Below are positions 1 to 64,000 of a stretch of 64,000 nt of DNA, piece by piece. The stretch covers positions 180,854,001 through 180,918,000 of the forward strand of contig OZ024742.1 of assembly GCA_964016885.1 (NCBI GenBank), in the 5' to 3' direction. Both the position numbers and the translations under genes were made by a program. The notes beneath the pieces are model-generated. The model ran no database searches and was not told the origin of the DNA. It worked only from the letters and a program-made list of their open reading frames with translations. Each line of letters opens with the position of its first letter. Positions within the stretch are counted from its first letter, which is position 1. Origin of the DNA: Eledone cirrhosa (taxonomy: Eukaryota).

Positions 1-162
1 ATCAGTACATATAATCAAGGTGCTCACATGGAATACCTTTGATCGAAGATTTGCTGGATCAACACCAACTACAACCTCTCAGTAACAACAATAATAACAG
101 CAAGGACAATGTAACAACGGTGACAAAAGCAACAACTACAATTTCTCAACACCTTTTTAATA

Positions 163-345
163 ATGATTTCTACTATAGGCACAAGGCCAGCAATTTTTAA
201 AGAGGCAAGAGTCGATTAAATCGACCCCAGTGCATTACTGGTACTCTATTTTATCGACCCCATAAGGATGAAAGGCAAGTCTAACTTCGGCAGGATTTGA
301 ACCCAGAACGTAAAGGGCCATAACTCTGTGTCAATCCATCACCAC
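163..345 (-). mobile_element. tRNA-derived SINE with Meta-like core (family A)
   Basis: Reverse complement of the recurrent motif GAGTTCAAATCCCGCCGAGGTTAACTTTGCCTTTCATCCTTACGGGGTCGATAAAATAAAGTACCAG...GCTGGCCTTGTGCC; a more diverged copy follows at ~380-565. Confidence 0.8.
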
Positions 346-957
346 AACTTTATAATAATAAGAACAATTTAATAATTATTTCTAATGTAGGCACAAGGAA
401 AGTAATTTTGGAGAGAATGGTACATTGATTACATTGAACCAAGTAATTGACTGGCATCTTATTTTATCAACCATGGAAAGATTAAAAGCAAAGTTGACCT
501 TGGTGAGATTTGTACTAACATAAATACTGCAAAGCATTTGTCTCATGTTCTAATGATTTTTGCCAATCTAACCCCCCTCCCCTGCTACTTAATAACAGCA
601 AGAACAACAAGAACAACAATAAAAACAACAGCAAAAGTGTTAACATTTCAACAACACAGTAATTTCATCAGTTTCTCTACAATTTCTCAACAACAACAAT
701 TATAGAGGTAACAACAACAACAACAACAACTGCTGCAACAGTCGGGCAATGTTCTGATTTCCAATGAGTGCCAGATAAAAAGGACTAAACATTTATGAAA
801 GAAATAGGCTAATCGATCTATTATGGAAATATGATATTTTTTTGGTCTTGAGACAAATATTAACTGCCTCATAAAACATCATCATCATCATCATCATCAT
901 CATTTAACATCCATGTTCCATGCTTACATAGGTTAAACAAGTTATCACATTATGAGA

Positions 958-1022
958 CATTTCAGGTCAGGTGACCATGTTTTGCTCATATAGTGCAAAA
1001 CATGGTCACCTGACCTGAAATG
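958..1022. repeat. perfect 28-bp inverted repeat with 9-nt loop
   Basis: CATTTCAGGTCAGGTGACCATGTTTTGC-tcatatagt-GCAAAACATGGTCACCTGACCTGAAATG. Confidence 0.95.
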
Positions 1023-1136
1023 CAATGTCTTATGATATTTATTCCAGCTTTCTTTCTGTGATCTGTTTTCAAATCCTGCTGTAGCTTACTTGGATGGTAG
1101 ACTTAATCTGTTGCTTAGTTAACACCACCACTTGAT

Positions 1137-1356
1137 TCTTGGATACTTTTAGTAGAGTCTACTGCATTGCAGATCTTGGGTGCTTTTAGTAGAGTCCACT
1201 ATGTTGCAGTTCTTAGGTAATTTTAGCTGAATCCACTATGTAGCAGTTCTTGGATACTTTTAGTAGAGTCCATTGTGTTGCAGTCCTTGAGTACTTTTAG
1301 CAGAGTTTACTATGTTGCAGTTCTTGGGTACTTTCAGCAGAGTCCACTATATTGCA
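1137..1356. repeat. 37-bp minisatellite, ~6 copies
   Basis: Units like TCTTGGATACTTTTAGTAGAGTCCACTATGTTGCAGT repeated with substitutions. Confidence 0.9.
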
Positions 1357-2054
1357 TGCATCTGAGAATTGTACCTGATTTGCAGATATCCTTCTTCCTT
1401 CCTCTGACCAGTCTCAGACACCCTGAAAATGGTCATAAGCACTGCCCTTTCCTCTCTTACTAAACAGTGAAAGAAAAATTGTTGGCAATAATACCAATCT
1501 AATTCTCTATGAAGGTGGGTTGACTATGAAGTAGCGATGCTAGAGCTGTGAAATCTTATATGCATTGATTTCAACTATTCTCATTAATTAATGCATTGTT
1601 TCTTTCCAGGGACTATGTTGAAAAGTAAACTTCATTTGGTCATTCTATGAGAGTATTTTGGTCAGCCTATGAACTTTTCAGTTGACACCCATACTTTGTA
1701 TTTAATCAAGTGTTTTAATGCTATTTTCCTTATTAAAGCAGGGTTAACATTATGGGCCTTATAACAAGCTTCATAGTCATCATAGAGTCTTTGGGGGGCA
1801 TTGTTTTATGGTGGATACCCTTCCAGGCCCTAACCCATTTAGTTACTGTGTAAGACATGCAGGAATGTTGAGTACATATTCTAACCCAGATACACACAGC
1901 ATTTAGGCCAAGTCTCTTCTTCCATCTTATCAATGTTATAGGCCTTGAGTTGAGGGTACTGACCTTCCCAAACTGATTACAACACTAACAAAAACTGTTC
2001 ATCAGAAGAACAACAATATCATTGAAAACAGCAAAAACAACAACAACAAAAATA

Positions 2055-2255
2055 ATGGTTTCTAGTATAGTAATTTGGGGGGGAGGGGAAAGTCGATTAA
2101 ATCGACCCCAGTGCATAACTGGTATCTTATTTTATCGACCCTGTAAGGATGAAAGGCAAATTTAACCTTGGTGGGATTTGAACTCAGAATGTAAAGTGAT
2201 GTAACTATGCCATGAATCAAGGTGTCCGATTCTGATTCTGATTCTGCCAATCCAC
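2055..2255 (-). mobile_element. family A SINE (diverged)
   Basis: TTTTATCGACCCTGTAAGGATGAAAGGCAAA...GGATTTGAACTCAGA. Confidence 0.8.
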
Positions 2256-2519
2256 TGCTCTCAACAACACCGAAAATAATAAAAACAGCAACAATAACCA
2301 TAACAACAATCAATGTTAACATTATCAACAACACCACCAACAATAACAACATTAATATCAACAATAACAACAACAACACCACCAACAACAACAACAAAAA
2401 CACCAATAATTACAACAGGAAGAACAATAATAACAATATTTGCAATATATATCTAATCATTTTTTTAATGTTTAATATAAAGAGCTAATTCTTTCTTTTG
2501 AAGATTGTAACATGAATGT

Positions 2520-3650
2520 TTAAAATTCTAATTAAATAACATAAAGTTCACCTTTATATTTGATTTTTGTTTGTTTTTGTCTCTCACTGTCTCTTTTTAT
2601 CTTCCTCTTTTTCTCTGTTTTTTTCTTTATCTCTGAATCTATCTTTCAGTCTACTCTATCCATTTTTCTTTCTCTCTCTCACTCTCTCTTCGTCTCATTC
2701 AGTCTATTCTTTCTCTTTTTCTCTTACTCTCTCTCTTCCTTTCATTCAGTTTAATCTCTCACTCACTTTCTTTTTCTCTCTATTTTCTTCTCTTACATTC
2801 AACTCTCTCCCTTTTTCTCTCAATCTCTCACTCTGTCTTCCTCTTATACAGTCTACTTTCTCCCTTTCTTTCTCTCCCATTTTCTCTTTGTTTCTTAGTC
2901 TAGCTTCCTTCCTTTCAATCCACTTTCTCTTCTCTTTTTCTCATTGTCTTTAACTTTCCATGGCAGTATCGGTAGAGGGTCGGACACCATGCTTTCCAGC
3001 ATAGTTACGTCCCTTTACTATCTGAGTTCAAATCCCGCCGAGGGTAACTTTGCCTTTCATCCTTACGGGGTCGATAAAATAAAGTACCAGTAATGCACTG
3101 GGTAATTGCTGGCCTTGTGCCTAAAGTAGAAACAATTATTTCTACCCTCCTTCTCATGTCTTCATCAATTTGTTTCTGTTCCCATCATCTCATCTCTCTC
3201 TCCCTCTACCCCTATCTTTCTCTACTCCTCTCCCTCTCTCCTCTCTCTCTCTCTCTCTCCCTCTCTATCCCTGCCTCACTCTCCCCTCTCCCCATCTCAC
3301 CACCTTCTCCACCCCCACTCTCTCCCCTATCCCCCTATCTCTCCCCCTCTCTACCAGCCTACTTCTTCCTCATCATTACATATCTATCTATCAATGACTA
3401 CCTCCTTCTCTTTCTCCACATCTCACTTTCTCTTTCATCCATCTTTATTTTAAACCCTCTCTAATTGGTTCACATGCTCTCCTCATTTTCTTTCTCAATC
3501 TCTGTCAATCCTTAACCCCCACTCTCTTTATTTTTCCCTTTTCTCTTATATGATTTTCGTAAACACTTTATTTCTACTCTCTCTCTTTCAACTCTTTATC
3601 TTCTCTCTCTCTTTCTTTTAACCATTTCTCTCTCTCTTCTTCTTCCCTAG
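2520..3650. repeat. pyrimidine-rich (CT)-type low-complexity tract
   Basis: Long degenerate TC/CT runs; source of the F/L/S-rich ORFs. Confidence 0.85.
2961..3140 (+). mobile_element. family A SINE (young)
   Basis: TGGCAGTATCGGTAGAG (A-box-like), GAGTTCAAATCCC (B-box), Meta-like core, ends AAAGTAGAAACAATTATT. Confidence 0.9.
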
Positions 3651-3961
3651 GCACTACTAAGGACTTCAAAATCCATAGTAACCTTTCCTGTCATCCCACA
3701 CTCATCTTTAGATAGTTAATCTAATCCAAATTTATTTTAAAGTCTTGTTTTAATCCAATGAATACCCCTAAATGTTCTGCATCAACATTAGATAACAATG
3801 ATTATAGAATCTGTTTGAGTGTAGCTGGTAACTGGTGCACTTAAGATGGTAACTTGGTACAAAGAGGAGACAACTAATTGCTGCCCTGTATTTACTGTCA
3901 GTTCTCTGCCTACTTCCTTCAATTCAAATTGTTTCGTTATAGACTTAAATCCATTAACCAT

Positions 3962-4325
3962 CTTATTCTTTTGGTTTCAGTCAATTGACTGCGACCATGC
4001 TGTGGCAATGCTTTGAAGGAGGAATTTAATCACTCATATCAACCCCAGTACTTATTTTTTTCAAGTGTAGTACTTATTCTATCAGCTGCTTTTTGTCGAA
4101 CTGCTAAGTCATAGGACATAAAGAAACATCAAATATAAACAAAGATACACACACACACACATTTATATACAACAGGCTTCTACAGAGTTCCCATCTACCA
4201 AACTCCACTGACAAAACATTCCTCAATCTGAGGCTGTAATAGAAAACACTTGCCTGAGGTGCCACAGTGGAACTGAATGTGAAATCACATAGTTTTGAAA
4301 AGGACTCCTTAAATATATGGCTATA
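3962..4325 (-). mobile_element. CORE-type SINE (octopus OR-like family), diverged
   Basis: Minus strand CACTGTGGCACCTCAGGCAAGTGTTTTCTATTACAGCCTCAG...GAGTTTGGTAGATGGGAACTCTGTAGAAGCC; similar fragments at ~11990-12100, 14915-15000, 31425-31580. Confidence 0.6.
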
Positions 4326-4785
4326 CTTTTGCCTAATAGTTCTTCTTCTCCTACTTATTCCTGAGAGGGTTGTGAGGGAAGATTCCTCAAACACTCCGTC
4401 TAGTGGAACAGGATCCCCAAGCAAGACCAGCTGTTATCCACCCATTTTGCTCTGGATCTACACCTGGGTCTCCTACCTAATTTTTATTCAATTTAATTTA
4501 ATGGGGAACAACAATGCTGTTGGTTATATATGTTCAACAAATCGTAAATACTAATGATGATGATGACAAAAGACATATAGGAAACGATATACATATATAG
4601 AGTCTTGATTTAAGTATTTTCAGAGGTGAAAATATCATAGCTACCGCAGTAACAGAGCGGGAATGTTAAATATATGTATATAAATGTATTATATATGTTT
4701 TAATATACAACTCTGACTTTGTCTGTCTCCCCCCTCTATTTCTCTCTCTCTATATATATATATATCTAAGGCGGGTAAAATTCCC

Positions 4786-5013
4786 GAGATCCATGGACGA
4801 GTTCTCTCCAGCAGTCTCTGTCCCTCATTATCGCTGCCATGTTCTGCGTCTCCAACAGACCAGTGTCTGTCCTTAGGGCATCAACATACGTTAAACTTGG
4901 TCTTCCTCTTATAGTGTCCATGTAGGGGCTCCCACAGGAGCACTGAGTGCAATGTCAACTCTGGATGTTGGTGAGCATGTCCAGCTAACCACAGTCTCCT
5001 CTGTATTTGGGAG
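4786..5013 (-). mobile_element. RTE-group LINE 3' fragment
   Basis: Translates QRRLWLAGHAHQHPE...LLWEPLHG...RPSLTYVDALRTDTGL...RDRDCWRELV, a typical RTE/RTE-X ORF2 C-terminus; flanked by (TA)n. Confidence 0.75.
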
Positions 5014-5044
5014 CAAAGATATATATATATAAATATATATACAT

Positions 5045-5080
<36 letters not shown>

Positions 5081-5216
5081 GTGAGAGAAGTAGGTAAATA
5101 TACAAGCATAAAAAATGACAGGGTTTATGGTAAAAATATTTTATCTAATAATTCCTTGATTACAACATTCTATGTAAATATATTTCAATCGTTCATTTTC
5201 CTTGGCATTATTTCTC

Positions 5217-5410
5217 TTGCGGTGGATTGGCAGTATCGGTAGAGAGTCGGACACCATGCTTTGAAGCATAGAGTTACGTCTCTTTATGATCTGAGTTCAA
5301 ATCTCGCCGAGGTTAACTTTGCCTTTCATCCTTACGGGGTCGATAAAATAAAGTACCAGTAATGCACTGGGTAATTGCTGGCCTTGTGCCAAATGTAGAA
5401 AAAATTATTT
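5217..5410 (+). mobile_element. family A SINE
   Basis: Full head-to-tail match to the 2961-3140 copy. Confidence 0.9.
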
Positions 5411-5930
5411 CTCTTGCCCCTCTGGCCGTAGCTCTATTTCATTTTACATTTATTTAAATCAATTAAAATTTTCTTCTATATTTCCTTTAATTATTAGCAA
5501 AAATATATGTACTAAATTATGATGAATTGTTACACCTATGTATCTAGCTAGTTATGTATCTTTAGACTATTGGGAATTGTGTTTTGTTACTGTTCAAAAG
5601 TAAATACATTTGTAAATATATATAAATAGATAACAATAGATTAACAGACAGACAGACAGGTAGGTGGGTAGGTATGGAGATAATTAGGTATGTAGTTAGC
5701 TAGGCATAAAACTAAACATAAATGTTTTTTACTGTCTGAAGATATATAGATATATAAGTAAATAACTATAGATAACTGTCGGTGGACCTCTGACCATCTT
5801 GACATCACTAAGAGAGAGATACAGAGAAAGATATCAAATTACCATTTCCCAAACAAAAATAGCACTATGTGATAATCACCTGACAGTGATGCTTGATTAT
5901 AAAGATATATGCATACATAAAGTAAAGGAG

Positions 5931-6270
5931 TAAAGACCCCCTTCGGCCATGAATGACTATGGGATTTGTATCTAGAAAGTTCCCTTCTGAGGCACAAGTC
6001 CGGGCAAGGTTGTTTGTGGAAGACTAGCAGTAGCCTATGCATACCAGTCTCCCCTCTCCTCGCCACTGATGCAGTCCAAGGGAAAAGCAATGGCTGATAA
6101 AGCTTGGCACTAGTGACATTGCAACATACAGCTGAGTGAACTAGAGCAGTGTGAAATAAAATGCAAAGCCTGATACAACGCAAAGTGCAACGCAAAAGTT
6201 GGTTTGAGAATTGAACTCATAACCTCATGATTGTAAGCCCGACGCTCTAATGACTAAGCCTTGTACCTTC
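5931..6270 (-). mobile_element. tRNA-head CORE-type SINE with distinct 3' body
   Basis: Minus strand GGCTTAGTCATTAGAGCGTCGGGC...GAGTTCAATTCTC head, TTTATTTCACACTGCTCTAGTTCACTCAGCTG core. Confidence 0.7.
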
Positions 6271-6599
6271 ACTATATAAAGTAATACATACATTAAAATA
6301 ATACCAAAATACACATATCAACACATATGTGCATTGACAGATACCAATGTAAGCACATATACTACATGAATACACAAAATGTCTGCCACCACCAATTCAT
6401 CTTTCGACATCTTATATTTTCTCTCCATTCTCAATATCCTTTCACAAAAATATGAGTGAATGAAAGAACATTTCAACAGTTTAAAGAAATCACAATGTTT
6501 CCTGTAAGATATTTTTCTTCCTTAAAACAAACCTACATACCAGATAAAGTGGTTTTGTCTGCATATATGTATATAGGTGTATTATGTATGTACACGCAT

Positions 6600-6637
<38 letters not shown>

Positions 6638-6713
6638 ATGCATGTACATACATAATACACATATATACATATATAATATACACCAACATGATACATATTT
6701 ATACCTTTATAAA

Positions 6714-6791
<78 letters not shown>

Positions 6792-6834
6792 TTTATAAAG
6801 GTATAAATATGTATCATGTTGGTGTATATTATAG

Positions 6835-6867
<33 letters not shown>

Positions 6868-6939
6868 CATATATATATATATATATACATATATTTATAA
6901 AGGTATAAATATGTATCATGTTGGTGTATATTATATATA

Positions 6940-6969
<30 letters not shown>

Positions 6970-6974
<5 letters not shown>

Positions 6975-7200
6975 TTAGGAATGGTCATGTTGCAAGTATT
7001 GGCAATAAAAAAGAAACACATGCACCATATAATTTTACCTTTTTCACTTTATCTTTATTACTTGTTATTTTTTAGTTCAACAAAGTTCTTTCATCACACA
7101 TTCTGTGACCTCTTAATAACTATGTTTTCTTTTGTACTTCCTCTTCGTGCTGATTCTAATCTGCTACTTCATTTTGTCTTTTCTTTTTTTTTTTTTAAAG
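6970..7200 (-). mobile_element. diverged copy of the hammerhead-bearing fold-back family at 9649-10136
   Basis: GGTCATGTTGC...AAGAAACACATGCACC and AAAGTTCTTTCATCACACATTCTGTGACCTCTTAATAAC match the 9.7-10.1 kb element; HHR core decayed to TTAAGA. Confidence 0.7.
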
Positions 7201-7500
7201 GAAAAGAATGACTTCACTTGTAGTTCTAAATAATTTGATTTAATTTTATAATATTATGATTCTAAAATTTGGTTTTGTAGCTCTAGTAAGTTCTTTGTTA
7301 ACTTCGGTGGGGAGATTTTTAAAGATTCATGGTTAACTTTCCTAAAGGACTTTCTCTCCTCATTGGCGATTGTCAAACTAAGATCAGGTTGTGTGACTCT
7401 ATATATAAGAGGAATTTGGGTGAGTCTGAGGGGGCTTGTTAATGAGTGTGTGAGTGAAGGAGTGTTGATGAAGATTTAAAGGAATTAAAGCATATATATC

Positions 7501-8998
7501 ATCATCATCATCATCATTTTACGTCTGCTTTTCCCTGCTACCAAGGGTGGGATGGATCCTATTCAGCACTGCATCTCTCCACTTGTCACGGTCCTTCGTC
7601 ATCTCCTCCGTGAGCTTCAGCGATCTGAGGTCCACTCTCACCACCTCCGCCCATGTTTTCCGTGGTCTTCCTCTACTGCGTCTTCCTTCTACTAGCATTT
7701 CTTAGCACTTCTTTACCCAGTGGTCATCCTCCATGCACATCACATGTCCATACCATCGCAGTCTTTTCTCCCACACACTACAACTTATCCCTCTTGTACA
7801 CAGTTTCTCTACCTGCTAGTTTGCCTGATATCCCTCTACATCTCTTGTGTACCCAAGATCTGCATTGTGTACATTTTATAGAGTTTATGCCAGTTCCTTT
7901 TCTACATATCGAACATGGCCATTTCCCTGACAGAATCAGTTTTGTCCTCTTTTCTACTTATCAACACTTTTGTCTTAGCTATGTTCACTCTCAGTCCTCT
8001 TGATTCCAACTGCTGTTTTCATAGCCAGAATTTATTATCTAGCTGCTCTACTGATTCTGTTATAAGAACCAGATCGCAGCATAGAGAAGTTCCCATGGGC
8101 AGCCAGTCTTAAACTCCTCTGTTATGGCTTCGAAGTCTATAATGAATAAGAGCGGGCTGAGGACCGAACCCTGAATGGGGTACCCTATCAAAGGCCTTCT
8201 CTAGGTTAACAAAAGCTAAGTATAGTGGCTTATTCTTCTCTAAGAACCTCTCTTGTAGTTGCTTCACTAAGAAGAGGGCATCTGTTGTACTTTTCCCAGC
8301 CCAAAACCAAACTTCATCTCTTTGACCCTTTCTCTAATTAGTTGCGCTAGTATTCCTTCTGCCACTTTCATAATCTGATCCATCAGTTTTACGCCCCTAT
8401 AATTGCTTCTCTCCAGATCATCCCATTTACCAATTTATGAGAATACTGCTGCACCAGTCTTTGGGTATGTCTCCGCCATATACAGCTTGATTGATGATGC
8501 GTGCAACCAGTTTAGTACCTACTTCTCCTGATGCCTTCAGCATCTCAGCAACTATCCCTGACGGTCCAGCGGCCTTACCATTTTTCATTTCCTTAATTGC
8601 CTCTTGTACCCTATATTCGTCAATCTCAATAGCTGGTCCCTCTGTCGGGTTTACTGGGAGTAGTTTCTCTCTCTCCCATTCGTTCTCCACATTCATCAGC
8701 CTCTCATAATGACATTTCCATGCCTCCTTTTTCTGATCATTATTGACACTAAGTACACCAGCATCATTCCAGACACATTTATCTCCAACAACATCCTGAT
8801 TTACACTGACACACTGCCTTGCAATGCGGAATACCACATGTCTCTGATTTTCCGCTTGCAGGACATTGGCAAACCTCCTACTCTCAGCCTCCCTGCGTGC
8901 TAAGTACACCTGATATCTAGCTTCTCTCTTAGTGGCTGTGTATTGGTCTCTACTCCCACCATTTTTCCAAGAGTTCCATGCTAGTCTTTTGTTTCTAT
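7501..8998 (-). mobile_element. RTE LINE, 5'-truncated and internally deleted
   Basis: Co-linear with 39836-41900; ORF 8427-9029 (KNGKAAGPSGIVAEMLK), AFVNLEKAFDR, (GAT)n tail at 7501. Confidence 0.9.
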
Positions 8999-9136
8999 AT
9001 ATACAGAAAATAGTGAATGGTAACAGCAAGGTAATTGATTGGGAATGGTGTTGGGGTGTTTAAGGAGTGTTTAAGAAAGGGGTTGTAAAAGTGCCCTCCA
9101 GCTGGTTCCATTTCAATAAATGACCTTTAATGAATA

Positions 9137-9325
9137 TAATTGTTTCTACTTTAGGCACAAGGCCAGCAATTACCCAGTACATTACTGGTACTTTATTTTA
9201 TCGACCCTGTAAGGATGAAAGGCAAAGTTAACCTCGGCGGGATTTGAACTCAGACTGTAAAGGGACGTAACTATGCTAGAAAGCACGGTGTCCAACACTC
9301 TACCGATACTGCCAATTCATTGCCC
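9137..9325 (-). mobile_element. family A SINE with target-site duplication
   Basis: Flanked by CCTTTAATGAATATAAT at ~9124 and ~9324. Confidence 0.9.
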
Positions 9326-9478
9326 TTTAATGAATATAATGGTAGGATGTTTTTCAAATTCTTTTCTTATAGCTGAATCAACTACCTTAAATTTATAAAG
9401 AATACCTTCAACAATTTTCTATATTAAAGATGAATTTGGGTGTGCGTCTGGTGGTGGTGTGGTTATATATATTGATAA

Positions 9479-9569
9479 TTGATCAACTTTCGTCAAATCA
9501 GACCTAGGAAACAATGTTTCTATTGGTCTTTCCAATTTCTAATACTCTCTATCTGTTGCAACTCCAGGT

Positions 9570-9570
<1 letters not shown>
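9479..9570 (-). mobile_element. 3' fragment of the SINE at 50788-51010
   Basis: Reverse complement matches ACCTGGAGTTGCAAC...GGAAAGACCAA...GATTTGACGAAAGTCGATC at 50913-51001. Confidence 0.75.
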
Positions 9571-9648
<78 letters not shown>

Positions 9649-9650
<2 letters not shown>

Positions 9651-10128
9651 TTTCTGAATTTGATTAGCAAGATTATTTATCTAAAAACATGTGTTGAAAC
9701 CGATATTGTTATGCTTTGGGAGGGTCATGTTGCCAATAAGAAACACATGCACCAGTTGCTTTCACTTCGATTTATTATAAATTAAATTTATAAATTTAGG
9801 AATTTATAAATTTCCGGTTGGTTGGTTGGTTCCACAACCAGACGATTGTTCATATATTGTCAAAGTTCTTTCGTCACCTTGTTTTTTCCAAAACAAGATG
9901 ACGTAGGACAGAACAAAGGAGAGGCACAAAAACAAAGAAAAGAATCCCCAGTCACTGAAGAGGTCACATAATGTGTGACGAAAGAAGTTTGACACTATAT
10001 GAACAATCGTCTGGTTGTGGAACCAACCAACCAACCGGAAATTTATAAATTCCTAAATTTATAATAAATTGAAGTGAAAGCAACTGGTGCTTGTGTTTCT
10101 TATTGGCAACATGACCCTCCCAAAGCAT

Positions 10129-10136
<8 letters not shown>
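9649..10136. mobile_element. non-autonomous Penelope-like fold-back element in (TA)n
   Basis: Inverted arms 9703-9877 / 9975-10136, unpaired 54-nt tail 9649-9702, HHR motif at 9951-9993, (TA)n on both sides. Confidence 0.8.
9951..9993 (+). ncRNA. minimal type I hammerhead ribozyme motif
   Basis: GUCA-CUGAAGA-g-GUCACA(uaaug)UGUGAC-GAAA-gaag-UU-UGAC; stem I GUCA/UGAC, vestigial helix III. Confidence 0.65.
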
Positions 10137-10167
<31 letters not shown>

Positions 10168-12554
10168 GAATGACCTTACATAAAGATGGTAATGTACTCA
10201 ATTCCTAATTGCTATAAAACTCTTCCAGACTGTAAGTTCATTCACTTACTTATCTGATCTTCTTATGTCATATATATGTCATATATATATGACATATATA
10301 GTTCAAAGAAACGTCAAAACAGAGGTATGAAAATCTTATTAGTTTTATGCTTTATATGGAAAAAGGGAAAGAAAGTTCGATGTGTAAGGCTTTAGCCCTT
10401 CTTCAGGTGTACCAAACATATATACACACATGGTATTTGAGACATTTTGTCTAAGCAATTCTTCCTTTTGAATTATAGTAGTGCTCCTAAAAATAATATT
10501 TTTAATTTTAAATCAATTGATCTGGCTTAAGGTTCTAACAGTGGCTCTTTTTACCACTCTGGTTGACCTGGGCATTTGTCAGACAATATGATTAATAGTT
10601 ATTTACATTTATTGGATTTGGTGTATATATACTCGTATATATATGTGTGTGTGTGTGTACATACCGATTGTTAGGGAAATTATGAGATGCAATAGTTTAT
10701 GTTTTTGTCGCATCTCCAATGGAGGAGTGGATTCGTGGTAAGATTGAGGGAGGTCATAGGGATGATAAGTAAAGTAAATCATGTGTAGGTAACAATAGGT
10801 TATGATCTCAGATAACTTTGGTTGGCTGATGTTTCTACTAAGTGAAACGATTTCATACAGGCCCCTTTCAATGGCTCACATTTCATGAATTATTCTTTAC
10901 TGTCACCTTACTTTTAACACAATCTAACCATTCTGTTGGAATTTCAGGAAAGTAATTCAATTCCTAACAAAACACCAGCCTACATCCTAAAGTTAGGAAA
11001 GAAATATAATCAGGTTTCACCTGTCATACTGTAGAAGATTAAAACCATGAATTTCGTGGAACTTTGTAGCTCTACTTTATAAACATTTCCCAGCTGACAT
11101 TTAGGTAAGACAATTTATTCAATAAAAATAAGATAAAGGTCAGTTACAGTTGCGTCTGGAATATAGGAAGCATTATATAAAAAATATAATGACAGGGTAC
11201 AAAGATAATAAATAGTTGCAGAATATATATGGAACTAAAAATGTGAAAATTCTGAATACTTATTGAGGGATATTTGAGAAAATGTAATGTTTACTATCGT
11301 ATGGTTAAAGCCAGCAAAATTAAGGATGGTATAGAAGATTTAGAGACAATCATGATCATCTTCTTCACGCTCATTTTTCCTTGCTTGTATGGGTTGGACA
11401 AGATCTTTTATCTGGTAGGTTTTCTATTGCTGGATGCCTATAACTTCTTCTAAGTTTGATATATTCTGCTGGCAATTGTTGAGCTATTATGCTGCAGAAT
11501 GTATCATTTGTGATGAGTAGAGATAAATTGTTGTCACTGCAGGTTGTATGAGTAGTATTGATATGTTATTTTCAGCAACTAGTACCCCCCCCCCCCCACA
11601 CACACACACACATATAAATTGTGTGTGTGTTAGTGACATGAGAAAAAGCACCCATTCCACAGTGTATGGTGGTCATTTCAGTGAAACAACAAAAAAATAA
11701 ATAATCCAGTCTACACTGTAAAGTGGTTGGTATTAGGAAGGGCATCAAACCATAGAAACCAAGTCAATATACTAATCAGCATGGTCTCCAAATGATGATG
11801 ATGATGATATGTATATATATATATATATATAGAGAGAGAGATAGATCAAAATAAAATTACTTCAATCATATTATACCATAAATAGCTCAAATGCTTATAG
11901 AGGCTAAAAACTATATTTTATGGAGCTTCATTCATACAAATTATATTTAGGAATGATACAATAGGCCTTTTCATACTATTACTGTTTCCCATAGCATTGG
12001 TCAGTCTGAGACTATAATAGAAGACACTTGCCCATGGTGCCAAATCACTGGACAAAACCCAAGACAATGAGGCTGCAAAACCAACTTCTTAACCACACAG
12101 TTAATATTTCAGTGTAAATAATATTAGACTTTAGTAAACATTAATTCGAGAGAAGAAAGCAGAAGAGGTAGAATAACAGGCCAGGGATCATCTATTTATT
12201 TCTTGCTGTAGGACTCTATTATTGATTAAATTACAAAATGATTACCATTCTTTCTTCTCAAATAAAAAAATTAAAAATATAATTAAAACTAGATCTACGG
12301 TAGATCTGAAACATAACAATTATTTATAGTTTAGGAAATGATTTTCTTCTTCAAAAGAATTTTTAATTCCTGTCAGGTTGAGATACATACACATACATTA
12401 ATGCAATCACATGAATAAAAACACTACAAATAAGTTAACAAAAGGAAAAAAGAGCAGGTACATACACCCACAATTACACAGCAAGAGATTATGACATTAC
12501 ATTTCCTCAGTTGCAACAAGGAATGTTGGATTTACACATTCTCAATGACACACT

Positions 12555-12745
12555 ATAATTGTTTCTACTTTAGGCACAAGGCCAGCAATTACCCAGTGTA
12601 TTACTGGTACTTTATTTTTATCGACCCTGTAAGGATGAAAGGCAAAGTCAACCTCGGCGGGATTTGAACTCAGATCGTAAAGGGACGTAACTATGCTGGA
12701 AAGCATGGCGTCCGACTCTCTACCGATACTGCCAATCCACCGCCC
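12555..12745 (-). mobile_element. family A SINE with TSD
   Basis: TGACACACTATA at 12546 and 12746 flanks a full copy. Confidence 0.9.
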
Positions 12746-12795
12746 TGACACACTATATACTTTCCGCCCTGACACACTATAATACACTACAACAA

Positions 12796-13000
12796 GGGAT
12801 GCTTGTGTCACACTTCCTCAGTTACGCATTACCACAGGGAATGCTTGTGTCACACTTCCTCAGTTACGCCTTACCACAGGAATGCTTATGTCACACTTCC
12901 TCTGTTACACATTACCACAGGGAATGCTTATGTCACATTTCCTCAGTTACACCTTATAACAGGGAATGTTACACTCTCTCAGTTACACACTACAACAGGA
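12796..13000. repeat. ~42-bp minisatellite, ~5 copies
   Basis: GGGAATGCTTGTGTCACACTTCCTCAGTTACGCATTACCACA units. Confidence 0.9.
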
Positions 13001-13297
13001 AAAGCACATGTTACAATGTCACAAAACCTTTCTTTACTTGCAAAGATAAACCCTTTCACATTTCTTCCTTTGGAAATCCTGCCAAGTTTCAGTTTCATGT
13101 GTTCTTGTTATCATACCTTCCAATATTATGTTGAAAATAAATAATATCAAAATAGTAATATAATAGATTTTCTGTTGGAATGTAATGTCATTTCTACAAA
13201 TATGGAATGTAAAAATAAAAATATAAACGTTCTTATGAATATCCCCGCATTGGAAATGTTATCAAATAATCTTCTTATTAAGAAAGTTATGGCAGAA

Positions 13298-13490
13298 AGG
13301 CGGTGGATTGGCAGTATCAGTAGAGGGTCGGACGCCATGCTTTCCAGCACAGTTACGTCCCTTTACGATCTGAGTTCAAATCCCGCCGAGGTTGACTTTG
13401 CCTTTCATCCTTACGGGGTCGATAAAATAAAGTACCAGTAATGCACTGGGTAATTGCTGGCCTTGTGCCTAAAGTAGAAACAATTATTAA
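13298..13490 (+). mobile_element. family A SINE with TSD
   Basis: TTATTAAGAAAGTTATG at ~13274 and ~13484. Confidence 0.9.
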
Positions 13491-15723
13491 GAAAGTTATG
13501 AGGTAACAAAATCAGGAGTGGACAGTAAACTGTAGTTATGTCACGATTACTAGGACTTAAAGGGTCGCTTCCTTTTTATGTCAGCCACCATCGAGATATC
13601 TGGTGTCCTCCATCCTTGAACTGCTGTTTTCCACAACGAAATCAGGAGGAAGGAATGATGTGATGTGGTGTGATTGATGCAGCCAGTATCGTTGGCTGTT
13701 CCCCATGTTAATACTTTTACTATCTTGTTCGCAATATGCTGCTTAGCATCATTTTTTCCCTTTCTTCCTATTTATTACATGAAATATTTATGCTAATTAT
13801 AAGACTGAAAATGAAACATTTTATATTTTCACAACGTGAAACTATTATTGCTTTCAAATGCAAACAAAATATAATTAACAAATCATGTATATATGTAAAA
13901 ATGATTTCCTTTTAAAAGTATATATATCGCAAGTGTATTGCAGGGAAAAAACAACATTTTAATTAAGTATGTGGAATTTCTATATCTAACGATATACAGT
14001 ATGTTTATGAATGTTTATTTGTAAGCATAGTACCATCCAGCAAATTCCAGCAGAGACAAGGAGGAAAACTAACTATGATCGTTTCTGACTGATGGTCGTT
14101 ATTGAATTCCAGCAGAAAGTGAGGTAAGAGAAGCACCGCCTTGTTAATTAGACATGAAATGTTACAAATTAAAATAAAAACATGTAAGTAAAAAAAAATA
14201 TCTTAAGGTGGATGCAGTCCGCAGTGAATATAAACTGGTTTTGTATTGAATAATAATACTTGGGCGATGATTTTAAATTCTAACAATTAAAGCTACATAG
14301 ATTTTTAATAGATACATTTTATGGCATAATTTCATCTTCAAGAAGATGCCTTACATTCATTCACCCTCAGTGAACATAGGCTTGACAAGGAGGTGTTAAT
14401 GTCCTCAGACAGAACTCAAAGTTCATTGACTATTTCCACTCTCAACCATAGCACTATCTCGCTGGTGGGTCAGCAGTTGTGGCAAAATTACTGCCAATTT
14501 TTGTCGCCTGGCTTCAGCCTTATCTCCTTTCTCCTTTCCAAACCTAACAAAGGACCCTTTCTGTTGCCTCACCCATCCTGCGAACTGCAGCCTTCTTCTC
14601 TCTTCCTAGATTCTATGTTACCCACCAGATACATACCACAAAAGATATAAAGTAAAACAAGTCACACACTTCAAGATTATACCCAATCACTCCAAGCATA
14701 AATCCAAAGTAACATGATTTTGACAAATATTATGAATCTCTACTATGGTAGTACTCATTCTTACAAATGTCAAAACTAAAACAAACATTATATTATGATG
14801 ATGATAAAGAGGTGGAAGATGATGATGATAAGAAGGATGATGATAATGATAAACACACAGCTATCTCTTGTACCGAATTCCTGCCACAAAATACCACTTT
14901 TAGTAATTGGGTAACTCAGAGCTATAACAGAAGACACTTGCCCAAGGTGATGCACAGTAGGATAAAAGTCCAAATCACATAGCTACAAAGGGAAATTCTT
15001 ACCTGCTTCCCCACTCACCATCCTGGCCATATGTTGCTATTCTTGAATGAATAGCAAAATTGAATGGAGATATGAAGGCTGTGGAGTAATGTGAATTTAT
15101 CAGTGTTGTATTGAAGAAGCATCTACATGTAGGAAGAATATATCTGTAGTACAAGAGACAATAGAAAAAGATACCATCTATAGATGTCATCATTGGTGGT
15201 GTTGTTGTTTTTGGTCATTGCTGCTGTTGTTCTCATTGATGTTGTCAACTTCATTGTTTTTGTTGTTGTTGTTGTTGCCATTATTGTTTCTGTTACTCTT
15301 ATTGTTGTTGCTTTTGTTGTTGCAGTTGTTGTCACATGTACACATGACCAAACAGCATTCCTAACATGGTCTTTTGTTTTTTTGTTCAGATACTGTGTTT
15401 CTAGAACTATATTATCAAATTCAGTTTTCGTTTTTTAAGATGATGGAGTGTGATATGAGGAAGATTTAGTTGCTACTTTTAGTAGTTTGAGTGACGACAT
15501 AGAACAGGCATCAACAACCTCTTTTTGTAATGGCCCATTTGTGATTCTTTTAGACTTATCAAAGGCACATGTATAATATACTATCTACATCAATACTCAT
15601 CTTTTTCCATTTCTTAGAGGGTTGTAAACCCCACTATCAGACTAAAATTTATTTAGTCAAAAAATACGACAAAAGCTTGTATTTCTAATTTCAAACTCGC
15701 TCATTGTTTCAAAACATACTAAA

Positions 15724-15900
15724 TTGGCAGTATCAGTAGAGGGTCGGACATGCTTTCCAGCATAGTTACGCCCGTTTACATTCTGAGTTCAAATCCCGCC
15801 GAGGTTAAATTTGCCTTTCATCATTACGGGGTGAATAAAATAAAGTACCAGTAATGTACTGGGTAATTGCTGGCCTTGTGCCAAAAGTAGAAACAATTAT
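15724..15900 (+). mobile_element. family A SINE
   Basis: Same head, core and tail as other copies. Confidence 0.9.
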
Positions 15901-16675
15901 ATATTATATTTTATATCGTTTGCTATAAAAAAAGGAAAAAGATAAAATTAAAAATAGCCAAAATAAGGGAAAGCAATGAGGAAACAGCAAGTTCTACAAG
16001 CCAGTCTATGTTTTATATCTCAGCTGTGCTCTGTGAACAAAATGGTAAAGGCATTGTTGCAGAGAACAGCCAGCTGCTCCTGCTGCATCAGATACTCCAC
16101 CTTAGAGGGCACTTTCCTCATGTGGAATGTACTCCTCCCAATATTTCTAAAATAATTACATACTATAAAGTAAAGGGGTGTGACTTTGTGTTTAGTGTAT
16201 TTTACTCATGATCCTACAATCATGCATTTGATTCCTGATGGAATACTCATTGTCAGAACCAACAAAAATCCAACAGCAATATCATATTTTACATATAAAA
16301 TACAAAACCTTCTGAGGCCCATTGAAAATGGCCCACTTGTGAGTCGTGATCTGCCTATTATTAAACCCTAACATAAAGACTCCATCAATATCCTATAGCA
16401 GATCTAATCAGTTCAATAGCAATAAAAAGAGATATTACATAACTCTACTTTTCTCTACAAATTCATTACAGATGCCATTAGAATTATAATGATCTACTTA
16501 AAAAAAATCAATAATGATAATTATAAATCAACGATGATAATCATAAATCGATAATGATAATTATAAATCAACAAAGTGTAAATATGATAATCAATAAAGG
16601 ATAAATATAAATTAAGAATTATTCTTCAAATCATAATATTCAAACAAAGAAAAAAAATTTGCCCAAAACTCCCAT

Positions 16676-17292
16676 ATCATCATTACCATTGTTTAACGTT
16701 CATCCCTATGTGAGGGATCGGGTTGGGGGACCATGATTCGCTCACACAGAACTGATTTGGCTTGGTTTCTATGGCTGGATGCCCTTATTAACACCCACCA
16801 CATTTACAGTATGTGCTAGGTGCTTTTTGCTGTGTCACCTACATGACCACGTTAGAGTGTGGACTGGTTGATTTTTATCGTGACACCTACACAACCACTT
16901 TACATTGCGGACTGGGAGCTTGCTTTTGTCATGACACCTACATGACAACTATCGTGGGTTGGGCTCTTTTGTCCAGAGGGGATCACTTCATAGAGGAGGT
17001 TGGAAACCTTGGAGGGTGGGGAAGATGCTTTGGGAAATTGGGTACATAGATATAAGGGAGGTTTATGGGAGAGGAGATGTTAGGGAATGGTGTTACCTAC
17101 TATGTATATGTCTCAGCCTGAGAATAATAGAGAGTTGGTCTTTTGTAATACTACATAGCACGAGAGGTCATGGTCCTGTGTCATCACCTTAGTGAGGTGT
17201 AATTTAGCAAAGTCAGCTGTTATTACCTTATCCCAAATCTTCCTAGGCCTGCCCAATCCATGGCTACCATCAACTTTGAGGGTTCTGCACCT
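16676..17292 (-). mobile_element. RTE LINE 3' end with long 3'UTR (subfamily of 27755-29638)
   Basis: ORF2 end (KVDGSHGLGRPRKIWDKVI) at 17190-17290; tandem ~45-bp units and GGATGCCCTT motif at 16777-16950. Confidence 0.7.
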
Positions 17293-19470
17293 TTAAAAAT
17301 AATAATAATAATGAAATTATACTGTACAATGTTCAGGTACACTACAACTCATCAAAGGTGCATGCATACTACATAGATTAATGTACAAATGTCAGGAAAG
17401 TGAACAGTGTATGAGTCATGATATACATGTGTATGTGTATGGAGGAGGCATATCAGGTGTAGTGTTCGCAAATTTCAGGAAGCATGGAGGTTTTAAAGGA
17501 TGCAATGTCATGGCAGCTAACAACTGATGCAGGTAGTTTGTTACATGCTTCAGCAACTCTGAGCGTGAAAAAATGTTTCCGAAAGTCATGGGAGCTGTGC
17601 TGTTTTCTGACTTTCTAGGCATGCCCACGTGTGTTTGACACATGGGATTCAAAAAGGTTCTCAGGGTTGTTGTTGGAAAGATGGTTAGTAATTTTGTGGA
17701 TGTTTACCAAGTCAGTTGCCAGACGTTGGAGCTTCAATGTACCCATGCCCAGGGAAGCAAGGTGTTCAGATTATGGTAGATGGAGGGTATTTGCTTGGTT
17801 GCACGTCCCTGAACAGTTTCCAGGAGGTCAATGTTCTGAGCAAGATAGGGTTTCCAGACTGGCGATGCAAATTCTAAGTCTGGCCCCACCATAGCTATAT
17901 ACAGCTTTAAATAGATAGCTGGAGAGCAGCTGACAAAGATCTTGCTGACTGATGCTAAGACACCCATGGCCTTCTTGACAATTTTAGAGATGTGCTTTGT
18001 CCAAGACAAATCATTGCTGACCATAATGCCCAGGTCACGTTCACAAGAAGACTTCTTGATATTATTATTGTGGAGGTAATATGTGGATGCTGGGGTTTTC
18101 CTCCCAAAATGTATGGTGGTACACTTGTCCACAGCCAGCTTGAGTTGTCAGTCCATGATCCATTGCTGCATTGTATCCAGGTCTGATAGCAGGAAAGGTC
18201 TATAGTGTTCAGGATCTGTCCTTTTTATCTCAAGTTACAGCTCGATATCATCTGCATATTTCAGCACTGTGCCATTCTTTAAGTTGGCATCTATATCATT
18301 AATATATGCAACAAACAAAAGGGGACCAATAATAGATCCCTGTGGTACACTAGATGACATCTCATATGGTGAAGAATGCTGTCCTAGAACCGTGACTACC
18401 TCTTATCGACTGAGAATGAAAGACTTCAACCAGTTAAAAAGATCATCTTTCGCACCCATTGCAGAGAGTTTTGCCATAAGTCTTTTGTGTGGCACAGAAT
18501 TAAAAGCTTTAGCAATGTCAAGGTAAACAACATCCACCCATGAGCCACCATCAGTGATCTGGGCGATGTCTTCAATAAATTCGAAAATTTGGTCACAGTA
18601 GCTGGAGTTAGGGATAAATCCAAATTGCGAGGCTGGTTAAGACTGTAAGAATTCCAGAAGTTCCAAAGTGATTCTCTGACACAGGATTCCAACAGTTTGG
18701 CATTGCATCTAATAAATCTGACTGGATGATAGTTGACAGGTGACATCCTGTCACCCTTTTTGAACAGAGGAATGACACTGGCAATTGTCCACTGCTCCGG
18801 AGTAGCACCGTTGTTAAGACAGAATTGAAAGAAGAGTGAAAGTTGGTGCAGAAGAAAGTACCCACCACATTTGAGAAGCAGATACGTAACACCAGCAAGA
18901 CCAGGAGAGGCATAGTTGCGCTTATTCTTTGGGTGACGTTGCAGCATTGCAGATGTAAATTCCATAGTTGTTATAGAATTTGATGTCAGAGGTGGTGGAG
19001 ATGGTACAGTTTGGTTTTCAACAGTAAAAATGCCTGCATAGCATTCAACATGGAGTTCTGTGCAGTTTTGAGGATCGTCAGTAATCTGGCTTGTGTGGGG
19101 GATTGCGAAAAGGACCAGCTGGAGAGTGAGATCTATATTTTGAATGTACATATTTCCAGAACACTTTACTGTCAGGGTTGGTTGCTATGTGCTGTTCAAA
19201 TTCAAGCACTGCCCTTTTTGTCACCTGCTAGAGATAATTGGATGATTAATTGCGCATTTTTTTGTTTATTGATATCTGATTTATGCAGTTTGTATTCCCA
19301 TTCAGCATTATGACGTTCTTTCCTGGCAAGTCTCCCAAATTTCACTTTTGGTATGATTTTGTGCTTACATGGAACTGATGACGCACATGCTGTCCATATT
19401 GAGTTTCAAAATGGTATTGTGTGTATCTTTGCTTTTAGAATAAGTACACCATATTCCAGCTTGTCATGAG
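17293..19470 (-). mobile_element. CR1-clade LINE, 5'-truncated, frameshifted
   Basis: Co-linear with 58925-61100; VPQGSIIGPLLF, KYADD, (AAT)n tail. Confidence 0.9.
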
Positions 19471-19949
19471 AGGCAATTAAAATGGTTATACTATGCTACC
19501 CATACCAGCATGCCCAAAAGTGGACATAAAGGCAATGATGATGATGATGTGTTGGCTTCTACTGATGTTGGCTTAATTGTTGATGCATAACTGATGTTGT
19601 TGTTGAGTATTTCTTTGTGAACTCTGAAGGATGTAAACAGTTTCTGATGGTCAAAACTTGAATTAAGCTGTTCATCTTTTTCAGTCAACTGAGAAATAAG
19701 GCACTTTTACATGTATAACATATGCAAAGATTGTTTACTTACACATTTATTGCAACTTCATATAAAAACCTATGCTATCTGTATAGAATAAGCTGCAAAT
19801 TGGCAGAGTTATTAGAATGTCAGATTGGAATTCGTTCAGACCTCTATATTCAATTCCGCTGAGGTCAACTTTACCTTTCATGCCTGCAAAGCCATTGAAA
19901 AACGTACCAGTCCAGTACTGGGGTTGATTCTTCCTCGATATCTTTTTTT

Positions 19950-20370
19950 ATATACATACATAGAAAGGCTTGACACAACTTTCTTGCCTGTGCAGTGGTG
20001 TTTTAAGACGGGGTGCAATGTGCGTGTATCCGAATCCACCCTTTACACCTGCCGTTGGTCTGTCATGGCCAGGCAATCCAGGACTGTGCCAGTGTTGTCC
20101 ACAGGTCATACATTTTACCTTGGAGTGTCCTTCTCCTAGGCAGTTGCTAACCATGGCTAAGGAGTCTGCCTCTACTTTAACGATAAAAAAAAAACAATGT
20201 TTTTGGATGGCCGTTTTATTTTTCATCTCACACGCAGGGAGTTCAAAAATATCACCCTCCTCATCAAGCAAGCATGGTGGGGTTGTTAGTAAAGTTGCTG
20301 ATGAGCCAACCATGTGACATGTTGTACTGGGTTACATGTTACCAGTAGTACTCGAGAGTGACCTGACATA
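19950..20370 (-). mobile_element. non-autonomous RTE-5'UTR-derived repeat
   Basis: Minus strand CCTTAGCCATGGTTAGCAACTGCCTAGGAGAAGGACACTC resembles the RTE 5'UTR motif also at 25721-25765. Confidence 0.45.
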
Positions 20371-20429
20371 CATACATATATACATATGTGAATACATACA
20401 CAGAAACAGATGCAGGTGTACACATAAAC

Positions 20430-20605
20430 ATAAAATATACAGATCTAGGCATGCAAAGGCACCCATAACCTGTATATACACACATGTAGACAAGGATATG
20501 TATTTACCTAGCTGATGTCATCCAAATTCCAATTAAAGTGTCTTCTATGTTAGAAACCAGCACTCTCTATTGATGAAAATTTATGAAATAATAAAACCAG
20601 AACAT
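20430..20605 (+). mobile_element. R4/Dong-like LINE 3'UTR fragment
   Basis: TATTTACC..GCTGATGTCATCCAAATTCCAA...TTCTATGTTAGA...AAAACCAGAA matches 31110-31212. Confidence 0.65.
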
Positions 20606-20622
20606 ACATATACATACATAAT

Positions 20623-20688
<66 letters not shown>

Positions 20689-20896
20689 GCACATATATAT
20701 ATATATATATATAAATTTTATATACACACATATATGTGCATAAAAATTAATATACAAGAGAGACAGCAGAAAATGGCAGGATGAATATGTAGTTTTAATA
20801 TAATTATTCATTCAGAAAACACACACACACAAACATATTCATATATACAGACATACATATAAACACACACACACACACATATATATATGTGTGTAA

Positions 20897-20939
<43 letters not shown>

Positions 20940-20946
20940 CACACAT

Positions 20947-20981
<35 letters not shown>

Positions 20982-20989
20982 GTATATAT

Positions 20990-21022
<33 letters not shown>

Positions 21023-21212
21023 ATGTAGATAAATCTACCAAGAGTTTACGGTAGTGTCCAATCCGTATGAAGAACTCAATGTATTCCGGATATCATGGAA
21101 AGAAGAGATGTAATGAAAATCCACTTTCAGTGAAAGATAAACGGTATACAGAGTCAAGATAAAATATTAAACAAATAATGAACAAACAATTCCTTATATT
21201 AAACAAAAAAAG

Positions 21213-21367
21213 TTCACCATTTAACGATCGTTTCTAGGGTATATATTTGTTATAATTGGTATGCATATTCAACAGATCTATGTACAAAATTATACAAAAT
21301 TATACAAATTATCAAGATTAAATATACATACCTAACACATATATACGCCGTCTTCAGAAATAATGAA
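21213..21367 (-). ncRNA. type I hammerhead ribozyme with long helix II (mirror copy)
   Basis: Reverse complement of 23939-24093 with one substitution in helix II. Confidence 0.75.
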
Positions 21368-22188
21368 GTATATTTATTGATAATAACAACAATTCAAAAT
21401 ATCAGTTCAAAATTGACCAATGAAAACACAAAGGGTTAAAAGCAGTTTGGTGTGTGTATATACATGTAAAATCCTTACACATATTTTACAATAATGTGTG
21501 TATAATTTGTATGTGCATACTAAAAAGATGGATGCAAACACAAAATTTCAAGGTTAATATCTCTGTAAGCTTAATGCGCTGATAAGATGCGCAATGATAC
21601 TTATGGAGTCAAGCATATAAATATATTTTTTTCATACTCACACATATCAGTATAATCACACATACATGCGCGTATATGCATAAATATACACATAACCACG
21701 AACATACAAACACACACACTCCCCCACTCACATTTATATATGTGGATATAAAATCATAAGCAAATAGAAATTAAGTCACTCACATAAAACACTGGCACAC
21801 ACATTTCAAGATCAAGATACAGAAATTAGGTGGGAGGGGGGGGAAGGGGTCAGTATTAGATTGTCAGAGCAGACTGCCTAATATAAATGTATCTATAAAT
21901 TAAGAAAAATAAAAAAATAAAAACAATAAAATATAATAAATATAATATAATGTACATACACATACAGATATACATACACATACATACATGTACGCGCACA
22001 TAGAGATATTTACGCATACACACATACACACATATGTATACAGTCATACACACACATACACTTACACGAACATACACATACACATATAAAAAGATATATA
22101 TACACACACACACACGCGCAACACATACACACATACACATATATATAAAAAATAGATAATAAAGATATATATCCATACATACATATAT

Positions 22189-22245
<57 letters not shown>

Positions 22246-22472
22246 CATACACATACATACCCATACATGTATATATAAGAGTAATGAAATATATATATAT
22301 ATATATATATGTGCATGTCTGTTTTTTATGTGTGTGTATATATATATATGTATGTGTATATATATATATATATATATATGTATACGTGTGTGTATGTGGA
22401 TATATATATATATATACATGTGGGTGTTTGTATGTGTATTTATGGTGGTATGAGTGTGTGGATATATATGTT

Positions 22473-22503
<31 letters not shown>

Positions 22504-22510
22504 GAGTCTA

Positions 22511-22567
<57 letters not shown>

Positions 22568-22833
22568 GTATGTGTATGTATGTGTGTGTGTATGTATATA
22601 TATGTGTGTGTATGTATGTGTATATATATATATATCTCTATTAATGCGTGTGTGTATGTATATACATATGCGTTTTTTTATTATTATTTTCATTTGTATG
22701 TCTGAGTTTGGTGAGGTGGTATTGTTTTTTATGTGTATACACATATATGGAAGCGTATGTATTTATTTATATGAGTATAAGTAGGTGCATATGTATGTAT
22801 GATTATATATCTAATTCTATGTATGAAGGTACA

Positions 22834-22869
<36 letters not shown>

Positions 22870-22908
22870 TGTGTATGTAAGTTGTGTGTGTATGTATCTT
22901 TATGTCTA

Positions 22909-22969
<61 letters not shown>

Positions 22970-23056
22970 CGATGTGCGTATATGTATGTACATGTATATA
23001 CATGTATATGTGTATGTGTGTGTATGTATATTTAGATGTATGGGTATGTATGTGTA

Positions 23057-23117
<61 letters not shown>

Positions 23118-23938
23118 ATATATGTATGTATGGATATATATCTTTATTATCTATTTTTTATATATATGTGTATGTGTGTATGTGTTGCGCGTGTGTGTGT
23201 GTGTATATATATCTTTTTATATGTGTATGTGTATGTTCGTGTAAGTGTATGTGTGTGTATGACTGTATACATATGTGTGTATGTGTGTATGCGTAAATAT
23301 CTCTATGTGCGCGTACATGTATGTATGTGTATGTATATCTGTATGTGTATGTACATTATATTATATTTATTATATTTTATTGTTTTTATTTTTTTATTTT
23401 TCTTAATTTATAGATACATTTATATTAGGCAGTCTGCTCTGACAATCTAATACTGACCCCTTCCCCCCCCTCCCACCTAATTTCTGTATCTTGATCTTGA
23501 AATGTGTGTGCCAGTGTTTTATGTGAGTGACTTAATTTCTATTTGCTTATGATTTTATATCCACATATATAAATGTGAGTGGGGGAGTGTGTGTGTTTGT
23601 ATGTTCGTGGTTATGTGTATATTTATGCATATACGCGCATGTATGTGTGATTATACTGATATGTGTGAGTATGAAAAAAATATATTTATATGCTTGACTC
23701 CATAAGTATCATTGCGCATCTTATCAGCGCATTAAGCTTACAGAGATATTAACCTTGAAATTTTGTGTTTGCATCCATCTTTTTAGTATGCACATACAAA
23801 TTATACACACATTATTGTAAAATATGTGTAAGGATTTTACATGTATATACACACACCAAACTGCTTTTAACCCTTTGTGTTTTCATTGGTCAATTTTGAA
23901 CTGATATTTTGAATTGTTGTTATTATCAATAAATATAC

Positions 23939-24093
23939 TTCATTATTTCTGAAGACGGCGTATATATGTGTTAGGTATGTATATTTAATCTTGATAATTT
24001 GTATAATTTTGTATAATTTTGTACATAGATCTGTTGAATATGCATACCAATTATAACACATATATACCCTAGAAACGATCGTTAAATGGTGAA
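23939..24093 (+). ncRNA. type I hammerhead ribozyme with 116-nt helix II
   Basis: Stem I UUCAUUAUUU/AAAUGGUGAA (2 GU); CUGAAGA 23949-23955; helix II UAUAUAUGUGUUA/UAACACAUAUAUA plus GGUAUGUAUAUUUAA/UUGAAUAUGCAUACC; GAAAC-GAUC-GUU; predicted cut after 24083. Confidence 0.8.
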
Positions 24094-24138
24094 CTTTTTT
24101 TGTTTAATATAAGGAATTGTTTGTTCATTATTTGTTTA

Positions 24139-24182
<44 letters not shown>

Positions 24183-24189
24183 CACACAT

Positions 24190-24245
<56 letters not shown>

Positions 24246-24453
24246 CAAGAAAACGAAAAATCAGTGATGCATCTGGACTTAGTTTATTTCGTGTTACAAA
24301 TGTTTCGCCGGCATGTAGCTCGAGTCATGGTCCTTGTATGGATCTGGCTGATTCTACTTCTACGGGTTCTTTCAGACACATCTTTTATGTCCGGAGCAAA
24401 TTTTATCACAAATTTTGGCATACCGCCTACGGAAGCACCATAGCTACCACTAT

Positions 24454-24508
<55 letters not shown>

Positions 24509-24797
24509 AAAAAATGGGGAGAAGAATATTGCAGGTTGCACATGGATAACATGTTATAAAATGAGTCCCTCATCAGTGATTTGCCAACGATCATAGATAT
24601 TTCATTGCATTAAAAATCATATACCTCACGTTGGTGCAATAATAACTAAATTAAATTATTAGGACAATTAAAACGCGTAAAGCGAGTGAGACAAGTAAAC
24701 AACAAAGAGGAAAGCTAACCGTAGATAGGAAGGGAACAAGCTACATAGTTATTCTGTTAGCATAAGCTAGGTGAATATATGAGCGCTTAGAAAAAAG

Positions 24798-24828
<31 letters not shown>

Positions 24829-25639
24829 TATATATTTATATATGCATATATACATATATATATATTTTTATACACATATATATATATATATATATTTATA
24901 TATGCATATATAAATATATATATATGCATATATACATATATATATATATTACATTTACTCACTTCAATCTATGTTTTTTTACTCACCTCAATCCGGATTC
25001 TCATTTGAAAAATTTTTTTATTTCTAATTGTTAATTTTTTAATTGTTTCATTTATAATTTTTGATTTAGGATTTTAATTTTTATTTCCAACTCTCACTCA
25101 TAACTTCCAATGTAAAACCATGATACCTAGAATTAAGTTTATTTTCTCTTGGGAGTTGATGGTCAGTCGTACTGTCCATGCTTGGTGAGAGGTAGTATTG
25201 TGAGCTGTAAAACTAACACTCTCCCATCCCCTCTGGCTTTTGGCTGACTGCCACAGACAGGACGGGTAGCAGTAAACTATGGTACAGGCCTAAATGGGTC
25301 ATTGTTTGTCTGAGAGGGTGAACCGACTAAGCGAATTTCGTTGATATCTACGGTAGCTAATGGTCAACTTCCTTCGGACATGTGCCTGCGCAGACCAGTG
25401 GGGGTGAATTGGTACTCACAGCGGAACAGATGAAGAACCCAAAAGCACACACTTCGTCCGTTCCCATGTCGATTCAACTTGGATTGCCTCGGAAACATAA
25501 CCTTATTATGTAACAAGCTGTTTGATGATGTCACGACACTCGCACACAGAACAGTGTGGCCAGTATCGTCATTGAAATATATATCACAGCATTATTAAAG
25601 GACTTGAACATCTGAAACTACTTCGCTTTTACTTATTCT

Positions 25640-25705
<66 letters not shown>

Positions 25706-25718
25706 ATATAGAGAGATG

Positions 25719-26120
25719 ACCCCTTAGCCTTTGTCAAGGCAGAATTCTAGGAGAAGGAAAACTCTGATATAACACCTGCAACCCTGAAGGTATCCAATGA
25801 TGTTGACTTGTTCTTCTTTTTGGTAAATATCATCTTGGTTAAGAGAGTGGGACTGGCTTTGTGCAGTGCCTTTGCTCACTATAAAAGCTTCACGGCACAG
25901 GCATTGCTTTATATCTGGAGATCTCTCTACACTTGTCGTCACATGGTACCATGGGCCCAGCACTATGTGTCAGTAATTGTCGCAAGTGTAGTGTTTGTAC
26001 CAGAGTTTTCAAGTCGCTGGCTGGTCTAAAAAGTAACACTCGTTCAGCGCATCGGTAGGGGTTCTCCTACATGGATATAAAGTAGTGGCCGTACTCGAAA
26101 ACGAGTTGGCAGCCACCATA
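25719..26120 (+). mobile_element. bipartite non-autonomous RTE element (5'UTR motif fused to 3' end)
   Basis: CTAGGAGAAGGAAAACTCTGAT 5' motif, then C-terminal zinc-finger remnant CSVCTRVFKSLAGLKS and terminal hairpin ACTCGAAAACGAGT; flanked by TA-rich repeats. Confidence 0.6.
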
Positions 26121-26146
26121 TATATAAATATATATATGTATGTATG

Positions 26147-26219
<73 letters not shown>

Positions 26220-26221
<2 letters not shown>

Positions 26222-26690
26222 AGAAGTTTACGAAATGGAAATGCGGGTATATAGAATTTATTAGGTAACAATTGTTTCTATAGTGTATGGGTTACCTATA
26301 CCTCCCTATTTGAATAATATACAAATATTATCATAAACCGAAGGTACACTGTAAGCAAACACACCATGTCTTCAGACCTTTGTATTAGAATGATATGAAA
26401 ATATTTTATACACTAGATAAAAGATAAAGAAGGAGGTAGGAAGAGAAGGGGAAGAGAGAAGTGAGTAAGGTGGAGGGAGTCTTAGGATTTAAGACTGTCA
26501 GACTAGTAGAGATTGTGAGGAGAGAATGTTTTGGCAGCAGTTAGCTTAATGAGGCGTGCTAAGGTTGGCGGGGAAGTAGATTCTTCTAGTGGTGTTGTTC
26601 GGACAAAATTTAGTTAAAGGGGTCAAAGTGGTACAGTGTCACAGACAAGTTATTAGGGCTATTATAGTAGCAGGTTATTTCTAATGTGCC
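26220..26690 (-). mobile_element. Penelope-like element 3' remnant (pLTR)
   Basis: HHR at 26263-26379; upstream peptide TLEITCYYNSPNNLSVTLYHFDPFN weakly resembles a GIY-YIG C-terminus (inference). Confidence 0.55.
26263..26379 (-). ncRNA. type I hammerhead ribozyme with 90-nt helix II
   Basis: AGGU-CUGAAGA-c-AUGGUGUGU...UGUACCUUC...GAUAAUAU(uugu)AUAUUAUU...GGAGGUAUA...AUACACUAU-a-GAAAC-AAUU-GUU-ACCU. Confidence 0.75.
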
Positions 26691-26699
26691 TCCATGTAT

Positions 26700-27006
26700 A
26701 TATTGGCCTTGCAATCGAAGGGTTGTGAGTTCAATTCTCAGACCGGGTGATGTGTTGTTTCCTTGAGCAAGACACTTTATTTCACATTGCTCCAGTTTAC
26801 TCAGCTGTAGAAATGTGATGATAGGGACTAGGGTCCCTATCATTCCACTGCAAAGTGGTCGTGGAGGTGCCACGGCAAAAAAACACCCAGCACTCACTGT
26901 AAATGAGGTCGGTGTTAGGAAGGGCATCCAGCTGTAGAAATCAAGCCAGAATCAGTTCCCGTCCCACCCTTGCAAGCAGGGAAAAGCGGACGTAAAATGA
27001 TGATGA

Positions 27007-27010
<4 letters not shown>
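26700..27010 (+). mobile_element. tRNA-CORE-RTE SINE (family B)
   Basis: GTGAGTTCAATTCTC B-box, CCTTGAGCAAGACACTTTA core, GGTGTTAGGAAGGGCATCC, RTE tail with (GAT)n. Confidence 0.85.
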
Positions 27011-27079
<69 letters not shown>

Positions 27080-27084
27080 TATAT

Positions 27085-27115
<31 letters not shown>

Positions 27116-27204
27116 TTATATATATATATATATATATACATATATGTATATATATACATATAGATACATATATATATATATATTTATATATACATATATA
27201 TATA

Positions 27205-27530
27205 TGGCTTAGTGGTTAGAGCATTGGCCTTGCAATCAAAAGGTTGTGAGTTCAATTCTCAGACCGGGTGATGTGTTGTTTCCTTGAGCAAGACACTTTA
27301 TTTCACATTGCTCCAGTTTACTCAGCTGTAGAGATGAGATGACAGGGACTGCGGTCCCTATCATTCCACTGCAAAGTGGTCGTGGAGGTGCCACGGCAAA
27401 AAATGTTGTAAATGAGGTTGGTGTTAGGAAGGGCATCCAGCTGTAGAAATCAAGCCAGAATCAGTTCCCGTCCCACCCTTGCAAGCAGGGAAAAAGCGGA
27501 CGTAAAATGAAATGATGATGATGATGATGA
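27205..27530 (+). mobile_element. family B SINE, tandem neighbour
   Basis: Near-identical to 26700-27010, separated by (TA)n. Confidence 0.85.
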
Positions 27531-27754
27531 TATACATATATATATATATATATATAACTTGGAAGAGAAAGGGTCTCAGGGTCAACATTTCATTGTTTTA
27601 ACTTATATCATGACTCTGTTTTCCTTTTAATGTTTTATTGTTTTCCGGGATTTACCTACAACATTTTCAACATATGGATTACATCGAGTTCTTCATGCAG
27701 AATAGACCCCACAACTTACTGTGGATACCTCTGTGTATATATATATATATATAT

Positions 27755-29638
27755 ATCATCATCATCATCATCATCATCAACGTTTAACGTCCGTGTTCCA
27801 CGCTTGCATGGGTTTGGACGGGGGTAGTCCCACTTGAGGCAAGAGTGATTGTCTTGCTCGCATAGGACTGTCTGGCAGGTTTTCTACAGTTGGATGCCCT
27901 TCCTAACACCAACCACATTTACAGTGTGGGTCTGGGAGGTTTTTACCGTGTTGCCTACACGGCCACATTACAGCGTGGACTGTGTGTTTTTTTGTCGTGA
28001 CACCTACACGATCTCATTTGTTTCGGCCTCGATGGCGCGGCACCAACATAACTTTACATAGAACGGGGTGGTGTGGATGGGGTGGGGGTGGTGGTGGTGG
28101 GACGGGGTGTATTTTGTTAGAGATGCCTACTGGTTGGAGTAGGTTTTACTATATATTTAGGTAAGGCGGGTCTTCTCTGTTACTGAGTACCGCCAAAGGT
28201 CTCGGTCCAGTGACATTGTCTTGGAGAGGTGTAAGTGTGTGATGTCGGAGTTTATCAGCTCATCCCAGGTTTTTCTAGGTCTGCCTATTCCGTGACTACC
28301 ATCTATCTTTATTGCCCTGCACTTTGTTATACAGCTATCGACTTTCATGCGCATCACGTGTCCATACCAACGTAGCCTTCTCTCGAGTAAACAACATCTG
28401 ATCCCTCTTATCTCTAATTCTTTCCTTAGTTCGTTTATGCTTTGCCGTTCACGTATATTACTGTTACACATCCAGCGGAGCATGCAAGCTTCGTTCCTCT
28501 CTAGTCTGCGTATATCCTCTGCACACAATGCCCAGGTCTCACTGCCATGCAGCATTGCTGTTCGTATGCAGGCATCGTACAACCTGCCTTTCATTTTTAG
28601 GGAGAACCCTTTAGCAGCTAATAGTGGTATAAGCTCTCTGAACTTTTTCCAACCAGTTCTGACTCTAGCTACAGTACTTTCAGAGCACCCTCCCCCACTG
28701 CTGATTTTATCGCCCAGGTAACGGAAGCTGTCCACTATTTCTATAGAACCCTCTGCGCAATTGAAAGAGCTAGTATTTTGTGGGCACTTGCTGCTACTTA
28801 TTGCACCAGAACACCGGCCACATGTAAAATCTATGTTCTTAGTTAGCTTACCTGTGATCCCACTACATCTTTTATGCACCCATACTTTGCATTTAGGACA
28901 TAAAATGGAGTTTCTACCTACGCCTTTCCTACACACCGAGCACGACCATTTCCCAGAAGGGACCGCCGCCTTGTTTTCTTTCCTACAAACTAGTACTTTG
29001 GTCTTAGCCAGGTTAATTTTAAGTCCTTTTGACTCTAGGCCGTGCTTCCATGTTTGGAATTTCTTCTCTAGCTCGGCCATTGATTCCGCTATGAGTGTCA
29101 GGTCGTCTGCGTATAGGAGTTCCCATGGGCAGCCTGTCTTGAACTCCTCTGTTATAGCCTGAAGGGCAATAATAAATAGTAGTGGGCTGAGAACAGAGCC
29201 CTGATGGACGCCAACTTTTACGCTAAACTCTTCACTATATTCGTTGTTAATTCTAACCTTGCTGACTGTTTCTTTATACATGGCTTGTATAGCCCTCACA
29301 AGCCATTCGTCAACGCCTAGTTTTCTAAGAGCCCACCAGATAATGGAGCGGGGGACTCTGTCGAAGGCTTTCTCCAAGTCGACAAAAGCTAAGTAGAGGG
29401 GTTTACCTTTAGCTAGGTACTTCTCCTGTAGTTGTCGTACTATGAAAAGAGCGTCTGTGGTACTTTTGCCTGACACAAACCCGAACTGCATTTCATCTAG
29501 GTCAATTCTCTCTCTGATTGCTATTACTTTTTCCGTGACCTTCATGACCTGGTCGATTAATTTAATGCCTCTATAGTTACTCCTATCTAGGGCGTCTCCT
29601 TTACCCTTATAACAGTTAACGATGATGCTGCTATGCCA
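27755..29638 (-). mobile_element. young 5'-truncated RTE LINE inserted in (TA)n
   Basis: Open RT frame, ~400-nt 3'UTR, (GAT)n tail, (TA)n on both flanks. Confidence 0.95.
28157..29545 (-). CDS. RTE ORF2 fragment: reverse transcriptase, PHD-like finger and C-terminal domain (frame open to ~29638)
   Basis: QFGF, AFVDLEKAFDRV, GVHQGSVLSPLLF, LLYADD, FRYLG, RRLRWYGHV, GRPRKTW. Confidence 0.9.
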   Translation of the reverse strand: MKVTEKVIAIRERIDLDEMQFGFVSGKSTTDALFIVRQLQEKYLAKGKPLYLAFVDLEKAFDRVPRSIIWWALRKLGVDEWLVRAIQAMYKETVSKVRINNEYSEEFSVKVGVHQGSVLSPLLFIIALQAITEEFKTGCPWELLYADDLTLIAESMAELEKKFQTWKHGLESKGLKINLAKTKVLVCRKENKAAVPSGKWSCSVCRKGVGRNSILCPKCKVWVHKRCSGITGKLTKNIDFTCGRCSGAISSSKCPQNTSSFNCAEGSIEIVDSFRYLGDKISSGGGCSESTVARVRTGWKKFRELIPLLAAKGFSLKMKGRLYDACIRTAMLHGSETWALCAEDIRRLERNEACMLRWMCNSNIRERQSINELRKELEIRGIRCCLLERRLRWYGHVMRMKVDSCITKCRAIKIDGSHGIGRPRKTWDELINSDITHLHLSKTMSLDRDLWRYSVTEKTRLT

Positions 29639-30452
29639 GATATATATATATATATATATATTTATTAAAATAACAGATTAAAGTTTAAGCAAAGAATCGC
29701 TGCTTTCACCCTTAACGGGATCTTCTGAAACTAATAAAGTCAATTAATAGATAGATAGATAGATAGATAGATATAGATATATATATTTATATATAGATAT
29801 ATATATATATAATCACACACACACACTTGTATTATGTTTGTGTGAAGACACATAATTCAATCTTTATGCAAGAAAATACAATTTCTTCAATTGATAAAGA
29901 TGAATAGAAGAATATTTTTAATACTTTTTCTGAAATAAAAACAAAGCAAATAAACATTATAAAACAAAAAATGTGACAATTTAAAATGAACATGAAAGAA
30001 AAACAGAAATAAAAGTTTTGTAGACAAAAAAAGAAAAGTGAAACTTTATATATTTTCTTCCATTTCTTTATTTGCAGAAGATAACTTGAACGAAGAAAAT
30101 GTCTCACTTGATTTTAGCTTCCATGAAACTGATAAAGAACAACTGCAAGCTTCAGTACTTTGAAATTAATATTGATTTCCTTTGATTAACAAGAAGACAG
30201 ATTTTGTTTTCATTTCAGTGATGGCAGTGCAGTTTTATATGTTATTGATTTAACTATCCATGTGTGTATTACTGGTGTGTATATGGGAGTGCCTGCATAC
30301 TGGTCATTTGACCAGTTAGGTAACAGCAGCTAAATCCCTCATGTCATATATGGTAGAAAAGATCAAACGAAAGAATGTGACAGCTTTTCATTAGCTGTTT
30401 TCTGTTATTGTTGTCCACTACATACATACAGACATAGATAGATAGATATATT

Positions 30453-30504
<52 letters not shown>

Positions 30505-30530
30505 CATAAACAGCTATCCAAAGCTATCAT

Positions 30531-31215
30531 CAATGCAGAGAAAGGACAGCCCTGAGAATAAACATCAACAGTTACAGTGATGTGGGGGACATATGCATAC
30601 ATAATATGAAAGTGTATTGGTGGAATATTCTAGTCAAAACCCCAACAAAATGCAAATATAACAGTCCAGGCATAGTCATATGGAACAGAGAAAAGAAGGC
30701 ATGCACAGTATTGGAAATCAGCTGCCCAGTAGATGTCAGCATAAAGCTATAGATTAGCAAAAAGGAGAACATATATGCTGAACTAATGAGGAATCTGCAG
30801 ATATTTCACCCTAACTATACTTTTGGATTTGTACCTGTGATCATTGGGGCTCTGGGATATGTTACTAACTGCCTCACTACAAATCTTGAGAAGCTGGGTT
30901 TCACAGAATCAGAAAGGGCATGAGTAGTTAGGAAGCTGCTAGTACAGTCCATTATCGGAACTGTGAAAATATGTAAAACTTTTCAGAAATTCTGCATGTA
31001 ATAATTGCATATACACACATATAGATATAGAAAGACATGCACATGTAAATATAACCCAAAACACACAGACTCACACATGCAATAACATCCATACCTGCAT
31101 ACACACACATATTTACCTTGTTGATGTCATCTAAATTCCAACAAAATAGTTTTGTTTCTATGTTAGAGACGTCTCTCTCTCTCTCTGTGAACATCTATAA
31201 AATAACCAGAAAAAT
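30531..31215 (+). mobile_element. R4/Dong-clade LINE 3' remnant (restriction-like endonuclease and 3'UTR)
   Basis: My translation from 30600: HNMKVYWWNILVKTPTKCKYNSPGIVIWNREKKACTVLEISCPVDVSIKL*ISKKENIYAELMRNL...FVPVIIGALG...GTVKICKTF; two internal stops, so absent from the ORF track. Confidence 0.8.
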
Positions 31216-32160
31216 ATACACACTCTATAACAAGTTTCACCATTAATACGGATTTTCAGTCTGAAAACTTACAATTTTAATAGAAGAGTTGCCATGAACA
31301 ATGCAGGCATAGATACACTATGTCTGAGTAAAAGACTGAATGGATATGTGAGGAATGTCTTTCATAATAAGTCTAGGTCTAAACAACGACTATTACTTTA
31401 TCAACCTTGGGAAGATTGTGGTTGTATACATGGTTATGTTAAGAAGTTCACTTCACAGCCATATGATTCTTAGTTCTTATTCCACTGTATGGAACTACAA
31501 CTCAATATTTTCTACCATAACCTTAACATGAGTGAAGAGTCTTTTCTACCCTATGTTGTTTTTGGCTGAATTTGTCGGCATTTGACCACCAACAGTATAT
31601 ATTAAAGGGGGCTTATCAAATATGTCAAGAACAAGTCAACCTCTCTAGTGCTGGTACCTTGATAAAATGTATGCAGCATATATTATAAATTGATTAGCAT
31701 TAGAAAGCGCATCTAGCTGTAGTAACCATGTCAGAAATGGAATGAGATGTATATGAGATCTGGTCTTTTCACACAGGACAGTAGCTATGATTATGTACTT
31801 GGTTGGTAACAACCCATCTGACCCAAGCCAGCAAGGAAAAACTGGTGTAAAATGGTGATAATTATGATCCTAAGGATTACCTAAATGAAATTGGATAGAC
31901 ACAGACTGTGCAGATGCCTCTCAGACTGGGAGAATTAATCCATCACCTGGGCTAACACTACTGCTGGGTGCATTTAATGCTGTGCAATATTTGCAAGTAT
32001 TTGGACCAGGTTTCTCTTCCAAGAATAATAAGACTATAGCTATGCTAGGGCACTCCTTTCTAAGACAAATGCATTGATACCAGTAATTATTTTACTGAGC
32101 TGGGAAAGACAAAAGGCAAGTTAGACATGAGCAGAATTGGAACTCAGAATGTAAAGTAAC

Positions 32161-32354
32161 ATAATTGTTTCTACTTTTGGCACAAGGCCAGCAAATTACC
32201 CATTGTATTACTGGTACTTTATTTTATCGACCCCGTAAGGATGAAAGGCAAAGTTAACCTCAGCAGGATTTGAACTCAGAATGGCAAGGGCCGTAACTCT
32301 ATGCGTCAAAGCATGGCGTCCGACTCTCTACCGATACTGCCAATCCACCACCCT
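32161..32354 (-). mobile_element. family A SINE nested in an older copy, with TSD
   Basis: TGTAAAGTAACATAAT at 32150 and 32355. Confidence 0.9.
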
Positions 32355-33079
32355 TGTAAAGTAACATAATGAAATAACATTGTATTTTTCTGACACTACT
32401 CTATCTACCATTCCTCAAACATGACACTGTACCTATTCTACTATCCACACACACACGCACAAATGGTGGTCATGGTATTGATGACAATGATGATGATGAC
32501 GATTATGAAGAGGATAAGGATGATGACGTGAATGAGCAGGATGATGATGATGGATAATGATGATAGGTAAATGGAAGGTTGGCAGCAGATAAAAGATTTA
32601 CTTTAAATCTTTTATCTTCTCATTCAAACAGAATCAGCAAAATGTAGTTTTATAGGTTTGTTTCTTCCTCACCTCATTTGACGAGCCTTTTTTTTTTTTA
32701 AACAGTGCTCGAGTAATTTTCTAAATCACATTTTTTTCATAATCTGGGTCGTAGAATCAGCAACTGAATATATTCCTTTTATGCAAGGCTTTTATAAAAA
32801 GTCAGTTCAGCCAAGTCCATATCAGAAAAATGCAAAAATATGGACATTGTTGCATTCTTCAAAGCAGTGAATAGCTAGAGTTATGAGAATATCTGTTAGA
32901 AAACTTTGTGGCATTAATTCCAGCTTCTACTTTCTGTAAGTTCAAATCCCACCAAGGCTAAATTTGCCTTACATCTTTTCAGCGTCAATAATAAAAATAG
33001 CAATACAATAGTGGGGTCAATTCTTACTCTGTCCCTTTCTCATTCCTCCCTTGCTCTCTCTCCCTCTCCCCCTCTCCCC

Positions 33080-33131
<52 letters not shown>

Positions 33132-35067
33132 AAGCATTTAAATCAGCCATATCCAGCCTCTAACTGGCTGCTCATACTTATGTTAAGGTATTGTTCTCAA
33201 AATAAATGATATCAAAATCTTGTAGGTGAGATAATTATGTGAATTAAAGTGTTTACCATGAAAATATAATATTAAATATAGAGTAATGTAAATGGGTTAA
33301 CTATAAGATTTATCTTATGCAAACCTTAAATTTATCAAAAGTCAATTTTACATTTTGGGGAAGATCTGTCAGAGGATTTGTCAAAGGCATACAGCAGATG
33401 GAGGAAAACTGTGCTGGAAAAGACCTGTCCAATCGATACATGCATTGAAAAGGTGGGACGAAGAGGCAGAGGGGGAGGTATGATTGTTCATATATTCAGT
33501 AATATTTGTATATATGACATACCAATCCTGGAGTCCAAAATTAAAAACATTCAATGCTATTGCTGTTATTATTGATGGCACTGGTTGACTAGATTCATAA
33601 TAAAGCATGTTAGACAATGTAACACAGTATTGACAAGGGAAGACAAACCACATCTGTTTGACAGTTTGATGGCTTATCAATAAGACAGCTAATCAGCTAA
33701 CAAAGCAGACTCTACCTAGGATAGTAAATCAGCCAGTTAGAAATAGTAACTAAATCTTCTTTAAATCATACCATCTTGTAAAAGTGAAAAGCACATTGGA
33801 TGACTATGCTACACTATTCTAATAAGACACAATGATCACACCCAGTTGTGGATTAAGGAAAGAGATTACTGGGCTGTAGCTAGGGACCCCATACTATTTA
33901 AAGGACGGAAAATTAATTTTCTTTTTTTTTTACTACCATAAATAATACACAAGGAGTCTGATAAAACTTTTGTTATGGGGCCCTGTGCAAGTTTATTCTC
34001 CTCCTGATCATATCTAAAATGATTTTCAACAAGACTGACTTTGAACTAAACAACAACTAGAGATCGTGATTCAGAAATTAGCGAAGAGTAATAGGAAGAG
34101 ATGTAGAGCAACAGCCAGTCATATTTGTCTTTTCTCAAAACGAATGAAGTTATTCCAGTTTACATTGCAAGCTCTATCATATTTTGCAACATGTAAACAA
34201 CCATAGTCAATGTTTTAAAATTCTTCAATTACTTAAAGACTTCTGGAAAATATATAATTAACATAAAAAGTGTTGTGCTCATGTACAGAGATGCCATAAA
34301 ATAGCTTATAAAATAGGATGAAGAATCTTTTGTAAGGTTTGATTCCATAGCAACTAATAGTAACTTCCTTTTCCATCTTTAATGATCTCCACCATATTTT
34401 ATAATATGCACACAAGAGCACACCTGCCTTTATATCAATTTTATCCCTCCAATACTTCTTAAAAATCCAAGAGATCAGCTACATATATATATTAACACAT
34501 TCATTGTGAAACAGCCAGAGACCACTTATATCTCTTTCATACAAACCTGTCATTTAGTTATAGCATTATCATGTTATAATATTTTATAGTATTTAATATT
34601 AATGATATTTACTTAAACAATTTAAAGACTCCATAGGGATAGTAAGCTATGACAGAATACAATTAAGAAACAAAACCAAGAGGTAACAGGATGAGAAAAT
34701 GAAAGGAAATAGAAAGACAATAGGAGGCAAAAGAGGCATAAATAGGAAAAAAGGTGAACAAGGACAATTATAAAACAGCTAATAGTTTCTGTTTTTTTAA
34801 TCTTTTCAGACCCTCCATGTATATTACTGTGTATCTATCTATATATTTATCTATCTATCTATCTCGAAGAAGATAGACGTGTTTTTGTTTCGCTCCTGCA
34901 TTTTGTCGGAATTTATTACGAGAAGCGGTAGGTTTGTTTAAGCTACTTGATATTTGTTATGTTTAACCCCTCGCCTGGCCCTGCAGACGTTGGGTAAAAT
35001 AAATTTCGTCCCTTTTTGGGCGAAATTTGATAGTTATAAGTTATCGATAAAAAATCGTTTAGTGGCA

Positions 35068-36900
35068 ATGGACGCCATTAACACGACGCATGCCACGACC
35101 CCCAAGGAAAGTAATAGAGAGAAGGTAGCAGCACAACGCTGTAAACCTTCCTTCCTCACTCCCGCAAAAGACACCACGGAATCAAAAGAAAAAATTGTGG
35201 AAATGGGTGAAAACCCCAAAAGTAACAATTACACAAACAAGAACAACAATGAAAATAACAACTCAACCAACAACAGCAACAATGACAATAACAACACAAC
35301 CAACAACAGCAATAATAACAACACCAACAAAGGAAAAAAAGCAAGTCAACACGAATAACAACAACAACAATGATAACAACACGAAAGAAAACGGACCCAC
35401 AGCTGCAGTCTCCTTCGCACAGGCGGTACAAGAAACGCAGACATACAAGGCACTGGACATCTCGAATGCCAAGAAATTGCTGAAAGAAGCAAGGAATTGT
35501 GTAAGTTTCGGGGAAGGTGGGGAATTCACAATTACCTCCCCCGAAGAAATTAGAAGGGACACAGTCCTCAGGTCCGAAATTTTTAGGACAGTTTCGAACG
35601 CAACTAAGAAACCGGCTCAATTGTTCCAAAGCGAAATTGGGCTGGTCCTAAGTAGTGCCTGGAAGGATATTGCTTTCATACAGAAAGAGAAGCTGTATGG
35701 AAGCATATCTGTTTTAATGCAAGATGAATTGGCGGCACGGAAATATTCTGTGTCGCCAATTGTATCCAAAGCATACACCTTTTTCCCCACATATTTGGGG
35801 AAAAGAACCCAAAAGATAAGAAACTCGGGCATTTGGTGGGTGCTAATGGGATTCTTAGAAGATGAGGACACAATCCTTTCGATAGGCAAATCCACCAGGG
35901 CCGTATTCGGCGGCAATAGTCTTGAAGTTCTGGTCCAAATGAGACCAGAACGGATAGCAAGAATACCGCAGCATGTGTCCCTGGATGGAGTCGCCTTCAT
36001 AAACATTTCTGTTAAGGGCAGGTGGCCTCCATGCTACCACTGTTCAAGAAGTGGTCACCTGAGGGCTTCCTGTCCCCTTTTAAATTCCCCCCCCCCCCAA
36101 AAAAAAAAATAGACACTTCTGCCCACCCCACACACAACAACACAACCACCACCACCACAACAACCACAACAACACAAGACACAGCCCCCCCCAACCCCCC
36201 CCCACCTAAAACAAATACAAAGGCAACCACAACAAAACCCCAAAATATACCCTCCCCAACAAAACGGATGAGGACCCCTTATCAGCGTCACCCAGTGACG
36301 ATGAGGGAGAACCCTTTGAACCGGTAAAAAGAAAGAAAAGAAGGCACCACATCAACAAAAATACAACAAACACACAGCCACCAGCACAAACAGAACAAAC
36401 ATCACAAACAAAAAAACCCACCCCTCCCGAAAACATAACACATACTACAAAACGCAAACACACACAAGAACAACAAACAAAAACAAACACAGCACAACAA
36501 AAACAGTATACATACATCAACACAAACAACAAAACACTTGTGCAAACAATAGACAAAGACCCTTCAGTAGAAACCGAAGGGAAAATGTTCACCAACGCGG
36601 CGACTAAACTGCATTTAAAAATGATTAGGGTCCCAAGCGACACCTACGCAATGCTCAAACAGAACTTTCTCGAGGACGTGGGGAACCCCTGTACTAGACC
36701 TAGCAACCGCGTCCTGTTGAAATGTTTCCTCACCACCACCCCAGACACCCCTCCCCCACCACACACTGATGTCCCCACCACATCCCAAACCATCCCCACC
36801 AAACAACCCCGCCGACACCCCCATGGAAATTGTGCAGCCTGGTCCCCAGGAGAAGGACAGGTAGGTGTCTTTGCCTTTTTCTCCACTCTAAACTCTTCAC
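35068..36900 (+). pseudogene. Tx1 ORF1 (gag-like, zinc knuckle), frameshifted
   Basis: SFAQAV motif, CYHCSRSGHLRASC; frameshifts in homopolymer runs near 35340 and 36100. Confidence 0.8.
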
Positions 36901-36908
36901 CACCAACA

Positions 36909-39547
36909 TGGCTGTTATAAGAGTTGGATGTTTAAATGTGTGCGGCCTGGGGATGTCCTGGAAGAAGGGCAAACTCTTAAATGACCTCAGGTCGCAAAGA
37001 ATGGATGTGATAGCTATTTGCGAGTCCAGGATCAGCAGCGAGCACCAACTGGCCCCCATCTTCGTCGACTTTGAGATCTATGCATCTCTCTGTCAGTCGG
37101 GAGGTGGGGGCGGGGTGGTCGTTCTGCTGTGAAAACACCTGGGCCTCACAACATGGAAGGTACACCTGGTACACGTTGTCAGGAGTAAAATATGTGCTCT
37201 AGGTAACGAGGGAGCCAAAGCTGTTAGCTGGGCCCGAGTGACAGAGGCAAAAAGTGGAAACAAGTCAATGATTCGGTCTTTGAAGGACCAGGATGGACGC
37301 GTGATCCTTGAACCTGAGCAGATGTGCGCGGCCTTTCAACGGCACTTTGCACGACTGTTCGGGAGGGTTGGTGGGCCGAGTGAGGCCATGGATTTCGGTC
37401 CATCCCTTGACGGTCTGCCGCGGCTCTCGGACAGGGAGGCGAAGTCCTGCGAAAGGCTGATTTCAGCCACTGAGATAGGGGAAGTGCTGAGCCAATGCGG
37501 CAAACGCAAATCTCCCGGTCTCGATGGTTTACCATACAAACTTTATGTAGCGATGCCGGACTTGTTCGATCTCCTCGAGGCGGTGTACTGCAACTGGCAA
37601 CAGAACGAGAGAATTCCCAGTTCTGTGACCAAGGGCGTAGTCACACTGGTGAGGAAGGATGAGTACAAGGGGTATGACATAGATAGATAATTTCAGGCCC
37701 ATAACTCTGCTAAACACAGAGTTAAAGATTTTGGCCAAGGTGTTAGCGAAGAGGTTGGCGCTTGTCGTCGGGAACCTGGTGGGAGAAGCGCAGAGATGTG
37801 CAATCCCGTCCAGGTCCATACACGACAACCTCCACCTCATGCAATACATGGTAGAGAGGGTAGGGAACGAACCCGGCTTTGGTGGGGCTCTGATCAACTT
37901 GGATCAATCTAAGGCATTCGATAGGGTCGACTATCGGTACCTGGATGTGGTGCTCGCGGCGGCCTTCTTCGGACCCATTTTCAGGGGCTGGATTGCTGCA
38001 ATGCACAGCAGCAACACCTGCTCGAGGGTCAGGGTGAACGGCTACTTCTCGGAGCCGTTCCAAATCAAGCAATCCATCCGACAGGGATGCCATCTCTCCT
38101 CCCTTCTGTATGTGCTGGCTCTCGAGCCACTACTGCGGAAGTCGGAACCAGGTTTGCGGGAAGCGGTGTCGGCCTATGCCGATGATGTGACAGTAATAGT
38201 GTCGTGCGCCTCGGAAATTGGGCAGATCAGCACCTTACTGAAGGAATATGGAAGGTTTACAGGAGCCAAGCTGAACCGAGACAAGTCCGTCGGTTTGCAA
38301 CTCGGAACGTGGAGAGGCAAACCGATGCTCTCCGGCGGCATCATCGGACGCTGGACGGAGGGACCGGTGAAGCTGCTTGGGGTCTGGTTCGGACTGGAGC
38401 TCCAGGTGGAGAAAAACTCGGTCGAGGTAACGGGCAGGGTGTTTACACTCGCCCAGAAGTGGGCCAAGTGCAAACTATCCCTGAAAGGTCGAGCGGAGTT
38501 GGCAAACACTTATATAGCATCCGTCATCTACTACCACTTGACTGTCGTGCCTTGCGCAGCGAAAATGCTCGCCAAAACGGAATGCGCGCTCTTCCGATTT
38601 TTTTGGAAGAAGCGGGCCCTTTCGTGAGAAGATCCATCTGCCGTCAACACCCTTCGAACGGAGAGATGCCGTGGCTGACGATCCGTAGACACGCATTAAG
38701 GCTACGGCACCTCCAGGTATTCCTCACCGGTCAGCCGGTGTGGGCCCCTTTTGTGAGGCGAGCCTTTCCGAGACTCGTCTCACTCACCGAGCTGCAAACC
38801 TGGGTTAAGCAAAGATCGAGAAAAATGGGCGACTGGCACATTGAATGTGCCCAGGCGCTCACAGCCCTCTGACAAGCGGATCCGGCAATCAGTGGAGACT
38901 CAACCTCAACATTCTATAGAGGGTTGGTGCGCAGAAAGAGCGACGACGCTCTCGGAGAGGCTCTGGGTATGGAGGAAGACGAGCTAGCCAGTCTGTTCGG
39001 TAGGACGTTTGGCCCGGGACCAATGGACAACTTCCAAAAGTCCCTAGCTTGGCAGTGCTACCGTGGAGCTCTACCCTTTCGGGACAAGCTCTACAGACAC
39101 GTGCGCCCGGGTAGGGACCCCTCGAAGAAGATCTGTCCGAGATGCGTGCGTGACGAGGAAACCGTCGCGCACGCAGTAGTACACTGCCTGGGTATTGCTG
39201 ACCTGTGGGGCTATGTGGAACGACTACTGTAGCGGGTGGGACCAATCTGGTTGACCACCGAGTACATTGACACGATCAAACCACCTCCCCCCTTCAAAAA
39301 CGGAGAGGTGGTTTTCCTCTGTGTCATAGCTATGGCGAAAGAGGCTGTATGTTGGACGAGGTTGAAAGCGCTGAGTTCAGACACTTTTCTCTCCGGCCAA
39401 CAACTGGTCCTTTTTATCAAGTACCATTTTAGAAGAAGGATCAGAATGGAGAGAGAGGTGCTCTACCTCAGCAAGTTTTATGAAATGTGGGTGAAAGTGG
39501 CGAGAATGGCCCGAGTGAATGGGCCTTCTCTCTATATCAGCCTGTAG
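36909..39547 (+). pseudogene. Tx1 ORF2 (APE endonuclease-RT), internally deleted and disrupted
   Basis: MAVIRVGCLNVCGL...AICESR; jump near 37140 to the pre-RT linker; KSPGLDGLP, LDQSKAFDRV, IRQGCHLS, AYADDV, CPRC...ETVAHAVVHC. Confidence 0.88.
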
Positions 39548-39791
39548 GTGAGAAAGGAGAAGAAAGAGGAGAGGAAGGGAGCACCCGCTTTTTGTGCTCC
39601 TGGGGAGGAGCGTTGCACATTATTTTCGGGGTGTGTGCGACCCACGTCAATGCCCACTCCCTATTGAGGACTTCGATTGTTGAATTTTATTTGTTATATG
39701 TTTTTACACGTCCTTTGAAATGTATGTAAACTCCCCCCCTCCCTTGTACTTGTCCCAATCATTGGTGCCCTGGTGGCAAATAAATAGAAAG

Positions 39792-39825
<34 letters not shown>

Positions 39826-39835
39826 CTACATATAT

Positions 39836-42800
39836 ATCATCATCATCATCATTTTACGTCCACCTTCTCCCTGCTTGCAAGGGTGGGACAGCTTATTCAG
39901 CACAGCATCTCTCCACATGTCACGGTCCTTTGTCATCTCCACCGTGAGCTTCAGCAATCTGAGGTCTGTTCTCACCACCTCCACCCATGTTTTTCGTGGT
40001 CTACCTCTATGACGTCTTCCTTCAACTGTCATATCCTGGCACTTCTTCACCCATCAGTCATCCTCCATGCGCATCACATGTCCATACCACCTCAGTCTTC
40101 TCTCTCGCACACTACATTCTATCCCTCTCAGACACAGTTTCTCTCTCAACACATTCATGCTGGTTCGTTCACGCACATTGACACTGCACATCCAACGGAG
40201 CATGCTTGCCTCATTTCTCTCCAGCCGTCGCATATCCTCTGCAGTTGCTGCCCATGTCTCCCTACCATACAGCATCGTGCTCCTCACACAGCATCATATA
40301 ACCGGCCTTTCGTACGCAGGGAGAATCCCTTCTTTGTCAGCAGAAGAAGCACCTCCCTAAACTTCTTCCAACCCATCCTTATTCTAGATACTATGGCTTC
40401 GGAACACCCCCCTCCCATGCTAATCTGATCTCCTAGGTACCGGAAGCTATCCACCACTTCTATAGCACCCTCCTGTATTTGAAAAATGTGTCTATCAATG
40501 CGACATCTACTGTCTAATTTCCTTGTACATCTACTGCATACTTATTTCTACTTAACTGTTAGTTTGCCTGCTATCCCGCTACATCTCTTGTGTACCCAGG
40601 ATCTGCACTGTGTGCATTTTATAGAACTTATGCCAGTTCCTTTTCTGCATATCGAACATGGCCATTTCCCTGACGGAATCAGAGTGTTGTCCTCTTTTCT
40701 ACTCATCAACACTTTTGTCTTAGCTAGGTTCATTCTCAGTCCTCTTGCTTCCAACAGCTGTTTCCATAGCCAGAATTTATTCTCTAGCTCCTCTACTGAT
40801 TCTGCTATAAGAAGCAGATCGTCAGCATAGAAAATTTCCCATGGACAGCCAGTCTTAAACACCTCTGTTATGGCTTGGCGGACTATAATAAACAAGAGCG
40901 GGATGAGGACCGAACATTGATGTACTCCTACTTGTATTTGGAATTCCTCACTAAACTCCATTCCTACCCTCACTTTACTGACAGTACCTCTGTACAAAGT
41001 TTGCAGTCCTCACAAGCCATTCCTCAACATCTTGTTTCATTAGGGACCACCAGATGACAGATCGGGGTACCCTATCAAAGGCCTTCTCTAGGTCAACAAA
41101 GGCTAAGTATAGTGGCTGATTTTGCTGTAAGAACCTCTCTTGTAATTGTCTCACCAAGAAGAGGGCATCTGTTGTACTTTTCCCAGGCACAAAACCAAAC
41201 TGCAACTCATCTAGTTTGACCCTTTCTCTAATTAGTTGTACTAATATCCTTTCTGCCACTTTCATAACCTGATCCATCAGATTTATACCCCTATAATTGC
41301 TCCTCTCGAGAGCATCCCCTTTACCTTTGTAGCAATTTATGAGAATACTGCTGCACCAGTCTTTGGGTATGACACCACCATATATAGCCTGATTGATGAC
41401 GCGTGCAACCAGTTTAGTGCCTATGTCCACTGATGCCTGCAGCATCTCAGCAACTATCCCCCATGGTCCAGCAGCCTTACCATTTTTCATTTCTTTAATC
41501 GCCTCTTGGACCCTATATTCGTCAATCTCAATAACTGGTCCCTCTGTCGGATCTACTGAGGGTATTTTCTCTCTCTCCCATTCTTTCTCCACATTCATCA
41601 GTCTCTGATAATGACATTTCCAGGCCTCCTTTTTCTGATCATTTGTGACACTAAGTACACCGGCATCATTCCGGACACATTTATCTCCAACAAAATCCTG
41701 ATTTGTATTGAGACACTGCCTTGCAATGTGGAACACCGTACACCTCTGATCTTTCCGTCGCAGAACATTGGCAAACCTCCTTCTCTCAGCCTCCTTGCAT
41801 GCTAAGTACACCTGACGTCTAGCTTCTTTCTTAGCAGCTGTATATCCTTCCCTACTCCCACCATTTTCCCAAGCCTTCCATGCTAGACTTTTGTCTCTAA
41901 TGGCCCTATCTACTGTGCTGTTCCACCACCAGGTCAGTCTCTGTCTGGTTGGAGCTCTGCTCCAGCCAAAGTTTCGTCAGTAGCCTGCAGTAAGTTGTCA
42001 CGTAAGAAATTCCAGTTATTATCTATGTCATATGTCTCTAAATCTTCTTCTTTTTCGTCATATACATCTTGAAGGGCTTTCCTAAATTTGTATTTTAGTG
42101 AAAGGTCTTTTAGCTTCCAGACCTTTCTTCTCCACACCTTCCTGTATGTCTCATTCCATCTCTTGCTTACTGAGATATCACTAACGACTAACCTATGCTG
42201 TGGGGTACATTCTTCCCCAGAGTATGCCTTGGTATTAGACACTATCTGCCTGTCCCACTGCCTAATTAGTAAGAAGTCAATCTGGCTTATGTGCTCGCCA
42301 GATTTGTAGGTTATTAGGTGGTTGGCAGGTTTCTGGAAGTTAGTGTTGCAAATAGTCAGTGTACTTGCATCACAAAATTCAAGAAGTCTCACTCCTTCTT
42401 CATTTCTTGAGCCGTAACCGTGCCCACCATGTACCCCAGTGTAATCATCCTGGAGCTGTCCAACATGACCATTGAAGTCCCCTGCTAGCATAATGATGTC
42501 TCCATCCTCTGTCATTGCGGCTATTTGTAAAAGTTGCTCGTAAAAGCAGTCTTTCTCTTCTTTACCTAGGCCTGCCTGGGTAGCATAGGTACAGATGATT
42601 GTCAGTAGTCTCTTGCCTACAACTAATCTAAGCTTAATTATTCTATTGCTAGCTCTAACTACCTCTATTGTCTTATTGATCCATCTCTCAGCCAGGAAAA
42701 TTCCTATTCCCCCTAACCCATCATCCTTACCTACCCAGAAAAGCTTATAGCTAAGATGTTTGCCTACGACTAGTCTTGCAGAGGCACCACTCCATCTCAC

Positions 42801-43060
42801 ATCTTGCATGCAGCACACATCCACATGCTTTCTCTCCAGCATCTCCGCTATTTCAACAGATCTACCTCTGAGAGTGCCAACATTAAGTGTTGCAACTCTG
42901 AGATGCGACGTCTTCATATTTTGTTGTTGTTCCTCTCTATTTGTTGCTGCGCTGATAAGCGTTTTGGCATTGCTACACTGGTTGGATGCCCTTCCTAACA
43001 CCAGCGCCACTTTACAGCATGGACTGAGTGCTTTTATTTGTGCCACCAGCACTAGAGAGG
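39836..43060 (-). mobile_element. RTE LINE, near full length, frameshifted
   Basis: APE domain (RVATLNVGTL, AGDFNGHVG, QIDFLL, QHRLVV) 41934-42918; RT pieces 40975-41811 and 40548-40997 (FYADD); (GAT)n tail. Confidence 0.95.
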
Positions 43061-43342
43061 ATGTCTTACTAGATTCAAAGACCCTCTCTACCCCTCCATT
43101 TTACAGCATGGTCATAAAAAAAAAAAATAAAAAACCCACTTATTGACACGATACACACACACACACTCACACACCAACACATGCATACAAACTACAAACA
43201 CACACACCACTCACACACCAACACTCATGCATACAAACACACACACCGCTCACATACACACATACACACATATATATATATTACCGTCAGTACTGATACA
43301 AAATCAAAATCATGTCAACTGTTGACTTTATATATATATATA

Positions 43343-43491
43343 ACAAAGAAGGAGTACTCGATACTTAAGGTAGTAGAGTGGGTAATAGGAAAAGAGTCAG
43401 GACCCCTATGGCTGAGTTCTGGCCATTTCAACAACTTGATCTAGCTGTCGAAACGGCCGGTGCTCAGCCGTTGGGGTCCTGACTCTTTTCC

Positions 43492-43494
<3 letters not shown>
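43343..43494. mobile_element. mini fold-back Penelope-like element in (TA)n
   Basis: Arms 43385-43435 / 43444-43494, 42-nt tail 43343-43384, HHR 3' half CGAAAC-GGCC-G. Confidence 0.7.
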
Positions 43495-43540
<46 letters not shown>

Positions 43541-43547
<7 letters not shown>

Positions 43548-44740
43548 CTCAGGAAAGAATCGTTAGACAAGTTTTACGGGTAAAACCAACTGGCAGGAGA
43601 CTCAGGGGTAGACCCTGAGCAAAATGGTTGAATAACATCCAAGAGCTTGGTTAGTCTCACTTGGGGATCATGCCAGACCAGTTGGAGATGGTTACTTCTG
43701 ACAGGACCCTCTGGAAGGAGTGTCTCAGGAATAAGTGGGCAAAGAAGAAGATATATATACATATATGTATATATTCTAACCCCATGCTTATAGTATAGGA
43801 ACTGTGATCTCTCAATTCAGAGAAGTAGTAGCTCTACCTGGAGTGACTGCCTGATCTCCGAAAAATGTACTCTATCACATAATGTTACTCCAAAAACCCT
43901 TTAGAGGAATGCCATTTCGGCCACATGTATTCACAATTGTATTCCTTCGATTATAACACAAGATTCATGACCATAGGTAAGGGTTGGCAGGAATACCAAA
44001 TTGAAGATAGCGAGTTTGGCTTTTACACCTACCTCCCTGGCCCCTAGATAATTGGACTTCTTTACTTGCTTTAGAAGAACTTCCTTCATATGTAGAGTTC
44101 ATTGGCAGGCTTCTTTGAGAGGATGACTGTCTCAGTTTTGCAGCACTGATTTTTATTCCAGCCATGCAACACTCAGTATCAAACCTATAAAGTACAAGAT
44201 GGAGATCACCTTTTGTCGAGTTAAGTAACACCATGTTGTCTGAAAATTCCAACTGAGTGATTTTACACCTGCCAATCATGATACCACTTCCAACCTAGCT
44301 GTACATATCAATCCTGTTCATGTAAATAATTGTTTCTCCTTTGGGCACAAGGCCAGCAATTATCCCAGTGTATTACTGGTACTTTATTTTATCTACCCCG
44401 TAAGGATGAAAAGCAAAGTTAACCTCGGCGGGATTTGAACTCAGACCATAAAGGGCCGTAACTCTTTGCTGCAAAGCATGGCATCCGACCCTCTACCGAT
44501 ACTACATGCAAATAATTGTTTCTACTTTAGGCACAAGGCCAGCAATTACCCAGTACATTACTGGTACTTTATTTTATCGACCCTGTAAGGATGAAAGGCA
44601 AAGTTAACCTCAGCGGGATTTGAACTCAGACTGTAAAGGGACGTAACTATGTTAGAAAGCATGGTGTCTGACGCTCTACCGATTCTGCCAATCTAATAAT
44701 GAACAGGAGAAGTAACATTACTCACCCTTGGTGAGATAGA
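43541..44740. mobile_element. old RTE (Expander-like) fragments
   Basis: Plus strand 43541-43745 RMSQERIVRQVLRVKPTGRRLRGRP; minus strand 43790-44740 RT remnant (QG*VMLLLLFII...LEFSDNMVLL) split by SINEs. Confidence 0.6.
44325..44695 (-). mobile_element. two tandem family A SINEs
   Basis: Copies at ~44325-44505 and ~44512-44695; a partial plus-strand copy at 44818-44912. Confidence 0.9.
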
Positions 44741-45929
44741 TTGCAAAGAATGTAAGAATGCATATTTACAAAGGTAGGGTATTTAAATTTAACAAAGACT
44801 TCAATTATAGATACCTGACTTTAACCTTTCATACTTACAGGGGTCAATATAATAAAGTACCAGTAATGCACAGGGATAATTGCTGGCCTTGTGCCAAAAG
44901 TAGAAACAATTAATCATGTATACTGTCTCACACATTCCATTCAATATTAGGAAAAAAAGCAAGGTTATCAAATTACATCCATTCCTTTATTCCTATGTCT
45001 GTTTCAATACTGCTATAATAGTATATGTATTTGCTGAACAACTGGAAATTATTAGTTAACAATTAACTACGCCATACATATTACCTACAATTCTCATATC
45101 CTCAGGAAATTATAAAGAACAAAAATAAGGTTTATTAACTTCACAAGGTTACAGTTAGAAAAACAATATCAAAATAGTTAGCATAGAGCAAGCAGTTAGC
45201 TTCAAAAAGCATGACTATAGGTTGAGTTACTATTCCTATGTCATTACAATTTACTATCCTATTAGTTTTTGTTTTTTTTGTTTAGTTAGAATGATATCTG
45301 TTATGTGACATTATGGGAGTGGAAACCTATCTAATAGATGGTAGTAAGTGGGTTATGTACTATCTATTTAGAATGTTGTTATTATTTTTCTTTATATAGA
45401 TGGAATAAAGTTTGTTATTAACATAATAGAGGAAATGTTCATAAGAATCAGTGGTAGGCACAGAGAGGGAGATAGAGTTTTATGCAGAGATATAATATAT
45501 AAAAAGAGAAATAATATATATAAAGTATATGCAGCACATGCGGAAATTACCGTATTTATGAGTCCGATTCGAATACAAAAGCAGAGTATTTGTTTCTAGT
45601 TGGTTCAGCATTATTCATGACATTCTGTTTATTTTTTTTCCCTTTTAAAAGGATAAAACTGTTTGTTTTATGTTATTACTATAATATTAGTAAATCTCTC
45701 TCTCTCCCTTTCTCTCTATACATACATACATGTATATATATATATATATATTTATACATATATATATATATACATATATATATACATATATATATATACA
45801 TATATATATTTATATATATATATATATACATATATATATTTTTATATAGATACATATATATATTTATATATATATACATATCAAAGGTATATATTGAATT
45901 AGAAACTCAAAATTGTCTCTTACAATAAA

Positions 45930-46482
45930 TTAGCTGCGTGCAGGAGAGGAGGTTGCATTGGTATGGACATGTGATGCGTATGATGGATGACAGCTGCATA
46001 AAAAGTGCAGAGCACTAGAAGTTGATGGAAGCCGCAGAGTGGGGGAGACTCAAGAAGACCTGGGATAAGGTGATAAAAACCGACCTTACCCAATTACACC
46101 TCTCAAAAGCGATGACACGACCGTGACTGCTGGCACCACGCAGTAATACAGAAGACCTGACTTCCCCCGGGTACAAGCCAAAGCTGAAGCATATAGACAA
46201 TATGCTGCCACCCCCTCCCACTAAAAAGTGGAGATGCCATGGCAAAAAAGTACACAGCCCACACAGTAAAGTGGTTGTGTAGGCTCAACGGCAAAAAATC
46301 ACCCAGCACTCACTGTAAATGAGCTTGGTGTTAGGAAGGGCATCCAGCTGTAGAAATAAAGCTAGAATCAGTTCCCGTATGAGCAAGACAAGGTCAGCCG
46401 ACCGGACACTGCCCACAACAGGACAACACGTCTAACCCATGCTAGCGCGGATGAACGGATGTAAAATGGTGATGATGATGAT
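45930..46482 (+). mobile_element. RTE LINE 3' end with long 3'UTR
   Basis: ERRLHWYGHVMRM...LKKTWDKVI, then tandem units, GGTGTTAGGAAGGGCATCC and (GAT)n tail. Confidence 0.8.
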
Positions 46483-46564
46483 ATATATATGTATATTGGT
46501 GCTCTGAAATAGCGATGTATATATGCATGTATGTATAGTATATTTGGCAATTTAATTAAACAAT

Positions 46565-46907
46565 GGAGGCACATGGCTTAGTGGTTAGAGCATTGGCCTT
46601 GAAATCGAAAGGTTGTGAGTTCAATTCTCAGACCGGGAGATGTGTTGTTTCCTTGAGCAAGACACTTTATTTCACATTGCTCCAGTTTACTCAGCTGTAG
46701 AAATGAGATGATAGGGACTGGGGTCCATATCATTCCACTGTAAAGTGGTCGTGGAGGTGCCACGGCAAAAAAAGCACCCAGCACTCACTGTAAATGAGGT
46801 TGGTGTTAGGAAGGGCATCCATCTGTAGAAATCAAGCTAGAATCAGTTCCCGTCCCACCCTTGCAAGCAGGGAAAAAGCGGACGTAAAATGAAATGAAAT
46901 GAAATGA
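46565..46907 (+). mobile_element. family B SINE, full length
   Basis: GGCTTAGTGGTTAGAGC A-box, B-box, CORE, RTE-derived body and tail; splits TTAATTAAACA|TACGG. Confidence 0.9.
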
Positions 46908-47063
46908 TACGGTATATTGCCAAATATAATATACATACATTCATGCATACATCGCTATTTCAGAGCACCAATCCTAATACTTAATTTTTGCTGGACTGGC
47001 AATCGCTCTGTATAATCAGCTCCTGATTATTACTGGAATTCTATAAGAATCCAGCTTCGATAA

Positions 47064-47151
47064 TTTTCAGCGGCAGAGGAGTGCGTGGCTCTGATGAATG
47101 CCAACCAGCGTGAAACAGACTGTCAGCTTCTCTCTCTTATTTCGCTGAAAA
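47064..47151 (+). ncRNA. canonical type I hammerhead ribozyme
   Basis: GGCU-CUGAUGA-AUGC(caacca)GCGU-GAAA-CAGACUG-UC/AGCU; distal stem I UUUUCAGCG/CGCUGAAAA; predicted cut after C47124. Confidence 0.85.
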
Positions 47152-47289
47152 GAAGTAAGTGACATAGTCACTACCTTAAAACTGATAGTGTATGGTCTTC
47201 TAAATGTTTTTAATTAAACATACGGTATATTGCCAAATATACTATACATACATTCATATATATATATTTATATATATATATATATATAT

Positions 47290-47430
47290 ATATTGTTATA
47301 CTTTGGGAGGGTCATGTTGCCAATAAGAAACACACGCACTTATTGGCAACATGACCCTCCCAAAGTATAACAATATCGGTTTCAACACACGATTTCAGAT
47401 AAAAAATCTTGCTAAACAAATTCAGAAACG

Positions 47431-47431
<1 letters not shown>
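47290..47431. mobile_element. minimal fold-back copy of the 9649-10136 family
   Basis: Perfect hairpin 47291-47327 / 47339-47375 plus tail 47377-47431 homologous to 9649-9702; (TA)n both sides. Confidence 0.85.
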
Positions 47432-47486
<55 letters not shown>

Positions 47487-47584
47487 ATATAAGGTTATCA
47501 AATTCATACATTCTTTATACTTATAACAGAGATATAGATATATACATGTCTGTATATATGTGATGAGCTGAGCGAAAAGCTGGA

Positions 47585-47852
47585 TTTAAAAGGAATCTGA
47601 GATGGTATGCAAAAGAGAAGACTGTATTTCTATGGACATGTGATGCTCATGGATGATGATCACTGGGTGAAGTGCCAGGAAATCTCAGTAGAAGTAGAAA
47701 CATGGGCAGAGGTGGTGAGAGCTGACCACAAATCACTGAATCTTATGAAGGAGATGACAAAGGAATATGGTAAGTGGAGAGATGCAATGCTGAGAAGGAC
47801 CCATCCAACCCATGCAAGTGTGGAAAAGCACATGTAAAAACGATGATAATGA
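47585..47852 (+). mobile_element. RTE 3' fragment
   Basis: KRRLYFYGHVM...WAEVVRAD, tail CCCATGCAAGTGTGGAAAA..GATGAT. Confidence 0.75.
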
Positions 47853-49248
47853 TATATAGAATGCACATGGTAGGACATGGAACTATATGTAAGCAAGATG
47901 CAAAATCCCAGCCTGTCTGAGAGGTCAGTGGCTCTGCTTCAGTACTGACTCAGTCTGTGATCCCCATCCAACCCTTGCTAGTAAGGAATGTGGACCTTAA
48001 ATGATAATGATGAGGATGATAATTATATTAATAATATTCATATCATATATTAATACGTTCATTGTCATATTTCTAATGAAAGATAGTGCCTATGATTTTC
48101 AAATTTGGCGGTATTAAGTGAAATAACTCACTTTCTTATTATAAAGATGGTGTTTTGAACGTACCTTAGCAAAAATTCTTATATAAAATTATGATGGAAT
48201 GTTTTTAGATGAATATAAACATTTTGATATAAACAATTTTTATCATAGAATAAAGAATGGTTTCAGGCAGTTTGGTATCAAAAGGGTAAATACATAGCTA
48301 TGGCTCAACCTACCAACTTATCACTTTTTATAACATTCTAGCATACCATGCTAAAACATCAAATAACACATTGTATAAAGTAGCTCTAGATACAATAGAT
48401 CAGCATAAAAGATTTGAGGGTCATGGCCAGAACGTCTTTTATGGCAGATTTGTTCAGTGGTGGTTAACATGTAGCTAAATGTGAACAATACAAACAGAAA
48501 CAGCCATTGAAGAATAGAAAATATATATTTTTCATTGGGAGTAAGAGCACAGTGGGAAATCTTCAGCAACCTCTGAGGGAGTAAGATATCCCTTAGAAAT
48601 ATTGCTGGCGGGGTTCATATCCTAACATCAAATCTCAGCTTAGTTTTAGTGAAACCATAAAAATCTCAATGGTCCCATCAACATCATGGTAAATAAAAAC
48701 TGAGACAACAACTGTGTAATTGATGGTTTTGTCTTGTTATGTTATATCAGTGATCAGCCTATCCTATGAGACTAAAGAAAGCAATTGTAAGACAATGTAA
48801 AAAGCATTCTAGTATATTCTTCTTTGATTTCTATGACCTACTACTGCTGTTTGGTTATAAAACATCACAACAAACACTACAATTTTTCTAATACAATCAT
48901 TTATTAATCCTATTCTTAGAAACAAATTCTAAAACACAGAGTCCCCTATGAATTTCACTCAACATCAAATGTATTTGAGATTTCATTGTTTTTCTCCTCT
49001 GACAGATATTTCATTGCCAGAACAATGTTTTAACCAAATAAAGTACATATAGTTCAGCCTTTGATTTACTATTGAATTCATTATTATAAATCTCTATAGC
49101 ATATATGGATATATATAAATAGATTGATAGCTAAATAGATAGATAGATTCTCTATGTCTCTATGTATGTATGTGTGCATGCAATTATATATATTTGCCCC
49201 ACACGCATACACACACTTGTGCATATACACACACAAATACACACACAT

Positions 49249-49279
<31 letters not shown>

Positions 49280-49519
49280 ATAAACAAAAGGCAGTTACTT
49301 TCTTATTATAACAAAACTCCGGATAAACATATACTGTTGAGTACTTGGTATCTGTTATATAAAAGTTAGCTGATTTTAAATCAACTAACTCTCTTTAATT
49401 GAACAATCTTGCCTCAAGTGGGACAAACCCATCCAACCCATGCTAGCGTGGAAGATGGACATTAAACGATGATGATGATGATTATACCTTAGTTAATTCC
49501 TTAGTTCATCTGTGCTTTG

Positions 49520-49775
49520 TTGTTCTCTCATATAAACATTGCATATCCTTCAAAGCATGCTTGCCTATGTCTCACTACCATACAGCGTGGCACTTTGCAC
49601 ACAGGCATCATAGCTGACCTTTCATTTGTAGAGAGAAACCTTTTGTTGTTAGAAGGGTAACAGTTTCAATAAACTTTTTCCAGCCAATCCTTATTCTAGA
49701 TATTATGCTTTCTGAGTACCTTCCTCTACTGCCAATTATATCACCCAGGTAGCAAAAACTATCACCCACTTCTGG
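49520..49775 (-). mobile_element. RTE RT fragment
   Basis: Homologous to 28480-28730 (FCYLGD...RIGWKKF). Confidence 0.7.
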
Positions 49776-50787
49776 GATTGGAAAAGCTTCATACTCATCA
49801 TCATCAACGTTTTTACAACCATTTTTCTAGATGGGTCAATGTAACAACATCTCACTCATATGTTCTAAATTTTAGTATGGTTTCTATGATCAGGCATTTT
49901 TCCTACCAACCACTTTACAGTGTGTACTTGTTGCATTTTATCATGGCTTCAGCACTCACTCTATAAAGTTTACTGAGAATATTTCATCCTGGCAGGAGCA
50001 TTAGACAAGATGTCTTGCCCTTGACAAGATTAAAGAGTCTGCTTTACTCTATAATGTCTCTGTTTGATTTTTAACAGATTGTACTGGGTGCATTTTATAA
50101 TGGCAACAGTGCTAATTTTTTATAAAGAGTATTGAGTGTATTTTATCATGGCACAAATTCCAAAGAGGATACATCCTTGGCAAAATTAAATGCCCTCTTT
50201 ACTTTACATTGTTTCTGTCCAACTATTCAACACTTTACAAAGGGTACTGAGTTCACTTTATCATTGTGGCAACAATATTGAGTTTGCCTCACTCTTACAT
50301 AGTAAAAAGGGTTCTCTCTATTCTATGTCATTTCTATTCTTTCAAGACAGAAGTGCCTGAAAAAACTGGTGTTGGATAGCAATAGAGAAGTTTGATGATG
50401 AGATTAGTGGATGACAGCTTGGAGTCTCAGAGGAGAGAAAGTGTGTGTGAAGTGCAGGTAGAGGGGGGTATCAGGGTTATATAACAGTACAAGTGAATGA
50501 TAGCTACATGTTAGGTCTTTTGCAAGAGATTAAATAATAGGAGTGTGAAGGTGCCATGGTAGCAATGGGAGATAGGGATTTATAGCAACAGAGGAGTGTG
50601 ATGGTGAGTTGAGAATAACAGCTAAGTCTCATTAGGAAGAAGCTGATGGTAGTGGTTGTGGTATTGATATTGTACATTTTTTTGTTTATTTATTTAACCA
50701 ATTTAAACATCCGTATAGAGGTAGTTTTTTTTAAAGTTTTTTTTTTAAATTTATTTAACCAATTTAAACATCCGTATAGAGCTAGTA

Positions 50788-51010
50788 GTGAAGGCATGTG
50801 GCTGAGTGGTTAGAGAATTGGATTCGCAATCGTAAGGTTGTGAGTTTGATTCCTGGACCAGGCGACGCGTTATGTCCTTGAGCAAGACACTTTATTTCAC
50901 GTTGCTCCTTCTACCTGGAGTTGCAACTGATAGATAGTATTAGCAATTGGAAAGACCAACGGAAACATTGTTCCCTCGGTCCGATTTGACGAAAGTCGAT
51001 CGTTCCTTTA
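50788..51010 (+). mobile_element. tRNA-CORE SINE with alternative structured 3' tail
   Basis: GGCTGAGTGGTTAGAG head, CCTTGAGCAAGACACTTTA core, tail with hairpins (TGAC-GAAA-GTCG); TATAGA(G/A)CTAG TSD-like flanks. Confidence 0.7.
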
Positions 51011-51175
51011 TAGAACTAGTTAGCCATGGCAGGATAGGGGAGGTAGCCAGTACCCTTTACAGTTAAGATCCCAAAACAAGACAGAGTGAGAGAGAGAAAC
51101 AGAAAGAGAAAGAAACAAAATAAGTTCAATGGGAGACAAAAAAGTGTGATAAAAATAAAAGTGATATGCTTACTT

Positions 51176-51720
51176 CTAGCTAAGTATTCTTCTCACTAGG
51201 AATACAGCATCAGCAATGCTTCTCTCCAGCACAAACCAAAACTGTGTCTCACAAAGATTAATTCTGTCGCTAATCAATTGTGTTATCTTTCTTTCTATGA
51301 TTTTCATAACCTGATCCAACAATTTCATGTATCTGCTTCTCTCTAGTGCAGGCATGTCAAACTGAGGGTCCCCCGAGGGCCACATTTTTATTTTATATTG
51401 AAGATAAAACATGTCCGCGCAGTAAAAACCCTTCCGTGTGCTGTAGGAGTGCTTGTAAAGGGCCGCATGCTCTAGTGCATCATCTTTAAGTTTTTAGCAA
51501 TTAACAGTGTTGCTGTTTCACCAGGCAATGAGTATGACACCTTCCTACTGATTTATTAATCAACTGACTATTCTGTGTTCTATTCTATTAGACAGTGTAA
51601 TGATTTCAGCAACAATCCCTGATAAACTAGCTGTCTTCTTTATCTTTATATCAGTAATCATTGTCTACCATAATGTTGTCAACTTTGATAGTTGGTCCAT
51701 CTGTTGGGTATGTTTCAAAT
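51176..51720 (-). mobile_element. old RTE RT fragment interrupted by a MITE
   Basis: ALERSRY.KLLDQVMKI...QFWFV..RSIADAVFLVR. Confidence 0.7.
51349..51469. mobile_element. hAT (Charlie-type) MITE with 8-bp TSD, right TIR deleted
   Basis: TSD CTCTAGTG at 51341-51348 and 51470-51477 (fits the NTCTAGAN preference); left end CAGGCATGTCAAACTG. Confidence 0.75.
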
Positions 51721-53278
51721 AGGTCCTTACTTCACCATGTATTCTACTTATTTTGTAACTGAGCCCCAAATGACATCTGGCTGCTATTTCTCTTTATCTC
51801 AGTTGGCATCAGTAGTCTGGAAAGGCTGGCCAGCTTAGGGTGAAGTGTGAAAAGTATTTCTTTGCGTCATTTGACTCTGGTTCCTCAGCAAAGAAGTATC
51901 ACCTTGACCTCCTCAAGCAAGTAGCGAGATGTAGTACTTAGCAAAGAAACTCCAGCCCTGTCGACAAGGGCCTAACAGCAATTCCTCCACCAGCACTTCA
52001 ACTGCACACAGAATGCCTCTTCATATAGACAACACAGAAGCCTTTTTCTTTAAACACTGTATTCATCTGTGAGTGCTACCATCAAACTTTATAATTTTAT
52101 GATTCGAAATAATCATATTTCCTTTTTCCTTTTTAACTGAAGTGAAGTAATGTTATATATCTAACCAAAATTGTTGTATTTGTCATGTTTATCATCCTCT
52201 TCAACAACAGCCACTAACTTCACTTCAGCCTCTCATAACAACACATTCAGATAATTTTCTTTAAGCATCGGTGAAGGTAAGTATACCACTCTCATTCTAT
52301 GCATACCACTTCCCCATGATATCTTAGTTAACATTGCTTTGAAATCTTAGCATACCCCAGACAACCCCCCCACCCCCACTCCCACCACCACTACACTTCT
52401 GATCCTTATACTGCAGAAATGAGGAAACCTTTTTACTTTCTGACAAACCACTTTATATAATATAACACATTTATAAATGTGTATGTGTATGCATATCAAT
52501 ATATAAGTGCTTCTATATATTTACAGCCACAAATGCCTGTATATGTACCTGTGTATTTAAATCCAATTTACAATTTATAATTCAGTATATTGATTTTTAC
52601 ACTTCCAAAAGTTTTCACTTCTAAACATTAATCTATTTAGTTATAACATTAACTAACTAAATAATATAACAACATTTTCAGTGCATATTTGTTTTTGCCA
52701 TCTTTCTTTCTTGTTTTCTTTCTTGGTTTCTTTAATAATAGGGAGCCCCCAGTTCTATCACAAACACATATACTATTTTGTTGTTACAGCTCACACATAT
52801 GTTGGTTTAAGAGGTAGCTTATGAGGCTATATTTCAAAGGAGATATTCTATTGATAGGGGCCCCAGCTCTATCAATGAAAAGCTATGTGAAATGAAGCCT
52901 CTTGCCCAAGGTCCAGGAATTGAACTGTCAGGTCCATGAATTTAACCCATGTCCTTATGATCATGAGTCCAACATGCTAACCACTCGGCTATACACTTTT
53001 ACAAGTTGGCTTGGATGGTGATCTGTAATGCCAAGTTTCTGAATACTGCACAAGTAGTCTAGGTCTAATTTATGTGTAACTATCTCTAGGATGTGTGAGA
53101 TTTCTTATCCAGTTCAATATTAAAATTGCTCAGGGGCACCTTTTTATATATCAGTTGCATGAAGTGTCAGATCAATTTCATGGGATATGCAGGCCTAACA
53201 TGGCTGGTGGGTTCTTACTCAGATGTGTACGGATGACCCTATCTCGTTATTTATTTATTTATATATTTATTTATATAT

Positions 53279-53313
<35 letters not shown>

Positions 53314-53669
53314 TTGTGTGTCTATATAATCTTATAATCTAATATTAATGCATATAAAAGTTTTAATATATTCATTGTATAATCTCCATGCCTACTTCAC
53401 ATTTTTATATAACTTTGTATATATAACATGTTTATTTTTATGGCTTGGCTAAATTTTATGAGTAAGTTTTAATAGGATATTATCCTCTGTAAATATCTTT
53501 GTCATCCATATAGAAGAGAATGCTTATAGTTAGCAGTATCTTAATATCTTTCCTATTCTGTCTGCTGAGACCATGGGGCAGCATGCACCTGGAATTTTGC
53601 ACACTGAAGAGCATTCTCCTACATAGTTCTGGTATATTTCCCTGTGGCTGTGATGTTGGTGGTTTGTGT

Positions 53670-53739
<70 letters not shown>

Positions 53740-54214
53740 CACAGCTTAACAATGGATTACGGTGAATGATATTTAGATTGATATTAAAACACTTTAACAA
53801 TTTGTTACCATATTTCTAATGAAAGGCTCTGCCTATGTATGATTATGGTTTTGTTGAGCAGATATTTTCCTGCAGTCATGAAGCTATTAATCGTATGTAA
53901 CCCCTTCGACAGCTTGAATGGTATTCCATCTCAAATGAGAACCAGATAAGATTCAAAACCAATCAAATAAAGTATTTTTTTCTATCCACAACAAGAAAAA
54001 AAAACCCCAGTTATTAGTTTAAATATATTACAATTCAGTTCAACCCATGCTAACATGGAAAAACAGATGTAAAAATGATGATGGATGATGATGTGTGAAG
54101 GTTTCTGATGTATTATGATAAAAGGTTTAGCTTTCATCATCCTACATACAGATATAGCAGGGAATGAATATTGTTTACTGCATAACTAATATCTTAATAT
54201 TATTGATAAATGCA

Positions 54215-54320
54215 CCCGCCGAGGTTGACTTTGCCTTTCATCCTTATGGGGGCGATAAAAGAAAGTGCCAGTAATGCACTAGGTAATTGCTGGCCTTGTG
54301 CCTAAAGTAGAAACAATTAT
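54215..54320 (+). mobile_element. 5'-truncated family A SINE with TSD
   Basis: ATTATTGATAAATGCACCC duplicated on both sides. Confidence 0.85.
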
Positions 54321-54864
54321 TGATAAATGCACCCAGTACATGCTGTAAATTGATTGGTAATAGCAAGGGCATTTAACTGTAGAAAGCTTGCCAAACAAAG
54401 GGTTGGAAAGACCTTTCATTTTGAGTCAAAAGACATAAAGACCTCTTTTGTACACTCAGATGAATGTGAGACAGTATGTAAACAAGATGCAGACCCTTGG
54501 CCTGTCTGGAAGATCAGTAGCCCTGCTTCAGTACTGACTTGGTCTATATTGACATTTCTAACCCTTGCAAGCAGGGAAAGTGGACATTAAAATGATAATG
54601 ATGATGATGATAACACATGATGATGTTATACATGATTGTATAACATATAAAAACCTGATATTTCCAAACTCAGGTAATAATTGAGAAAATAGGGTAAGTT
54701 ACATTTCTAGATGGAAAGAGTTTACAGTGGTATAATACAATCACATAGTATGCATTTTTGCACAAGTGCCTTAGTCTAATTTCTTCTAACTCTAATGGTA
54801 ATTTACACAAATTCTCAATTATTATCTATAGTGATCAATTGTTATCTCAGTTATTTCCTGCATT

Positions 54865-55249
54865 TAGGACTGTCACTGGGAATAAAAGCTTAACAACCTC
54901 CCACCAGTAACAATAATGGAACTAAAGACAAGCAAGGCTCTTCCCTCTGGAGCAGATACAAACTATGCAGTGTGGAAATGGTTAAACAGACTAAGATCTG
55001 GTGTTGGATGTGCAACAGTCACTCTTGCAAAAGGGATATATTTAAAGGATGGGGACGTTGTGTGTGACTGCAGCATCGAACCACAGACTACACAGCACCT
55101 CCTGATATGCCCCCTGCTGGAACACCCCTGCACAGCATTGGACTTGGCAGAGTTTAATGAAAAAAGGCAGAAATGTGTTCAGCTGTGGCGGAACCACAAC
55201 TAGCCAAGCTTTATAACTGACACTCTTGTGGACGTGACAAGAAGAAGAT
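54865..55249 (+). mobile_element. Vingi/Ingi-like (I group) LINE 3' fragment
   Basis: WKWLNRLRSGVGC...CDCSIEPQTTQHLLICP...CT..DL zinc finger; (GAA)n tail. Confidence 0.7.
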
Positions 55250-55279
55250 GGACTCTCACATTTTCCAATTTCAATCATT

Positions 55280-56600
55280 CACACTTGTCATCGCTGGTCT
55301 GGTAGGGGAGTTGCACCATCCTAAACAGATCTATCCATGACAACCTCCACTTCATACGACATATCAACTGAGATCAATCGAAATCTTTCAATATGATCAA
55401 CCATTGTTACCTGTTGACAGTCCTCAATGCAGCTGGCTTTGGTCCTGTTGTTAGAGGTTGGATTGCTGCAATTCACAGTATCATCTGTTCTGTGGTTAGA
55501 GTGAATGGTTACCTTTAGCAATTATTTAACAACATGTGCTTGGTCTGCCAAGGTTGTCCCCTCTCTCATCTCTTTTATATATATTCACTCTCAAGTCATT
55601 ACTACACAAATTGAGGATGGTGAGGGGCCATCCAACATGAACTAGGACATGGGAGATCTGTCCTATGATGCACAAACAAGCACTGAGAGGACAACATCTT
55701 CAGCTTTTCTTTCATGGTGAAAAGGTGTAGTTGCTGTTAGCTAGACATATTTTTCCACAGCTCATCTCCGTGGATACTAGAATGTCTCCAAGCACTCAGT
55801 GCCTACAGCTAATCAGGCAGTTGGTGGAGATTCCTCCCTAGCAATAAATAGAGTGTTAGTGGTGGTATATGTGACGATATTAATGGGGACATTAATGAGC
55901 ATTAACAATAAACAACTAGTTAATCTTTTCTGGAAAACATTCAATCCAGGGCCCATGGATAGCATCCAGAAATCCCTGGCCAGGCAGTGCTACCGAGGGG
56001 AATTGCTAGTTCAAGATAAATTCTACAGGCATGAAAGTGCCATCAGTTGAGCTTGTCTGAAATGTGCACAGGGCAAGGAAAACATCCTGCACACATTTGT
56101 TGAGTGTCTGAGCAATACTGGCTTGTGGGTTTATGTAAAACACCTGCTGTCATGTGTAGGACAGATCTGGCTATCAGCAGAATCCATTGTCAAAATCGCC
56201 CCACCACCTTCCTTTAGCTTGGAAGGGTAGGCAGATTTTATCTGCATGGTGCCCATAGCAAAAGAGGTCATGTGGTGGATTCATCTGAAAGTGTTGAAGA
56301 CAAGCACTTTCCTCTTTGGTGAAACCTTGATTAACTTTTTCAGGTTTCACCTGAAGGAAAACATCAGGGTGGAGAAGGTAGTGCTGCCTTCCAACCAGTT
56401 TATTGAAAGGTGGGTGAGAGAGGTGTACATGGTCCTAGTGAATGGGCTTTCTCTGAATATATGCCTGTAAATTGGAGCAGGACAACTGGGAGAGGGCACT
56501 TGCCCTAGCGATCATTGTTGCCATGGCTTTTTGTGGGCTTTTTCCACAAGTGACTCTTGAGGTCTCCCAAATTTTGGGAAATTTGTTATGTTTGATTTTT
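55280..56600 (+). mobile_element. old degraded Tx1 copy
   Basis: ATCCATGACAACCTCCAC, GPMDSIQKSLARQCYRG and VNGLSLNICL* match the 34865-39792 element. Confidence 0.85.
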
Positions 56601-56699
56601 TTAAATGTTTATTTTTTTTAGTATATACAATTAATTATTTCTAGGAACCTTATAAGTATAATACAAAAAAAGGAAACAAAAACAAAAACTACCATCAAT

Positions 56700-57635
56700 T
56701 CTCCACCGCAGTTAGCTTTCCCTTTCATCCTTACAGGCTTGAGAAAATAAAGTACCAGTAAGCACTGGGGTCGATTTAATCGACTTTCCCCTTCTCTTCA
56801 AATTGCTGGTCTTGTGTGTAAAGTAGGAACAATTATTATTATTATTGTTGAGGCAGTAATAAAGAAATCAGATAGAATGTTTTGCAGTAATCATTCTGGA
56901 TGTTTGCACTCTGAGTTCAAATTCCACTAAGGTCAACTTCGTTTTTCATCTTTCTGGAGTCAATAAAATAAGAGATATCAGTCAAACACGGGGAGTCAAT
57001 ATAATTGACTTGCTTTTCTATCACAAAATTCTGACACTGTTCCTAAATTAGAAAGCATTAGTTAAAGCACAGAGCAAAATATTTTGCTGGATTTATTTAA
57101 AACCCTGTACATTCTGAGTCCAAATTTATTCAAGGTCAAATTTGCCCTTCATCCTTCTGGGATCAATAAAATAAAGTAACAATAGAGTTTTAAGATTCAT
57201 GCATTCGACTTTCCTCTCCCAACAAATTACTGGCTTTGTGTCTCCTAAATTTGTGGCATCGAGTTATAGTCCTTTACATTCTGAGTTCAAATCCCGCCGA
57301 GGTTAACTTTGCCTTTCATCCTTACGGGGTCGATAAAATAAAGTACCAGTCACGCACTGGGGTCGATTTAATCGACTTTCCCCTTCCCAAGAATTGCTGG
57401 CCTTGTGCCTAAATAAGAAACCATTATTATTATTATTAGGGCGGTGGATTGGCAGTACCGGTACAGCACCAGACCACATGCTTTGTGGCATAGGATTATG
57501 GCCCTTTACATTCTGAGTTCAAATCCCGCCGAGATAAACTTTGCCTTTCATCCTTACAGGGCCGATAAAATAAAGCACCAATAATACACTGGGGTAATTG
57601 CTGGCCTTGTGCCTAAAGTAGAAACAATTATTATT
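56700..57635 (+). mobile_element. cluster of ~5 co-oriented family A SINEs of different ages
   Basis: Core motif recurs at ~56715, 56935, 57140, 57305, 57540. Confidence 0.85.
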
Positions 57636-58530
57636 ATTATCACCTTCATCAATATCTTCAGTCTATTAATACGGCAAATGTTCCATTACACCTGCTGCAG
57701 CATTACTGCTGACCTTCTCCTTGCTACATACAAACCATTTCCTTTTAAAATCTCACCAAACTTTCCATTCTTTATTATTAACTTTATCATCATTATCATT
57801 AATAGCATCATTATTATCATCATCATCACCATAATCATCATCTTTATCATCATCACCATCATCCTTATTATTTTGATACTGTTCTTTATTCATTTATTTC
57901 ATTATTTATCTTACACTATAAGACACTATAATAGTTTAAACTGCTATCATATTTGTTATAACACGTCTAGACAAGTCTCGACAGCAGCCTAACAAATTAC
58001 AACAACAGCAATAGTAACAGAAATAGCAAACTAATCTACAACAGGAAGAAGACAAAATAGCGATAACAACAAAAGCAACAACCACAGAAACAAAATATAT
58101 TAACACAAAGTCTGTGTGAGCAAAACAAAACAAGATTTGATTTTTTTTTATTTGATATATTATCATCTGTGTGTAGTTGTCATTGTATCATCCTCATCAT
58201 CATCATCATCATTATTTTAACATCCATTTTCCTTACCAACAAGGATTGGATTGTTCTATATAGACCAAGTCAGTGCATGAAGTGGGGCAACCTGTCTCTC
58301 AGACCGGTTAGTGATCTGTATCTCGCTTATGGTATGGTCTCACATTCTATCGAGTGTACAAAAGAGGTTGTCATGTCTTTGACACAACTGAGGGTCCTCC
58401 CAACCCTTTGTTTGGCAAGTTTTCTATGGCTGGATGCCTTTCCTATCACCAACCTTTTTACAGTGTTTCCTAGGGGCATTTATCATGTTGATCACGATCA
58501 ATATATATTTATATATATATATATATATAT

Positions 58531-58591
<61 letters not shown>

Positions 58592-58593
<2 letters not shown>

Positions 58594-58924
58594 TGGTAAA
58601 CACAGATCCATATTGAGGGTGCTGGTGTACTCTGTCTCTGACTGTAGGAGCTGATGTCTTATTAGGTGATGAAGTAACGCTGTAGGTGTTTCAGCCCCTT
58701 CCACTGTGACACCAGAGCTACTCGGTGGGACTCACCAATGTAGGTGATGAAACTCCTGCACAACAACACAATTTTTGGTGAGTATGATGTTGTGTCTTCA
58801 CCTACCCTAATGCATCAGAAGAGAAAGAAATTTAATGGGTCTGGTGTTATAACTCCAAGTGAGATGTCTCCATCCACCTCAGTGTGTTGAGCGCACCATT
58901 TATCTCTTCTCTTTTAAGCCAGAT
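58592..58924 (-). mobile_element. Hero-like LINE 3' end (continuation of 61835-62420)
   Basis: Minus strand begins ATCTGGCTTAAAAGAGAAGAG = IWLKREE, completing the ...ALLKATVKVNYY peptide on the far side of the CR1. Confidence 0.6.
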
Positions 58925-61834
58925 AATAATGATAATAATGAAAATATTGTGTACAGTGCTCAGGTGCACTACAACTCATCAAAAGTGTATGTATAGTACA
59001 TAGGGTAATGTACAAACGTCAGGAAAATGAACAGTGCATGCGTCATGATATACACATGTGTGCATGTGCATGGAAGGGGGACATCAGGTGTTGTTTTGGC
59101 GAATTTCCGGAAGCATGAGGGTTTTAAAGTGTCTCAGCAGCTAACAACTGACGCAGGCAGTTTGTTCCATGCTTCAGCAACACTAAGCGTGAAAAAATGT
59201 TTCCGAATGTCATGGGAGCTGTGCTGTTTTCTGACTTTGTAGGCATGTCCACGTGTGTTAGACACATGGAGATCAATAAGGTGCTCAGGGTTGTTATTGG
59301 CAAGATGGTTAATAACTTTGTTGGTGGTTACCAAGTCCATTGCCAGACATCGGAGCTTGAATGAATCCATGCCCAGGGAAGTAAGGCGTTCAGAGTATAG
59401 TAGGTGTCTGATGAAGGATATGTGCTTGGTTGCACGTCTCTGAACAGTTTCCAGGAGGTCAATGTTCTGAGCAAGATAGGGGTTCCAGACTGATGATGCG
59501 AATTCCAAGTGTGGTCGTACCATAGCTGTATACAGTTTTAAATAGATGGCTGGATAGCGGCTAACAAAGGTCTTGCAGAGTGATGCCAAGACACCCTCGG
59601 CCTTCTTGACAATTTTAGAGATGTGCTTTGTCCAACGCAAATCGCTGCTGACAGTAATGCCCAGGTCACATTCACAAGAGGACTTCGTGATATCAGTGTT
59701 GTGGAGGAGTATGTGGACGCTGGATTTTTCCTCCCAAAATGCATGGTGGTACACTTGTCCACAGCCAGCTTCAGTTGCCAGTCTGTGATCCATTGCTGCA
59801 TTGTGTCCAGGTCTGATTGTAGGAAAGAGTTATAGATTTCAGGATCTGTCCTTTTGATTTCAAGGTACAGCTTGATGTCATCTGCATATTTCAGTACGGT
59901 GGTATTCTTTAAGTTAGCATCTATGTCATTAATGTATGCAACAAACAAAAGGGGACCAAGAACAGAGCCCTGTGGTACACCAGATGACATCTCACATGGT
60001 GAAGAATGCTGTCCTAGAACCGTCACTACCTCTTTTCGGCTGAGAATGAAGGATTTCAACCAGTTTAAAAGATCATCCTTCACACCCATTGCAGAGAGTT
60101 TTGCCATAAGACTTTTGTGTGGTACAGAATTAAAAGCCTTAGCGAAGTCAAGGTAGATAACATCCACCCATGAGCTGCTGTCAGTGATCTGGGTGATGTC
60201 TTCAAGGAACTTGATTAGCTGATCACAGCAGCTGGAGTTAGGGATAAATCCAAATTGCGAGGGCCGGATGAGGCTGTGAGAGCTCCAGAAGTTCCAAAAT
60301 GTTTCTCTGACACAGGATTCCATCAGTTCGGCAATACAGCTAGTAAGACTGACTGGATGATAGTTGACAGGTGACGTGCGGTCGCCCTTTTTGAACAGGG
60401 GAATGATACCGGAAGTTTTCCACTGCTCCGGAGTAACACCATTGTTGAGACAGTATTGAAAGAAGAAAGAAAGCTGGTGCAAAAGGAAGTACCTGCCACG
60501 TTTGAGAAGCAGGTATGTAACACCATCAAGACCAGGGGAGGCATAGTTGTGCTTATTCTTAAGGTGACGTCGCAGCATTGCAGGTGTAAATTCCATAGTT
60601 GTTATGGAATTTGATGTTAGAGATGGTGGAGATGGTACATTTTGGTTTTCAACAGTAAAAATGCTTGCATAGCACTCAGCAATGAGTTCTGCGCATTCTT
60701 TGGGATCGTTAGTGATCTGGCTTGTGTTGGGATTGTGAAGAGGATCAACTGGAGAGTGAGGTTTCTGCTTTGAATGTACATATTTCCAGAACACCTTACT
60801 CTCAGGATTGGTTGCTATGCACTCTTCAAATTCAAGCACTGCCTTTTTTGTCACTTGCTTGAGATGGTTGGAAGATTTATTCCACTTTTTTCTGTTGGCA
60901 TCTGATTTATGCAGTTTATATTCCTGTTCAGCATTCCGACATTTTTTCCTGGCAAGTGGGACTGCTGAAGGGTCCAAAAGTGCACTTTTGGGGTTGTTTT
61001 GTTTCCATATTGAATCCAGGATGGTCTGGAGTGTAGTGTTCACATCTCCAGAGTTATAGAACTCATGCCAGTTTGGGCACTGCAGTACAAGTTCCAATCT
61101 GCTTTCTTCCAATCAAAGCAAGCAGATTGGAGATGGTTCTGGTTTTTGTTGCTGCCCGCAAGAGTCAGTTTGGCAATGATCATAGCATGATCAGAGTCGC
61201 CTAGAGGTTCCTCAGTAGTACAACTGATAACCACTTCAGGAGTAGTGGTGAAGAGCAGGTCCAAAGTGTTGTCACTTCTTGCTGGAGAGGTGACTACTTA
61301 TGACCGGTTTGAGTCCAGCACTAGCTCAAGGAAAACGTTTGCACTTTGTGGCCAATGAAAGGTTCCCCAATCGATCTCAGGATGATTGCAGTCACCTGCA
61401 ATAAACACATAAGTGGCTGTTTTCCTGGCAGCAGCTCTGAGGATATCACAAAGCTGTGTGTCCTGATGGTAGTTTTTTTTGGGGGGGGGGGCGATAAACA
61501 ACACCAAGCATACATATGTCACAGAAAAAAACTTCTTGTGATTCGTTCAAATCAACGCAAGGAATTACCGAAAAATTTGAACGAACGTAGACCATCACAC
61601 CACCACCACGGCGATTAATCGGTCCTTGCGGAACAGGTTGTACCCAGTAATGCTGAAAACCCCATCACAGAGTAAGGAATGTGCCCATGTTTCTGTGACT
61701 GTGATGAAGTCAGGGTCGATGCTTCTGACGTAGGAGTTAAACAGATATATCTTGTTGCATAAACTGCGAACATTTAAGGACAACAATTTGTACCCTGCTT
61801 GCAGTTTATGGTGGTGTGTAGAGGATGGCAGGTT
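58925..61834 (-). mobile_element. CR1-clade LINE (APE and RT), frameshifted
   Basis: LSLNVRSL, VTETW, AGDCN, LGDSDH, YLDFAKAFNSV, VPQGSVLGPLLF, KYADDIK, TRGH; (AAT)n tail. Confidence 0.95.
59538..61112 (-). CDS. CR1 ORF2 reverse transcriptase fragment (disrupted element)
   Basis: All RT motifs present in the 524-aa ORF; frameshifts at both ends. Confidence 0.8.
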   Translation of the reverse strand: MEESRLELVLQCPNWHEFYNSGDVNTTLQTILDSIWKQNNPKSALLDPSAVPLARKKCRNAEQEYKLHKSDANRKKWNKSSNHLKQVTKKAVLEFEECIATNPESKVFWKYVHSKQKPHSPVDPLHNPNTSQITNDPKECAELIAECYASIFTVENQNVPSPPSLTSNSITTMEFTPAMLRRHLKNKHNYASPGLDGVTYLLLKRGRYFLLHQLSFFFQYCLNNGVTPEQWKTSGIIPLFKKGDRTSPVNYHPVSLTSCIAELMESCVRETFWNFWSSHSLIRPSQFGFIPNSSCCDQLIKFLEDITQITDSSSWVDVIYLDFAKAFNSVPHKSLMAKLSAMGVKDDLLNWLKSFILSRKEVVTVLGQHSSPCEMSSGVPQGSVLGPLLFVAYINDIDANLKNTTVLKYADDIKLYLEIKRTDPEIYNSFLQSDLDTMQQWITDWQLKLAVDKCTTMHFGRKNPASTYSSTTLISRSPLVNVTWALLSAAICVGQSTSLKLSRRPRVSWHHSARPLLAAIQPSI

Positions 61835-62420
61835 GTAGTAATTCACTTTCACAGTTGCCTTCAGTAATGCCCTAGAAAGGTATTTCCTTTCTTTTAGCAC
61901 CAATCTAAAGCCCTGAGGAATGAGACAGCTCTGATTCTGACAAATCCTCTGACTTTTGCCTCTACAAGGAAACAGAATGCTTCCCATCCACAGGTTTCAC
62001 AGAGTTCAACCAGCGCACTAACCTTCCTGTTTAATGGATTATCGATGTTTGCCTCCCAAGAGACAGTAAGCTTCACCACCTTCCTCTCCTTGCACCACAA
62101 GATTGAGCTCAGGTCTTTTAGTAGTAAAATGAGGAAAGTGGTATTTGCTGTCCAGGTCAACTGAGACCTCCCAGATCCCCTCCCATATTCAGTCAGTCTC
62201 CTTTCTTACAGTGACTGGCTTGCAGTGTTCCCCTTCTTTACAAAACTTCATCTTGCTTTTCTCCACTACTTTCTATCTCTGCATCTGCCCGTACTCTAAT
62301 CAGCTGATTATGCTGCCATGTATATCTATTCTTCAGGCCCAAGGAAAACTAAACAGTATGGATTTCATTGTTCCAGCCTTCCCACATTTGAGCAGACCAC
62401 TCTCTTCTACTTCCTAACGT
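61835..62420 (-). mobile_element. Hero/NeSL-like LINE remnant (restriction-like endonuclease)
   Basis: DLDSKYHFP..TKRPE / LW...KLTVSWEANI...RK...LCETCGW....VEAKVRGF...FLRAL pattern. Confidence 0.65.
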
Positions 62421-63591
62421 TTTAGATGTGTGGGACTAGGAAGAATGTCATAGATAGAGCAAACCAGAAAACTAGTTCTGACTGGGTCCCATAACCACAA
62501 TTTTTTCTATCTGATTTTCCACACACACAGTCCTTGATAACCACATTGCACAAAGACCACATACTGACTTCTCACTTCCTCCCTCTATAACTAGTCAACT
62601 AGTGCAACCCTTCACTCTCTCTGATTCATAGTGTAATATGGTTTGAATTGAGAATTTCTAAGGTCCTTTCTATTGCTCTGTGTAGGACCTACTTTGTATC
62701 TTAGAGAGGCCATGAAGTATTCCATTGCCTCCAATGCCATCCATTTTTTCCAGTCATGAGTCATAATAGGTAGAATTTCAATTTATCCTATTTCCCATAT
62801 ATTACCTCTCAATTTTTTATGCTATACGTAATTAGAATTTCCATTTGTTACCTCTCAGTTTATTCTTTATATATAACTAGATTTGCTACATCTAACCTCC
62901 CAGTTTAGTATATAATATATATTTAGAATTCTTCTTGATTCACTCTGTTATACATAACTGAATTCCGATATATTAATAGTTTTTACTGTCGTACTTAATT
63001 AGTACTTTCCATACCTTACTATTCCATAAGTCCACTTTAATTTAATTTAGCATAATATACATAATTATAATTTCCACACATTCTCATTGTTGCCCACCCC
63101 AATAACATTATCAATTTTATTTTTTCATCCTTATTTATTCCCTCCTTCATCTCCGCCTTCATTCTCCCTCCTTCCTTACCTCTCTCCATTCCCTCTCTTT
63201 CCCTCTATCTATCTATAGTTCCTGAAAACTTTAGCAATCTTAGTAATTGATGCAAGGGTAAATATTACGGGAAATGATTTAGTTCTTTCAGTCTGTTACT
63301 CAAGCATTTCGCTTCTGTCTCGGTTCATTTCACTTTACTTTTTTATTCTTTGTCCATTTTTTTAATTATTTTTATTTATTTATTTTTGTTTTGTTTTTAC
63401 TTTGGTCATTTTTATTCAGAATCTATATTTTAACCCTTATATATTTATATATTTTAATCCTTATATATATTTCTTTATATGTATTTCTTATATTTTTCAT
63501 ATAATTTTTATCTTTAATTTCTTATTTTTAATTATTTTATTCTCGCATTTGTTTCTTATCCTTTAAGTAATATTATTATTTATTATTTATC

Positions 63592-63775
63592 GATTGGCAG
63601 TATCGGTAGAGGGTCGGACGCCATGCTTTGCAGCAAAGAGTTACGGCCCTTTATGGTCTGAGTTCAAATCCTGCCGAGGTTAACTTTGCCTTTCATCCTT
63701 ACAGGGTCGATAAAATAAAGTACCAGTGATGCACTGGGTGATTGCTGGCCTTGTGCCAAAGGTAGAAACAATTAT
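63592..63775 (+). mobile_element. family A SINE
   Basis: Full-length match to other copies. Confidence 0.9.
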
Positions 63776-64000
63776 TTATCTTTTATTTACAGTCCATCTG
63801 TACAGTACTACCATGAATAGCATTATTATTGTTGTTGTTGGTGGTGGTGTCACCACTGCCGCCACTGTCACCACCGCTGGTGTTGCTGCTGGTGTTGCTG
63901 CTGTCATCAGAGCAATCCCCAACATCTTTATTGTTGGTGTTGTTGCATGTATTGGATGCACAGCTGCTCTTGCTGGTGTGGCAGCTGTGATGTCGTAATA

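What the first reader, a model, noticed from the sequence alone, without database searches (positions are those of the whole stretch)
9649..47431. Recurring 'tail plus inverted arms' ribozyme elements targeted to (TA)n: candidate non-autonomous retroelement system
Seen: five loci from four sequence-unrelated families (9649-10136 and 47290-47431; 21022-24147; 43343-43494; 46495-47257) share one design. Two inverted arms point their 3' ends outward, one arm has an extra tail of 28-137 nt, both junctions lie in TA repeats, there is no ORF, and a full or partial hammerhead motif is present in the family. Established: Penelope-like elements carry hammerheads in their pseudo-LTRs and form inverted pLTR structures with a tail. 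Inference: a diverse set of non-coding RNAs parasitising a Penelope RT/GIY-YIG enzyme with (TA)n preference, integrating by a fold-back or two-ended priming step. Whether this has been described in this lineage needs a search.
Basis: partly seen in the sequence, partly recalled or inferred. Interest (0 to 1): 0.85.

Follow-up and report, generated by a model that had tools for sequence, protein, structure and literature searches.

The report
Two-ended Penelope retrotransposon stubs plus retrozyme
These five inverted-arm repeats in TA microsatellites are ordinary Penelope-type retrotransposon insertions (three families are cut-short ends of reverse-transcriptase-coding elements, one is a protein-less ribozyme repeat), and their strict one-short-end-one-tailed-end pattern suggests that both ends of the cut DNA likely prime copying on one RNA.

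Summary
The anatomy is real: five insertions, inverted arms pointing outward, a tail on one arm, TA on both sides, hammerhead (HHR) motifs. The reading 'four non-coding parasites' is mostly wrong. Family A is the 3' end of a Neptune-like PLE (995-aa RT+GIY-YIG frame). C is the 3' end of a young 6.65-kb Hydra-clade PLE (812-aa ORF). D lies at the end of a decayed Hydra-like ORF. Only E is ORF-less: a ~315-nt type I HHR retrozyme carrying the PLE insertion signature; its partner was not found. Inverted pLTRs, tails, (TA)n targets, HHRs and non-autonomous PLEs are all published. What the copies add: 68 classifiable two-ended insertions all pair one short end with one tailed end; both arms of a C insertion share one haplotype (5/7387 differences versus 1.5% between insertions); in five, the arms share no sequence, which excludes simple fold-back; 5' ends pile up at initiator-like sites in C and D. 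Best model: twin priming at two internal start sites of one RNA. New members of a known kind, with a testable mechanistic rule.

The parts
9649..9888 (-). Family A (Neptune-like PLE) inverted arm ending at the tail site; tail 9649-9702
9891..10136 (+). Family A main arm ending at the short site; 3' UTR of the 995-aa RT+GIY-YIG element (L267)
9951..9993 (+). Minimal type I hammerhead of family A (core at 9955); window copy has a mismatch in stem III
   Evidence: core intact in 34 of 42 arms
21022..22378 (-). Family C (Hydra-clade PLE) inverted arm with 137-nt tail (21022-21158)
22268..24147 (+). Family C main arm ending at the short site; 3' 1.87 kb of a 6.65-kb element (inner limit blurred by microsatellite)
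23940..24093 (+). Type I hammerhead of family C with ~35-bp stem II and palindromic stem III; predicted cut after 24083; 23942 is the family's 5'-end hotspot (-205)
   Evidence: (core intact in 55 of 56 arms)
43343..43441 (-). Family D inverted arm with internally deleted tail (43343-43384)
43438..43494 (+). Family D main arm ending at the short site; holds the 3' half of a hammerhead
46495..46554 (-). Family E inverted arm ending at the tail site
46551..47257 (+). Family E main arm: 313-nt monomer (46907-47219) plus partial repeat, ending at the short site; ORF-less retrozyme
46561..46909 (+). Unrelated abundant SINE-like repeat inserted into E (weak tRNA match 46574-46631); not part of the design
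47087..47128 (+). Type I hammerhead of family E (core at 47091, predicted cut after 47124)
   Evidence: (core intact in 28 of 37 arms)
47290..47431 (.). Second family A insertion: short-site arm 47290-47339 (-), tail-site arm 47339-47431 (+)

Best explanation
The five loci are 5'-truncated, head-to-head insertions of Penelope-like elements into (TA)n, each with one arm ending at a fixed short site and the other at a fixed tail site, likely made when a PLE RT/GIY-YIG enzyme cuts both DNA strands and primes copying of one RNA from both broken ends. Shown: the two fixed 3' ends per family (31 to 137 nt apart), their one-of-each pairing, the shared haplotype of the two arms, the link of A, C and D to RT/endonuclease coding DNA, and the lack of such a link for E. 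Inferred: an enzyme dimer holds one RNA at the two start sites; the cDNA begun at the tail site runs through the short site by displacing the other cDNA; the two cDNA 3' ends are joined by a few bases of microhomology; many short copies of C and D stop where the RNA begins (an initiator-like site in the pLTR) because copying started internally near the 5' end of the transcript; E is a ~315-nt ribozyme RNA in tandem or circular form that borrows such an enzyme in trans.
For: Autonomous partners: C unit in L091/L092 with 830-aa stop-to-stop frame and direct 2.2-kb pLTR repeats; A frame of 995 aa ending 140 nt before the window-like sequence, 132 scored copies 93-100% alike; D end collinear (79%, 2183 nt) between L180 and L181 with 38-55% matches to the C thumb and endonuclease. 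Pairing: C 34 of 34 two-ended loci among 40 fetched, A 10, D 11, E 13. Three apparently one-armed C copies turned out to carry a 13-36-nt inverted tail-end remnant, as the model predicted. One template: 5 differences in 7387 sites within 27 C insertions, 2301 in 155406 between; 18 of 18 polymorphic sites concordant. Arms without shared sequence in L242, L245, L248, L252, L253; either arm can be the longer. 5' ends at -202 to -207 in 17 of 40 C loci, on several haplotypes; 23 of 29 D main arms stop within 3 nt of one site. In vitro a Poseidon PLE cuts and extends both strands, starts at two internal sites that bound the tail, and is predicted to be a dimer (PMC11167929).
Against: No enzyme or RNA was tested. 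Arms could have been made alike after insertion by conversion, or by two RNAs from one source locus. 18 further two-armed loci (A 2, D 11, E 5) could not be classed; D L142 may be short+short and E L203 runs past the tail on both arms. Two C copies (L243, L246) show no second end. Symmetric junctions centred on palindromes (L221 at -284; many D copies) also fit hairpin formation. The D sample is conditioned on a pattern that begins at the hotspot, and 16 of the C loci were picked for being short. 5' ends of A and E cluster only loosely. No intact D ribozyme and no partner of E were found.
Confidence: 0.7

Rival explanations
1. Fold-back or self-priming: one primed cDNA (or an antisense template) folds on itself and is copied back, and the tail is left by endonuclease resolution of the intermediate (PMC3846280 discussion; PMC8557442).
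For: Arms of one insertion are near-identical; several junctions are symmetric and palindromic.
Against: Five C insertions have arms with no shared sequence, and the tail is on the longer arm in some copies and on the shorter in others.
Confidence: 0.12
2. Two-ended priming on two separate RNA molecules from the same source locus (for example an RNA dimer held by the palindromic hammerhead stem III), one per enzyme subunit.
For: Overlapping arms need no strand displacement; stem III of C is palindromic; PLE hammerheads are proposed to act as dimers (PMC4209133).
Against: It does not by itself explain why the two ends always use different start sites, and no insertion mixed two haplotypes.
Confidence: 0.13
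3. One reading: all four families are protein-less RNAs that parasitise a PLE enzyme.
For: True for E as far as tested; short copies of C and D far outnumber long ones, and short D copies might be re-mobilised.
Against: A, C and D continue upstream into RT/endonuclease coding DNA; short C copies share haplotypes with long ones.
Confidence: 0.04
4. TA-targeting DNA transposons or MITEs with terminal inverted repeats, or assembly fold-back artefacts.
For: Inverted termini and TA flanks.
Against: Ends are asymmetric at two fixed sites, inner junctions vary, many copies are one-armed or tandem, and the linked ORFs have RT motifs.
Confidence: 0.01

Closest known systems
Hydra-clade PLEs (Craig et al. 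2021, PMC8557442)
   Same: Families C and D: C-terminal GIY-YIG, RWR for RWK, DKT, CxCX5C linker, CxxC and CxH, hammerhead in the 3' region, (TA)n targets, tandem and inverted pLTRs, tail at one end.
   Different: C unit is 6.65 kb (described ones generally under 3 kb) with a microsatellite-rich 3' region; tails of 137 and ~78 nt against 30-40; very long stem II in the ribozyme; sharp 5'-end hotspots.
Neptune-clade PLEs (Arkhipova 2006, as summarised in PMC8557442)
   Same: Family A: RT, CX2-5CxxC linker before the GIY-YIG, minimal type I hammerhead, microsatellite target.
   Different: 54-nt tail; clade not tested by a tree (Nematis also has a linker finger).
Poseidon PAc of Anolis (Frangieh et al. 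2024, PMC11167929)
   Same: Two internal RT start sites bounding the tail, both strands cut and extended, AT-rich target, predicted dimer.
   Different: In the parts read it does not report that the two sites are used one each in a single insertion, nor run-off at the transcript start; start sites here lie upstream of the ORF.
Non-LTR retrozymes (Cervera and de la Pena 2020, PMC7229834; Li et al. 2026, 10.64898/2026.07.22.740005)
   Same: Family E: ~315-nt monomer, type I hammerhead, partial tandem repeats, no ORF, low GC.
   Different: Those papers infer the PLE link from co-occurrence and pLTR similarity; E shows the PLE insertion anatomy itself (two fixed ends, inverted arm, TA target). No copy seen held two complete same-strand monomers beyond ~1.6 units; circular RNA not tested.
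Non-autonomous Chlamys PLEs, MRC1 and Chlamys-N4 (PMC8557442, PMC9977147)
   Same: Non-autonomous PLEs with pLTRs, short insertions, microsatellite targets.
   Different: Green algae, (C)n or (CA)n targets, no canonical hammerhead; they share 3' ends with known partners, which was not found for E.
Twin priming of LINE-1 (recalled, no call)
   Same: Both ends of the cut target prime on one RNA and give a 5' inversion joined by microhomology.
   Different: Here both start sites are fixed and internal, arms often overlap, and the two-ended form is the rule rather than a minority.

Membership tests
EN+ Penelope-like element (A, C) | Single ORF with RT followed by GIY-YIG endonuclease | tested here: met
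   C: 812 aa from Met with YRDD and YIG motifs; A: 995-aa frame with YVDD, VYIGET, weak RVT_1 match below cut-off. Pfam gave no match for C; motifs read by eye; 118 unnamed homologues.
EN+ Penelope-like element (A, C) | Partial tandem pLTRs, inverted 5'-truncated copy, optional tail | tested here: met
   (tandem pLTR shown for C only)
EN+ Penelope-like element (A, C) | Type I hammerhead in the pLTR | tested here: met
   Motif and fold only
EN+ Penelope-like element (A, C) | RT groups with PLE/telomerase RTs in a tree | not tested
   No named reference set was fetched; PDB sequence search gave nothing
Hydra clade (C) | RWK-type motif, DKT, CxCX5C linker, CxxC and CxH, (TA)n target | tested here: met
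   Read from the ORF against section 11 of PMC8557442
Hydra clade (D) | Linked Hydra-type ORF and complete hammerhead | tested here: inconclusive
   Only decayed ORF remnants, in a sister subfamily 81-88% like the window copy; 5' half of the ribozyme in 2 genome matches, neither intact downstream
Neptune clade (A) | CX2-5CxxC finger between RT and endonuclease | tested here: met
   motif definition. Does not exclude Nematis.
Non-LTR retrozyme (E) | 150-450-nt monomer with type I hammerhead in tandem, no ORF, no LTR | tested here: met
   21 of 30 tail-spanning copies run on into the monomer, 9 end there, none into an ORF
Non-LTR retrozyme (E) | Self-cleavage and abundant circular RNA | not testable with these tools
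Non-autonomous PLE (E) | Autonomous partner sharing the 3' end and tail | tested here: inconclusive
   No similarity to A, C or D loci; only ~90 of some 2000 candidate places seen
TIR DNA transposon / MITE | Symmetric terminal inverted repeats of fixed length | tested here: not met

The most novel reading that the evidence does not exclude
PLE insertion is an obligate twin-priming reaction: one enzyme dimer uses both fixed start sites of a single RNA, one per DNA end, which alone explains inverted pLTRs and the one-sided tail across Hydra- and Neptune-type elements; the 5' ends of short copies map the element's promoter; and an animal retrozyme (E) is inserted by exactly this reaction, direct genomic proof that retrozymes ride on PLE enzymes.
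Probability: 0.55. Interest if true: 0.62.

Novelty: new member of a known kind. Interest (0 to 1): 0.42.

Why it matters
How PLEs make their inverted pLTRs and one-sided tail is an open question (PMC8557442 and PMC11167929 say so). The young family C gives a clean rule that fits one model and contradicts simple fold-back, and an open ORF with near-identical copies for testing it. Family E gives anatomical support for the so far indirect claim that animal retrozymes are moved by PLEs. For annotation, thousands of short TA-flanked hairpins in this genome are PLE stubs and could be misfiled as MITEs or microRNA hairpins.

Tried and rejected
Rfam at E<=1 found no hammerhead, only microsatellite-driven microRNA matches. 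My first motif scans capped stem II at about 40 nt and missed the C ribozyme; corrected. A first pattern for the 5' half of the D ribozyme gave 7 matches against 6 for the control, so chance; L116 has a D fragment beside it but was not pursued. PLE coding fragments beside E copies (L006, L011, L018, L028 and others) were on the wrong strand or separated by TA and other sequence where looked at (L011) and are read as neighbouring insertions. L299, E arms 4.2 kb apart, has no PLE ORF between them. The A short+short call at L055 is a separate neighbouring element. One search's E analysis failed on a strand slip and was redone; the script's bins were too narrow, so E ends were classed by eye from the printed rows. 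Pfam and PDB sequence searches did not name the C protein. Run search for family C: no RNA holder listed. Four runs of unknown kind, contigs only, showed no joints; summed depth rises near 23940 in one run but such depth is no copy number or RNA start, so it is not used. Earlier scan findings: none. Target-site duplications cannot be read inside TA tracts; no empty sites were available. Repbase and Dfam are not among the tools, so these families may already be deposited there.
Full report
Setting. The window is G000:C3:180854001-180918000 of a 3.0-Gb genome. I did not determine the species; its abundant SINE-like repeats look octopus-like to me (recalled, no call).

Observation. All five loci exist as described. 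All 10 outer junctions abut TA repeats, which cover 2.6% of the window. The window has no PLE coding sequence (tblastn empty). Hammerhead motifs: A core at 9955, E at 47091, C at 23949 with a stem II of about 35 bp (fold z -6.25, 0 of 200 shuffles). A descriptor allowing long stem II found 4 motifs in the window against 0.03 expected (100 resamples, none with 3 or more). The core is intact in 34 of 42 A arms, 55 of 56 C arms and 28 of 37 E arms. Rfam found none.

What the families are. C: hits in tandem 6.65 kb apart led to L091 and L092, each with a 2.2-kb direct repeat around an 830-aa stop-to-stop frame. Its motifs match the Hydra clade definition. A 29-nt pattern has 1205 matches. The window copy is the last 1.87 kb plus an inverted 1.36 kb. 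A: five of the 30 loci (L037, L044, L051, L053, L055) run upstream into endonuclease or RT coding DNA by 130 aa or more; L267 holds a 995-aa frame with RT and GIY-YIG motifs ending 140 nt before sequence 90-92% like the window copy. D: a 25-nt pattern has 3350 matches; longer copies lead upstream to the 5' half of a hammerhead and, in L180 and L181 of 5 extended loci, to decayed Hydra-like coding DNA on the same strand. These long copies are a sister subfamily 81-88% like the window copy. E: 2171 candidate places. In 30 best hits and 30 position-ordered ribozyme matches the sequence upstream of the ribozyme follows the 313-316-nt monomer until it is cut off or inverted; of 30 tail-spanning matches 21 continue into the monomer and 9 end. 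No ORF link and no partner were found.

The pairing rule. Each family has two fixed 3' ends, short (S) and tail (T): 54 nt apart in A, 137 in C, 77-80 in D, about 31 in E. C: from the first 100 pattern matches (34 outward-pointing pairs within 25 kb, none inward) I fetched 27 pairs and 13 unpaired matches. All 27 pairs are S+T (L227 read by eye), as are 4 of the unpaired ones with a short second arm. The model predicted tiny remnants in the rest; 3 of the 5 short ones have a 13-36-nt inverted T remnant, 2 have none, and 4 long copies run out of the stretch fetched. So 34 of 34 two-ended loci among 40. A: 28 loci (2 duplicates dropped), all main ends at S (12) or T (16); 13 with an inverted hit, 10 S+T, 2 unclassed, 1 a separate element. 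D: 29 loci (1 duplicate dropped), 22 with an inverted arm, 11 S+T, 11 with one end off both sites, mostly diverged or partial tails; L142 may be S+S. E: 56 loci (4 duplicates dropped), 18 with an inverted arm, 13 S+T and 5 unclassed, judged by eye. Total 68 S+T, no clear T+T, at most one S+S.

One template, no fold-back. In 26 fetched C insertions plus the window copy, the two arms differ at 5 of 7387 sites, against 2301 of 155406 between insertions; all 18 recurrent variants are concordant, and haplotypes recur across loci, so they are inherited from source elements. In L242, L245, L248, L252 and L253 the T arm lies wholly inside the tail and shares nothing with the S arm; the T arm reaches further 5' in some copies (L235, L237, L238) and the S arm in others (L231, L234, L236). 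A fold-back copy cannot give non-overlapping arms. Conversion after insertion or two RNAs from one locus remain possible for the identity.

5' ends. In 17 of 40 C loci an arm stops at -202 to -207 (window 23942), the A of a TCATT at the foot of ribozyme stem I, on several haplotypes and with different junctions; spacing of 345-374 nt occurs in 10 of the 34 listed pairs. Two arms stop at -63/-62, the predicted ribozyme cut (L230, L245). In D, 23 of 29 main arms stop within 3 nt of the A of TCAGTT or TTAGTT (sample conditioned on the pattern). These resemble initiator motifs (consensus recalled). The D. virilis Penelope transcript starts inside the pLTR (PMC2377424), and PAc starts copying internally (PMC11167929), so I infer run-off at the transcript start. 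A and E show only loose clusters.

Mechanism. Inferred: endonuclease cuts both strands of (TA)n; each 3' end primes, with 2-4 nt of TA match, at one of the two start sites on one RNA; cDNAs stop at random, at the ribozyme cut or at the RNA 5' end; their ends are joined head to head. E is likely copied from a tandem or circular RNA by a PLE enzyme in trans. Confidence 0.7 for the whole; above 0.95 that these are PLE insertions.

Known work. PMC8557442 (passages; section 11) describes partial tandems, inverted copies, a 30-40-bp tail often at one end only, (TA)n bias and non-autonomous elements. PMC3846280 (passages) describes the same and proposes self-priming. PMC11167929 (parts 1-2 of 4) ties the tail to two RT start sites. 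PMC4209133 (passages) covers PLE hammerheads. PMC7229834 (passages) and 10.64898/2026.07.22.740005 (parts 1-3 of 5) define animal retrozymes and argue for PLE origin. PMC9977147 (passages) shows an active autonomous and non-autonomous PLE pair. PMC13282606 (passages) lists 31 recently active PLE families in Octopus vulgaris and does not use the words ribozyme or retrozyme. PMC8969392 (passages) repeats the anatomy. [quoted passage not shown]

Verdict. Real, explained by known PLE biology, not a new system. New members of known kinds, with a quantified rule that makes an open mechanistic question testable. Interest 0.42.

Noticed in passing
   Followed up: partly
window 7133-6940 (-): Old, decayed relative of family A with a broken hammerhead core.
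   Followed up: partly
L091 8930-9020: Another hammerhead family with palindromic stem III directly beside the family C element.
   Followed up: no
L006, L009, L011, L018, L136, L185, L276, L294: Fragments of several other PLE families (27-77% protein identity to A or C) in the flanks; PLEs of many families pile up in the same TA tracts.
   Followed up: no
L299 1166-5323: E arms (short left, tail right) enclose 4.2 kb of non-PLE DNA: later insertion or host DNA carried in trans.
   Followed up: partly
L219, L220: Three-segment C insertions with an internal repeat of the ribozyme region, suggesting re-priming or template jumps.
   Followed up: no
window 46561-46909, 26702-27000, 27204-27555; 44325-44690, 9136-9327: Two abundant SINE-like families, one with a weak tRNA head.
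   Followed up: no
L091 4755-5183: Three degenerate ~85-nt repeats right after the family C stop codon, one resembling a hammerhead core in L092.
   Followed up: no
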